From positions 99,076,001 to 99,140,000 of the forward strand of contig NC_092347.1 in the NCBI RefSeq assembly GCF_963676685.1: a DNA stretch of 64,000 nucleotides, read 5' to 3'. The position numbers and the translations under genes were made by a program. Below the pieces are notes generated by a model. The model was not told the DNA's origin. It worked only from the letters and a program-made list of their open reading frames with translations, and did no database searches. Source of the DNA: Mytilus edulis. Taxonomy: Eukaryota. Within the stretch, counting starts at the first letter, position 1. Each line of letters opens with the position of its first letter. This document shows positions 1 through 64,000 of this stretch, in pieces.

Positions 1-108
1 ACCGTCCCATGATCCTTGATTGTAACTATCATAACTGCGGCGAGCACTGGCTAAAGAAACTAACACAGCAACATGAGCAAGCCCGATAACAATTGCAAAT
101 GTGTTCAT
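1..108 (-). CDS. Gene A (partial, runs off the window): first coding exon of a secreted G/N/R/S/W-rich precursor family member
   Basis: Reverse complement reads tttacag|aaaccATG, giving MNTFAIVIGLAHVAVLVSLASARRSYDSYNQGSWDG. Hydrophobic signal peptide; SYNQGSW matches gene B SYNQRSW; same cag|aaaccATG context as gene B. Non-coding exon 1 is ~688-624 with a GTGAGT donor at 623-618. Missed by the ORF track. Confidence 0.85.
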   Translation of the reverse strand, partial: MNTFAIVIGLAHVAVLVSLASARRSYDSYNQGSWDG

Positions 109-699
109 GGTTTCTGTAAAACAAAAAGATACATCAGCGTTATTATACCAAATTAACAATGATAAAGAAATCTTGTGTGTTTTGACGTTATTTTTATGTG
201 ATCCTTATAGATATGAAGCGTTTACTTTGCTATCAATCTATTTCAAAAGAAATTGATACATCTGCTTTAATATCTTAATCTTTTAAACGCGTTTTGATAA
301 ATTGATTCATAAATCAAGTAGAAGATATATGCTTAGTACGAAATGTTTCATGAACGTTTTCCAATTGCAAATATTTGACAAGAGTTATTCTTATTGGCTT
401 TGTTACCTCTTATTGTGAGGAATGCATATAAACTGAATATTTTTATTTTAACATTAATTAAGAATAAAGTTTTTCTTCGCCAGCATTCTTGAACATCTTC
501 GAGATGTATTTGGAATACAACAGAAAGTTTTCTTTGGATCAAATACAATATAAAATCATATTAAAGAGCTTAATTCATATAACTTGTAGATAAATATATA
601 AGAAAAAGCAATGAACAACTCACATGTTTTTTTCTTTTAGAGTATGATGTACTGTAATGGATTGTAAGACACAAATGGATAGAGAACTGAGATAACATT

Positions 700-840
700 C
701 TTCTTTTATACTATTTTGATACAAGGAAATAAATATTGGGGAATAATAAAACTCAAAATAAATCAACTGAACTACGTAGATTTTTTATTATACCATTACA
801 GGTTGTGAAGGTTATGACCAACATGTCAATGTCACTCGCA
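700..840 (-). promoter_or_regulatory. Gene A core promoter
   Basis: TATAAAA at 710-704, TTTCCTT at 729-723, TCAGT initiator-like motif about 20 nt downstream of the TATA start. TACGTAGT and TGACAT..GGTCAT..AACCTT motifs are shared with the paralogs. Confidence 0.65.
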
Positions 841-1289
841 TAAGTAATTTTATGATCACATCTATCATTTACAAATAAAAGGTTCATTATTACGCATTCA
901 CTTTACTAATTATACATCATAAAAACTGCCATAAATAATTTGTAGATTGTGGCATTAACTTTAAGTAAATAAAGACTATTATAAAAGAAAAAAGTTTCAC
1001 TGAACATCAAGTTTAAAAAAATTAATGTTTGAACATAAAGATTTTCTGTGTTTTTTTAATATTTTTTGTTTTATATTAATTACGAGGGTAGACCTACTAT
1101 ATGGGAGACAACTCTTACCCATGTATTTAAAGTCATTTGTATGTTTAACCATAGCAATAATTTCAAAAGTGATCAAGCAATTATGTTGTCTACATTTGAC
1201 TGTGAGAATGATGCAAACTTGTACATGTTACACACCAACAAGTATTACATTAAGGAACTTCTTATTTTTAAGGATTAATAAGCAAGATA

Positions 1290-3420
1290 TGAAAGTGAAG
1301 ATGACAATAACAATCAGAACCAAGGAGTAGACAAAGACTCATAAAACCAAAATACATTTACATCAACAGTTACAAATAATGAATAAGAAACCACAAGAAC
1401 TCTACTAAAAACCGGGAGTGAACTCAGGTGCTCCGGAAGGGTAAGCATTTCCTGCAACGTATACGGCAACCGTCGTGTAATTTCTTTGTTCAGGTCGGTA
1501 ATGATGGAAGGTTATTATGACTGAGGAAGAATATCAGATATGATTTCTGACACACTTGTGTCATGATGGCCAATCAGCTCATGATTGCGACCGTAACATT
1601 TTTGAGTGATGACCTTAATTTAATTGATTCATAGCCCTGTCTTAGCAACTTTTGAGGAAGCAGTATTCCTTGTTAAACAAAAGCAACGTACTTTGCGCTA
1701 GATCTAGAGTAACGTATAAATTGAGACAAATATACTCCATATGCTGGGGCCGCTAGGATATTGCTACACAGAAATGGAAAGTTGACTATAGAAAAATTAA
1801 AGTCATCGCGTTTTTATAAAGTTTGGTATTTAACCTACCAAGTAATCATTTCGAGAAAAAGGTCTGAATATGAAGCAGATTTATCTGTGTCGGTAGTATT
1901 TTTGATTTCAAGTTCACTTGGATATATTAAATGTAAGTGATCATTGAATCAATTATTATTCAGAGACAGTACATCATCAATATGCCGAAAGGTGAAATTA
2001 AAAGACTGGGCTAATTTCTTTTCTCCTTTCTGCAATTCTGTTTTGACTTGAGTAATCAAATGTATGTTCATAATTATAAATTAACTGATAACAAAACTTT
2101 GAATTTTGAAAAACTAAGGCTTTTCTTCCTCAGGAATAGATTACCTTAGCTGTATTTGGCAACACTTTTAGGAATGTTGGTCCACAATGCTCTTCAACGT
2201 CGTACTTTATTTGGTCTTTCAAACATTATTTGATTCGGGCGTCACTGATGAGTCTTTTGTAGACGAAACGCGCGTCTGGTGTAAATATAAATTTTTAATC
2301 CTGGTATCTATGATGAGTTTATCTGTAAAAGCCCTTGGATAAATTCTGCTTCATAGGAATATAAAAACAAATCTGCAAGTAGATGAATGCAGTGGGATTC
2401 CAATAGTCTGTCGGAAGACTAAACCTCCAAATGCAACAAATATGTTGTCAATTAAAAAGTCCAGCATGGGATTGATATCCTCTTCGGTGTATTTTTTGCT
2501 TGACTCTGAATGATTTTTCACAAAGAAAACCGAATTCCTACCAAAAACTAGATATTTAAAACGTCTAGTGCCCTTTTTGTTAAAGAAACATAAGTTGACG
2601 AGTTCTTTCAGTCGAGCATTAAGTTTAGTATCTAGAATAGTGGTATAAAGAGTTGAAAATTCAAAGGTTTTAATGTTGGTACAATGTTTTAATGATTGAG
2701 GTTGTAAATTAACTAATAACTCTTTCGAATTTTTCAGTATACACATCTGATTAACACAACTTCTTGAATATGCCGTGTCGAAATATTTCTGAAGTCCTTC
2801 TTTAACTGCAGTGAGTATGACAGTAAGAACTTCAGAAAGGGGTCCAGTGGAACACTTGGAAGAACCTGCAATATACCTTTCCTTTTAATGATGCTTAGCA
2901 ATCCAATATAAGGATGGAAGATCCTGATCTTCATTTTTTGGATTAACACCAAAGGAGATTAGAATCGATTTGTGGTTTTCAAGAATGTCATGCTTCGTAA
3001 GCGTACTAAGTGTACATGTAGGATTTCCAATAGAAAATTACTATTCATTCATAAAATGCTGTAAAAATCATCAATGTAATGAGGAGTTCTGGAACGACTA
3101 TATCTTTGGAATTTTTCAAATGTGGTACAAGTTTGACTTCTGCAAATTAAAGAATGCAAAGACAGTCTGTAGAAGCTTTTGTAGGGGGAACTATTTAGTT
3201 CCAAAACTTTCATTTTTTCTTGTGTCTTGTAAGCCAACTTGTTTACAGATTTTGAAAATTTCATATGTTATTTGTTATGAAACCTATTGCTTTTAGATCA
3301 TTCGACATAGTTTTGAATTTTATATTGATCACTCCTTGCATAAGTTATACGACTTCCTAAAGGAATCGATAAAAAGAATTTTCTTAACACTTTATTCTTT
3401 ATAAAAAAAAGATTTTTTTA
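1290..3420 (-). mobile_element. Decayed Penelope-like retroelement (reverse transcriptase fragments), interrupted by a retrozyme-like repeat at ~2070-2320
   Basis: Frames give IKTFEFSTLYTTI, FLIDNIFVAFGGLVFRQTIGIP, FRHIDDVLSLNN, IYPSELEIKNTTDTDKSASY and KLYKKRDDFNFSIVNFPFLCSNI. Multiple frameshifts. Confidence 0.8.
2239..2282 (+). ncRNA. Minimal type I hammerhead ribozyme in a retrozyme-like repeat (intact core)
   Basis: gcgtca-CTGATGA-gtct(tttgt)agac-GAAA-cgcgc-GTC-tggtgt: conserved core boxes, 4-bp stem II, palindromic stem III, stem I with G-U pairs. Confidence 0.8.
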
Positions 3421-3721
3421 CTGTATTGTAATTTCGTACTTTATAACAGCCGATGAAGTGAGATTTAAGAGTGGTTAAACAAGAAATGAAAAGTTATTAT
3501 ACTTTGACTTATTCAGTAACGTAAAATATCAATATTTTCTTTACGACGTCACTGGATCTATTTTTAAAAATCAACAGTCTGTTTAACATAGCTCAAGGAT
3601 ATATCTTTCTTATGTTTACAAAGTGTATTACTTAAAATAATCATGTCAACTTTGTGTATATGACATTTACAAACAATCTTAGATTATCTTTGTTGGCATC
3701 AAAATATTCATAAAGATGCGT

Positions 3722-4610
3722 TTAAACTCATCATAGATACAAAGATTAAATTTTGTATTTACGCCAGACTCACGTTTCGTCTACTCAAGACTCACAAGTG
3801 ACGCTCGAATTAAAAAAAAAACACAAAACCAAATAAAGTACGAAGTATAAAAGCATTGAGGACCAAAATTTCTACAAGTTTTGCCAACTAGCATAGTCAA
3901 CTGCTATCACATACTGTTATAGATACAAAGATTTGGTTTGGAAGTTCAACCGTAGAAAATTACAAACGAGATATCACATCCAGCGTATAAAAATGTAATT
4001 GGTTTTGGAGCCCAAATTTTCAAAAACAAATCAAAGGCAAATCAATTGGCAAAAAAAAACAGATAGTATAGGTAAACATTTCAAAATTTGATTACCGTAG
4101 ACAAATATAGGCAACAGTAGTATACCGCTATCCGAAATTCATAAATCGATTGAGAAAAAAACAAATCCGGGTTACAAACTAAATCTGAGGGACACACATC
4201 ACATATAAGAGAGCTACGACACAACAGAAACATAACAATAAAATATAACACGCACAGTCGAGAACTATAGTATCATAATTGCAATTTCCCTGACTTGGCA
4301 CAGGACATTTTAAGAAAGTATATAAACTCATCATAGATACCAGGACTAAATTTTGTGAATACGCCAGGCGCGTTTAGTCTACAAAAGACTCATCAGTGAC
4401 GCTCGAGTCCAAAAAAGTTAAATGGGCCAAATAAAGTAAGAACTTGAAGAGCATTAAGGACAAAAATTCTTAAAGTTTTGCCAAATACAGCTAAGGTAAT
4501 CTATGCCTGAGGTAAAAAAAAGCCTTAGTATTTCAAAAATTCAAACTTTTGTGAAGAGTAAATTTATAAATATAACCATATCAATGATAATTCATGTCAG
4601 CACAAAAGTA
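3722..4610 (-). repeat. Two further copies of the hammerhead-bearing repeat (3722-3890, 4322-4610) with mutated cores, plus a GGCAACAGTAGTATACCGCT-family fragment at ~4108-4310
   Basis: Start motif aaactcatcatagatac; cores read CTTGTGA in one copy and TAAA instead of GAAA in the other. Confidence 0.7.
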
Positions 4611-5593
4611 AGCAGTGTGCTATTAAACTTAATCACTATAAAACAAACAATAACTATGTCAACAAGGAACAACACAATGCCATATAAATACTTTAAAGAC
4701 ATAGCACATTCGCAAAATAAATGAAGACGAAAATACAAAAGATAATTCTTATGCAACATTGTTTAATTTGTAACGTTCATTTTGATGTGATAACGTCACC
4801 AATACTCACGACATCAATTCACAAGTGATGCTATGAAAACGTAGCGAAAAAACGCAGACGACGTTGGACAGATTTTAAGTGTTTGATTTTGCGATGTTTT
4901 CTAACAGTTTAATTATATTGAGAGGATAAAATTGAAAATGAAAATCAGGATTATGTCAGAGACAACAACCAGACCAAAGAGTAGATAACAACGTAGACGC
5001 ATGGTCAGTTAACTTAGTGTACAATCATCAAATCACCAATTTGGAGCTTAAAATACAATACTGTTTTCTCCTTACACATCGGTGAACACGAATTTGACAG
5101 CTCGGGTCCCTATAATAATAGAGCATTTCTTGCGTTTTCGATTTATTTAATCAACAAATTAAAAACACACATACATGTGTATAGAAACTTGCAAATTACC
5201 AGGTATCTCAAAAAATACGATTTAAAAATCATTTCGAGTTTTGGCAAATTTATCATGAAAATGCATGTTTTTTCTCAAATCGCAAAAATCGCAAGAAGTG
5301 TTACACGGGGCTAAAGAAAATGTGTGTTAAGTTAAATTTTACAAGTCCATGTACAATTATTAACGTATTTCTTCCAGTTTCATTAATTTTAAAAATTTGT
5401 GAGACATAGAAAAGGTTTTAGGCATAAAGGAATATATCTATATTTTAATACTGATCTTTAAAATTTTACTTCTATCTCTACTGTACTTTTAATACTTCAC
5501 GATTATATTAAACTGAATGTATAATGATAGACGTAATTTGTATATGACAGATGTGCCCATAAATTTCACATAAGAGACTTAACATCTAGCCAA

Positions 5594-5801
5594 TGACATT
5601 GATTTGTTGATCATTGTCGTAACCTTTACATCATATAACTGTTTATTGATATACGTAGTCTACTTGTGTTATTTTGGTTTTCAAAAATCCCCATTTAGCA
5701 GTGTTTCCTTTAAAAAATAGTATAAAACCGAAATGCTATCTCAGTGTTCTCTATCGCATATCGTATCATTCATCAAATACTTTCAAGAAAAGAAAACACA
5801 G
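5594..5801 (+). promoter_or_regulatory. Gene B promoter and non-coding exon 1
   Basis: TTTCCTT at 5704, TATAAAA at 5721-5727, TCAGT at 5741, donor CAG|GTAAGT at 5801/5802. Confidence 0.7.
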
Positions 5802-6336
5802 GTAAGTTATTTACTTAGTTTGTTTATATCAATTTAGAAAATTTTTACTATCTCAGCTGTTTCAATCTCATATTTATTAGAAAATGATACTTGGTTACTG
5901 CTTTTTCAAATAAATAAATGTCATAACTTTGCTGATTGATATTTCAAATTAAAAAGCGTGATAATAACAACCCTCGAAAGAGCATCGTTTTCCTGTATCA
6001 TTTTTTAGTATTGTTTCACTCATCGTCTTATAGAGATACAGCGGCTCTTTTCACAAAATGCGTTAACAGTAACAAAAATCGTACGTTAAACATTTTTCCA
6101 GAAATCGATTAAAAAGAATACTTAGTTTTATGTACCTTTTTGGAAAACTTAATAATTTGACAAACGTTTTTTGTTGTGTCATATTATTAGCAATGCACAC
6201 TTTTTATTCCAAATTTAAAATTTTTTTCAATGATTTTTATTTGCCCTGTTGTAGCATAAATATTTATGTTGTAGCTTTAATCACAATTAAATTGATAAAG
6301 TATTTAATAATTTAATTTATCCTTTTTTCAGAAACC

Positions 6337-9300
6337 ATGAATACCTTAGTTTGTGTTGTTATGCTTGCTGTGCTGGTAACTTTAGCCACTGCTAACAGTT
6401 ATAATCAACGATCATGGGGTTCACAGGGATCCAGAGTTTTGGGAAGTAGATGGAATAGTAGACAGCTGAATAATGGTTGGAATAGTGGTTGGAATGGTGG
6501 ACGTCTGTCAGGGGGATTAAATGGCGGATATCGAAGTAAGTTATATAATATTTATTCCATTTATCAACAGAGATTAGCAAATGTCCATTATTGTTGGTTT
6601 ATAAACTACAATTTGGGCTTCTTATTCACACATAAGCCACGTTCTTATTTATATGACGTAGGTTGACCAACAAAAGTATACAACCCCCCTTTCATAGATA
6701 TAAGTCATTCATATGAGCAAGTAGTACCCAACATTGCGTCCATTCATAAATTCTGAACAAATTTCAAAATAGTCAATGTTTACTGTATTTTTTTTTATGA
6801 AAGGATGCATGCAAAATATCTAAATTGCTTATTTCTAAAAGTTTACTATTTTTGGACGTTATGTTGCTTTCGTTGTAACTTTTTTCAAATTATACTTCAA
6901 AAGAAGAGGGACGAAAGATACCAGACTCATAAATCGAAAATAAACTGACAACGCCATGGCTAAAAATGAAAAAGACAAACAGACAAAGAATACAACACAT
7001 GACACAACATATAAAACTAAAGAATTAGCAACACGAACCCCACCAAAAAATGAAGTGTAAGCAGATCCTTCTCCACATGTGGCACCCATCGTGTTGCTCA
7101 TGTTATAACAATTTAATGTATATGTAAAAAAGGAATTTTATACTTATTATTATTAGATGAATGAGCGTAAATAGGTTGATATGTTTTATCTACTAACATG
7201 TATGAATGGAGCACCAATATAACTTGACATTTTGCACTTTAAATAATTATAAAATAATTATAAAACATGATATTACTTCTGTAGGGCACAAAAGAGCAGC
7301 TACATATGATCCATACAGAAGCAGTCATTTTGACAGTGGATTAGGACGTTTTGACAGATGGGGGATTAATTCAGGGAGGAGATCTAATTTAGGGTGGGGA
7401 TCTAATTCAGGATGGAGTCAACAAGGTAAGTTTCGATTATGCATCAGATTAGATTTTCTCAGCATCTCTGAACTGTCATATGTCTCATTATGTTTAATTA
7501 TTCTTTTAAATGCACGGCCGACACTCGGCTAACCGAGAGTTTGGTCGGTTAATCTATATTGAGTATGCGGCTATATCGGCGGTTGGTCTGTTAATCGGGT
7601 TGGTTATACGTCTGTTAAGAGTAAAACTCACAATTTAATGTTAAACTCTGTTAAATATACAGATTTTTGCCATATTATGAGAACCACATAAAAAAAAGAA
7701 AAGTGTCTGACAAAATGATATCTATCATAGAACAGTTTCCACCAGTAAAAAAAATGCATAGCCTGCGCAGTTTTAAGTAAAACGAAAAGGCGTCTCGCAA
7801 GTATGTGGTTTTTATGCTTGTACGCATAGCAATATTTTGGATAGACGGCTAAAAAACATTTTTATATATGATTTAAAGGACACAAAATAGTACTTTGGTT
7901 CTAAAAAAATAATTGTCATTGATAAATATTTCATAATTGTTATATAAGTTGAGTAATACCACATTTTAATGAATATTAGGGGACTAAAGTCTGTTAATGG
8001 GTTTATCAATTTAAATCGTGTCAGTTAAGAGTTATTTAGCCACGACAATAGTCTTACTACCTTTAGTTTATATTTTCACATTGAAAAAAATTAGATGTAC
8101 TTGTGACGAAAAAATTACAATACGGTGCAACAGTATCCTTATAGAAAGAGAACTTTAATTTTAATTTTATTTCTTTGCATTTCCTTGAAGGGTATGTCAC
8201 TTCAATATAGCGTTATATGGACTGATTGGCCGCTCGAATTCGCACGAATTTATTATTTACGCCAAGTTATCAATCAGCCTTTTTTTTTTCTGTTCAAAGT
8301 CTGTAACATCTATGAATCTGTCATGTGTTGCAATGCAGCTGGTTAAATTAAGGCTTTTCTACCTCAGGAATAGATTACCTTATGCCGGCATCACACATTG
8401 GCGTATAGACCGGCGTGCACCAAACGTACAGAGAAAATTGACAAAGTCGGTATACGTTAGTTGCATGCCATAGGAACGCTTAGCAATCGTTCAAAGCGCG
8501 TTGCATAAGTTTGTAGTACGTCGACATACAAAGGTAAAATTGAGAAAGGAAATGGGGAATGTGTCAAAGCGACAACAACCCGACCATAGAGCAGGCCAAG
8601 GCCACCAATGGGTCTTCAATGTAGAGAGAAACTCCCGCACCCGTAGGCGTCCTTGATCTGGCCCATTAAAAAATATGTATACTAGATCACACAAGACTAA
8701 CAAAGACCAGAGGCTCCTGACTTGGGACAGGCGCAAAATTGCGGCGGGGATAAACATGTTTATGAGATATCAACCCTCCCCCTATTCCTCTAACCAATGA
8801 AGGAAAGTAAATACGCTTGATGAACGCTACAATCCCAGGAAATTTGTATGCAGCATAAAAAACATACAACATACGCCAACATACGTTTCTAGTACGCCCA
8901 ATACACGCTTAAAGCTCGTTTTGCACACGTTACAAATATGATTGACAGGTTAAATGCATCCAAAATTACTAGCGTATTGGCAGCGTAAATGATTTTGAAC
9001 ACTCCAGTGCTATACGCTGATGTGTGACGCCGGTATTAGTTGTGTTTCCTCAATGCTTTTCAACTTCGTGTTTTATTTGGCCTTTTAAGGACATCCGATA
9101 CAGTTTTTCGATATAATGTCATTTTTATAGTTTTGAAATATGTTGTAGGCCTTCGCGAGTTATAAAATAAAACACAAAATAAAACATAGGTCACCGTGCT
9201 CGTTTTCGAGAAAATTGAGGCTGAAAATTGGGGATATGTGCAATTTTGCAAAAAAGGCAGGCAATGTTATAAAATTTATGGAGCAAATATTCTTCGTCGT

Positions 9301-12300
9301 AAATTATTAAGATCGGGTTCAATTTGAAGCTGTGATAAGTGACAATAAGTAAAAAAAATAATCCCTACACGAATGACTATACAATTATTCAAGCCTTGCT
9401 TAAAATTGCGGACCAGATGCTCAAAGTGGTATTTTTTTAATCCAAAAATATGGAAATAAAGTGTTAATGGAAATGTCATTTTTATCATTTTTTGCATAAA
9501 CTGCATTTTGTCATGCTTTCTCCAAATCTCAAAAAAAATATATATGTCACCGTGCTGGATTCTATGATAAACGCGATTTATCCTAAAAATTGCGTCCCCC
9601 CCCCCCCCCTTTGTCACCTCAACGATAGCGCTAAAGTGCACGACGTCGCTGGCAGACTTTTTCGATGTTATCGCTGCAAATTTCCGGCGACATTTTTCAG
9701 ATGTATATATAAATATTGCTTGTAAAGAGCAACCTATAAATAGGTAATATTGTTTTCGGAAATAAAATCATGTAAGTCATGAATACATCTCTTTGTTTGT
9801 GGTCTAAGTGAGAAATATCGTAAGAAAAGTGATTAATTACTGATGATAATTTTTATGGCTTTTAAAATTAAAGACATTGCAATTTAGAACTTGACATACA
9901 GGTACATGTACTGTACACACTCGTGTATTAACGTATGTTTTAATTTATACCATATGTTGACCTCTAGATGTTTGTTAATTATTTGTTTTGTTTTGTTTGG
10001 TGGGCTGCTGTTTCATTACAATACTCCTTTAAATTCCTCCATTCACGTTTTAATCACTTTTTAGAATGTCACATTAATTCATAAAATTAAACTTTTATTC
10101 GGGTCAATGATAACAATTGAATAAAGTTGGGAGGCTCCTAAACAGTTTAAAATTCACAGTTTTTATAGCTGACTATGCGGCTTTTCTCATTGTTGAAAAC
10201 CGTACGGTGACCTGTAGTTGTTAATTTATGTGTCATGTTGTGTCTCTTGTGGAGAGTTGTCTCATTGGCGATTATACCACATCTTCTTTTTTTTTTTGTG
10301 TCAGAAAACAAAACAAAATCTTATAAAGGAGAATCTTCAATATGCTAAAGGATGCTTTTGTCCCGACAGAGAAACTATACCATAATTATTTCAATTTTTG
10401 ATTTGGCAAAAACGATTGAATTAATAGGGAGAGGACTGGACAAATTACCTATGCGCAATTTCATTGGTAAATTATAACTATATATTGTTTTCACCACAGC
10501 GCGACGCATTGCGGGGTACATAAAATATCGCACGTTCATTCCTCTGTCTGTTCTTCCAGTCCTTATGGTTAATTAGATTTTTTCAAGTATACAATTCTTG
10601 CCAAATTTCCATTAAACTGATATCGTATGGATACGTTCGAAAATCAGTGCATATCAACTATCCTTTAAAAAGAGTTATGTCATTCGAAAATTTTGGAAAT
10701 TGCATTGTATTTGCTGTCATTCCGTCATTTCTCTTATATATTTGTAAATGAAATAAAAAGAACAAAATAAACAGCTCGGAACTACGAGCGCATGATACGC
10801 ATGAAAAAAACCCATAATACATGTTTTAAAACAACACGGAAGGGGGGGGGGAATAATTCAACAAACAAGTATGTGAATTTGCAATAATTTTCTATTATTT
10901 CTGAGATACAGTGCGACATGTGAAAACCATCTCTTTTTTCATAAACTCATTAACTCTAAAAATAAAATTTGAATCATCCTCAAAAAGTATACAGATCTTC
11001 AGACATGTTTACGACGAACAGACGGAAGCCGGACATTTGTATACCATAATACGTCCTGTCAAAATTTTGCATGAAATATTTGCCACTGGACGTTAAACAA
11101 CCAACAATCAATCAATTTATAGGACATAGTCTTGGTATTAAGCTGGCATTTAAAGAAGCATCGTCCTCATATCAAAAATGATAATTGACATGCATTATAT
11201 TAGTAACACCAAAAAGGGTCAGTCATCTCGAGATTGCTAACTATACGATATTTTGTTGAAGATCTCACAGAAACAGTAATGTGTTTTATTTCTTATGGTT
11301 TTATTAGACTGCTATCCTGTTAGAATCAAATGCACTAATATTAATGGTGTAGAAGTTAGATGCTGGAGAAACAGAAATTGGAGCATCGAAAATCCACATT
11401 ATGTTTCTAATTACGGAAAATTACACGCATTACGTCCCGCTAAAAGTGACGTTTTGCGGGCGCGCCAAGAGTTAACTCCCTTGAAACTGTATCGGATGCC
11501 CTTAAACATTTTTTTCGTCACTGATGAGTTTTTCGTAGACGAAACGCGTGTCTGGCGTAAATATAAGGCGTAAATATAAAATTTCAATCCTGGTATCTAT
11601 GAGTATCTCCGGTATGTATTGTCTTTTGAAACTAATATTACTTTGATATTACACTTTTTGAAACCAGTTCTATCAATTTTCAGATTCCATTGTCTAAACT
11701 TATGTTTCATTGTTCATGTGTTGTTTCCATATATTCTAGCCACTAATCTTGAGTCTATCCCTTTATTCAGATAACACCCCATATAGCAATTAAATTATGC
11801 TTGTAATGTCATTCATAACTCTTAACAGACCAATTAACAGACCGAGTTTTATACATCCGACCCATTAACAGACCACATTTTTATCAAAAATTGATTTATG
11901 TCACCAAAATACAGTTTTTCGTGTAGATTTTTCACATATTGATGTTAATATGGTAAACAAACATAATGCCTGTCTTTTTTCGATGTTCAAAATATTGCAT
12001 GCAAGTAAACTCAACCAACTTGTCATTTTTGTGTACATTTTGTGTGTGTAAAATGTGTATAAATTTACTGATGAGTAACTCGCCTTTTCATTTTATAGAT
12101 CGTTTATTGAAGCTAGAAAAAAAAAAATTACACCACTGGATTCAGTACTCCAAATCGTTTTGTCAGACATGAATAGTTTTTATGATATAAATATAATTAA
12201 AAAGTTATACAATGAAACATAATAACCTTGCAATGATTTTCTCGATAACACCTGATTAACAGACTTTAGCCAACCCGATTAACAGACCAACCGCCGATAT

Positions 12301-12703
12301 AGCCGCATACTCAATATAGATTAACCGACCAAACTCTCGGTTAGCCGAGTGTCGGCCGTGAAATGAGAGTTTTGTTTAAGTCATATACTATATATGTATA
12401 CTACAGGAAGTTCACCATTCGATGTTGTAAACTAATTGTTTTTTTAATTTTTAATAGATATTAATCCCATTTTTTTTTTAAAGTTAGGAGTTAAACAAAT
12501 TTACAATCGGTATATTCTCATCATCGACGACATCTTATGCTAGTTTTTCTAACGAATTCTGTTATAGTTGATATCAAAATAATGAAGTGAATGTCAACAA
12601 AATGGGAAAAGATGTAGGCTTTAATTGATTATATTTGTAAACTGTAAAGATATTTCCTTATTTATAAGTTAACAAAAGGTTTTATTATTTTACAGGATAT
12701 TAG
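6337..12703 (+). CDS. Gene B: 115-aa secreted precursor without the expanded repeat (coding exons 6337-6535, 7285-7425, 12696-12703)
   Basis: All introns are phase-1 GT-AG. Protein: MNTLVCVVMLAVLVTLATA-NSYNQRSWGSQGSRVLGSRWNSRQLNNGWNSGWNGGRLSGGLNGGYRRHKR-AATYDPYRSSHFDSGLGRFDRWGINSGRRSNLGWGSNSGWSQQGY*. The last exon is identified by homology to paralog last exons (ttttacag|..tatt ... cgtagatttt..AATAAA at 12771). Confidence 0.85.
8383..9035. mobile_element. PIF/Harbinger-like MITE nested in a retrozyme-like repeat; itself contains a common repeat at ~8533-8812
   Basis: TTA TSD at 8380-8382 and 9036-9038; imperfect ~26-bp TIR tgccggcatcacacattggcgtatag / ctatacgctgatgtgtgacgccggta. The host repeat (gattacctta|g.tgt) resumes after it. 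Confidence 0.7.
9089..11501. mobile_element. Kolobok-like non-autonomous DNA transposon nested in the same host repeat
   Basis: TTAA TSD at 9085-9088 and 11502-11505; 18-bp TIR ggacatccgatacagttt / aaactgtatcggatgccc with 1 mismatch. GG termini fit Kolobok rather than piggyBac (CC). Confidence 0.7.
11516..11557 (+). ncRNA. Minimal hammerhead ribozyme (intact core), sense strand in gene B intron 3
   Basis: cgtca-CTGATGA-gttt(ttcgt)agac-GAAA-cgcgt-GTC-tggcg. Confidence 0.72.
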
Positions 12704-15114
12704 GAAAGCCGAGGACACAAGGAGTACATTTCAAGATATGAACAATCATCCGTAGATTTTTACTTTTTTTAATAAAAATTGTGAATTTACTTCCTTTTAT
12801 AAAAATGAATATGCATGTGTAAATATAAAAAAAAAGATGTGGTATGATTGCCAATGCGACAACTGTCCACAAGATACCAAAATGACACAGACATATACAA
12901 ATATAGGTCAACAGCCTTCAACAATGAGCAAAGCCCATGGCGCATAGTCAGCAGTTAGTAATTTCAAACCTCTAGAAGAAGGGGTAAACTGTAGAAATTT
13001 TAGAACAGGCTCACATTGACAGTTTATAACATCCTAACATTTATTATTTTGTTATAGCGCTTTCATGAGTTTACATTCACAAGCATCGATCATGACTATA
13101 ACACATGGGGGACAAAGGTGTTAGGGAATATGGTCATTCTTATATTATCCCAAATTCATGTATTCAGTTATGATGTTATATTTGTTATTCTCATCGGATT
13201 TTGTCTAATGCTAAGTTCGTTTCTGAGTGTGTTACATTTTTATGTTGTGTCGTCATTCTCTTATATTTAATGCGTTTCCCTCGGTTTTGGTTTGTGACCC
13301 AGATTTAGATGTTTTTCTATCGATTTATGAGTTTTGAACAATGGTATACTACTGTTGCCTTTATTTATGCGGGTATATCAAGCTCATTGTAAACAGTTAA
13401 AGAGTAGACCTTAAAAAAAGCATTCAAGTCAACTTTGAGTAAGGCATCAGTTTTTATAATAATTCATCAATAGAGTTGCAAATATAGGTTTCTGAACATG
13501 TATGTACCTACGCAATGACCAGTAGGCTACTTATACCAAGTTGGGACTTACAGTCTACCAGCGGTGCAATCGATCTTATGAAAATATCTTATATTATTTT
13601 TTGCATCTAACGCTCTTTCCCTTGTAAAAGAAGGACGATAGATACCAGAGAAACAGTCAAACTCATAGATCAAAAATAAACTGACAACGACAGGGCTGAA
13701 AATGAAACACAAACAGACAAATAATAGTATACATAATACACAACATAGAAAACTAAATACTAAGCGACACAAACCCCACCAAAAACTTGGGATGATCTCA
13801 GGTGCTACGGTAGGATCAACACATTCTGCTATAAATTGGCACCCGCCGTGTTATTACAAACCCAGTAAATAGTGTAGGGATACCAAAGGGACATTTAAAT
13901 TCATAATTCGAAAATGAATGTAATTTTAGAGTATCAATTTTTTCCAACTCTGCCACACAAGGGGAGACAAATCAAATAAAGGCAATTTTACAATAGAATT
14001 TGTTAGGAACTAACCTATTTTCAAGTCAGGAATATGACAGTTGTTATCCATTCGTTTGATGTGTTTTGACTTTTGATTTTGCCTTTTGATTTTTGATTTT
14101 CCTTTTTGAATTTTCCTCGGAGTTCAGTATTTTTGTGTTTTTACTTTTTATTATGTAGCAATACAACGGGTCTCGTGATTCCTTTTTTATTTTCTTATCT
14201 GGAACCCTAACATTAGAGCTATCTTCTCATATTTTATCTCATAATTCAATTGTGTTGTTTTCGTTTTCTTGCAGAAAATTGGGTTTTTCATGCATGATCT
14301 ATACAAAATCTGTCAATTTCAATTGTGCTTAACCTGTAGCGTAAAAATAAGTCTCATGACCAATTATTTATATTATTTTTTTTAAATACGTGACATAAAC
14401 TACGTTTTGCAAATTATTAAAAAAATCTATGGATTATAATTTAGATACCCCATCTACCTAAAGACTGTTTCCACTGTTTTAATCTATTGTTCTTATGTTG
14501 TACTGTCCCCGGTTATGGGAGGGTTGATATCTCGCCAACATGTTTAACCCCGCTACACTCTTTATGTATGAGCCTGTCCAAAGACAGTAGCTTGTAAATC
14601 AGTATTTGTGGTTCGTAGATGTGTTACATATTTGTCTTTCGTTCATTTGTTTTACCATAAAATTAGGACGTACGTTTTCTTGTTTGAATTGTTTTACTTA
14701 ATCATTTTCTGGACTTTTATAGCTGACTATTCGGTATGGGCCCTGCTTATTGCGTAAGTTGTGTAAAATATAATTAAAAAACCTCTATGTATGTTTTCTG
14801 CGTCTGAAGTGTGTTTACGGATCCGCCTTAATACGGACGTTCATGGCGAATATTTAAAAGCCAATAATGTATACATCTACATCTGTAGACCTATATGTAT
14901 ATGACCAAGAGGGTAAAAATGAAATCATAAAAATATGTACACTATGTTGTACATATGATCCAGTCTTCTTTCCCAAAATGTTACCTAACGAATAACGTAA
15001 TCATCAGGTTGTACTTAGATGAGCAGCAGAAAGGTTGCGACTTGAATCTGATTACCCTTCCGAACACTTTATATTAGGTACATTTAAAAATTTGGAATTC
15101 TAAACAAATGATCA

Positions 15115-15172
15115 TTTGATATTAAGTTTATGTAAACTTTGTAAAAATAACGATGTATCAAATGGTTATTAT
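15115..15172 (-). pseudogene. Relic of the last (TM4/stop) exon of the nAChR-like gene
   Basis: About 58 nt align to ~54106-54163 with 6 mismatches by my count. Translates IITI*YIVIFTKFT* versus ILTIGCIVIFTNFT*. Confidence 0.7.
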
Positions 15173-15469
15173 GAAATTAAATTTGAAAGAGGGCTACTGT
15201 ACACAAGCCAGCTATTAACCCAAGAGTTCCAAATCGTGATTTTGTTTTCTTTTTAGCAAAGGTGTTTACAGTTTATTTTTGATCTTTGAGTTTGACCTTC
15301 CATCTTGTATGTTTTGGCCCTCTTGGATATTTATATAAATTTACTTTGATGGTTGATACTTTTGTATATTAAAATATGAATAAACATATGTTTATGATTC
15401 AAAAGATTTATATTTTTAAGTTAATACTTCAGTTTTATCATGTACATCTTTTGAATACTCATTTTATAA

Positions 15470-16225
15470 AATTTACTGTTTGCAAAAGTATAAATTATTC
15501 TAAATTATAGGGATTTTCTGGTAACTAACAGAAAACCCTTGCCGTTTTTGGCACAACCTTTTTGATCTTTTGGTCCTCGATGCTGTTCAACTTTGTACTC
15601 GTTTCGGCTTTCAAACTTTTGTATCTGGGCGTCACACGTAGTTCTTGTGTGGACAACATACACTTCTGGCGTATTAAAATTTTGAACTTGTTGCCTTTTG
15701 TTGGCTGTTGTTCTTGTGATTCTTTGTCAATTGTGTTATCCAATTTATTTATATTGTAGTCCTGTGTTGTCATTTTGATGTTATATTTCACATGGCCATA
15801 AAAGTGCAAGGTTTGGCATGCCACAAAACCAGGTTCAACCCACCATTTTTTCCTTTAAAAATGCCCTGTACCAAGTCAGGAATATGGCCATTGTTATATT
15901 ATAGTTCGTTTCTGTGTGTATTACATTATAACGTTGTGTCGTTTGTTTTCTCTTATTTTTTAGTGTAAATTCACATTGCGATAAGACGTGTCACGGTACT
16001 TGTCTATCCCAAATTCATGTCTTTGGTTTTGATGTCATATATATATATGTTATATTTGTTATTCTCATGGGATTTTGTCTATGTGTGTTACATTTTAGTG
16101 TTATGTCGTTGTTCTCCTCTTATATTTAATGCGTTTCCCTCGGTTTTAGTTTGTTACCCCGATTTTGTTTTTTGTCCATGGATTTATGAGTTTTGAACAG
16201 CGGTATACTACTGTTGCCTTTATTT
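15470..16225 (-). repeat. Long copy of an abundant interspersed repeat (ATAAAGGCAACAGTAGTATACCGCTG family)
   Basis: Close reverse-complement match to 51496-52125. Fragments also at ~13150-13365, 20017-20125, 25225-25450, 31776-32080, 36180-36500 and 44376-44545. Confidence 0.75.
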
Positions 16226-16411
16226 ATTCTTATTTTAAAACGTGTGAATCCTTAGTATGATAGCAAATGAGACAACTATTCACCAAATATAAAGGAGAAA
16301 TGATAATAAAAAAACTCTACACCGTATAAACAGATATTTTATAAAATAAGTATAGAACTAATCATGATATGTATAAACTTATCATAGATACCAGGATTAC
16401 ACTTTATATTT

Positions 16412-16455
16412 ACGCCAGACACACGTTTCGTCTACAAAAGAATCTTCAGTGACGC
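16412..16455 (-). ncRNA. Hammerhead ribozyme copy, probably impaired
   Basis: Reverse complement gcgtca-CTGAAGA-ttct(tttgt)agac-GAAA-cgtgt-GTC-tggcgt; the first G-C pair of stem II is lost. Confidence 0.55.
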
Positions 16456-17987
16456 TCAAATCCAAAGACTTTAAAAAGGCCAAAGTATTTGTGTGATCTT
16501 TTTTTTCTTTATAAGTTTGATGTTCTGATTTTAGTGTCAGTAAAGCCGTGGACTTTCAAAGTTTAAGTAAAATTGAGAATAAAAATGGGGAATGTGCCAA
16601 AGCGAGAACGACCCGACCATAGAGCAGACAACAGCAGAAGGTCACCAACAGGTCTTCAATGTAACGAGAAATTCCCGCACCCGGAGGCGTCCTTCAGCTG
16701 GCCCCTTAACAAATATATACTAGTTCAGTGATAATGAACGCCATGCTAAACTCCAAATTGTACACAAGAAACTAAAAGTTAAAATAGTACAAGACTTACA
16801 CAGGCCAGAGGCTCCTGACTTGGGACAGGCGTAAAAATGCGGCGGGGTTAAACATGTTTGTGAGATCTCAATCCTCCCCCTATACCTCTAGCCAATGCAG
16901 AAAAGTAAACGCATAACAATACGCACATTGAAATTCAGTTCAAGAGAAATGTATATGTCACATTTTTATGTTTGATTTTTTGGGATATTTTTCAATACGT
17001 GTCGGCAATGGGTACCGTTTTTGTTCAGTTTGGTCATTTCCACTTAACTTCTAGTGAATTGTCTTCCGCAATGATATCTTGTTGTTCAGTTTTAGGTATA
17101 AGATATAGGAAGATGAAGAATAAATGCCAATGAGACAACTCTCCATTTAAGTCAAAATTTATAAAACTAAACCATTATAGGTCAAAGTACGGAATTGAAC
17201 ACGAAGCCTTTGGTCACACTGAACAGCAAGCGTCATTATTAATCCCGACATTATATTATACTTATATGGTAATTTTTTATAAGTTTTGACATTTCTTATT
17301 GCTAATGGGCTTTAACTATATCCACTAGTTTTTCTTTTTAATTGTTAGCATTGTTAAATGTTTTAATATAGATTAAGATAATAACACAATGTTGACTTCT
17401 GTATCCCTGGCTCAGTATTTAAACATGTTGCCATTATGTTATTGTGCTAAGGTTATTAGAATCTTAATTTACGGTTTGCTTTTGTAGTTTGTCTATAGAG
17501 TGTCTAGACGCTTTTATGTCTTTCGTTGTTTGTGGTTTTAAAAATAATAAGATTATAACACAATGCTGACTGCCGTGCCATTTTTTTTATTCTTCATTTA
17601 AATATTACAAATTTTAGAACGTGCCACCTTTGCCTGTGACATTATTCATTTTTGTCATTCATTGTTGTATTGATTAATCCTTTCTAGATCGCTTTATTCT
17701 ACTTGTTTATATAAGTATTTGATTTGCATAAATATCTTTAAACAATTTAATCCTGATTTGTATTCTCTTTTGAATTGTGGTAAAACATAAAAGGTAGGGT
17801 AATACATTTCCACAATAAAACCAAATGTAACGCTTCAGTCACATGATGTTACAAGAATATTTAACGAAGGAAATATGTTGCTTATATTGTTTTATTTTAT
17901 TTTAAAAAAGTAATAAAATCTACGAATTGTAACGTTGTATGTACACATGATGTATGGTGGTCCCTTCAGTCCATCTCAGTTTAAATA

Positions 17988-19420
17988 TTCTGTAAAATAA
18001 AAACAGATGACTTATTAAATCAGAAAAAAAACATAACTTGATTAATAATAACTTTATTTCTATGACATTATGTTTGTTTAATGTACCGAGTTGGTACATT
18101 TTATCTTATACCGTTTGAAAATTTTGTATTCCCCGTTTGTGATCCATATTGTGCACTTTTTACTTGTTTATAAATAAATATCAGAATTATATCAAGCTTA
18201 ACTACTATTTATGTGGCATTTATAAACATACATACTATATGTAAATGTTAACGTGCTTGTTGATAAAAATATATTTAGAATAGTCTTACGCTACATTCCT
18301 TATGGCAACATACTTAAATTTGAAGTTTTCACAAAATCATATAAAACCCAGAAGGCGGAAGCATATTTTAATTGATTTAGAAGTAAGTACTTACACCATT
18401 GTGAATTATATCTTAAGTTTGATCTCCATCCTGAATTGCCACCCAATCTATTAAATCGTCCACTGTTAAAATTATTACGGATACTTCCTCTGTTTCCTCT
18501 GTATGAATTACGTGGCCTGTGAACAGCTGATCTTCTAGATCTGTATTCTACAAAAACAAATAATTTTAAAATAATCGTTTTATCTATTGATCTCCTACAA
18601 ATATGTTTAAAAAGCAACAAATGCTTGATCTTTACAAATTTTTACAGATTTATTATCTATTTAATATAAAGTTTTAGTTGTTTGTGAGCAATGTAGATTC
18701 GCAGAACCAATGACTGTTCTAAGTCTTTAGTGAATAAGTCCCAATATTATAGAAAAAAAAACATATACATGTGCATGTAAAAACATATTTATTGTTGTTC
18801 CGTGTCTTCGTACTATTACAGTTGACGTGATTCCCTAGAATTACAGGTTTTAACCCGTGTTTATGTTCATTTAATTGATTTTTGATTTTTGACTATTGCA
18901 CAGCTTTATTTATTTTTATCAATATTGAATATCAATGAACTCATTTAAAAGTAAATATTCCTAATGTCTTACGTCTTTTTCCAGTATCTAAAGCTCCATT
19001 CTGATGTCCCTTATTCAATCTTCCGGTCAATTGTCCATCATTCCATCTTCCGGTCAATTGTCCGTCATTCAATCTTCCGGTCAATTGTCCGTCATTCAAT
19101 CTTCCGGTCAAATGTCCGTCATTCAATATTCCGTTCAAATGTCCGTCATTCAATCTGCCGTTCAAATGTCCGTTATTCAATCTTCCTGTCAATTGTCCGT
19201 CATTCCATCTTCCGGTCAATTGTCCGTCATTCCATCTTCCGCTCAATTGTCCATCATTCAATCCACTGTTAAGATGTTCATTATTCCAATCTCCGTTAAG
19301 TCTAGATCCCCTCAATCCTAATGATCTCCGAGTTGACGGAATGGTGTCGCTTTGATATACACGAGCTGAGCATAAAGTTACAACAGCAGCAAGTCCAATG
19401 ATTACTGATAACATATTCAT
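17988..19420 (-). CDS. Gene C: 200-aa secreted repeat precursor with 9 nonapeptides (coding exons 19420-18973, 18547-18395, 17989-17988)
   Basis: Signal MNMLSVIIGLAAVVTLCSA, then 9x(L/W)N(D/N)G(Q/H)L(T/S/N)G(R/I), ...LDTGKR, then exon 3 QYRSRR-SAVHRPRNSYRGNRGSIRNNFNSGRFNRLGGNSGWRSNLRYNSQW. Stop T|AA is split by the last intron. Canonical splice sites. Confidence 0.88.
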
Positions 19421-20264
19421 GATTCTGAGGGAGAAAAATAACTGATTATTCTAAAACTATCTGATTCAAAGCTTCAAAATGTACGCAAAATTAGATACTG
19501 TAGAATTCAAACAATTATGTCAGAAAAATTAGAACCAAACTGTACCAATAATACTACATTGATGTTATCCATCCGTTTGGTGCATTTTATCATTTGATTT
19601 TGCCATTTGAATTTTAGTGAATTTCTGTTGTAGAATATTCCTCGGAGTTCAGTATTTTTTGTGATTTTTCTTTTTGTTCAGAAACATAACCAGTCAAAAC
19701 AGATAATGATAAATAATATGTAGATATTTATCAAATGCAGTGCATTCAATTGTTAGCACTTGACTATGATTTAAAATTATAGATTTTTTTTTTTTAATTC
19801 AACCTTGCAATGACATGTAGAGTTAATATCAAATTTTTTTAGTCGCATTGGTTCTAGTTTGATATCCATTAGTGACAATTATGTTTTGTCGATCTAAATA
19901 TTCTTAAGAGAGTAATTCTAGTGAGATACGGTGCCCAGACACTACACAAAACATTAATAAAAAACAATTACCGTTAAATTCGATGTTTTCCTTATTAGAC
20001 CAACATTTGTGTTTGAATAAAGGCAACAGTAGTATATAGCTGTTCGAAATTCATAAATTCATTGAGAAAAAACAAATCTGGGTTACAAACTAAAACTGAG
20101 GGAAACCCATCAAATATAAGAGGAAAATATTCCTAATGATTTCGATGAATTAAAACATAAAAATTATTTTTTATTGTCACAAATGTTAAAAAAATCAGTT
20201 TTGAAAAACAATATTTGATTAGTGAAATTCAAAATACAAGCTTGTAATTTACATAAAACTATAC

Positions 20265-20510
20265 CTGAAAATTCTTTCTTTTTAACGCTTTGCAGGCAAT
20301 AACATAAAACGAATATGGAAACATTGAGGAAAAATTCTTCTTTTATACGTATTGTAAAGAAGGAAATAGTGGTATTTTGAAATGTTTTAAAATGCAAATT
20401 ACATTAAAAAAAAACACATAAATTTGATTGAAACATTCGCAGGTTGTAAAGTTAACCACACTGACCTATATGTCAATCTCATTAGCTTAATGTCAGAACA
20501 GGTAACAGCC
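20265..20510 (-). promoter_or_regulatory. Gene C non-coding exon 1 and promoter
   Basis: Donor CAG|GTATAG at 20265/20264; TATAAAA at 20347-20341; TTTCCTT upstream; conserved CTGACATTAAGCTAAT...GACATATAGGTCA block. Confidence 0.7.
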
Positions 20511-20776
20511 TTTGGTATTCTCAATTGTTTTTACACAATAACTGATATATCATTATCAGTTTAGTATGCATAGTTTGTTTGTGACATTGTTACGCTGTGT
20601 TACGTCATTACTGAATGCGAAATATACATTTAACTTTTGCTTAAATTTATGTGTTTGGAAATGAACTCATCAATATATGAACTTGAACTAAAATTATTAT
20701 GAGAGATTTTATTTAAAATTGTTTTCGATACAAATGCAATAGTTTTCTATGTCTTCATCAGTGCATTTCATTTAGG

Positions 20777-21741
20777 TATAGCATCATCAATGCCATCAAT
20801 GTAAGGTCTACATCGATTTATTACAACTCATTCAGTTATAGCATCACCCATGACATCAATGTAAGGTCTACATGACTACAACTTATTCGGTTATAGCATC
20901 ACCTATGACATCAATGTAAGGTCTACATCACTACAACTTATTCGGTTATAGCATCATCCATGACATCAATGTAAGGTCTACATCACTACAACTTATTCAG
21001 TTATAGCATCACCCATGACATCAATGCAAGGTCTACATCACTATGACTTATTCGGTTATAGCATCACCTATGACATCAATGTAAGGTCTACATCACTACG
21101 ACTTATACGGTTATAGCATCACCCATGACATCAATGTAAGGTCGACATCACTACGACTTATTCAGTTATAGCATCACCCATAACATCAATGTAATGTCTA
21201 CATCACTACAACTCATTCGATTATAGCATCACCAATGACATCAATGTAAGGTCTACATCACTACGACTTATTCGGTTATAGCATCACCCATGACACCAAT
21301 GTAATGTCTACATCACAACAACTTATTCAGTTATAGCATCATCCATGACATCAATGTAAGGTCTACATCACTACGACTTATTCAGTTATAGCATCACCCA
21401 TGACACCAATGTAATGTCTACATCACTACGACTTATTCAGTTATAGCATCACCCATAACATCAATGTAAGGTCTACATCACTATGACTTATTCGGTTATA
21501 GCATCACCCATAACATCAATGTAAGGTCTACATCACAACAACTTATTCGGTTATAGCATCATCAATGACACCAAGGGAATGTCTACATCACTACAACTTA
21601 TTCAGTTATAGCATCACCCATGACACCAAGGGAATGTCTACATCACTACAACTTATTCGGTTATAGCATCACCCATGACACCAAGGGAATGTCTACATCA
21701 CTACAACTTATTCGGTTATAGCATCACCCATGACATCAATG
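20777..21741. repeat. 55-bp minisatellite, about 17.5 copies
   Basis: Unit gttatagcatcacccatgacatcaatgtaaggtctacatcactacaacttattcg starts at 20835, 20890, 20945, 21000 and onward. Confidence 0.95.
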
Positions 21742-23089
21742 AAATCAATAGAATCCGCAGTATTATACGCGTTGTAATCAATTTCTATATACGAACTAAT
21801 GTTATGATATTTGTGAATATCACTTGAGTTCCTTGATTAATTTAAAACAGATAATACAATATCTTAAATACCAGGAAATCGAATTATGACTTTTGAACAT
21901 CAATATAGTATGGTGATTTTGTACCTGAGACCGATGATAATAATAAATTTCTTCAAAATTCTATTTACGATTCATAGATAAGGTTTTATATTCCCCTCGC
22001 TTTTGTCTTGGAGATACCTGTTTACAGTTCACAGATCTATTAAAGGTCATATCATCTTTATACTTTACGTTAGACAAGAAACAACATATCTTATTAGACT
22101 GTGTTACCGAAATATTTTCAAAAGCTGTCATTAAAATTTCTCATACTAGTTTGAAGAGTCTCCCGCGTACACTCCCGCGTACGTGACACCACATGACATA
22201 TTTTGAAAGATTTTTAAAAAATCATTTGCTATTAAACCTCATTATTGATGGCATTGTTTCCTTTACAATACATTTTGAAATTAGATAACCAAGACTCTGA
22301 ACGCAGTGAAAAAACAATGTTTACTACGTCATAGATCAAAAAAATAAAACGAAAAAACAGGTGTTTAATATCAAGAAAAAAATTGCAAATAACACGTTTC
22401 ATAATTCCATGCGTCCGAATAGCTTATCTGGATTTATCTTCAACAGGAACACTAAAATCCGAGGATATATAAGTACCGAAGCCGCTGAAGAACTATATGA
22501 CAAAAATACCTTAAACGAATAGCCAAATTCATCTAAAGTCAACTTTGCCTGCGGGAGTTGAAACCTTCGTTTTTTAGTAATTTCAAAATTCGACAGATAA
22601 CTCGTCTCGGAATACTGTTTGAAGAGTCACACAATGAGTATTACAGTTACAAATAGAACTTAAGAGAGGTGTAGTAGAACAAACAGAAAGTATAATCTCA
22701 AAACAAAATACTCTTTAAATAATGAAAACAATAATTTTTAAATTTTATAAGTCTGAAGCCCTTGTCTTGATTAACCTTTATCGGAACGCTTGATTCTGAA
22801 TATTTTAAAGCTCATCATGTTCGAGAATCAACACAGTTGCAAAGCTCTATGACAAACAGCATTCCAAACAAATAGTTAAATCCATCAAAGATCGATTATT
22901 CCCTGGGGAGTTGCAACCGTATTTTCGACCACGTACGAACGATCACTTGTACTTAGGGTTTGGTTATAAATAGCAGAACTACACTACTTCCTACTAAGCT
23001 AATTGATACACTCGGAGGTTAATTGACCACCAGCAGCGGAATTGACCAAATGATGTATTACACAAAGACAACACTTCATTGTACATTTT

Positions 23090-23364
23090 ATACGTCGGAA
23101 GCACAAGTGTACATGTGTACAAACTACTGACTCGGACATCGACCATTATTTAAAGATCCGACACAAGTGTTATCATGAACACGGTATCGTCTGAAATGGC
23201 AGTTATCCACTTATAACCAGACATGCCTTCATACGTCGGAAGCACAAGTGTATATTTGTACAAAATACTGACTCGGACATCGACCATTGTGAAAAGATCC
23301 CACACAGATGTTATCATGAACACGATATCGTCTGAAATGGCAGGTGTTCTCTTATAACCAGACA
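23090..23364. repeat. 141-bp tandem duplication (2 copies)
   Basis: atacgtcggaagcacaagtg... at 23090 and 23231; only one copy at the inverted homologous site (~43145-43240). Confidence 0.8.
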
Positions 23365-23759
23365 TTCCAAATATCTAAAACATTCATACCATGAGCCATC
23401 TTTAGTTCTCCTTCTAGACATTTTGGCTTTTGGTGACTCTGAACAACACTGTCTCATCGGCCAATGATTGCACAAACTGTGAAATTTTATTTATAGATGC
23501 AAGTTTACTTAAACGTCTTGTTTTCCTAGAAGTTATTACCAATGTTATTTCAACTGATCGGGCGGAGTTTATGTTTTAATTTGCATAAGGACAGTATATT
23601 TGAAGATGTGTGTGATAAGGATGATTGCCGTTATAATTATTACTGATTTCTAATCACCTGTCAGTGTCATCAAATGAATTTACAAAACAATGATTGCACA
23701 CTTTATTGATGAGTTTATCCTAAAACACCTATGTTAAGATGAACTGGTTTATTATGAGC

Positions 23760-24085
23760 GAACCGGCTAGACTCCACCCAGTCAAGTGAAATAACTTGAG
23801 TAATACAATGATCTGAATTGCGGATTGGTATCCATCGGTGACACGAGGGGAAAGCTAAACAAACGTATGTGCCACCATATCATGCATTTACAACAGTGTA
23901 AGCATACTTTATTTTCCAGCATTGAGTCAGCCCGCTCATTCAATCCATTTTATAAAAGTTTACATCATGGAGAAACGATACCACGGGACTTACTATTAGT
24001 ATCTTCATCTTGCAACGCCTTTCCGTAGAAAAAAAAAAGAAGATTACTGGATTTACCAATTGGAAACTACGATACCATATGGTTG
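23760..24085 (+). mobile_element. Decayed GIY-YIG endonuclease fragment of a Penelope-like element
   Basis: SIGDTRGKLNKRMCHH (resembles YIGETxRxLxxRxxxH) and EDYWIYQLETTIPYG. Confidence 0.6.
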
Positions 24086-24366
24086 CTTTGGACAAAATGA
24101 TGACATAGGTACATTGTATTCCATCTAATACTTCCTGTTACTCGGTGAATGTGGTTAACATTTTCAGCTCTACTCATCGATGTCGACACAGTCATGTTTA
24201 TCGTTATTGTACACTACAAACTCTCCATGATGTCGATAGACATGACCGGAAGTCGTTTATACAAAAGTCGAAAGTTATTCATCACATTAGCACTACGCTT
24301 TATCTATCTTTTAAAACTTAATTATCTGTACAAAAAAAATAAAAACAACACGTTTAATTATTTCAT

Positions 24367-24407
24367 GCGTCCGAAGCGCTTTCTGGATTTAACTTCATCA
24401 GGAACGC
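24367..24407 (-). ncRNA. Minimal hammerhead ribozyme, second subfamily, within a repeat at ~24350-24650
   Basis: Reverse complement gcgttc-CTGATGA-agttaaatcca-GAAA-gcgc-TTC-ggacgc: 6-bp stem I, palindromic AAGCGCTT stem III, weak stem II. Decayed copies at ~22411, 35752 and 63611. Confidence 0.6.
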
Positions 24408-27400
24408 TCAAAGCCAAACATTTGAAATCCGAAGATAGATAAGTGCCGAAAATTGTTGAAGAGCTATATGTCAAAGTTATCTAAAATAAATAGCCAACTT
24501 TGCCTGAGGGAGTTGAAACCTTAGTTTCATAATAATTTCAAAATTTATTAACGAACAATTTTAGTAAAGTTTGTTAAATCATGTCAGTACCAAAGCACTG
24601 ACTACTGAGCTAATGATACCATCGGGGACTGAAAGTCCACCAGCAGAGGTATATTTTGAAACTACAGTTACAAACCCTCATTCAAACCAAAACAATATTA
24701 TAGCTATCATTTAAGACATTGAAAGACATCAACAAAGTGAAAGGTTTAGCGCTATAAAACCAGGTTTAATCCACCGTTTTCTACGTTTGAAAATGCCGTA
24801 CCAAGTCAGGAATAAGACAGTTCTTGTCCATTCGTTTTTTATGTGTTTTGTCATTTGATTTTGCCATGTGATTATGGACTTTTCGATTAGATTCTCCTCT
24901 GAGTTCAGTATTTTTGTGATTTTACTTTTCACAGACCTTTTCAACCAGTTTGTACTGGAAAAGATGAAAACGAGAAGAGATCCTCCCTTTAACTTTCCTT
25001 TGACAACAACAGTCTCAATGCCGCCAACTTAGGTAATTCCTTAATCATAATTATATAAGTCAGTTCAATCGAAAATACCTGCCTATTATGAAGGCCAGTC
25101 TGTATCTATCATTTTATCATACCCATGCCAAACCAATTTCAACGAAATTTCTATTTCAAATATGCGTTGCAGTATCTCAACAATGACGGCTTCAAGTCTT
25201 AATCTCCTGATTGCACCTGTGATAAATAAAGGCAACAGTAGTATACCGCTGTTCAAAACTCGTAAATCTATGGACAAAAAACAAAATCGGGGTAATCAAC
25301 TAAAACTGATGGAAGCGCATTAAATATAAGAGGAGAACAACGACACAACATTAAAATGTAACACACACAGCAACGGACTAAGCATTAGACCAAATCCGAT
25401 GAGAATAACAAATATAACATCAAAACCAAATACATGAATTTGGGATAGACATAATTCACCATTAAAATCGTATTGGCTTTCCACGTTCTCAACATTACCT
25501 ATAACACTTGCTTGCGAAATGGGTTATCCAAAGGTCAGAAATATCGTGATACCTGTATCTTGCATCGGCTCTGTACAATTTATTCTTTTCTATAAAACAA
25601 ATAAAAAGAACACGTATACTCGCGATTAAGATGACGTCAGTACTTAGTATCTATACGTTTAGACCATAGGAATTTTTGCTGATATTCACACGGAATGTTC
25701 ATTTACAAGCTATTTGTATTTTCAGACGATCTTTTGTTTTAGAAAACAGACAAAATGCCCAGTGTTGAAGGCAGAACGGTGACCTATGGTTGTTGGGTTT
25801 TGTGTCATTTTGGTCTCTTGTGGAGAGTTGTCTTATTGACAATAATACCACATCTTCTTTTTTTATATTTGACATTAACCTGGTACACCAACTGTCTGAT
25901 CAGAAACTGGTTAAGTTTTAATAAAGTCTGGTAGAACCGCTTCAATACCTAAATATGTTTTCAATATATAGGTGAGGTTGATATTTTGTTGCTCAGGTTG
26001 AGGGAAATGAATCATTTCAAAATTAAAATTGTCTTGTTTGTCTTACATTCTGGTACTAGGGTTACCGCTCATGTCAAATTCGAGGTATATGTCTAGAATT
26101 GAGTCGACTTAAAAGGGCAGCGAAAAATACCAAAGAGACCTTCAAACTCATAATAGATATAGGAAGATGTGGTTTCAGTGCCAATGAAAATCTCTCCATC
26201 AAAATAGCAATTTATAAAAATAAACCATTATAGGTCAATATACTGTGCAACTCACAATAAACTGAAAGCGCTGTTTCACACACATGTTTTGTAAAATATA
26301 TTAATGGAACCCAATCAAAAACGTTTGGATTATTAATGAGCAGAACTGAACATCAACAATGTATTTTATTGTGAAATTAAATTATCTTGTTTCTTTAATC
26401 TTCTTGTGTTTTTTTATAAGATATTTATAAAATGTACCCGACCTGTTCAATAATAATTTCCATGATAATTTTGTTTTTATTTAGACTCATGTCTGTAATT
26501 TTTTCGAATCTTGATAGTCTATTTCGTTTTGTTTGAACCATGGTGTTAGCATTCCACGGCTCATTTTATTACGCCCAAAGATGACATTCAGCTCTGATGA
26601 ACTGTAAATTCTGTAAAATTTAATATCCTGAAAATTCAAATAACTTATATGATTCCATACGATTTACTTGAAAAAGATAGACATGTACAAGCAAAGACTC
26701 TAGCTTAATATATATTATTACAAGAAAATATTCAAAGAAATATCACATTAGGAAAAAGTCGAAAATGGCAACACAGAAACATGTCTCTATGCCCTTTTGT
26801 GTTTCTTTAAGACTTTGTGTAGAAGTGATGTACAATAAGCACATAGACACACGACAAGAAAGACAAGGGAAACTTCCACTTTAGATTCTGCAGAGGATAT
26901 GCCTAAAATAATTATATGTATTATACTTTTTCCTTTGAGAGGTCTTAGACTGCGAGACCGACTATATAGCGGGTGTATATTGCGGACAAATTTTTCAGAC
27001 AATCAAACAATATATATATTTGTTTTTCAAACTGTCTTAAGCTTTGTATTGCCCTATAATTAACTTACTGCATATTCTAGAATTTGTGTTGGACCTTTAC
27101 AAATGTACACGCGTGCTTTGGACTTATGAAATTTATAATGAAATGATGTTTTATACAGTGTGTGTCAACACCGCTGCTGGTGGATTCTCAAGATCCGCGG
27201 TATCATTAGCGAACTTCGGTACTGATATGATTAATTACAAGTGTCCGTTGATTCACTTTTTGAAACCAGAAAGAAACTACAGTTTCAACTCACTCGGAAA
27301 TAGTTTATCTTTTGTTAGGATCTTTTTTTGTAATATAGCTCTGCAACTGGGTTGATTCTTGAACATGGTTGGCTTGCAAATTTTCAGCTATGAACGTTGG

Positions 27401-27764
27401 TTGTACCTAGATTATTTATCCCCAGACGATCATGTATTATTTGTGAAGTAGATATTCCAGGTGTATAAAACTTTTTTCTGAAATACTTTCTAATTAGAAT
27501 TACTCAACAAAAACTGAAATGATACGCAGAAAAATTATGTTATTTGTTTTATGAAAAAACGCAACAACATTATTTCAAGCCAAGGTCATGTGTCGATTGG
27601 TACATTGATAAAGTAATAAACATATGCAGCAGTTAAATCATTGTCTGGTACTTTTCTTAAATGAAGTATGAAAGCGTTTCAATGTCATAACCAAACTATG
27701 CATTCTGAATTCATAATGATAAATTAGTGATTGTATAATAACAGATTAGAATATTAAAGGTTGT

Positions 27765-28002
27765 TACCTGTGCTGACATTAAGCTAATAAGAATGACATA
27801 TAGTTCATTGTGGTAAATTTTATAACCTATTATTGTATCAAATGAATTAACGTAGTTTGTTTGTGTAGTTTGGGTTTTAAGAATTTCCCGAATTTACAAC
27901 GTTTCCTTCTTTGCAATTTGTATAAAAGGAGAATGTTTCATCAATACTTTACATTCGTTCTAAGTGATTATTTGCAAAGCGTTAAAAAGAAAGAAGATTC
28001 AG
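27765..28002 (+). promoter_or_regulatory. Gene D promoter and non-coding exon 1
   Basis: Conserved upstream block, TTTCCTT at 27902, TATAAAA at 27921-27927, donor CAG|GTAAAG at 28002/28003. Confidence 0.7.
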
Positions 28003-28968
28003 GTAAAGTGCTTTTTATACTTTTATTATCCATTTAAGCTTATACTTATAGTATTGCTGACTAATTTTTTTTTTCATTGTCGTTTTATGGATCTTCTTTA
28101 GATATTAGTAGCAAAAGCAACTTAAGTGTTTTAACTTATCCAAATCAATTAAATTATATAGACATGGGGAAAACTTACATTTTTCGGGAACATTTAATGT
28201 TGTTGCTTTGGCAAAGTTTGTATCAATTCCGTGAGAAAATTTACAGTATATATTAAAAGAAATTTGATGTGACCTTGTTTTCTAACGATTTCTTGTATAT
28301 CAATTGTGCATGATTTGATACAAACTTTTTGTCCAATAAGGAATAAAATTACTTTATCTTGGCGTCACTGATAACAAGCGTTGCTTAAAAAAATGATTTA
28401 TAGTTAAGAAACAATAAAAATATTTCATCATTTTTAACAAACATTGTTATTATAAAGTAAGTAAGGATATGAGGGTTATGAACCTGTGCTTTGCTTTCGA
28501 AAGTTGTTTCAAATTATATATTGTTCAGTTTCTGTGTATCGTGTTTTAATATGTTTTTCGGGCAATCTTTCACTGAAATTCTATTCTAAATGAATCTATA
28601 TAATATATATCTAAGGTATCGGCTCCCAATGTATAACAGACCAAAACAGCGATTCAACAATTTTAGAATTAACTCTAAGTGTAATTACATTGTTATATTG
28701 AGAAACAAATATGTTTATAGGTTACATCATACTCAATTGCTAACAATTTTGCATTTCATATATAATGACTTTTCTGTTTTGATTTTTAATTTTTTATTCA
28801 ATGACTGTTGCTTTAACAATCATACTGTATGAGTAGTACAATTGGGTTCAAATTAAGCGTTTCATATGACATTTTGACTCTAGTTTTACATCCGTTATCT
28901 GTGCACATATTTTGAAGCTTTGTTTTGAATTTTTTAAATATAATAGATTATTTCTCTCCCTCAGAACC

Positions 28969-30374
28969 ATGAATATGTTACCAATAATCATTGGACTTGC
29001 TGCTGTAGTAACTTTGGGCTCGGCTCGTGTATACAACAGCAACACCTTGCCATCAACTCGGAGATCATTAGGGTTGAGGGGATCTAGACTTAACGGAGAT
29101 TGGAATAATGAACATCGTAACAGTGGATTGAATGATGGACATTTGAGCGGAAGATGGAATGACGGACAATTGAGTGGAAGATGGAATGATGGACAATTGA
29201 CCGGAAGATTAAATGACGGACATTTGTCCGGAAGAATAAATGACGGACATTTGACCGGAAGATTGAATGACGGACAATTGACCGGAAGATTGAATGACGG
29301 ACAATTGACCGGAAGATGGAATGATGGACAATTGACCGGAAGATTGAATAGGGGACATCAGAATGGAGGTTTAACTAGTGGAAAAAGACGTAAGTATTAG
29401 CAATATTCACTTTCAAAGGAGTTCATTGATATTCAATATTGGTAAACATAAATAAAGTTGTATACCGCTGTTCAATAGTCAAAAATCAATTAAGGAAACA
29501 CAAATGCGATTTAAAATCTAAATTCAAGGACAATCCGTTAACTTTTATAGTACGAAGACACGGAACAACAACATTTTTTTTTACATGTACATGTATATGG
29601 ATTTTTTTTCTAGAATATATAGACTTATTAACTTAAAACTTAGAACAGTAATTGGTCGGACGAATTAAGATTGGTAACTTACAACTAAAAAATATATATT
29701 GAATAGATAATAAAATCTGTGAAATTTGTAAAGATAAACAATTATTGGCTTTTTAAACATATTTGTTGGAGATCAATAGTTTAAATGATAATTTTCAAAA
29801 AATGTGTTTGCAGAATACCGATCTAGAAGATCAGCTGTTTTCAGACAAAGCAATTCATACAGAGGAAACAGAGGAAACAGAGGAAGTATCCGTAATCGTG
29901 TTGACAGTGAACGATTTAATAGATTGGGTAGAAATTCAGGATGGAGATCAAACTCAGGATATAATTCACGATGGTGTAAGTGTTTACTTTTATATCTAAT
30001 AAAATGCCTCCGCATTATGGGTTCTATATCATTTTGTGAAGACTTCAAATTTCCCATAACCAACGTAGCGTTAGACTTTTTTTATATATTGTCCAACAAG
30101 AACGTTAACATTTACATATAGTATGTAGGTTTGTATATGCCATATACATAATTTTGAAAGTAGTCATGTTTAAAAAATTCTGGTATTTATTTATAAGCAA
30201 GTAAATGGTGCTAAATCATGGATCACAAACGAGAAACAAAAATGTCAACGGTACAAGACACAAATGTATCAACTAGGTATCCAAAATAAACATAATTTCA
30301 AAGAATAATTATATTATTAAACAAGTTATGTTTAGTAACTGATAAATAAAGTATACTGTTTTTATTTTACAGAA
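28969..30374 (+). CDS. Gene D: 194-aa secreted repeat precursor with 8 nonapeptides (coding exons 28969-29389, 29814-29975, 30373-30374)
   Basis: Signal MNMLPIIIGLAAVVTLGSA; 8 repeats; GGLTSGKR|QYRSRR-SAVFRQSNSYRGNRGNRGSIRNRVDSERFNRLGRNSGWRSNSGYNSRW; split stop T|AA; AATAAA at 30465. Confidence 0.88.
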
Positions 30375-32519
30375 TATTTAAGTTGAGATTGATTGGAGGG
30401 ACTACCATACATCATGTGTACATACAACGTTGCATTTCGTAGATTTTATTACTTTTTTTTTTTAAATAAAGAAATTAATATAAACAACATTATTTTCTTT
30501 CGTTGAATATATCTGAAAAATCATGTTACTGAAATGATTTTATTGTTCAGGAGTGTCACCCCCACCCCCTCCTACTTAAGAAAATGACTATACCACGTCA
30601 GGAATATGGCAGTTGTTATCCAATCCTTTGATGTGTTTGAACTTTCGAATTTGGCATTTCATTTGGGACTTTCCTTTTAAAATTTTCCTTGGAGTTCGGT
30701 ATTTTTGAGATTTTATTTTTCCCTAAATTGTATATCTTAAACCCAATACGCAATTAAAGAAAAGTATTCAAGATCTAATGGTAAAACAATTAAAATATTT
30801 ATTAAGTTACATCTACTATAAACTGTAGGCGAACAAAGAACAATGTCAACAAGGAAAGATCACACTCTATAGACAAACCACATAACCCAAAATGACCACA
30901 ACACAATAACACAATGGCGATATGTACAAATACAGAGCAACGCTAAAAGGTATTAAATAAAATTTGATATGTTACTAAGATGATAAACAACGTTGGTACC
31001 TTAACGTTTTACTTTTATACCATCATGTACTATTTATGAAGCTGATACTGAACATTCATCAACCAGGTACTGGTATCTTCTAATGTACCTTTTCATAAAA
31101 AAGGACGTGCCATTTTTTGACATACCCCTGGTTCATTGATATTCGGAGCAAACACTTGTGATATTTACAAAGACAGAGTACCAACTTGGTTTTAGAAAAA
31201 GGACGATGTTGTCTTTGATTTAAACCTTGTATATGTAAATCAGCTTTCCTCAGAGACAGTGCAGACGTTTATCAAGTTTGAGAAGTACAGTGCAAGCTAA
31301 TGAATACCCAAATGTGTATCTCATTTACCGGTTAAATTGATATTATTGCTCAGGTGAGATAAATATACTTTATCAAAGATTCTGGTACGGCGATGACTGC
31401 TTACGTCTAAATATCAAGTTAGGGGAAGATAGAAGATACCAGAGGGACATTAAAATTCATTAGTTCAAAATAAACTGAAAATGCAATGTTTAAAAAAACG
31501 AAAATGACAAATAGACAAACAATAGTACACAAAACACTATAAAACAAAACTAAAGACTGAGCCAAACAAACTAGGGGTTATTTCAGGTGCTTCAGAAGGG
31601 TAGGCAGATCCTGCTCCACATGGGACATGTTAGGAAATTGAAATCATCCCTTCGTTAGTTTATCGGACACTATAACGAATTGACTGACCGTTATGGAATA
31701 AGAAAGGCAAACGTGTTATACCAGTGTGGCCTTTCTTTATCAATAATGGTCAACCAACTCTTGATTTCGTCAATAAATAAAGGCAACAGTAGTATGCTGC
31801 TGTTCGAAATTCATAAATCGATTGACAAATCTGGGTTACAAACTTCAAGTTAAACTGAGGGAAACACATCAAATATAAGAGGAGAACAACGACACAACAG
31901 AAACACTAAAATACAACACACACATAAACGAACTTTAAGATAACAGCTGCCATTCTCCTGACTTGGTACAGGACATAATAAGAAAAAAATTGTGTGGTTT
32001 TGCGGCTAGTTATACCTCGCGCTTTAATGGCAATGTTAAATATAACACCAAAATAGCAACATTACAAGACAGGACTACAGTACAAATAAATGCAAGAACA
32101 TTCAGATTCAGGACAGAGAAATACAAAAATAAACATTACAATAGGACATTGCTAATCGTTATCAAGTAATAAGATAATTGCTTGTATTATCAAGCTATGT
32201 CGATATTTCTTTTAAATCAAACAATAAAACAAATAAATGGTATACAATCGTTAAGTTGCTCCAAACTAAAATGTTATTAATGAACAGGGCGACCAATTTT
32301 CTTTACTTTCTTAAAAAATATTGAAAAATAGAATTACAACCACAGGCGACAACACATTTAACAATATACAATCAAAATTACAAGCACAACATCATAACTA
32401 AATAAATTAACACGTCTTATAGTAATGCGAAATCCCACTCAGCAAAACAGTCAAATTCGGAAATAGGTCACGTTCAGTAATTAAAAGACCAGACGACGTT
32501 AATGGCAAACAGCAATCTA

Positions 32520-34030
32520 AGACAGAGTGTCATTTTTAACCTTTTCTCTACTTAACATTCTGGGAGGGGTTTCTGCGTAAGAAACACACTCCTGTATATG
32601 CAGTCCGTAAAGTGTTAACATGCACGAACATAACGTTACTGAGATATGTAAACACCATACTAAGGGGCATAGAGTCTGTTACAGCTGAGAAATGGGAAAT
32701 TGATAATTGGGAAGTTGAAATCGTCCTGTTGTCATATATTTAAGTGTGAAGTCGTCCATCTGTGTCAATACTGAGGACAATATCAAGATATGGAGCAGTC
32801 CTTCTAGTATCAATAGTATCCTTAATTTCAAGTTCACTGGGGTATATGAGATGTAAGTATTTGCTAAAATATGGGTTATGAAATAATAGGACATCATCAA
32901 TATATCTGAAAGTAAAATTAAAGAATTTCGTACAACAACAAATTGACCAGTAGGGGTGCACCATTAATAACGATTGGAATACAAATTATCTGTTGAAATA
33001 TCAATCCTCCAAACTCAACAAATATATTGTCGATAAAAAGTCCAGCATTTTGATAATTTTATCTTTAGTATATTTTCTAGTAGATTTAGTGTGGTTCTTC
33101 ACAAAATAGGAATTATTATAACCCATTAAAGTTACGAAGGATTAATTTCATCTTGATTACGTGAAACTCTTGGTTTAACAGCTTCTTTTTGAGGAGTAAC
33201 CCTCTATTGAGGAAATCATGATAGCAAATATAAGTCCTGGAATATCAACGGGGAGAAATATACTACGTATGCCGGCATTGATGGATTGTTGCTTCTGAGT
33301 AATGAAATATTGTTCAAATTGGCAAGTTGAAATCATCTATTTTGTCGTAAAAAGTTTGTTATCATTGTCGATTTCTAGATGTTAGTCAAGATATGAGACA
33401 GACTTAACTGTATCTGTTGTTCTGCTTTATCGCAAGTTCGATGGTATATATGTAATAAACATAGCACCCATAAATAGAATTATTGTGTGCGGGAACATCA
33501 AATATATAAAATAAAGTAAAAGATGCTGCTAGCATATTTTCTTTCTTCCTAAGAAGTTCCTCTATTGAATCAGTCTCATAACAATAAAGTAACTAGTCGG
33601 CAAGAAGACAGGCATAGTTTGTTTCCCTGGGAATGCCGATTGTCTGAATTAAAAACACGTCCTCAAAATTGTTGTAAATCAAGAAATCAAGCATCTTGTT
33701 AATGTCAGTTATAGAGATTTTTTTATTTGAATTTCGAGTGATATTTTACACAGTAGGATATATCCCTCCATAAGAGAAGATAATTATACCTACGTGGCCC
33801 ATTATTTTTTATAAAGCAAAGCAATACCCACTATTTCAATTTGTCGTTTCGTTGGGAATTAGAAAAGTGTTGAAAAGTCAAAGGTTTAAAAACCATTGCA
33901 AGATGAAACAGTCTTAGAGTGTATGTACTCTAAAATATCTTTGGAAATTTAAGTATCTACATCTTGTTCACCTCAACTTTAGAAGAGGTAGTTTCAAACC
34001 CGGCTTTGACTGCTGATTAAGTTAATGTTT
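32520..34030 (-). mobile_element. Two adjacent decayed Penelope-like RT fragments in the spacer between the D and E arms
   Basis: FNFTFRYIDDVL, HLIYPSELEIKDTIDT..YLDI, MLDFFIDNIFVEFGG and TFDFSTL-like motifs, heavily frameshifted. Confidence 0.75.
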
Positions 34031-37000
34031 TTAATTAAGAAAGAGGTTTCATGTATATTTTTTTTTGTTATGGTTTCGGTTGGATAATGTGTTATGTCGT
34101 ATCGTTTGTAGTCCAAATACTTATAAATATGCCTGTCCATACCTTCATTGTTTTTAAAATTGTTTGTACGTATATTGTGAAATTAATTTTATAAGTGCAA
34201 GATTACATGATTGCTTCACTGTTTGTGATATGCTGTAGAGTATGTCGTTGATGGATTATGTTCGTTGTTGTTCTGCGGTTTGCATGTTGTTTGTTTGTGC
34301 GTTTCCTTGTTCTGAGTGTTTGTGCTGTGTTTCTTTCACTGTGTTCACATTTTGGCGCTATTCTTCTTAACATTATCATAAACAGGAGGTTTGGCTAACC
34401 ATTAAACCAAGCTCATCCCATGATTTTTGTTTCCAAATGTACCGTACTAAGTTAGGAATATCGCAGTCGTTTCTATGTATGTTGGCGTTTGTTTTTGTTG
34501 CACATGGAGCCTTGGCTGACAACCAAAAACTACTAGTATAAAACAATTTAAACGGAAAAACCAACAATTTAACCTATGTACAAAAATCATGAAATGAGAA
34601 ACACTTATGAACCACACCAACAAACGACAACTACTGAAAATCAGATTTCTGACTTAGGAAGGTGCAAACAATAAACCTTAACCCTTATCTGTAACAATAG
34701 TGTAACGTCACAACATAATAAGACACACTATCAAATATCAATTGGAATGCCTTACATCAATAAAAGATAATTATATATTGAATTGCTAATACCTATTTCA
34801 TTTATTGAGCAGTTTATGTGATGTGATTTACACACAAAAAGGATACTGTTTAGTGCCTTATCTGTTGGGACAATAACATGTTGGTCATGGAGATAAGTGT
34901 TTTGCATCAAATGTACTCTCATATTGAATTAAGATTTTTAACCGTTGTTTCAAATCATGCGTTAAACATAGAAAGAAGTTTTGAGAGTTAACAAAAAAAA
35001 AATAAGAATGTGATAAAGTACTTACGGCTTTTGTATAATTTGCAAAAGGTCATTGATAGAGAAATCATGCCGAGTTGGTGGTGTATAATGATAATAACTA
35101 TGACTGCGTCTATGTCGAAAAATAGGTTTGAAAATGTTCATCACACTCATTAAATTGTATGCGAATGTCATATAAGTGAGAGGTTTAGCTAGCTATAAGC
35201 TATAATTATAAGAAAATGTCTGTACTAAGTCAGGTATATGACATTGTTATCCATTCGTTTGATATGTTTGAGCTTTTGATTTTCACATTTGATTACGGAA
35301 TTTACGTTTTGATTTTTTCTTGTGAGATTATTTTGTTATTTTACCTTTCACAGAATTACAGGGAGGACTCAATATAATACCTGTACCATCAATTGTGTCA
35401 TGGCAACCATATGGTGTTGCAGTTTCCAATTGTCGAATTCAGTAGTATTATTTTTTTCTGAGGGGAGGCGTTGCAAGATGGGGATTGTTAGTCCTGTGGA
35501 ATGATATACCACATGAACACATCGTTAGCCTTCCTTTCGTTTAGACGATTTAAATCAATCAATGAAGGTTACACTTTAATCCGTCGACGACATTCATTGA
35601 TTGACAATTCTGATCATCGGCCTAGGAACCTCTGTTAAATCAATACGTTTAAGTAAAGACTGTTAGATGGATTTAAGTATTTTAATAGGTTATATAGCTC
35701 TGCAACTGTGGTGATTTTTACCATGATTGGCTTTCAGATATTCAGCTTTGAGAGTTTCTGATAAAGGTGAATCAAGTCAAGAGCTTTGGATGCATGCTAT
35801 TTATAATGAATTGTTTTCATATTTTAAAGCATATTTTGTCTTACGATCAATTTTCTGATTTTTATACTACACATTTTCTTAGATCTAATTGTAGCTGTAA
35901 AACTCATTGCTTGTCTCTTCAAAAACACTTCCGAGACTGGTTATCTAGCGAATATCTTTATCCTTTTTGTTGGTTTTCCTTTTGTCTTTGTTATTCCTAT
36001 CTCCTGTAAACATTCTTTTTTCGTTTCACTGCGTTCAGAATCTTGGTTATCTAATTTTAATATTTGTTGTCAATGGAATAATGACATCAATATAATGAGG
36101 TTGAATATCAAAAGAGTTTTAATATCTCTTTACTGTTTTATTTTGTGTCACGTACGCCGTAAACTCTAGCATACTTATATTGTAGTCCTGTCTTGTAATG
36201 TTGTTATTTTGCTGTTATATTGAACATTGCCATTAAAGCGCGAGGTTTGGCTAGCCTCAAAACCAGTTTCAACCCATATTTTTTTCTTATTATGTCCTGT
36301 ACCAAGTCAGGAGAATGGCAGTTGTTATATTAAAGTTCGTTTCTGTGTGTGTTGCATTTTAGTGTTTCTGTTGTGTCGTTGTTCTCCATTTATATTTGCT
36401 GTGTTTTCCTCAGTTTAACTTGAAGTTTGTAACCCAGATTTTTTTTCCCCAATCTTTTTATGAATTTCGAACAGCAGTATAATTCTGTTGCCTTTATTTA
36501 TGAACGAAATCTTTATCCATAACGGTCAGTCAATTCGTTATAGCGTCCGATAAACTAACTAAGGGATGATTTCAATTTCATAACATGTCCCATGTGGACC
36601 AGGATCTGCCTACCCTTCTAGAGCACCTGAAATAACCCCTAGTTTGTGTGGCTCAGTCTTTACTTTTCTTTTATAGTGTTTTGTGTACTTTTATTTGTTT
36701 TTTTTGTCATGCTCGTTTTTTTAACATTGCATTTTCAGTTTATTTTGGACAAATGCATTTTAATGTCCTCTGGTATCTTCTATCTATCCCTCACTTCGTA
36801 TTTAGACGTATATCTCCTATTTGACATAAGCAGTCATCGCCGTACCAGAATCTTTGATAAAGTATACCATTTTTGTTTCGAGATTATAAATTTATCTCAC
36901 CTGAGCAATAATATCAACTTAACCTGTAAATGGGATACACATTTCGGTATTCATTAGCTTGCACTGTGCTTCTCAAACTTGATAAAACGTCTACACTGTC

Positions 37001-38099
37001 TCTGAAGAAAGCTGATATACATATACCAGGTTTAAATCAAAGACAACATCGTCTTTTTCTAAAAACAAAAAAAGTTGGTACTCTGTCTATGTAAATATCA
37101 CAAGTGTTTGCTCCGAATATCAATGAACCAGGGGTATGTAAAAAAACATCACGTCTTTTTTTCTGAAAAGGTCCATTGAAAGATACCAGTACCTCGTTGA
37201 TAAATGTTCCGTATCAGCTTCATAAATAATACATGATGGTATAAAAATAAAGAGTATAGGTACCAACGTTGTTTATCATCTTAGTAACATCTCAAATTTT
37301 ATTTAATACCTTTTAGCGTGGCTCTGTATTTGTACATATCGCCATTGTGTTATTGTGTTGTGGTCATTTTGGGTTATGTGGTTTGTCTATAGAGTGTTTA
37401 TACGCCATTTGATCTTTCCTTGTTGACATTGTTAGTTGTTTTAATGGTATTATATCACATTGTTGAAAGGTGTACTCTAATTTTTGTTTGTTTTTCTCAC
37501 ACATTGATGTCAACTAAATGAAACCCTATATGACTGGTGTAGTAAATATGATATAGATATTCAAGTTCCCTGAGTGTTGATGTATCATAAAGTCTCTTGA
37601 GATTTTGACAGGAATCACGTTCCATGTGTTGATTCGTTTACATTTTATGGTAGATTTAACTTAATAAATATTTGAATAGTTTTACAATTAGATCTTGGAT
37701 TTTTTTTCCTTTAATTGCGTTTTGGATTTAAGATATACAATGTAGGAAAAAGTAAAATCTCAAATATACTGAACTACGAGGAAAGTTTTAAAAGGAAAGT
37801 CCCAAATAAAATGGAGAAATCAAAAGTTCAAACATAACAAACGATTGGATAACAACTGCCATATTCCTGACTTGGTATAGTCATTTTCTTAAGGTGGGGG
37901 AGGGGTGACACTCCTGAACAATAAAATCAACTGTAACTTCATTTCAGTCTCATGATTTTTACAGATATTTTCAAGGGAGGAAAATAATGCTGTTTATATT
38001 TATTTCCTTATTTTTAAAAAAGTAATAAAATCTACGAAATGTAACGTTGTATGTACACATGATGTATGGTAGTCCTTCCAGTCAATCTCAACTTAAATA

Positions 38100-39437
38100 T
38101 TCTGTAAAATAAAAACAGTATATTTTATTTATCAGTTACTAAACATAACTTGTTGAATAATATAATTAGTCTTTGACATTATGTTTATTTCAGATACCTA
38201 GTTGATACATTTTTGTCTTGTACCGTTGACATTTTTATTATTCTCGTTTGTGATCCATGTTTTTGCACCATTTACTTGCTTATAAATAAATACCAGAATT
38301 TTATTAAACATGACTACTTTAAAAATTATGTATATGGCATATAAAAACCTATATACTATATGTAAATTTTAACGGTATTGTTGGAAAATATAGAAGTCTT
38401 CACAAAATCTTAAAGAACCCATAATGCGGAAGCATTTTATTAGATATAAAAGTAAGTACTTACACCATCGTGAATGATATCCTGAGTTTGATCTCCATCC
38501 TGAATTGCCACCCAATCTATTAAATCGTCCACTGTCAAAACGATTTCGGGTACTTCCTCTGTTTCCTCTGTATGAAACACGTGGCCTGTGAACAGCTGAT
38601 CTTCTAGATCTGTATTCTACAAAATAACATTTTGAAAATTATCATTTAAACTATTGTTATCCAACAAATATGTTTGAAAAGCCAAAAATTGCTTATCTTT
38701 ACAAATTTGTCTGAACAGATTTTATTATCTATTAAATATATATTTTAGTTGTATGTTACCAAATTAAATTCGTCCGACCAATGACTGTTCTTATTTTTAA
38801 GTAAATAAGTCTAAATATTCTAGAAAAAATCCACATACATGTACATGTAAAAAAAAACATGTTGTTGTTCCGTGTCTTTGTACTATAACAGTTGACCTGT
38901 TTTCCTCGAATTTAGTTTTTTAATCGTATTTATGTTCCTTAAATTGATTTTTGACTATTGAACAGCGGTATACAAGTTTATTTATGTTTATCAATATTGA
39001 ATATCAATGAACTCATTTGAAAGTAAATATTGATAATATCTTACGTCTTTTTCCACTAGTTAAACCTCCATTCTGTTGTCCCCTATTCAATCTTCCGGTC
39101 AATTGTTCATCATTCCATCTTTCGGTCAATCGTCCGTCATTCAATCTTCCAGTCAAATGTCCGTCATTCAATCTTCCAGTCAAATGTCCGTCATTCAACT
39201 TCCGGTCAATTGTCCGTCATTCCATCTTCCGCTCAAATGTCCGTCATTCCATCTTTCGCTCAAGTGTCCGTCATTTAATCCACTGTTTATATGTTCATTA
39301 TTCCAATCTCCGGTAAGTCTAGATCCCCTCAATCCTACTGATCTCCGAGTTGACGGCAAGGTGTTGCTTTGGTAAACACGAGCTGAGCCTAAAGTAACTA
39401 CAGCAGCAAGTCCAATGATTATTGGTAACATATTCAT
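38100..39437 (-). pseudogene. Gene E: family member with 7 nonapeptides and a 1-nt frameshift (exons 39437-39045, 38616-38464, 38101-38100)
   Basis: The coding part of exon 2 is 393 nt, where 394 (421-27) is expected. GGAAG-TTGAAT lacks the A of GGAAGATTGAAT at ~39198, giving TGA at 39197-39195. Exon 3 is intact: QYRSRRSAVHRPRVSYRGNRGSTRNRFDSGRFNRLGGNSGWRSNSGYHSRW. Confidence 0.8.
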
Positions 39438-40530
39438 GGTTCTGTTGGAAAAAAATAATCTATCATATTTAAATAATTCAAAGCAAAGCTTCAAAATATG
39501 TGCACAGATAACGGACGTAAAATAAGATTCAATATGTAATATGAAACGCTTAATTTGAACCATATTGTACTCATACAGTATGATTTTTAAAGCAAATGAA
39601 CATTGATTGAATAAAAAATTACAAATCAAAACAAAAAAAGTCATTATTTATGAAATGCCAAATTGTTAGCACTTGAGTATGATGTAACCTAACATATTTG
39701 TTTCTCAATATAACAATGTAAATACACTTAGAGTTAATTCTAAAATTGTTGAATCGCTGTTTTGATCTGTTATACATTGGGAGCCGTTACGTTTGCTATA
39801 TATTATATATGTATTAATTTAGAATAGAATTTCAGTGAACGATTGAATTAAAGGGAGAGTAAAACACGAAACACAGAAACTATACAATATATAATTTGAA
39901 ACAACTTTCGATAACAAAGCATGAGGTTTTAACCCTAAAATCCGTACTAGATTATAGTTTAAAAATGTTTGTATAAATGTTGCAAATTTATTTTTTTTCC
40001 TAACTTTAAATATTTTTTCAAAAGTAACGCTTGTTATCAGTGACGCCAAGATAAAGTAAATATTATCCATATTGGACCAGAAGTTTTGGTAAACTCATGC
40101 ATAAGTGATACAATACATCGTTAGAAAACAAGGTCACATCAAATTACTATATATTATATACTGGATATTTACTATTATTCGTTAGGTACACATTTCTGTG
40201 GATTCCGTGGGTACTGGGGAACAACAAAATTAAATGTTTTAATTCTTTTAAAAAAATATACGCAAACTTTGCCAAAGCAGCAACGTAAAATATTCATGAA
40301 AATGTAAGTTTTCCTCAATCCATGACAATTGATACCCGCGAATATAAATCAATCCCAAATACATTATGTTATTTGATGGATTTTTGAAAATTAAAACACT
40401 AAGATTGTTGATTTTTTTACCATTAATATCTTAAAGTTCCATCAAACAATTACGAAAATTAATATTTGCTCAGCAAAATTTTAAGTATAAGCTCACATTG
40501 ATAATAAAAGTAAAATAAACAACACTTTAC

Positions 40531-40770
40531 CCGAAACTTGTTTGTTTTTAACGTTTTTCAGATGCTCACGAAGAAAGAATGTAGAGTATTGATGAACCAT
40601 TCTCTTTTTATACAAATTGCAAAGAAGGAAACGTTGTAAATTCGGAAAATTTTAAATCCAAAAATAACACAAACACACTACGTCAGTTGTTTTAATGCAA
40701 ACATTGGTTGGAAAGTTAACCACAATGACCTATATGCCATTCTAATTAGCTTAATGTCAGCACAGGTAAT
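40531..40770 (-). promoter_or_regulatory. Gene E non-coding exon 1 and promoter
   Basis: Donor GTAAAG at 40530; TATAAAAA at 40612-40605; TTTCCTT and the conserved upstream block. Confidence 0.65.
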
Positions 40771-43700
40771 AACCTTTGATATTCAAATTTGTTTTTATGC
40801 ATTCACTGATTGATCATTATTAATTCAGAATGCATAGTTTGTTTCTGACATTTAAACGCTTTCATACCTCATGTAAGAAAAATAACAGAATATGATTTAA
40901 ATGCTGCATAATTTTATTACGTTAGAAATGTACCAATCGACACATGACCTTGTCCTGTAAATAGCAGATGTTACGTTTTTATGCAATGACGGTTTGAGGA
41001 ACAAAAATATATTGGTTGATTGTCTGAAAAATATATTCGTAATATATGCCCGTTATTTATTCGGTCTCGCGGTCTTGGCGCTATACATAAAAAGTAAAAA
41101 TCACAAAAATACGGAGCTCAAAGGAAAAGATATGAACAGAATGTGGTCTATGTTAGGCAGAATATAATTATTAGTTTCCACTAGACGTCTATGTGATCAT
41201 TGGGACTTACTTCTAAAAAAAATCCTAAAGAAACAAAGGAGGGCATATAGGCATGTTTCTGTGATATCATTTTACTTATTTCTAAATTGTTATTTTTTGG
41301 AATATATTCTGGTATTAATATATATACTAAGTTAGAGTCTTTGCTTGTACATGTCTATCTATTTCAAGTAAATCGTATGTTATGGAATTGTGTAAGTTAT
41401 TTAAATTTTCAAAATATTAAATTTTATAGAATTTACAGTTCATCAGAGCTGAATGCCACCTTTGAGCGTAATACAATGAACCGCGGAATTCTAAAATCAT
41501 GGTCAAAACAAAACTAAATAGACTATCAAGGTTCAAAAGAAAAAATAACAGACATTAGTCTAAATAAAACAAAATCAACAATCTACTATAATTTTGGTAA
41601 ATGACTTTCTATGAGCTATTAAATCTTGTATGAAAAAATAAATGGAAGTTATGGGGCAAAATATTTTACCTTGTACTGTTTTGAACAACACCCAACAGTC
41701 CGAACATTTGACACAAATGGCGAAATCACAGCTAAGTACATTCTCAAGACAATTTATTTTGAACAGGTCGGGTACACTTCATAAAAATCTTGTACAGAAC
41801 CACACGAAGATTAAAAAAACAAGATAATTTAATTTCACATTGTGATATATTGATGGTGTTTAGTTCTGTCATTACTATGTATAAAATAAAACATAGATGG
41901 CTTCCTCATTTGCCTAATAAGACTAATTAACGGGTTTTTACTAAGATGAGCAACATGACGGGTGCCACATGTGAAGCCTGATCTGATATCCCTGCCGAAG
42001 CATCTGCGATCCCCCCCCCCCCCCCCCCCACAGTTTTTTGTTTGGTTAGTGTTGCCCCGCATTCAGTTTTTATTTTATGTTTTGTATACTGTTGTTTGTC
42101 CGTTTGTCCTTTCTGTTTGAGCCAGTGACGCTCATATCAAAATAGTTACTAAGCCAAACAAGTACAAAGTTGAAAAGCATTGAGGACCAAAAATAAATTC
42201 CAAAAAAATTGTGCTAAATATGGCTAAGGTAATCTATTCCTGGGATATTTTTGACGATTTTAATTTTGAAATAATTAATTTCCCTCAACCTGAGCAACAA
42301 CATATCAACCACACCTATATATGGGACACACATTTAAGTATTACAGAGGTTCTACCTGCTACTCAGACTTTATAAAACGTCACCTGTCTCTGAGAGAGTT
42401 GATGTGCCTTGTTTATGTCAAAGACCGTTTTGCCTATTTTTTTATTCTAAATAAATTCTCTCATCTTAAGATACCAATACCTTGTTAATGAACGTTCCGT
42501 TTGAATTTCACATAAAATACATGATGGTCTAAAAGTAGAGATTCTTGGTACTGACGTCGTCTTAATCGCGTGTTTAAGTGTCCCTCTGGTATCTTTCGCT
42601 CCTCTTTTATATTTGTTTTCATAGAAACGACTACATTCTGCATGGGAAACTAGCACAGACGCAATTAGGAGGTTGAGACTTGAAGTTGTAAACGTTGAGA
42701 TCCCGCAACACGTATTAGTAATTGAAAATTCTAGTTGCAATTGATTTGGTAAAATAAAATGATAGATACAGATTGACCTTTACAATAGGCAGGTATTTTC
42801 AATTTGACGGCATCGAGACCGTTGTTGCAAAAGCATAGTTTAAGGGAGGATCTGTTCTCTTGTTCATCTTTTCCAGTACAAACTGGTTGAAAAGTCTGTG
42901 ATTTTCAATGTAGACGTTTGGATTTACAATTCAGATCGTTGTCACTTCTAGGATAACAAGACGGTTTAGTTAAACTGCATCTGTTTATGAAATTCCACAG
43001 GTTTAACAGCCATTGGTCTCACACACAGTGTTGTTAAGATTCATCAAAAGCCAAATGACTTGTTGAAGAAATTAACATGGCTGTGTAATTAACTTATTGT
43101 TATAGTCATTAGTATGATGATCTGAATTTTTTATTCTTTTTTGGTATGTCTGGTTCTGAGGGAACACCTGTCATACTTGTCGATGTCCGAGTCAGTATTA
43201 TGTACAAATGTACAAATGTACACTTGTGCTGGCGAAGTATGAAATTTATAATGAAGTGTTGTCTTTATGTTATACATCATTTGGTCAATTCCGCTGCTGG
43301 TGGTCAATTAATCCCCGAGGGTATCATAAGCTTAGTAGGAAGAAGTTCAGTACTGCTTTGGTTCATAATCAAACCCTAATTACAAGTGCTCGTTCGTACG
43401 TGGTCGAAAATACGGTTGCAACTCCCTACGGAAAAATCGATCTTAGGTGGATTTAACTATTTGTTTGGAATGTTTTTTGTCAAAGAACTTTGCAACTGTA
43501 TTGATTCTCGAACATGATGAGCTTTAAAATATTCAGATTCAAGCGTTCCAGATAAAGGTTAATCATCACAAGGGCTTTCGACTTTAAAAATTTTTAAATG
43601 ATTGTTTTTCATTTTTTTAAAGTGTTCTTTGTCTTGAGATAGCTGTTTCAAGTTTGCAGGTCAATGAACGGGATTATCGCTATTTTGTACATTTTTCCTT

Positions 43701-45087
43701 TGATCTTTTTTGTGATAATTTTTCATATCATTCTACTCGCTTGAGATGGAAAATTATCGCTAAAAACTAAGCAGGCACGTGGCGTTGCTTACGAAATTGA
43801 TATGAAATCGTCATAGGTGAAATAGCGATAAACAGATTATCAATGATCATATCTACTCGATTGCCTTTCTCGCTTTCGCCCACCCGGATCAAGCGAGAAA
43901 ATCAATCTCGTTGAATTGATCAACGATAATCTATAATTATCAGATTTTTCAAACAACATATCTTATTAGACTGTGTTGTAGAAAATTGTTATTGAAATAT
44001 CACTTCATGTTTGTTCTACAACACCTTTGTTTAGATATATTTGTAACTGTGATACTCATTGTTTGTCTCTTCAAACAGTATTTTCAGAATGGCTATCTAA
44101 CAAATGTCTTGATAAGACTTTTGTGTTCGTTTTTTTTTTTTTTTTTTTTTGCTCTATAATATTGTTATCTGCTGTAAACATTCTTTTGAACTGCGTTTAA
44201 AATCATCTTTGTTATCTAATTTTATCAGTATTTGTTGTAAATGGAATAAAAATATCTATAATGAGGTTCAATAGCAAAATTATTTTTTAAAGATCTCTGT
44301 AATTCATGTGGTGTCGCGTACGCCAATTTTTTTACAAATACTAATGCCAATTTCGATGAAAATGTACATAGATATAGGCAAAAGTAGTATACCGCTGTTC
44401 ATAATTCATAAATTGAAAGAGAGAAAACAAATCCGCGTTACAAAGTAAAACTGCGGGAAACGTATCAAATATAAGAAACCTACGACACAACACCGAAATG
44501 TAACTCACACAGAAACGAAATATAATGTAACAATGGCCATTTTTCTTATATATTTAGATATACAGACACTCTATAAAAGTTCTTGTTACTCTATTGAAAA
44601 CGACATTTTGAGACTGAATTCATTTCTATGTGTTCGGGTTTTTTCGAGAGCATTCCGGACTTTTTCGAGTGCGTCCTTTTTTATCGAGTGATTATACAAA
44701 TTTTTTATTGCTAAAAATGTTAAATGTCAGTGTTTTTTCATTTAGAAGCAATAAAAAAGAGTTAAAGTTCTTATAAATCACATGTTTTCATTATATATTC
44801 ATAATGTTAACAATCTAATGAAAGAATAGACAATTTGGATTGATACGTACGTACTTATAGGGTGTTGAGCTCATTTCATTGTTAACTGTCTATATAATTA
44901 TGAAATTTAATTTTAATTTTATTATTAATGGGAATAAAAAATGGTCGGCTTTAGTGTGTACATGTTTTTTTATTTTGTTTTTTATGATTTTATTTTGTGG
45001 AAGCAGGTAGCAGATTTTTTTCATTAGAATACATAGCATTATTCTGATTCTTCTCTGCTCTCCAGGTTTTCTTAGTGCGTTTTTTTA

Positions 45088-46060
45088 AGCAGCTGTGCCA
45101 TGAGCGCATGCTACGCCCGAAGCGTTTTCAAAGAAAAATTTTATTCTCTTATGGTTTTGGTTTATCATCTACATCTTGCATGAATATACATACCTCGTAA
45201 CACACTGCACAGAGTGTGATACGAAAAAGAGATACAAAAATCTGCGTTAATTTAATTTTCTTAGCCAGGATCATAAGATGATATCACAGTAAATCATTGG
45301 CTATTCGTTAGGTCATTGGGGAGAATGGTATACCGTTAGAAATCATATTGAAATTAAATAACTAGAGTTGATATTGAGCGATATCCGCTAAGAAACCTAT
45401 AAATAATTTCTCAATGTCATATCAAAATACTATGAAAAACTTAAGGGAGGTTACCGTAATCTGTGTTAATCAGTCACCAAAGTTTCGTGAAAACTTCTAA
45501 AAGCACTTTAAAAATATTCTCTGAAAACTGTTACTCCTTTTTAGCTCATCTGGCCAAACAGCCGGGTCAAGTGAGATTTTTCCATCACTTGGCGTTTGTC
45601 GCTGTCCGTCTTCATCGTCCGTTTACTTTTACAAAAATCATTTCCTCTGAATCTACTAAACCTAGTTTATTATAGATAGAAATAACTGTAAACAGCAATA
45701 ATGTTTTGGTAAAGCAGGAATTCATGACCAGCAAGCCACCATAACCATAACAGAGAATTTTGTCATGAATTCTGTTCTTGTCTTCAATGTTGAAGAGAGT
45801 CCTTTGTTTTTTAATATGCACTGCAGAACATAGACAAAGGTGAGTAACACAGGCTCTGTATAGCCTCTAGTTTGTTTAATTAAATCCAACAACTCGGAAA
45901 CGTAAAATCTAAAATTTATAAAATCCGAATTGTCGGATACCTCAATAGATATAAACATTTCTTTGAAGTTTCATGTAAATCGGTAACAGCGTTTGTGAGT
46001 TATTTTCTGACTTACTGACGACGGATGGACAACGGTATACCATTATACGTCCCGTGTAAA
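45088..46060. mobile_element. Helentron/DINE-like non-autonomous repeats (nested fragments)
   Basis: ttttagctcatctggcc...gtgagatttttccatcacttggcgt...gtccgtc at 45540-45660; end motif gacggatggacaacgg..tataccattatacgtccc. A similar copy lies at ~10770-11060. Confidence 0.45.
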
Positions 46061-47274
46061 ACTCTCCGGGGTTCACCAGGAAATTATTTTATTAATTGTG
46101 ACAACAACAAAAACATCAAATGCAGTTGAAAAGATTATAAGTCCCCTGCACTATGTTCTGAAGAGCTTTTTATAAAGGATTCAATAATTTATAATTTTAT
46201 ATTTGAAAGTTGTGGTAGAACGGTTAATTTTTCGATCAGAATTAAATTGAAAAAGATTTTTTTTTATCACCGAAGTAATATGGTTTTGTGATTTGTTGGG
46301 AAGATATGATAGTGTCCTTCGCTTGATTACAGTTATAAATCAGAATAACTCATTTTTTCAAGTCAAGAATACCTTTTTTTATCACAATTTTCTTTATAAA
46401 AAAACACGGACGATTTCACAGTTGCTCTCGAAAAAGCCCGGACAATAACAAACACTCATTTTATTAATCAGTTACAAGGAAACTATGCTTCTTTGTTGAT
46501 CAAAACATGTATAGTAATCAAAGTAATTTGGGTAGTAATTTAAAAACTATTATCATTACGAAATAGTAGTTAATTGACCTAATCGCATGTTTTTACACTC
46601 AAAAATAACGGACCAAATCACTCGAAAAACCACGATCCTAGCCGGACACTATACCTACCGTGAAAACATTAACTATTAGACGAAAACAAATGAACAACAG
46701 AAACACTGAACTATATAAAACAAAAGCAAATTACAACATACATAAAAATGGAAGATAATTAACACTTATAACATCTAAGAAAGAAAACTCAGTTAGTAGT
46801 CTTTGCAATCGTAATCGTTATAAATAAACTAAACGATTGATTTGAAATTTATTTTCGATTAAACTATAATTACAAATCAAACAGACAAAATACCATTTGA
46901 TGATATTATTTTTACTATTATAAATAAATATTTTATTATCTGATTAAAATTATTCAAGAAACATTAGTTCTTATGAAGATATAAATCGCAAGATATATAA
47001 TACTGCAGCTTCAATATTGATGTAATTAATATCATGGTTATAACCTAGTCAAATTTATTTAAAATCAAATACTTGTCATAAAAATTATTCGTTTAAGTTT
47101 ATATGCCGATGGTTACATTTCTAAAGGCATAAATTTATGCAAAATTTAAACGTATATTTACGCTTTAGCAATGACGTATTAAAGCATTATAATATCGCAA
47201 ACAAACTATGCATACTGAATTAATAATGATCAATCAGTGATTGTATAAAAACAAATGAGAATATCAAAGGTTGG

Positions 47275-47510
47275 TACCTGGGCTGACATTAAGCTAATTA
47301 GAATGACATATAGGTCATTGTGATTACCTTTACAACCAATGAGTGTTTTAAATACATTACGTAGTTTGTTTGTGTAATTTGGGTTTTAAGAATTTTCCGA
47401 ATATTCAACATTTCCTTCTTTGTAATTAGTATAAAAGGAGAATGTTTTATCAATGTTTTATATTCTTTCTAAGTGATTATCTGCAGAACGTTAAAAAGAA
47501 AAACATCCAG
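47275..47510 (+). promoter_or_regulatory. Gene F promoter and non-coding exon 1
   Basis: Conserved block, TTTCCTT at 47411, TATAAAA at 47430-47436, donor CAG|GTATAG at 47510/47511. Confidence 0.7.
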
Positions 47511-48538
47511 GTATAGTGTTGTTTGTTAACTTTTATTCTAAATATGTAAGAATTTTGCAGAACTTTTTTCATAATTGTTTTATTGAACTTTGTTTCAAAC
47601 ACTCGTGACAATAACAACAATCTTAATGTTCTGATTTATACAAAAAGAATTGGATTAATTTATATTCGAAGGTACCAATATTCGTAGATTTAGGAAAACC
47701 TGCGTTATCGTGGATATTTAGTTTCGTTGCCTTGGCAAAGTTTGCATAAATTCCTTTAGAATATTTTTAATTTGTTGAACATTTAAATTTGAGGTTCCTT
47801 ATTACCTTCGAAATCCATGAAAATGTGTATCCAAGGAGAAGAATGTAACATTTATATTTGAGTAATTAGATGTGACCTTGTTTTCTAACCATTTATTGTA
47901 TATAAAGTGAGCATCATTTGACTAGACTTGTGTTCAAATAAGGATAATATTTACTTTATCTTGGCGTCACTCATTACAATCATTGCTTTAAATTTTTATC
48001 TATAGTTAAAAAACAAACCTATTGTAACATAACAAACAAATAACATTTCTAAAATAGAAAGTAAGAATATTAGGGTTCTAAACCCATGCCTTGCCTTCAA
48101 AAGAGATATTATTTCATTTGTTATACAGCTTCAATAGACTGTATTACTCAATTTTTAATGCCCTCTTTCACTAGCATTACTTTTCTAAATTGATATATAA
48201 ATGTAAGATATATTTAATGTATTCATAAAACAGCGATTCAACCATTTTAGAATTACTTCTTCGTGTAATTGTAATGTTATATTGCAGAAACACATATATA
48301 AGGTTACATCAAACTCAAGTGCTAACAATTCTGAGTCATACATGTAGAATTTTTTGTTTTAATTATTATTATTGTATTCGTGCTATAAAATCATACTGTA
48401 TGAGTACAGTTTTTGCTCAAATTAAGCGTTTTATGTGACATATGAACTCTGGTTTTACATATATTTAAATGTGCACATATTTTGAAGCTTTGTTTTGCAT
48501 TTTTTAAATATAATAAATTATTTCTCTCCCTCAGAACC

Positions 48539-50033
48539 ATGAATATGTTACCAATAATCATTGGACTTGCTGCTGTAGTAAGTTTGGGCTCAGCTCGTGT
48601 ATACAACAGCAACACCTTGCCATCAACTCGGAGATCATTAGGGTTGAGGGGATCTAGACTTAACGGAGATTGGAATAATGAACATCGTAACAGTGGATTG
48701 AGTGATGGACAATTGACCGGAAGATGGAATGACGGACAATTGACCGGAAGATGGAATGACGGACAATTGACAGGGAGATTGAATGACGGACATTTGAACG
48801 GAAGATTGAATGACGGACATTTGATCGGAAGATTGAATGACGGACATTTGACCGGAAGATTGAATGACGGACAATTGACCGGAAGATGGAATGATGGACA
48901 ATTGACCGGAAGAAGGAATGACGGACAATTGACCGGAAGATTGAATAGGGGACATCAGGATGGAGCTTTAGATAGTGGAAAAAGATGTAAGACATTAGGA
49001 ACATTTACTTTCAAATGAGTTCATTTATATTGAATATTGATAAACATAAATAAAGTTATAAACCGATGTTTAATAGTCAAAAATCAAAATTCAATTAAGG
49101 GAACATAAGTACGGTTAACAAGCTATATTCAAGGGAAAGACGTCAACTATTATAGTACAAAGACACCGAACAATAACAAATTGTTTTTTACATGTACATG
49201 TATATGATTTTGTCTACACTATTGGGACTTATTCACTAGAGACTAAGAACAGTCATTGGTCGTGCGAATCTAAATTGGTAACATGCAACTAAAATATGTA
49301 TTAAATAGATAATAAAATCTGTTCAGACAAATTTGTAAAGATAAAAAAAATATTTTTAAAAATATTTGTATGAGAACAATAGTTAAGATGATAATTTAAG
49401 AATATTTTTTTTGTAGTATACAGATCTAGAAGATCAGCTGTTCAAAGGTTACGTGTTTCATACAGAGGAAACAGAGGAAGTACCCGAAATCATTTTGACA
49501 GTGGACGATTTAATAGATTGGGTGGCAATTCAGGATGGAGATCAAACTCAGGATATAATTCACGATGGTGTAAGTGTTTAATTCAAAATCAAAACATATG
49601 TTGTATTATCATCTTATTATCTACGATACAAAACATATTTAAGAAGATTTGGTATGAGAGCCAATGCGACAACTCTCGAGTCAAGTCACAATTTGTAAAA
49701 ATAAACCGTTATAGGTCAAAGTACGGTCTTCAACACGGAAAATTGACTCATACCGAACAACAAGCTATTAAAGACCCCAAAATGACTAGTGTAAAACCAT
49801 TCAAACAAGAAAACCAAATGTCTAATCTATATAAAAAAAAAGAAACGAGAAACTCTAATGAACCTCGCCAACAATCGACAACCACTGAACATCAGGTCCC
49901 TGACTTAGGACACTAGACTGATTAAATATAACAATTGGGAATTAGTAACAAACATAACGTCAAAGTATTAATACATCAAGCAAGTTGTGTTTATTATCAG
50001 ATATATAAAATTTTCTTTTTTTATTTTACAGAA
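48539..50033 (+). CDS. Gene F: 200-aa secreted repeat precursor with 9 nonapeptides (coding exons 48539-48986, 49417-49569, 50032-50033)
   Basis: Signal peptide; 9 repeats; GALDSGKR|LYRSRR-SAVQRLRVSYRGNRGSTRNHFDSGRFNRLGGNSGWRSNSGYNSRW; split stop T|AA; AATAAA at 50122. Confidence 0.88.
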
Positions 50034-51495
50034 TATTGAAGTTGAGATGTTCTAGAGAGACAATAAAATATTGTTTGTACATGCAGTGGTATATTCCGTA
50101 GATTTTTATACTTTTTAAAAAAATAAAATTAAAACATATTAAGTATATGACTTTTCCTTTCAAAAATATTCCTAAGAAATATTGTTACCAAAATGATCAT
50201 TGAATTCTGATATACAATATTATTGTTCATGAGTGTTACCAAAACATATACTTAAACCAATACACAATTTCAACAGAAAACCTGGTTAAAACATATTTAA
50301 GATAATTGTACAACTGTCAAAGAAATACTAGTAGATTTAAGAAAACTAAAGAGAGGTTTAAACAATATACCAAAGTATGACTTAAATGAACAATGATACA
50401 GACAAGTATTCACGTACCAACAGTGGTAACAAATATACAGGTTTTGGTGGGGTTCGTATTGCTTAATCTTTAGTTTTATATGTTGTGTCATGTGTACTAT
50501 TGCTTGTCTGTTTCCGTTTTCATTTTTAGCCATGGCGTTGTCAGTATATTTTCGATTTATGAGTTTAACTGTCCCTCTAGTATCTTTCGTTCCGATTTTA
50601 TAGATGTAAGAATCAAACATAAGCAACTGTGCGGAAAATCAAATTGCCTTGCTAAGCATGAACGTACACATACCCATTAGCCATATATGTGTCGACCTTA
50701 TTGCAGCATGAATTTAGTTTGATACAGAAAAGTCATTAATGTTAAAACTTGTGTTCAAAGCTCATTGCCTTCTTCATAGTAGTACTTATTTGTCAGATAA
50801 TGATTATGCCGAAAAAAATAAAAGTCAAACGATACCAAAAGGGACAATCTTAACTTATGTCGAAGAAAATAACCTTTATATAAAACCATGCATAAAAAAC
50901 TTCTATAATCAGGATTCTAATATATGTGATATTCATCCAAATCTAAAGTTTTGCATGTCAATTTCATATAGATTGTTTGTCAACGTATATTTAGCGCATA
51001 CACAATAAGTGTTAAGAATCTCCTACAAAGTTTTCACACTGCACTGCAAAATACTCCGCAATATTAATGCAAAATAAATGCCCTACGGTGACCTACAGTT
51101 GATAATATCTGTGTCATTTGGTCTCTTATGAAGAGTTGTCTCATTGGCAAGCATATTTCATCTGTAAAGTGTTTGGATTATAAACTATCGTAACGTTTTC
51201 ACAGAATCTTATATCAATCTTTTAATTAAATAAAAATCAAACTACAACTAAGAGGCTTGACTAAAAACTACGAGACCAATTTTATACTTTGAAACGAACA
51301 AAGAAACAACAGATTTATACACAATTCACTTTATATCAAATAGTAGTCTTAAACCTCTTACCTCAATTTATCCTTTATCATTTTACTGAATCCGGGGTCG
51401 CAACTGATTTGTTAAACAATTATAACCTTTCAAAAACTTTAATAGAGCACATGCTTCAAAACCAGAGTTTTCGGAAACACTTAGTTCTAAGACAA

Positions 51496-52125
51496 ATAAA
51501 GGCAACAGTAGTATACCGCTGTTCATTCTCATAAATCCATTGACAAAAAACAAAATCGGGGTAACAAACTAAAACTGTGGGAAACGCATTAAATATAAGA
51601 GGAGAACAACGACACAATATTAAAATGTAACACACACAGAAACGGACTAAGCATTAGACAAAATCCTATGAGAATAACAAATATAACATCAAAACCAAAT
51701 ACATGAATTTGGGATAGATAAGTACCGTGACACGTCTTATAGTAATGTGAATTCACACTCAAAAATAAGAGAAAACAAACGACACAACGGAAACACAACA
51801 TTAAAATGTTACACACACAGAATCGAACTATAATATAACAATGGCCATATTCCTGACTTGGTACAGGACATTTTTAAAGGACAAAATGGTGGGTTGAACC
51901 TGGTTTTGTGGCATGTCAAACCTCCCTCTGTTATGGCCATGTGAAATATAACATTAAAATGACAACACAACATTACAGGACTACAATATAAATAAATAGG
52001 AGAACATAATTGACAAAGAAACACACGAATAAAAGCTAACAAATGGCAACAAGTTTAAAATTTAAATACGCCAGGAGTGCATTTTGTTCACACAGGACTT
52101 ACTAGTGACGTCCAGATAAGTTTGA
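51496..52125 (+). repeat. Long copy of the ATAAAGGCAACAGTAGTATACCGCTG interspersed repeat
   Basis: Reverse-complement match to 15470-16225. Confidence 0.75.
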
Positions 52126-54118
52126 AAGCTTTCTGAGACAACTAGTTTTGAAACAACTAGTCTCTGAGACACCTAGTTCTTGAGATAACTTGACATTGAA
52201 GCACCGAAGTCACAAAACTTTTACAAGCTACTTGTTTGAGGAACTGCGACCATTCTCGTTGGAAAAACCAGTTTAGGACAATTAAATAGCTTGAAACAAT
52301 CATAAAGACTGCTAGACCGCTTGCCTCAAACCCCAAGCTTTCAAAAGGAACTTATTGGTTTGAAAACTTCTCATTAAGACCTTCTTTATTTGCTGGTATT
52401 CTCTTATTGATGCTTAACCATCAACAGCCAAAAAACCAATGAACGTACTTGCCAATATATTGGTGTTTTTATATACTTATAGCGCGGAACTCAAGGAGAG
52501 CAACCCCTATTAACAACGACTTTCATAGCAACCAGTGATAAAGGGATGATTATCATTAAAGTTTTTTTTACTGATTTATTCAAACGAGTGAATTATAATG
52601 AATTAAAATTAAACAATGATAATGGCATATGCTTAAACTACATTTTTCTCACACATCTTCTTATATCTAATAACCCTATTCTATCAATATGTGTGCTAAA
52701 GTTCAACATGGACCTCTCATTAGCTGGCAAATGTAACAGACTTATTGTATTTGTTGTCCGTTTGTCTAAGACCATTTATATCTTTCTTAATTTTTTGTCA
52801 TCTCCCCCTTTTTAATTATTAGCATTTTGACATAGATCCAATATTTTCGTTCAGTGTATGTTTACTTGTTTTTGTTTATATTTCGTTTGATTGAGTAAAC
52901 CCATTTATTGATATCTTATAGTATGTCTTTCTATGTTGTGATAGAACACTATTATTTAAGGTTAGGGAGACAGATGACGCCTGTTAAAACGTTTTAACAT
53001 GCTGCATTTGTTTGCACATGTCCTACGTCAGGTACCAGTTGTTTGTCTGTGGTTGTCCTTTGTTGATCTCTCATTTCTCCTATAGATTATATCATCGATG
53101 TTCTCGTTTGAATGGTTTTACACAAGTAACTTTTGGGTCCTTCATATATTGCTGTGAGATGTGAGCCAATGATTCGTGTTAAAAGGCAATACTTTGACTT
53201 TAAATGGTTTACTTTTACATATCGTTACTTGGATGGATAGTTGTCTCATTGACCCTCATACTACATCTTATATCTTTAACTAGTTAAAATGTCGGAAATT
53301 ATGGTACAGCAGTCAACATTTTGTTTTAATCTTAATCAATATAAAATAACAAGAAAATCAAAATGGCATATAGACACTATATAAACAAATCCCATAAGCA
53401 TAAGCAAAAAGAAAACATGATTTGATCATAGCACAATAACACATGGAAAGTGTGTGAAATACAATTAAGAATCATTTCCGCCTTGAAAAAAAATATTGGT
53501 TAAATAATCGTTTTAGGCCAAGCTTACAGGTGTCTTTTAAAAACGTCAAAAACAGTAATGATAAAAGGAAAAAAAACGGTTATGTATTAGTTTCAAGATT
53601 CATAATCTTAAACAAATTATATGGGGACGAAGTCCCCTATTACAGTAGAATTTCAATAAAAAAAAAAAAATCGGGAAAATTTCCCGAATTTTTCATTGTA
53701 CTAATGAACTCAAAATCGTTCATTTTTTTTTTGTCACGTTTTTTAATTTCCGGATCTGCGCAGAACACATAGCTCTACTTCCTTCTTCCGGTCTTGTTGT
53801 CGTGAGACTTTGATTAGTCTAGTAAAATATAGGAACTCAAGGAACACAATACCAATATATTTCATTTTTAATCATTCTTTGTCTTTGGTATGAATAAACG
53901 TTACCTAATGCATTGCGTTTCTTTGTTTACATTGAACATGACGTCATAACTTAAATAACGTCACAAGTAAAATCCCTAACAACAGAACCAAAATCGGAAA
54001 CGTTACGGTATTTCCGTTTCTTTTTTTAACAAATATTTAAGTTACAAAAATTAATTTAAACAAACTTCTTCCCCATTCACAGGTAATATGCCTGCCTCAT
54101 ATTATTTTGATATTAAGT

Positions 54119-57100
54119 TTATGTAAAATTGGTAAAAATAACGATACATCCAATGGTTAGTATAACAATAAACAATATCAATCCTACTCTGTCAATACAG
54201 ATTGATAGAGTCTGCCACTTTGTAGTGTTATCTAGATCATCTACCTCTTGTTTGTTGTCGTCGTCACGTGCCTACAAAATACAAACACATTGTCATTGAC
54301 AATTTGATACGATATTATTAATTAATTCGTTAATTCAAAAGTAACAGATGAATGATTCAGTTGAAAGACGAAATTATTTTACTGTTAATGTGTATAAGTA
54401 AATTGAAATGCTTATAACAGTGAACCTGAGTATTTTCTCTTGCCCTTTTTTCGTTGATTCTGTTGCATTACACATGCTCGGGACAATTGTTTGAAAATCA
54501 ATACATAAAATAAAAAAACGCTCGAAATTTATCATGATTAATAAACCTCCCAATTTGGAAATTATGTAAATTTTATAACGATTTCTACTTTGTTAGATTT
54601 AAATGTTTTCCAATAGACTTTGCATTACAAGTGAAAAACGCTATTCACAAAAACTTAATGAAATAAGTAATTAATTAATACATAAATTACATACTCTCTG
54701 TGAATGAAAGTGTATTTGATACATAATTCACAACTGCAAAAGTGGAAATAGTTAGCTATTTAATTTTGCTTAGTCTTAAGTTTTATATGTTGTGTCTTGT
54801 GTACGTGGTCTAATGGATGTTCACCCTCTCACACACATCTCTGAAACCCACACCGGAGTTTAAACTTGAATTGATACTTTAGAGGCATCGGTTCGTGAAA
54901 GTTGCCCCTACTTTGACTTTGAGATCAATCTACTGATATCTCTTTGGTTTGTCTGTTCCCACCGAGTGTCTCTCCGAGTACTTTGGCTTCCCCCTACCAT
55001 AACACCCGCCTTTCCAGTATCCTCGCTCTTTGTGTTTGGGTGGGGATTGTCCTTGTGAATATTGTTGTAAATACGTTAGTGACAAATCTCCATTTATCCC
55101 GAATGAAGGTGTACACGGATTCTACTGTACCCTCGCAGTTTTTGAGGGGTGCTCCGAATAACGGAGGAAACTACCAGTTCATACATATATACATACGAAA
55201 GGGGTTATTGTTTGTCTGATCTCCTTTTTTAGCCATAGTGTTGTCCTTTCGATCTATGAATTTAAACGTCCCTCTGGTATCTTTCACTCCTCTTTTAAAT
55301 ATTCGGAATAGTTCTAATTGTTAAAATTTGAAAATTTTCAGATTGCTAAATACTCTGCAACAATTTATTCTCATTGACCACATGATCAGTTTTTAAATTA
55401 TTAGTTTTCCTTGCGTGAACAATTCAAATGAAAAGTTTGTAACCTTTTGTTTCACCAGGTGTGCTCTTGTAAGTGTTATTTTCGCCAATGGTCTTAAAAC
55501 CAGTTTTTGCATCCAGACTGGCATTTTTCTGTCACCACGGTAATATATGTTGATCACAGCTACCTGGACAAAGGTCGTAATGCCAGACAGTATAAAAGTA
55601 AATGTGAAAAACTCTCCTGAAAAAAAAACGTATATATTCACTCTCATCAGTTTGTTGAGATCATAACTGCATTTTCAAAGTTCGTAAGAATATTTCATTA
55701 CAACGATATAGATTGCTTTAAGAGCTATTAACATACACAAGAAATAAGTGGGTGATCAGTAATGTTATGCTTTTAAAACTTCTTTGATTAGTGCGACCAT
55801 TCAAACATGAATCATATACCCTGGTCGTATGTACATATAAAGTATCTAATATACCAGACTTGTATGCCACTGGTTATATCCAGTAAGCGAATCAAAACAC
55901 TTTGGCTCACCCCTTTGTTTATCATAATTTTGATTTGTTATCTTGCATCATATATCACTAAGGAGACAAAAATCTTCAAAACAGAATTATATTGCAACTA
56001 TGCCTTTAATGATCACATTGCAGTATCATATCATTTGCTGCCCTTAAATTGTACAGATGAATTTGACTAAAAAGCAGACTTTGGATATTTTTATTAACAA
56101 ATACACTAACCTAATAATGGCCGAGCTTCATCTGATGGCGGTAATCTGTCAGCAACCAATAGCTGGAAAACTGTCAATGAAAGCATGACTGTAACTTCTA
56201 ATGAAACTTTCTCTCCAGATTCCACCGGAAGTAGAAACCCAAGGGTGGCTAAAAATGTAATGATTAGTGATGGCAATATAATGTTAGCTTCATAAAACCT
56301 TGGCTTTCTTTTCAGGTAAAGGTTGTATGTAAGATCAACAAAGGGGTCTGAGTTTATTGAATATTGTTCTATGTGTTTTACTGCAGGTACTCTAGGTATT
56401 CCCCATTCAACATTTTCTTTCAGTGCGGACAAGTCAGCATGATCATTTTCAAGGTTCATATCCAACAAGTTGCCAGTGTAGATCCAAGATCCGAATTGCA
56501 TTGGACACATTTGCCTATCGAACGGAAAGTTTGTGACATCAACTTGGCACTGAATTTCAGTAACTGTAGGAAAGTTGTAATTGATTGCACCATCGTAACT
56601 TATATTTGCTCTGAACTTTTCCAATCCATAAAATTCCTGTGACACACTAAATGACAAAAACAGTTAATCATATAAATACATTATTTTATTTCAGTCAGCA
56701 TATCGTCTGATTTTTGTTAACCTTTGTCAAGCAAACCCTTTATCAGTTCCCAACGAAAATAAGCAGGAAAAAAGTACATTAAACCTTTAGACATTGTAAA
56801 ATTAACCCTTTAGATAAAAGAGGGACGAAAGATACCAAAGGGACTGTCAAACTCATAAATCTAAAACAAACTGACAACGCCATGGCTAAAAATGAAAAAG
56901 ACAAACAGAAAAACAATAGTACACATGACACAACATAGAAAACTAAAAAACAAACAACACGAACCCCACCAAAAACTAGCGGTGATCTCAGATGCTCCGG
57001 AAGGGTAAGCAGATCCTGCTCCACATGTGGCACCCGTCGTGTTGCTTATGTGATTACAAATCCGGTAAATAGTCCAATTCGGTAATTAGATAAAAGTCGC

Positions 57101-60100
57101 ATAATTTATGTGATTTGCCATTGCACGATGAAACCAAGTTTGAGTTTGAGTATAGATATATGCTTTAGACAAATATACCAAAATCTATATCAATATTTCA
57201 TGCAGATGACGAAGTATTGAGTTGGTCGTTTAATTACACCAGATTATCATGTCAATGGTAGTAATATACCCCTCGTGTAATTAACTGTATATATGCATAG
57301 TTTTTTGTAATAACTGTTCTCTGCAAATATTTATTGCAACGCTATTTTGTATATAATGGGTTTTTTTCTGCTGCTGTCTGTTCTAACCGATTGTTGTCTT
57401 TTTGACACATTCCCCATTTCCATTCTCAATTTTATTGTATTATCTTTCAGGAATGTGACAGTTCTTGTCCATTCGTTCTTGATGCGTTTTGTTATTTGAT
57501 TTTGCCATGTGATTATAGACTTTCCGAATTAATGTTCCTCTGAGTTCAGTATTTTTGTGATTTTACTTTCTATTCTTAAATGTCTCATGATTAAATACAT
57601 ATTCAATTGCTTCATATTTATGATGAATAAAATGTCCGAATGATACACGTTTCAAATTTTAGAATTTAAAATAGCTGTAAGAAATGAATGAATGAAGAGG
57701 TCACTATAAAAGATAAATTAATATTTTTCGAACGTATTACATGTTTTTCTACAAATATTTCGATACTGTTTAGTGTTGCTTAGTCTTTAGTTACTATGTT
57801 GTGTCTTATGTACTACTATTGTCTGTTTGTCTTTTTATTTTTAAGCCATGTCGTTGTCAATTTATTTTTGAGCTATGAGTTAGATTGTTACTCTGGTATC
57901 TTTCCCTCTTCTTTAAGATAATAAAATTATCTTTTAAATCGACAAAGTATGTCCTAACTTTTATAAACTCTACACACTGTATAGCGTGTCATACAAATAT
58001 TAAGATTTATTATTGTTAAACTGGGTTTTTCTAACATGAACTTTTATAACGTTTTACATTATTGTTATTTTTGGTATTCAGCAGACTTGTTATTTAACCG
58101 TCTTAATGGTTTTTTGTAGTTTTGTCTCCATTACCTTTTTGGTTAACTACTACCTAAGATAAACCTTGTTTGTGTATTACGGATGCATACCGAGATACGT
58201 TAACAATGTTAAAGTAAAGGTTAATAAAAAAACAAAACAGTATTCTATAAAGGTTAATCAGCTGTACCTGGTTGGAATGTGTCCGGTGATATCAAGGATA
58301 ACAGCAAGTCCAGAAGCTGCTGAATTCGCTTGATCGATAAAAGGGGCGAGTGAATTTGTCCGGGGTTATCAAGGATGACAGTATCTCTAGAAGCTGTTGA
58401 ATTCGCTTGATCGATAGAAGGGGCGAGTGAATTTGTCCGGGAGTTATCAATGATGACAGCATTTCCAGAAGCTGTAGAATTAGCTTGATCGGTAGAAGGG
58501 GCGAGTGAATTTTTCCGGGGGTTATCAATGATGACAGCATTTCCAGAAGCTGTTAAATTTGCTTGATCGATAAAAGGAGCGAGTGGTCAAAACGTAAAAT
58601 AAAGCTATGAAATCATTCTTATCAAATGAAAGTTGGTATAAAGATGTGTCTATGCCTTGGAATATTTCCCTCCAGAACAATAATATTCACGTCAGAACAA
58701 CATTCAACATATTCAAAGCTTTCTGTTCCATTTCAACTATATCAAAACATTACATCAATATACATAGTTAATCATAATGAGGCAAAAGGGTTTTAAAGTA
58801 AACTCATTACCTATCATATATAGTAATATCCGGTGTCCAAACCTTGTTAAATGGCACAATCAAGTCTGTTATATTATCGTACTCTATTGGATTCCATGTC
58901 AGTAAACAATCAATCCAACGCTATAATAAAACAAATATGTATGTACACCTTGAAGAATGTTGTGTGAGTTATATTCGCTACATGAACTGTATGTACACCT
59001 TGAGGAATGTTGTGTGAGTTATATTCGCTACATGAACTGTATGTACACCTTGAGGAATGTTGTGTTAGTTATATTCGCTACATGGACATTTACTCTGTGC
59101 ATTTTTTTTTTTTTTATTTATTCTAATGCTTTGCTCGGCAAGTGTATTTTTTTTAACAAAATATAGTTTGGTAAATTATAAAATATGGCAGTTGTGTATT
59201 TGTTGTTATCACAATTGTTGTTGTATTAGAATGGTGAGTCTATTGTCAATTCTGAGCTGCAATCGTGGGTCTTTGCGGGCGACCTATTGACCTAACGTCA
59301 TATCTAACTGGGTCACAACATCTGTATGAACGATTTACAAATTTGTAAAGTGGTTTCCTTAAATTTTGTTTTTGCTACAAAGTAACTTGGTGATCCAAGA
59401 CCTGTTTGAAATGTGAAATTGTGACAATAGTTGAAACTTACTTTAATCCATAATACTATATTAGACTTACGAGACGAATCCAAAGATTCAGCTTTATTAT
59501 TTGGTCAGGTTCATTCTGTAAATAGGAAAAAAAGATTTAAATGACCTACTGTTTCTTGGTGCAAGAAAATTGGTACCGTTAATTTTATTATGTTGCACAA
59601 AATCATGAGACTTATAAAAGAATTTTAAATTTCAAACATCAATATAACTGTTGTCAATAATTGAGCATGAATTGGTTAACCTTCCAAAGCACCTGAGACT
59701 TTCCCGTGTTTTTTGTAGTATTCTTGTTGCTCAATCGTTAGTTGTTTGTGCAAGTTTTTGTGGACTATTCATCATCTTTTTTTTTAAATGATTAGGTTTG
59801 GCAATGTCGATGTCCGACTTATTTGTTGATTGTGATGGTTTATAGTCAATTTAAGTAATTAAATATAGAAATATGGATACATTTGTTGTACGATACATGT
59901 ATTATCAAACATTATGGATATGATTTGTCAGGCCTTACCATATCAATTAACTGTCGTATAGCCAAGTCCATTGTTACATTTACTTGTTCATGTCCTTGGC
60001 AGTAAGGTCTAATTGATGGATCATAGTCACTGAATATTGCTGTCGTTAGCTTGATCAGTGTTGACTTACTGCTTAACGAAAGTCCTTTAAAATATGAAAA

Positions 60101-63100
60101 AATTATCAGTTTGACAATCATAATATAATAAATTCAATCATAAAAGAGACTTTTTTCAAATATGATTACATGCATCAGTCAACTGCATGTTTTCGTCCTT
60201 GGTCGACCGTATCATTCACAACTCTTTTCAACTCTGTTTTCTTATTGTAAATGAGTAATTTACAGTGTTCTTATTTCCCACGACAATAAAACAAAATAAA
60301 CCCGTACAAGACTTACTGATTTTTTTGTCAGCGGTATAAAAGATGAAAATCTGTTTCGGAAATTTTTTGTTGGTATATATGTTTCTAGGACTTTTTTTGT
60401 AAGATGAACATTGTTTTAGATATCGACCTTTACGCGACGATAAATGAATATTAGTGTAAAAAAACATAAATTAAACCTTGCACTGTACACACTCTCAATG
60501 GAAAGAAAACTCTTATTCACAACTATGACAACTTTTGTGTGGAATAAAATTAAAACTACAACTACTAGTATACGCATAACACAAAACATATTTTCTTCTT
60601 CTGTATATAAATAGGATGATAATGATTAATCAACGCGTCCCCTCGTTGCCAAAACATAATCCACAACTAGTTACTGCATTGTCACAGGAACTGGCGTTTT
60701 TTTTTTCGTGATTTTATTTGAAAACAAACGTACAGAAAAATACAAAATTGTATTCCTACTACAGACTGTTTCAGACGGGTTTTTTTCTCGGTCATTAAGT
60801 TGTTTAAAGTTGCTCAAGACTTTGACAAGTAAGCAGATACAAAAATTGATTTCCGAATTTAGAACACCAACTGATTAGTCATTAACTTTTATCTTTTCTG
60901 TACATTTATCATTTTTCACAAAAAAAAATTTATACGTTATTTTCTACAAGTGTAACGTTCTCGGTAACGTTATTTGAAGTACTGAAAACGAACAGTTAAA
61001 GTTACAGGTTATATGATGCTTTAAAGTATAAATATGATTATTTCATTTTTTAACAATCTTTTAGATAAGGAGACGACCTTTTGATATTTTGAGTGCGTTA
61101 GGGAAGGTGACAGGCGTGTTTATTTTATTCTGTACCTGTACATCTCATCATTGTGTTATTGTTCTATGATATGTTTTGTATTCTTTTCTTTCATTTTTTG
61201 CAAATGTGCTTTGTCTTTATGCCTTTTCGTGTTTATTTCATAAATTTGACGTGACTTTATACCTACAAATACCGTCATTGTATAAATGTGCTATTGTTAA
61301 TGGTTGTATTCGTGTCTTTCGTTTTTGATTATGTAATTTGTCTATATGCGTCTTCATTACATATTTCTTTGTTTTATAGTGATTGAGATTATAACACAAT
61401 GTTGAATGATTAAAGCCTGTATTTTACATTTTTTATCTAGAATGTCTGATTGTTTGTTCACAAATCATTGTCTATATAATTGAATCTATTGTCATTCAAG
61501 CGAGAGGTTTATCTATCTAAAAAAAAACAGGTTAGATTCGCCATTTTCACATAAGAAAACCCTGTACCAAATACTCGTCTGATTTTGTCATTGACTAGGG
61601 ACCTTTTTGAATTTTCCTCTGAGTTATTTTTTTTTTTTTTTTTTTTACTCTTAAGTTTAATATTTAGTGCAATTGTGTGGATATTACTTAATTTTGCAAT
61701 GCAAGATTTGAATTTTGTTTTACGGCATACACTTTAATTAACTTCTTTATATTATATGACAGGAAGAAATATATAACAAGTACACTATTCAGAAGCGACA
61801 TTTAAACAACTAATTTCGATAAAATGCATTTTGCTAGCATATGTTATTTATTGCGGTGACAATTTTTATTCATATAAAAAAAATTTAAATATGTTGCATC
61901 GCGTGGTTTCTTCGAAAATCTACTTATACTATAAAAAGTATATTTCAGTCTTGAAAATAATTGGACGGATTCCTTTCTCATGACGAAACCCTATTAATAC
62001 CTCTTTTTAGATTACGCACCTTAAAAACTATCACCATTGCTGATGTTTACAATGACAAATAAAAAAGGCAAAATCGGAAATAATTTATGCATATTTCAAA
62101 TTGTGTTAAAAAAAATACGGTATAATGGCACAAAGGGGAGATAGTAAAGCTCATAAGTCGAACAAAATCAATAAAACGCATGGTAAAACCGGCAGGAGTC
62201 GAAAATATTAATTAAAAAACACTGCATAGACAACTACATACTGAACAAGAGATGGGTTTTGCATAACCTAGGAGTGGTCAACAATTTAAAGAAAAAGAAT
62301 GTCAACAAAAAAATAATGGTTAACTATTCGGTTGACTGATTCGAACCGCAAAAAATAATTATTTTACTGGTAAAAAAGAAAATAAACATATGTTTAACTT
62401 AGGACATGGAATCAAACAGTCTTATCAAAATTCAATTGTACGTGTTTACTATCTATATATTTTCATATTCACGTTTATATCGAATGACATGACCGTCGAC
62501 AGTTTTCAGAGGTCACATCGATAGTTAATTAGATGACGTCTTGTCCGAAATTCACCCGAAATGCTGATGTATAGTATCCAGTCGATAGTATGTATAGTTT
62601 TATAGTTATCTATCTATATTTCTTTATGATTTAGATATTTAAGAATATAATGTCTTTTTAAAGTGTTATTCTCAAATTAAGGTATTGATAAAGAGGTACG
62701 ATATATATGTAATCATTTAGTTTAAAAAAAAGTTTTTGTTTTACAAAACAAACGATTTCTGGAAGTTTGAAAATCTTTTAATCTTGAAGATGTCGTCTTT
62801 TGAAAATTCTTACAACAAAAGCTGAATTGTGGTTTATAATCAAATGTCAGAATTTATAAGAGCGTCTGAATCAACCACGCACAATTTTAATTTTATTTTA
62901 ACATAAGAAATGTGAATTAGATGTGCAGGAGTCAGAAATGTCATGAAATATTAGAAAATAACCAGTCCATTAAAGAAAAATATTTCATGGCTGGTCTTTA
63001 TAATGAAGATATTCAAATATGAAACACAAAGTTCACGCCTTTTCCAGTTACTCTCAAAATGTTGAAGCTTTGCTGACATTTAAATTCTAATTTACTATAT

Positions 63101-63181
63101 AGATGATAGAATCATAAATACACAAAAACACTTACCAAAAACAGAAATAAAGATAATCATATATCTCGTATTACTTGCCAT
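54119..63181 (-). CDS. Nicotinic acetylcholine receptor-like Cys-loop channel subunit, 402 aa, lacking vicinal Cys (coding exons 63181-63136, 60084-59939, 59515-59471, 58920-58811, 56646-56111, 55616-55444, 54271-54119)
   Basis: Phases join into one ORF of 1209 nt. Signal peptide, YDPSIRP, 45-nt and 110-nt exons typical of nAChR genes, VWTPDITIYDS, Cys-loop CQVDVTNFPFDRQMC, FGSWIY, M2 ESGEKVSL, TM4 WQTLSICIDRVGLILF. Confidence 0.92.
54805..55205 (+). mobile_element. Probable tRNA-derived SINE inserted into a common repeat in the last nAChR intron
   Basis: A-box-like TGGTCTAATGG, B-box-like GGAGTTTAAAC, central TCTCCGAGTACTTTGGCTTCCCC resembling the conserved SINE central motif. The host repeat resumes after ~55205. 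Confidence 0.45.
56818..57085 (+). repeat. Abundant interspersed repeat (AAGAGGGACGAAAGATACC family)
   Basis: Other copies at ~6903-7110, 13628-13875, 31420-31630, 36590-36790, 41940-42120, 50440-50590 and 57770-57910. Its GCTCCGGAAGGGTAAGCA segment also occurs at the end of the Penelope-like relic (~1430-1447). Confidence 0.75.
58281..58585. repeat. 77-bp tandem repeat, about 4 copies, intronic
   Basis: gtccgg.. unit starts at 58281, 58358, 58435 and 58512. Confidence 0.9.
58938..59084. repeat. 50-bp tandem repeat, 3 copies, next to an nAChR splice acceptor
   Basis: tgtatgtacaccttga.gaatgttgtgt unit at 58938, 58988 and 59038. Confidence 0.9.
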
Positions 63182-64000
63182 GTCTACAAACGAATAAAAA
63201 TTTAACAGTTCCGTGCAGGAAGAAATCTATATAATTTTTACAATATTTCCATAGTTCCTCAATAAACGTGAAGAGGAAGTAGTATGAAATGAACGTAATT
63301 TCTATGTACAAGTTTAAATAGATATATGATATCTTTATCTAATCTTAGAGCTAATGCAGAACAAAAGTTAGAAACATCTTTATTTTTTAGTACAATAGAA
63401 AACGAATATGTTACTTTAAGTGCACCTACACGGTTTAAAGTTTCAAAAATTGCCATTAAGATATTTTTGAGCGTATTTTGGCCAAAAATATTTTTATACA
63501 AACAAAACAAATGTTGCAAAAATGGTGAAAAATAAAACCACGGATATCTTCCTACTTTGAAACGTTTTCGGTTCTTATACATCCTTAGCTTTCAAATATT
63601 CGACTTTTATGCGTTCCTGGTGAAGGTTAATTCAGAAAAGCGCATCGGACGCATCAACATTTATAACGTTTTGTTTTGTTTGAACAACACGACAGGTGCC
63701 ACATGTTGGGCAGAATCTGCTTACCCTTCACCTGATATCACCCCCGTTCGTGTTGATGAGTTTTCTGTATTGTGTTTTGCGAATTGTAGCTTGTCTATTT
63801 GTCTTTATCGTTTTTAACTGTTACGGTATTAGTTTTGTTGTTCATTGGTTATCGTTCGCTTATCTGGTTCCACAAATTAGTAGAAAAAAAACATAAAATG
63901 GTATCTATTTAGTAAAGGTGTGGTGCGTCATTCGTAGCTTAATGTATATTTGCACAGTTTAGAAAGGTGCGTTTGGTTTCACGTTATCCATAAAACAAGT

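What the first reader, a model, noticed from the sequence alone, without database searches (positions are those of the whole stretch)
1..50130. Six-gene cluster of an unrecognised secreted peptide-precursor family
Seen: six paralogs share one design, with a non-coding exon 1, ATG 4-5 nt into exon 2, phase-1 introns and a tiny last coding exon (gene A is only partly in the window). They encode signal peptide + low-complexity G/N/R/S/W region + furin-type site + C-terminal peptide, with no Cys outside the signal peptide. I cannot match it to a mussel family I know: it has no Cys array (defensin, mytilin, myticin), no Pro-rich core (myticalin), and too little Tyr for mfp-3 or thread matrix protein. 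Inference: a lineage-specific, rapidly duplicating secretory system. Candidate roles are host-defence peptide, peptide hormone/pheromone, or shell/byssus/periostracum matrix component.
Basis: partly seen in the sequence, partly recalled or inferred. Interest (0 to 1): 0.9.

Follow-up and report, generated by a model that had tools for sequence, protein, structure and literature searches.

The report
Mussel-only secreted Arg/Trp-rich pro-protein family
The six genes are real. They belong to a 12-gene, Mytilus-only cluster encoding small secreted, cysteine-free, arginine/tryptophan-rich proteins with a conserved furin-type site; no characterised family matches them, and their job (defence, matrix or signal) is still untested.

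Summary
Window genes A (-), B (+), C (-), D (+), E (-) and F (+) share one design:
- a TATA promoter and a non-coding exon 1;
- an ATG 4-5 nt into exon 2;
- two phase-1 introns;
- a last exon that adds only G-Y-stop (A, B) or the last two bases of the stop codon (C-F).

B and F match the RefSeq "uncharacterized" proteins XP_071166167.1 and XP_071166170.1 exon by exon at 100%.

The cluster is larger than reported: 12 genes on Mytilus edulis chromosome C4, 98.977-99.126 Mb. The scan had already flagged the same family in the neighbouring upstream window (s1-838519, s1-839139).

All hits with a source name in two very large protein searches are Mytilus. There is no Pfam domain, and no similarity to myticalins or mfp-3.

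All 12 genes keep an R-X-(K/R)-R site at the exon 2/3 junction and a conserved core in the C-terminal peptide. Exons are better conserved than introns, and short-type pN/pS is about 0.2. N-glycosylation sequons are absent.

The "low-complexity" part of C-F is a strict nonapeptide array that AlphaFold models as a beta-solenoid.

In C, E and F, a second acceptor 7 nt downstream would read exon 3 as an acidic tail instead.

My leading reading is host defence (about 0.35).

The parts
1..711 (-). Gene A (intermediate type), partial. TATA at about 710, non-coding exon 1 ending at 623, exon 2 from 113 (ATG 108) running off the window edge. Exons 3 and 4 lie just left of the window.
   Evidence: The protein has three W-N-S-G-x-L-x-x-x units, an RRYRR site, a conserved C-terminal peptide, and ends G-Y-stop.
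5721..12790 (+). Gene B (short type). TATA 5721, exon 1 to 5801, exon 2 6332-6535 (ATG 6337), exon 3 7285-7425, exon 4 from 12696 (G-Y-stop), AATAAA at 12771.
   Evidence: Exon 3 is 100% identical to XP_071166167.1 (P0018).
7513..12360 (.). Transposon-like insertion inside intron 3 of gene B. It has 94-nt terminal inverted repeats that are 99% complementary.
17880..20354 (-). Gene C (long type). TATA 20347, exon 1 to 20265, exon 2 19424-18973 (ATG 19420), exon 3 18547-18395, exon 4 from 17989, poly(A) signal 17902.
19005..19263 (-). 27-nt tandem array of gene C (9.6 copies) encoding (L/W)-N-D-G-(Q/H)-L-(T/S/N)-G-R units.
27921..30490 (+). Gene D (long type). TATA 27921, exon 1 to 28002, exon 2 28965-29389 (ATG 28969), exon 3 29814-29975, exon 4 from 30373, poly(A) signal 30464. 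It has only the upstream exon 3 acceptor, because the second AG is mutated to CG.
29126..29349 (+). 27-nt tandem array of gene D (8.3 copies).
37990..40619 (-). Gene E (long type). TATA 40612, exon 1 to 40531, exon 2 39441-39045 (ATG 39437), exon 3 38616-38464, exon 4 from 38101. A 1-nt deletion at about 39199 shifts the frame inside the repeat array.
   Evidence: The E-like protein from another M. edulis assembly (P0006) is intact.
47430..50145 (+). Gene F (long type). TATA 47430, exon 1 to 47510, exon 2 48535-48986 (ATG 48539), exon 3 49417-49569, exon 4 from 50032, poly(A) signal 50121.
   Evidence: Both coding exons are 100% identical to XP_071166170.1 (P0001).
48696..48946 (+). 27-nt tandem array of gene F (9.3 copies).
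49410..49424 (+). Tandem 3' splice acceptors of exon 3 in gene F (TAG|TATACAG|AT), 7 nt apart. The same arrangement occurs in C (exon start 18547 or 18540) and E (38616 or 38609). The first acceptor gives the cationic furin-site frame. The second gives an acidic tail.
   Evidence: GenBank holds both readings of the same M. galloprovincialis gene (VDI60545.1 and VDI60544.1).

Best explanation
These genes form a Mytilus-restricted, tandemly amplified family of small TATA-driven genes. They encode secreted, cysteine-free, N-glycan-free pro-proteins rich in Arg, Gly, Asn, Ser and Trp.

Proposed mechanism:
1. The signal peptide is removed.
2. A conserved R-X-(K/R)-R site, assembled across the exon 2/3 junction, is cut by a furin-type convertase in the secretory pathway.
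3. Cleavage releases an N-terminal module built of W-N-x-G-x-L-x-G-x nonapeptide units. The short genes have one to two degenerate units, A and its upstream relative have three, and C-F have nine to ten in perfect register, predicted to stack as a beta-solenoid.
4. Cleavage also releases a cationic peptide of about 42-57 residues with a family-wide conserved core (Y-R ... H-F-D-S-G ... R-F-[DN]-R-[WL]-G-x-N-S-G).

The products would act outside the cell by multivalent electrostatic and cation-pi binding to anionic surfaces. My leading physiological reading is host defence: glycine/arginine/tryptophan-rich antimicrobial effectors, parallel to but not homologous with the myticalins.

Shown: gene structures, family membership, conservation, selection pattern, motif conservation.
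Inferred: secretion, cleavage, fold, and the physiological role.
For: Structure and reality of the genes:
- establish the gene structures.
- The RefSeq proteins match exons of B and F at 100%.
- Exons 2 and 3 are 88-96% identical between the long paralogs, against 80-87% for intron 2 and 55-82% for intron 1.
- In the short type, pN/pS is 0.19 (N-part) and 0.20 (C-part), lowest in the annotated frame.

Secretion and processing:
- The N-termini look like signal peptides, ending A-x-A or G-S-A.
- There are zero N-x-S/T sequons in ten proteins, where shuffles give about 24 in total.
- R-X-(K/R)-R sits at the same junction in all 12 genes.

Host-defence reading:
- The first three exons follow the same plan as the myticalins, the only linear Cys-free AMPs known in Mytilus. 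That plan is a non-coding exon 1, an ATG at the start of exon 2, signal peptide plus cationic part plus (G)KR in exon 2, then a phase-1 intron (PMC5577615; PMC12294457).
- The family is a lineage-restricted tandem cluster. One copy is broken here but intact in another assembly.
- Net charge is +11 to +17. Arg is almost the only basic residue, and Trp is 3-7%.
- The second-acceptor reading would give the anionic tail typical of mussel AMP precursors.
Against: - No expression, peptide or activity data could be obtained.
- Short-type copies evolve under purifying selection rather than the diversifying selection usual for mussel AMPs.
- By my own count of the sequences, hydrophobic content of the peptides is only about 23%.
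- The group that mined Mytilus transcriptomes for AMPs states that no glycine-rich AMP is known in any bivalve (PMC12294457). This family is therefore not prominent in the immune tissues they studied, or was overlooked.
- There is no sequence similarity to myticalins, and a myticalin-C-like gene lies on another chromosome (C7).
- Conservation of a specific core with His and Asp fits a ligand or a structural contact better than a membrane-active peptide.
Confidence: 0.35

Rival explanations
1. The products are structural, adhesive or coacervating matrix proteins of byssus, periostracum or shell. Small Arg/Trp/Tyr 'sticker' and Gly/Ser/Asn 'spacer' polypeptides would be made in bulk from many near-identical genes. 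They would be processed by a convertase as some bivalve matrix proteins are, and would act through cation-pi and electrostatic cohesion.
For: - Composition resembles mfp-3 (G, N, R, W, Y), and the pieces are about 5 kDa.
- There are six near-identical short-type copies under purifying selection, which suggests a dosage need.
- The genes have strong TATA promoters, with a promoter module shared across the family.
- The mfp-3 genes of this genome form a similar cluster of about 10 genes.
- Foot-gland tissue is probably sampled less often, which would explain the silence in the literature. This point is an inference.
Against: - Tyr is only 4-5% against roughly 20% in mfp-3 (the mfp-3 figure is from my own knowledge), so little DOPA chemistry is possible.
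- There is no homology to mfp-3 (hhalign probability 1.1%), and mfp-3 sits on a different chromosome (C5).
- No proteomic paper holds the peptide strings or the accessions.
Confidence: 0.28
2. The genes encode precursors of a signalling peptide (hormone or pheromone). In this reading the conserved peptide of about 26 residues between the R-X-(K/R)-R site and a conserved G-R-R in the short and intermediate genes is released and amidated. Alternatively, as note s1-838914 proposed, the nonapeptide array of C-F yields many heptapeptide amides.
For: - The most conserved stretch of the family lies between two processing motifs. W-G-I-N-S-G-R-R is kept in the short and intermediate genes and in their orthologues.
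- Every nonapeptide ends G-R.
- G-K-R ends exon 2 of C-F.
Against: - G-R-R is absent from C-F.
- Position 7 of the nonapeptide, the would-be amidated C-terminus, is its most variable position, while N2, G4, L6 and G8 are invariant.
- The single Arg has no basic residue at P4, P6 or P8, and is often followed by Leu. This does not fit the usual rules for monobasic cleavage (established knowledge, not tested here).
- The array is modelled as a folded beta-solenoid.
- Twelve tandem copies confined to one genus are unusual for a neuropeptide gene.
Confidence: 0.15
3. The long-type proteins are surface-binding beta-solenoids that bind ice, calcium carbonate or a polysaccharide. The stacked nonapeptide units would present regular rows of Thr/Ser, Gln/His and Asn/Asp.
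For: - AlphaFold2 models residues about 40-137 as 7-residue strands with 2-residue turns, at pLDDT 70-80.
- VIA-align matches beta-helices: TibA Z 11.2, pentapeptide-repeat proteins Z about 10-10.8, the Ca-dependent antifreeze beta-helix 3p4g Z 9.5, and RTX domains Z 8.0-8.3.
- The array has a 9-residue period with invariant Gly, Asn, Asp and Leu.
- Ice-binding activity has been reported in M. edulis but has no identified gene (bioRxiv 10.1101/2021.08.30.458284).
Against: - The model comes from a single sequence of a perfect repeat. Such Z values are common among repeat folds (note).
- Foldseek found nothing significant.
- The RTX Pfam model does not match.
- The short-type genes lack the array, yet they are the conserved majority of the family.
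Confidence: 0.07

Closest known systems
Myticalins (linear cationic AMPs of Mytilus; PMC5577615, PMC12294457)
   Same: - Genus-restricted tandem gene cluster.
- Non-coding exon 1, with the ATG at the very start of exon 2.
- Exon 2 carries the signal peptide, the cationic Cys-free part and a (G)KR-type site, followed by a phase-1 intron.
- Pseudogene copies occur.
- With the second acceptor, C, E and F would also gain an anionic C-terminal extension.
   Different: - No detectable sequence similarity (the profile search found only family members and one chance hit, P0016).
- Pro 0-1% instead of Pro-rich.
- Four exons instead of three.
- In the RefSeq frame the C-terminal part is cationic and follows a furin site.
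- The cluster lies on C4. A myticalin-C-like gene lies on C7.
- Short-type copies are under purifying selection.
Mussel foot protein 3 (mfp-3, UniProt Q9GUX8 as printed in PMC9287526)
   Same: - Small, secreted and strongly cationic.
- Rich in Gly, Asn, Arg and Trp, with G-W-N-x-G-W-like motifs.
- Encoded by a multi-copy cluster (about 10 copies on C5).
   Different: - No homology (hhalign probability 1.1%).
- Tyr 4-5% rather than about 20%.
- Almost no Lys or Pro.
- The mature mfp-3 peptide lies in a single last exon.
- Mfp-3 has no internal furin site and no nonapeptide array.
RTX / beta-roll nonapeptide repeats and other beta-solenoids
   Same: - 9-residue period.
- Invariant Gly, an Asn-Asp turn and one invariant aliphatic residue per unit.
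- The predicted solenoid superposes on beta-helices.
   Different: - The consensus (L/W)NDG(Q/H)LTGR is not GGxGxDxUx.
- There is no Pfam HemolysinCabind match.
- This is an animal secreted protein.
- The fold and any Ca2+ binding are untested.
Multi-copy amidated neuropeptide precursors (FMRFamide type)
   Same: - Signal peptide followed by tandem short units, each ending Gly-Arg.
- Further dibasic sites downstream.
   Different: - There are no spacers between the units.
- Only a single Arg separates the units.
- The would-be C-terminal residue is the most variable position.
- The family has 12 genes and is confined to one genus.

Membership tests
Myticalin | Exon 1 holds only 5'UTR, and the ATG is at the 5' end of exon 2. 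| tested here: met
   compared with the description in PMC5577615.
Myticalin | Exon 2 holds the signal peptide, the cationic peptide and a dibasic site, followed by a phase-1 intron. | tested here: met
   Exon 2 ends ...G-K-R (C-F) or ...[YH]-R (A, B). Intron 2 is phase 1.
Myticalin | Three exons, with an anionic C-terminal extension after the dibasic site. | tested here: not met
   There are four exons. In the RefSeq frame the C-terminal part has net charge +2 to +8. An acidic tail arises only with the second acceptor of C, E and F.
Myticalin | Detectable sequence similarity to myticalin precursors. | tested here: not met
   The hhalign of the family profile against the myticalin-C-like exon 2 of this genome gives probability 0.6%. 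The profile search of 1.84 billion representatives returned only family members and one chance hit (P0016).
Myticalin | Pro/Arg-rich mature peptide. | tested here: not met
   0-2 Pro per mature protein.
Myticalin | Gill-specific expression and antimicrobial activity. | not testable with these tools
mfp-3 | Sequence homology to mfp-3. | tested here: not met
   hhalign probability 1.1% over 10 columns.
mfp-3 | About 20 mol% Tyr/DOPA. | tested here: not met
   4-5 Tyr per mature protein of 92-181 residues.
mfp-3 | Location in the mfp-3 gene cluster. | tested here: not met
   The mfp-3 copies lie at C5:15.98-16.12 Mb. This family lies at C4:98.98-99.13 Mb.
Furin / proprotein-convertase substrate | An R-X-(K/R)-R motif in a secretory protein, conserved among relatives. 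| tested here: met
   RHKR, RYRR or RSRR sits at the exon 2/3 junction in 12 of 12 genes and in the orthologues.
Furin / proprotein-convertase substrate | Actual cleavage at the site. | not testable with these tools
   This needs mass spectrometry or an in vitro digestion.
Multi-copy amidated neuropeptide precursor | The C-terminal residues of the repeated peptide are the conserved ones. | tested here: not met
   Position 7 (T/S/N/I) is among the most variable positions of 25 units (four residue types, like position 1). N2, G4, L6 and G8 are invariant.
RTX beta-roll (PF00353) | GGxGxDxUx consensus recognised by the Pfam model. | tested here: not met
   No Pfam match at E <= 1 apart from a chance TRAM hit.
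Beta-solenoid repeat protein (fold class) | Repeat units stack as a regular beta-helix. | tested here: inconclusive
   The AF2 single-sequence model has pLDDT 70-80 over the array. VIA-align gives Z 11.2-8 to beta-helices, but Foldseek finds nothing significant.

The most novel reading that the evidence does not exclude
The long-type genes (C-F) would encode an animal secreted beta-solenoid built from a new nonapeptide unit, (L/W)NDG(Q/H)LTGR. Their exon 3 would be a dual-frame exon. Two acceptors 7 nt apart would attach either a furin-released cationic peptide or, straight after G-K-R, an anionic pro-region like those of mussel AMP precursors. One gene would then give products of opposite charge. 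The solenoid could be the unidentified ice-binding or mineral-binding factor of intertidal Mytilus.
Probability: 0.15. Interest if true: 0.75.

Novelty: new variant of a known kind. Interest (0 to 1): 0.5.

Why it matters
Mussels are a model for lineage-specific secreted effectors, both antimicrobial peptides and adhesives. This is a clean, well-bounded 12-gene family with no characterised relative.

If its products are antimicrobial, they would be the first glycine-rich AMPs reported in a bivalve. PMC12294457 states that none is known.

If they are matrix proteins, they would be DOPA-poor cousins in composition of mfp-3, of interest for wet adhesion and coacervation.

The strict nonapeptide array offers a new small repeat fold to test. 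The tandem acceptors offer a simple case of one exon read in two frames. All of these points can be tested directly with existing mussel RNA-seq data and a few synthetic peptides.

Tried and rejected

Searches that found nothing:
- Full-text searches for eight-residue strings of the proteins, for the RefSeq name and for the accessions all returned zero papers.
- Pfam gave no domain.
- The ESM Atlas gave no usable hit.
- Foldseek against PDB gave nothing at E <= 0.001.
- The promoter DNA and the conserved promoter motif occur essentially only inside this cluster. No co-regulated known gene family could be found that way.
- The acidic alternative tail has no relatives outside the family.

Hits judged to be chance:
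- The PDB sequence hit to the Spt5 C-terminal repeat (T-P-A-W-N-S-G-S-K nonapeptides; E 2e-5) is a chance resemblance between two nonapeptide repeats. Spt5 is a nuclear protein, so I rejected it.
- The 1464-aa sea-spider 'cuticle protein' hit (P0016, E 4e-4) reflects low-complexity composition.

Inconclusive analysis:
- I tried to settle which exon 3 frame C-F use. pN/pS is 1.15 (cationic frame), 0.47 (acidic frame) and 0.38 (a frame full of stops). Of 25 variable sites, 11 fall on the third codon position of the acidic frame and 5 on the third position of the cationic frame. The counts are too few to decide.

Procedure:
- Spliced proteins were joined only inside local scripts, to read the frames.
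Searches used exon references or the database proteins P0001 and P0018, which equal the spliced models.

Full report
**Where the window is.** The window is G000:C4:99076001-99140000. Contig C4 is 100,079,844 bases long. This is the same length as the Mytilus edulis contig that carries the RefSeq protein XP_071166170.1.

**Checking the observation.**
- A self-comparison shows four closely related units, at about 17.8-19.5 kb (-), 28.2-30.8 kb (+), 37.6-40.2 kb (-) and 47.9-49.6 kb (+). They are 76-86% identical over 1.1-2.6 kb.
- TBLASTN with the exon peptides adds a divergent copy at 6.3-7.5 kb (+), and the start of another at 108-7 (-).
- I read the sequence and checked it by script. Every gene has the same plan:
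  - a TTTCCTT...TATAAAAG promoter;
  - a non-coding exon 1 whose last 51-53 nt (counted from 30 nt past the TATA box) end in a GT donor; the start site itself was not mapped;
  - an acceptor followed 4-5 nt later by the ATG;
  - a phase-1 donor right after a basic site;
  - an exon 3 of 141-162 nt, ending in phase 1 again;
  - a last exon beginning (A/G)ATATT, which supplies either G-Y-stop (A, B) or only the AA of a T|AA stop (C-F), followed by AATAAA.
- The exon translations of F and B are 100% identical to XP_071166170.1 (200 aa) and XP_071166167.1 (115 aa).
- Gene B's intron 3 is 5.3 kb long because it holds an element with 94-nt inverted ends.
- Gene E has a 1-nt deletion inside the repeat array. 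An E-like protein from another M. edulis assembly is intact (P0006). The deletion is therefore an allele or an assembly error.

**The family is larger than six genes.**
- Searching the whole assembly exon by exon finds only the four long-type copies.
- It finds eight short or intermediate copies, six of them upstream at C4:98.977-99.035 Mb.
- I modelled those copies. There are five more intact short genes (121 aa), and one intermediate gene like A.
- The total is 12 genes in about 150 kb, 11 intact in this assembly.
- In the window they sit as three head-to-head pairs: A/B, C/D and E/F.
- Earlier first-reader notes on the neighbouring window (s1-838519, s1-839139) had flagged the same family.

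**What the proteins look like.**
- After a 19-22-residue signal-like N-terminus, the mature proteins contain no Cys, at most two Pro, and Arg as almost the only basic residue.
- Gly is 17-19%, Arg 13-17%, Asn 10-13%, Ser 9-19% and Trp 3-7%. Net charge is +11 to +17.
- The three subtypes align convincingly along their whole length.
- All share an R-X-(K/R)-R site at the exon 2/3 junction: RHKR, RYRR or RSRR.
- All share a conserved core in the C-terminal peptide.
- The N-terminal part is built from a W-N-x-G-x-L-x-G-x unit. The short genes have one or two degenerate units, A and its upstream relative have three, and C-F have nine to ten in perfect register.
- In 25 units, N2, G4, L6 and G8 never vary. 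D3 and R9 vary once each. Position 7 is the most variable.
- None of ten family proteins has a single N-x-S/T sequon, although shuffled sequences give about 24 in total. This fits proteins that pass through the secretory pathway and must stay unglycosylated.

**Evidence of function from conservation.**
- Between the long paralogs, exon 2 is 90-95% identical and exon 3 is 88-96%. Intron 2 is 80-87% and intron 1 is 55-82%.
- In the six short copies, pN/pS is 0.19 for the N-part and 0.20 for the C-part. In both cases this is clearly the lowest of the three frames.
- A proximal promoter of about 170 bp is alignable across all subtypes, although intron 1 is not. It contains an AGCCAATGACATTGACAT-N-TTGGTCA block, TACGTAGT and the TATA box. 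The motif is essentially private to the cluster.

**An open point: the frame of exon 3 in C-F.**
- C, E and F have two acceptors 7 nt apart (TAG|(A/T)ATACAG|AT). D has only the first.
- The first acceptor gives the furin site and the cationic peptide. This is the RefSeq model, and the frame homologous to the short genes, where the other frames are closed.
- The second acceptor gives, directly after G-K-R, an acidic tail of about 50 residues.
- GenBank holds both readings for the same M. galloprovincialis gene (VDI60545.1 cationic, VDI60544.1 acidic). That annotation refined alternatively spliced exons from transcript alignments (PMC7653742).
- Substitution patterns among the four copies do not decide the question.
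- The acidic frame has a stop in C, and the acceptor it needs is missing in D. The cationic frame has no defect in any copy.
- I therefore take the cationic frame as the main product, and the acidic one as a possible isoform.

**Fold.**
- AlphaFold2 on XP_071166170.1 alone gives low confidence for the signal peptide and for the C-terminal peptide.
- It gives pLDDT 70-80 for the array, as eleven strands of 6-8 residues, mostly 7, separated by 2- to 3-residue turns.
- Foldseek finds nothing significant.
- A full VIA-align scan matches beta-helices over 107-135 residues at 2.6-3.8 A: TibA Z 11.2, pentapeptide-repeat proteins Z about 10-10.8, a Ca-dependent antifreeze beta-helix Z 9.5, and RTX domains Z 8.0-8.3.
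- This is a moderate prediction from a single sequence of a perfect repeat.
- The short-type protein has no confident fold beyond the signal helix.

**Comparison with known families.**
- Only Mytilus proteins match, all named 'uncharacterized' or 'hypothetical', plus one unlabelled Logan protein (P0014).
- There is no Pfam domain.
- Myticalins share the plan of the first three exons but not the sequence. A myticalin-C-like gene of this genome lies on C7, and its exon 2 gives hhalign probability 0.6% against the family profile.
- Mfp-3 shares composition but not sequence (probability 1.1%). Its cluster is on C5, and its gene plan differs.
- The array does not behave like a multi-copy amidated peptide precursor.

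**Verdict.**
- This is a real, conserved, genus-restricted family of secreted pro-proteins that look convertase-processed. It is not described in the literature I could search.
- Its design is familiar (signal peptide, cationic low-complexity part, basic cleavage site), so I class it as a new variant of a known kind.
- My ranking of roles is host defence (about 0.35), matrix or adhesive (about 0.28), signalling peptide (about 0.15), and surface-binding solenoid (about 0.07).

Noticed in passing
window 49410-49424 (also 18547/18540 and 38616/38609): Exon 3 of C, E and F has tandem AG acceptors 7 nt apart, and is open in two frames. One frame gives a cationic peptide after RSRR. The other gives an acidic tail after GKR. 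Both readings exist as GenBank proteins of one M. galloprovincialis gene.
   Followed up: partly
window 7513-12360: An element with 94-nt terminal inverted repeats (99% complementary) sits inside intron 3 of gene B and stretches that intron to 5.3 kb.
   Followed up: partly
window 20777-21741: A 55-bp tandem array of 17.5 copies (91% matches) lies about 400 bp upstream of gene C's promoter.
   Followed up: no
window 55000-60200 (- strand): Exons of a Cys-loop ligand-gated ion-channel gene. They match Neur_chan_LBD (E 2.5e-24) and Neur_chan_memb (E 3.4e-14). The gene is unrelated to the family.
   Followed up: partly
window 27740-28002, 47250-47510, 20530-20265, 40790-40531, 5540-5801, 890-623: A proximal promoter of about 170 bp is conserved across all subtypes. 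It holds a CCAAT-like box fused to a TGACAT-N-TTGGTCA near-palindrome, a TACGTAGT box and TTTCCTT-TATAAAAG. The 22-nt motif is almost private to this cluster in the whole genome.
   Followed up: partly
window 28234-32088 and 40173-36172: Genes D and E lie tail to tail in a large inverted duplication. The arms are about 3.9 kb long and 85-88% identical, around a spacer of about 4 kb.
   Followed up: no
P0001 residues 46-148: The nonapeptide array gives a phmmer hit (E 2e-5) to the Spt5 C-terminal nonapeptide repeat (T-P-A-W-N-S-G-S-K). I judge this a chance likeness between two 9-residue W-N-x-G repeats.
   Followed up: yes
G000:C5:15.98-16.12 Mb (L055-L064): At least ten mfp-3-like gene copies form a tandem/inverted cluster on another chromosome. 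One copy (L058) has an in-frame TGA.
   Followed up: no

Follow-up and report, generated by a model that had tools for sequence, protein, structure and literature searches.

Gene C is a spliced and expressed four-exon gene of Mytilus edulis, whose third exon spans positions 18547-18395 of the window, that is, of the whole 64,000-nucleotide stretch analysed here. It belongs to a family of 12 genes restricted to Mytilus, and it is likely that its product is cleaved by a furin-type enzyme at the head of exon 3. The precursor is thus probably cut into two pieces, for which we tentatively favor a role as extracellular secretion over a defence role. These genes form an apparently undescribed, expressed and genus-restricted family of 12 likely secreted peptide precursors in a farmed species, and their predicted products of about 5.1-5.8 kDa are open to synthesis and mass search.

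The structure of gene C (Table 1) is supported by transcript contigs of four runs from four studies, presumed to be RNA. The exon 2/3 joint (18547-18973) is present in three of the four runs, and the fourth run has the same joint with the first base of a paralog. The exon 3/4 joint (17989-18395) was found in three of the four and the exon 1/2 joint (19424-20265) in one. Four raw RNA runs, whose tissue is not named, gave 0, 6, 17 and 1 reads, indicating low expression. In the 17-read run the first mates are all plus-strand, as most stranded libraries would give for a transcript of the minus strand. Four of its reads, carrying paralog-type differences, span the exon 2/3 joint at the main acceptor.

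Table 1. Features of gene C and of its paralogs in the window (positions are those of the window).
Feature	Position	Strand	Description
Gene C, TATA box and non-coding exon 1	20265..20347	minus	TATA box 20347-20341; exon 1 ends at 20265
Gene C, exon 2	18973..19424	minus	ATG at 19420; ends in Gly-Lys-Arg
Gene C, exon 3	18547-18395	minus	153 nt, between AG and GT; phase-1 introns on either side
Gene C, second AG	18540..18543	minus	7 nt into exon 3; the acceptor in 5 database gene models
Gene C, furin-type site R-S-R-R	18531..18542	minus	followed by Ser-Ala; predicted cleavage
Gene C, predicted C-terminal peptide	18396..18530	minus	45 aa, net charge +9, 5267.6 Da unmodified, predicted disordered
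Gene C, exon 4	17890..17989	minus	completes the stop codon; 3' UTR; AATAAA; 3' end approximate
Gene A	1..710	minus	promoter, exon 1 and start of exon 2 (ATG at 108); remainder left of the window
Gene B	5721..12790	plus	exon 2 coding 6337-6535, exon 3 7285-7425, exon 4 from 12696
Gene D	27921..30470	plus	exon 2 coding 28969-29389, exon 3 29814-29975, exon 4 from 30373
Gene E	38010..40612	minus	exon 2 coding 39437-39045, exon 3 38616-38464, exon 4 from 38101
Gene F	47430..50130	plus	exon 2 coding 48539-48986, exon 3 49417-49569, exon 4 from 50032
10-mer CGTAGATTTT of the window genes	17924-17915 (-), 12751-12760, 30438-30447, 38036-38027 (-), 50097-50106		3' UTR

Exon 2 of gene C encodes a putative signal peptide of about 19 aa and contains 27-nt (9-aa) repeats at 19005-19263. 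Exon 3 comprises the end of the junction codon, a Tyr, RSRR, 45 residues of which the last is Trp in the in-frame translation, and the first base of the stop codon. This stop is made by splicing, from the T at the end of exon 3 and the AA at the start of exon 4; in unspliced RNA the frame stays open onward into the intron. In-frame translation confirmed the head of exon 3 given by the initial annotation, YRSRR (RHKR in gene B), and a recount agrees with its peptide lengths after the site (45 aa in B, C, E and F, 48 aa in D), with its numbers of Arg and acidic residues (9 and 0 in C, 11 and 2 in D, 9 and 1 in F) and with the 5 Arg and 3 Asp of the gene B peptide. The same annotation had described exon 3 as a self-contained cassette of conserved length, and neither attribute held. 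The length after the site is 42, 45 (four genes), 47, 48 or 51 (five genes) residues among the 12 genes and up to 57 in orthologs, a range of 42-57, and it changes by 6-residue repeats. That B and C both have 45 residues is partly a coincidence, since this length was reached through offsetting indels. Moreover, the exon is completed from outside: in C-F the stop codon is split as T|AA over the exon 3/4 joint, in eight genes the first Arg of the cleavage site is formed across a splice joint, and the A/B-type genes have their final Gly-Tyr and the stop in exon 4.

Furin-type enzymes cut after R-X-[K/R]-R, and convertase substrates have a small residue after the cut and an unfolded stretch around it. 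All 12 genes encode R-X-[K/R]-R at the head of exon 3, as RHKR in six, RYRR in two and RSRR in four (C-F), and in all 12 the next residue is Ala or Ser; the predicted models have pLDDT below 50 around the site. The motif is kept in 29 of 35 database proteins, three of which come from the present genome and are therefore not independent. The six exceptions are five frame-shifted models and one model that extends into intron sequence. The conservation claimed for the R-X-X-R site thus extends to the orthologs. It must be taken into account that, when single proteins were shuffled (six proteins), 18-54% of the shuffles contained one R-X-[K/R]-R by chance, so that support for the site comes from its fixed position and its three spellings and not from its mere presence; a second copy was absent from the six proteins scanned. 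The best evidence that the site is used is that the motif is kept by different means. In the eight A/B-type genes the P4 Arg is a codon split by the exon 2/3 intron, while C-F have Gln or Leu at this codon and owe their P4 Arg to a 6-nt insertion. In C-F the cleavage site was hence kept via an offsetting insertion while the charge of the peptide roughly doubled. The position of the site, at the head of exon 3 in all 12 genes and in three spellings, makes furin-type cleavage there likely. In the sequence and the model, the N-terminus is a hydrophobic helix with small residues at its end, and the protein would enter the secretory path.

The 12 genes lie at 98.977-99.126 Mb of contig C4, over about 150 kb, six of them in the window and six to its left. 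Gene A has a RYRR site followed by 42 aa and gene B has RHKR followed by 45 aa. The proteins of genes B and F are identical to the uncharacterised M. edulis RefSeq proteins XP_071166167.1 and XP_071166170.1, respectively. Gene E has a 1-nt frameshift within its 27-nt repeats near 39200 (minus strand), which we attribute to a null allele or an assembly error because the matching model from another M. edulis assembly reads through. Homologs in the databases come from M. edulis, M. galloprovincialis, M. trossulus, M. californianus and M. coruscus, in addition to one unnamed fragment, and C-type proteins were found among them in M. edulis and M. galloprovincialis only. A profile search over 1.84 billion representatives gave six matches, five of them in the family, and nothing credible outside it; the sixth, a 1464-aa repeat protein, was rejected as only about 25 residues aligned, at the signal. 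Pfam searches with the exon pieces and the full proteins gave no match above the cut-off, a PDB sequence search returned a single weak match (E 0.074), and the best ESM Atlas scores (0.79 and 0.82) are leads only. On the basis of these searches the family is confined to Mytilus. In a tree of 25 proteins, which has no true root, the C-type clade is well supported and long-branched.

Database searches found no named byssal or shell protein among the homologs. A search of the accessible literature by motif, accession and description found no account of the family; the three motif matches in papers all rest on an automatic name in other animals. None of the foot-protein accessions in the accessible part of PMC7018726 is among the cluster members listed. 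The accessible part of PMC5549309 describes gill- and foot-specific low-complexity proteins in a related mussel.

The 3' UTR of all 12 genes contains an invariant 10-mer, CGTAGATTTT, just before the poly(A) signal, while the remaining UTR diverges. A wider 3' UTR pattern matches inside the cluster only, in 11 genes. The 10-mer may serve to control 3' processing or translation. At C4:99043749 (plus strand) there is an orphan exon 4, whose 10-mer is altered and which has no exon 2 or 3 in the preceding 6 kb; it is likely the remnant of a 13th gene. Between 18900 and 50200, C/E and D/F alternate in strand with a spacing of about 20 kb, and B/C and D/E are convergent, an arrangement suggestive of the duplication of an inverted pair. 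Intron 3 of gene B holds a 4.8-kb insert, likely a DNA transposon, bounded by 106-bp inverted repeats (7513-7618 and 12256-12360) that are 97% alike. A 55-bp tandem array of 17.5 copies (20777-21741) lies about 430 bp upstream of the gene C TATA box, with no comparable array listed at the other paralogs. To the right of the cluster there are ligand-gated ion channel exons (PF02931, PF02932) of at least two genes, at 56109-56663 (minus) and L009:3262-3882 (minus), and a third similar frame is found at C4:99155285.

The two halves of the precursor resemble each other. The exon-2 piece is about as long as the exon-3 peptide, with a similar charge, in eight of the 12 genes. In the four A/B-type genes profiled it has 47-51 aa and a net charge of +1 to +6, the exon-3 peptide having +2 to +5, and both halves have the same Gly/Asn/Ser/Arg/Trp make-up; for these reasons it is not an acidic pro-piece. 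Short repeats, of 9 aa and 6 aa, extend both halves. Every exon-3 peptide is devoid of Cys, and hydrophobic content is 18-29%. In C-F these peptides reach a net charge of +8 or +9, with 20-23% Arg and a pI of 12, and in the eight A/B-type genes they have +2 to +5, with a pI of 9.7-11.5 where computed. Their predicted masses are 5055.3 Da in B, 5267.6 Da in C, 5636.0 Da in D, 5174.5 Da in F and 5748.1 Da in three further members (U1-U3).

Selection acts differently on the two types of gene. In B-type genes omega is 0.115 for exon 3 (p = 2e-5; five of six genes, gene B being excluded because it differs in length by 18 nt) and 0.24 for exon 2 (p = 3e-4; six genes). Both halves are under purifying selection, exon 3 being the most constrained part of its gene, with invariant motifs across four species. 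In C-type genes omega is 0.37 for exon 2 (p = 0.03) and 1.59 for exon 3, with the 9-nt duplication of gene D left out, a value not different from 1 (p = 0.42; 0.7 to 6 are not rejected). Exon 3 has 20 non-synonymous and 4 synonymous changes in C-type genes against 6 and 12 in B-type genes (Fisher p = 0.001), so that the many amino-acid changes first reported among the paralogs are a property of C-F and do not describe the B-type genes. At the intron-2 rate, which may be inflated by intron alignment, 32 non-synonymous and 10 synonymous changes would be expected in C-type exon 3 (p = 0.03 for the synonymous ones). Both kinds of change are below the intron rate; the exon is loosely constrained, and positive selection on it is not supported. 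The C-F subfamily is a strongly diverged version of the gene, in which the repeat half is longer and the tail carries about twice the charge and is less constrained.

Since both halves are under purifying selection in B-type genes, it is more likely that the precursor gives two products. The exon-3 peptide had been taken for the mature product; a C-terminal cationic peptide is indeed likely released, but not as the sole product, the exon-2 piece being so alike. A furin-type protease would cut the precursor after RSRR, releasing two low-complexity products. Both halves would be functional, with Arg and Trp/Tyr/Phe among Gly/Ser/Asn spacers driving their self-association. Judged by low-complexity secreted proteins in general, the repeat-built, aromatic-dotted chains of both halves, rich in Gly, Ser and Asn, fit a self-associating secretion. 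We therefore suggest, with less than even confidence, that the two products self-associate as a secreted extracellular material (coat, mucus or matrix), the pieces more likely building a surface secretion than mussel glue. If so, a DOPA-poor recipe would be added to mussel biomaterials. At C4:98945979-98946650 (plus strand), 31 kb left (upstream) of the cluster, lies a gene for a Gly/Tyr-rich protein that begins with a signal-like stretch and contains GGYG repeats; it was counted for the secretion reading.

The low-complexity composition fits antimicrobial peptides equally, and we place the material role ahead of the defence role with both as candidates judged from sequence. The exon-3 peptide could be a furin-released linear cationic antimicrobial of a mucosal surface, of which C-F would be the more active and diversifying version. 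The charge and Arg content of C-F and the excess of non-synonymous changes in their exon 3 point this way, as does the resemblance of this tandem, genus-restricted, convertase-processed family to the myticalins and CRP-I, as far as the accessible parts of the sources on them go. However, the eight genes of lower charge are highly conserved out to M. californianus, there is no acidic, neutralising pro-piece, and the changes in C-type exon 3 stay below the intron rate, with omega not above 1. Besides, none of 19 peptides had a helical moment above that of shuffles at p < 0.05, so an amphipathic signal is absent. An antimicrobial role is possible but rather unlikely; it would make this a cysteine-free mussel family distinct from the myticalins.

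It is improbable that the functional product is the repeat part encoded by exon 2, with exon 3 as a discarded sorting or solubility tail, or that the site stays uncut. In C-F, and only there, exon 2 ends in an amidation-type Gly-Lys-Arg before the phase-1 intron, as in myticalins according to the accessible part of their description, and it is exon 2 rather than exon 3 that is constrained in C-type genes; the strong constraint on B-type exon 3 argues the opposite. The repeats are also the sole part modelled as folded. The 9-residue repeats of C-type proteins are modelled as a beta-solenoid with pLDDT of only 60-67, the gene F tail (the exon-3 peptide) has pLDDT below 50 in the AlphaFold model and is disordered, and an A/B-type protein is modelled as disordered beyond the signal. 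Perfect repeats can mislead structure prediction. Foldseek with the gene F model gave TM-scores of at most 0.35 by query length, and VIA-align gave many unrelated beta-solenoids with Z of 8-13, none outstanding; these fold searches return generic solenoids, and no function was drawn from them.

We consider it still less probable that the A/B-type genes encode short signalling peptides, neuropeptide- or pheromone-like, in which exon 3 would be recut at Ser-Gly-[Arg/Lys]-Arg to yield amidated peptides of 25-28 residues and 2.7-3.0 kDa. The motif SG[R/K]RSN, a possible second cut with amidation, is found in 16 of the 16 A/B-type proteins aligned, with one Arg-to-Lys swap, and conservation is strong. 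However, all four C-type genes have Trp in its place, and a repeated amidated motif and a family match are absent.

The second AG of gene C raises another alternative, namely that exon 3 of C-F is a charge switch, giving the +8/+9 peptide from the main acceptor and an acidic tail from the second. Use of an AG 7 nt (or 13 nt) downstream would produce a shifted-frame tail with a charge of -10 to -15 behind Gly-Lys-Arg, the AG at 7 nt giving -11 to -15. Genes D, E and F keep this frame open over the whole of exon 3, and the use of the AG by five database models, the occurrence of Gly-Lys-Arg in C-F only and the scarcity of synonymous changes (4, where intron 2 predicts about 10; p = 0.03) are in its favor. 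Against it, no joint at the second AG was seen in the four contig sets or in the four raw reads spanning the joint, and the frame has a stop in gene C and is closed in A/B-type genes. It is also open in 25-68% of codon shuffles of C-type exons, and constraint on it was unsupported, with omega of 0.87 in that frame. The switch is thus very unlikely. If true, the two partners of a complex coacervate would come from one gene, or the acidic tail would be a neutralising pro-piece resembling that of myticalins.

The likeness to mfp-3 drawn by the initial annotation did not stand up, and it is highly improbable that the exon-3 peptide serves the byssal plaque as a DOPA adhesive: its similar size, the similar charge in C-F and a weak exon-2 motif match are set against a Tyr content of 4-8%, as opposed to 19-24% in nine mfp-3 exons of the present genome, scores against mfp-3 that did not exceed those of shuffles at p < 0.05 in 25 of 27 comparisons, and the PF04202 profile, which matches none of the 12 family sequences scanned and has 19 matches in the genome, all on another contig (C5). 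Peptides of both kinds have about 45-50 residues, are rich in Gly, Asn, Arg and Trp, are disordered and come from tandem clusters. The exon-2 pieces of A and B contain a WNNGWN-like motif common to the mfp-3 exons of this genome, a weak likeness with z up to 5.2. Unlike mfp-3, the present peptides have 15-22% Ser (0-11% in mfp-3) and their precursors have an internal furin-type site. Foot expression, DOPA and hydroxyarginine are the features given for mfp-3 in the accessible part of PMC4275877.

Myticalins, in the accessible parts of PMC5577615 and PMC12294457, have three exons, a MKGxxLLLL signal, a central cationic peptide, a dibasic site and an acidic C-terminal extension; they are expressed in gill, with a pI above 11, more than 10% Arg and antibacterial activity. 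As far as those parts go, our genes share with them a Mytilus-restricted tandem arrangement, Cys-free and Arg-rich products, a non-coding exon 1, a start codon at the head of exon 2 and a phase-1 intron near a basic cleavage site. They differ in their four exons, MNT/MNM signal and C-terminal cationic peptide, with a supported splice form that has no acidic part. With signal consensus, peptide order and exon count all different from those described there, identity with the myticalins was rejected.

MgCRP-I genes, in the accessible parts of PMC4558851 and PMC10138031, have introns of phases 1 and 2 and encode a pro-region of about 15 residues and a mature region with six cysteines, which is under positive selection. 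Within that description, both are four-exon Mytilus families with a signal, a pro-region, a basic site and a C-terminal product, and in both the last coding module opens with the cleavage site. However, the products described here are Cys-free, their N-terminal piece has 47-130 residues and their intron phases are 1 and 1, so that identity with MgCRP-I was rejected for the lack of the six-cysteine array and the different phases. This apparently undescribed family seems to be of a known kind, a genus-restricted cluster of secreted prepropeptides, with a two-piece layout of its own.
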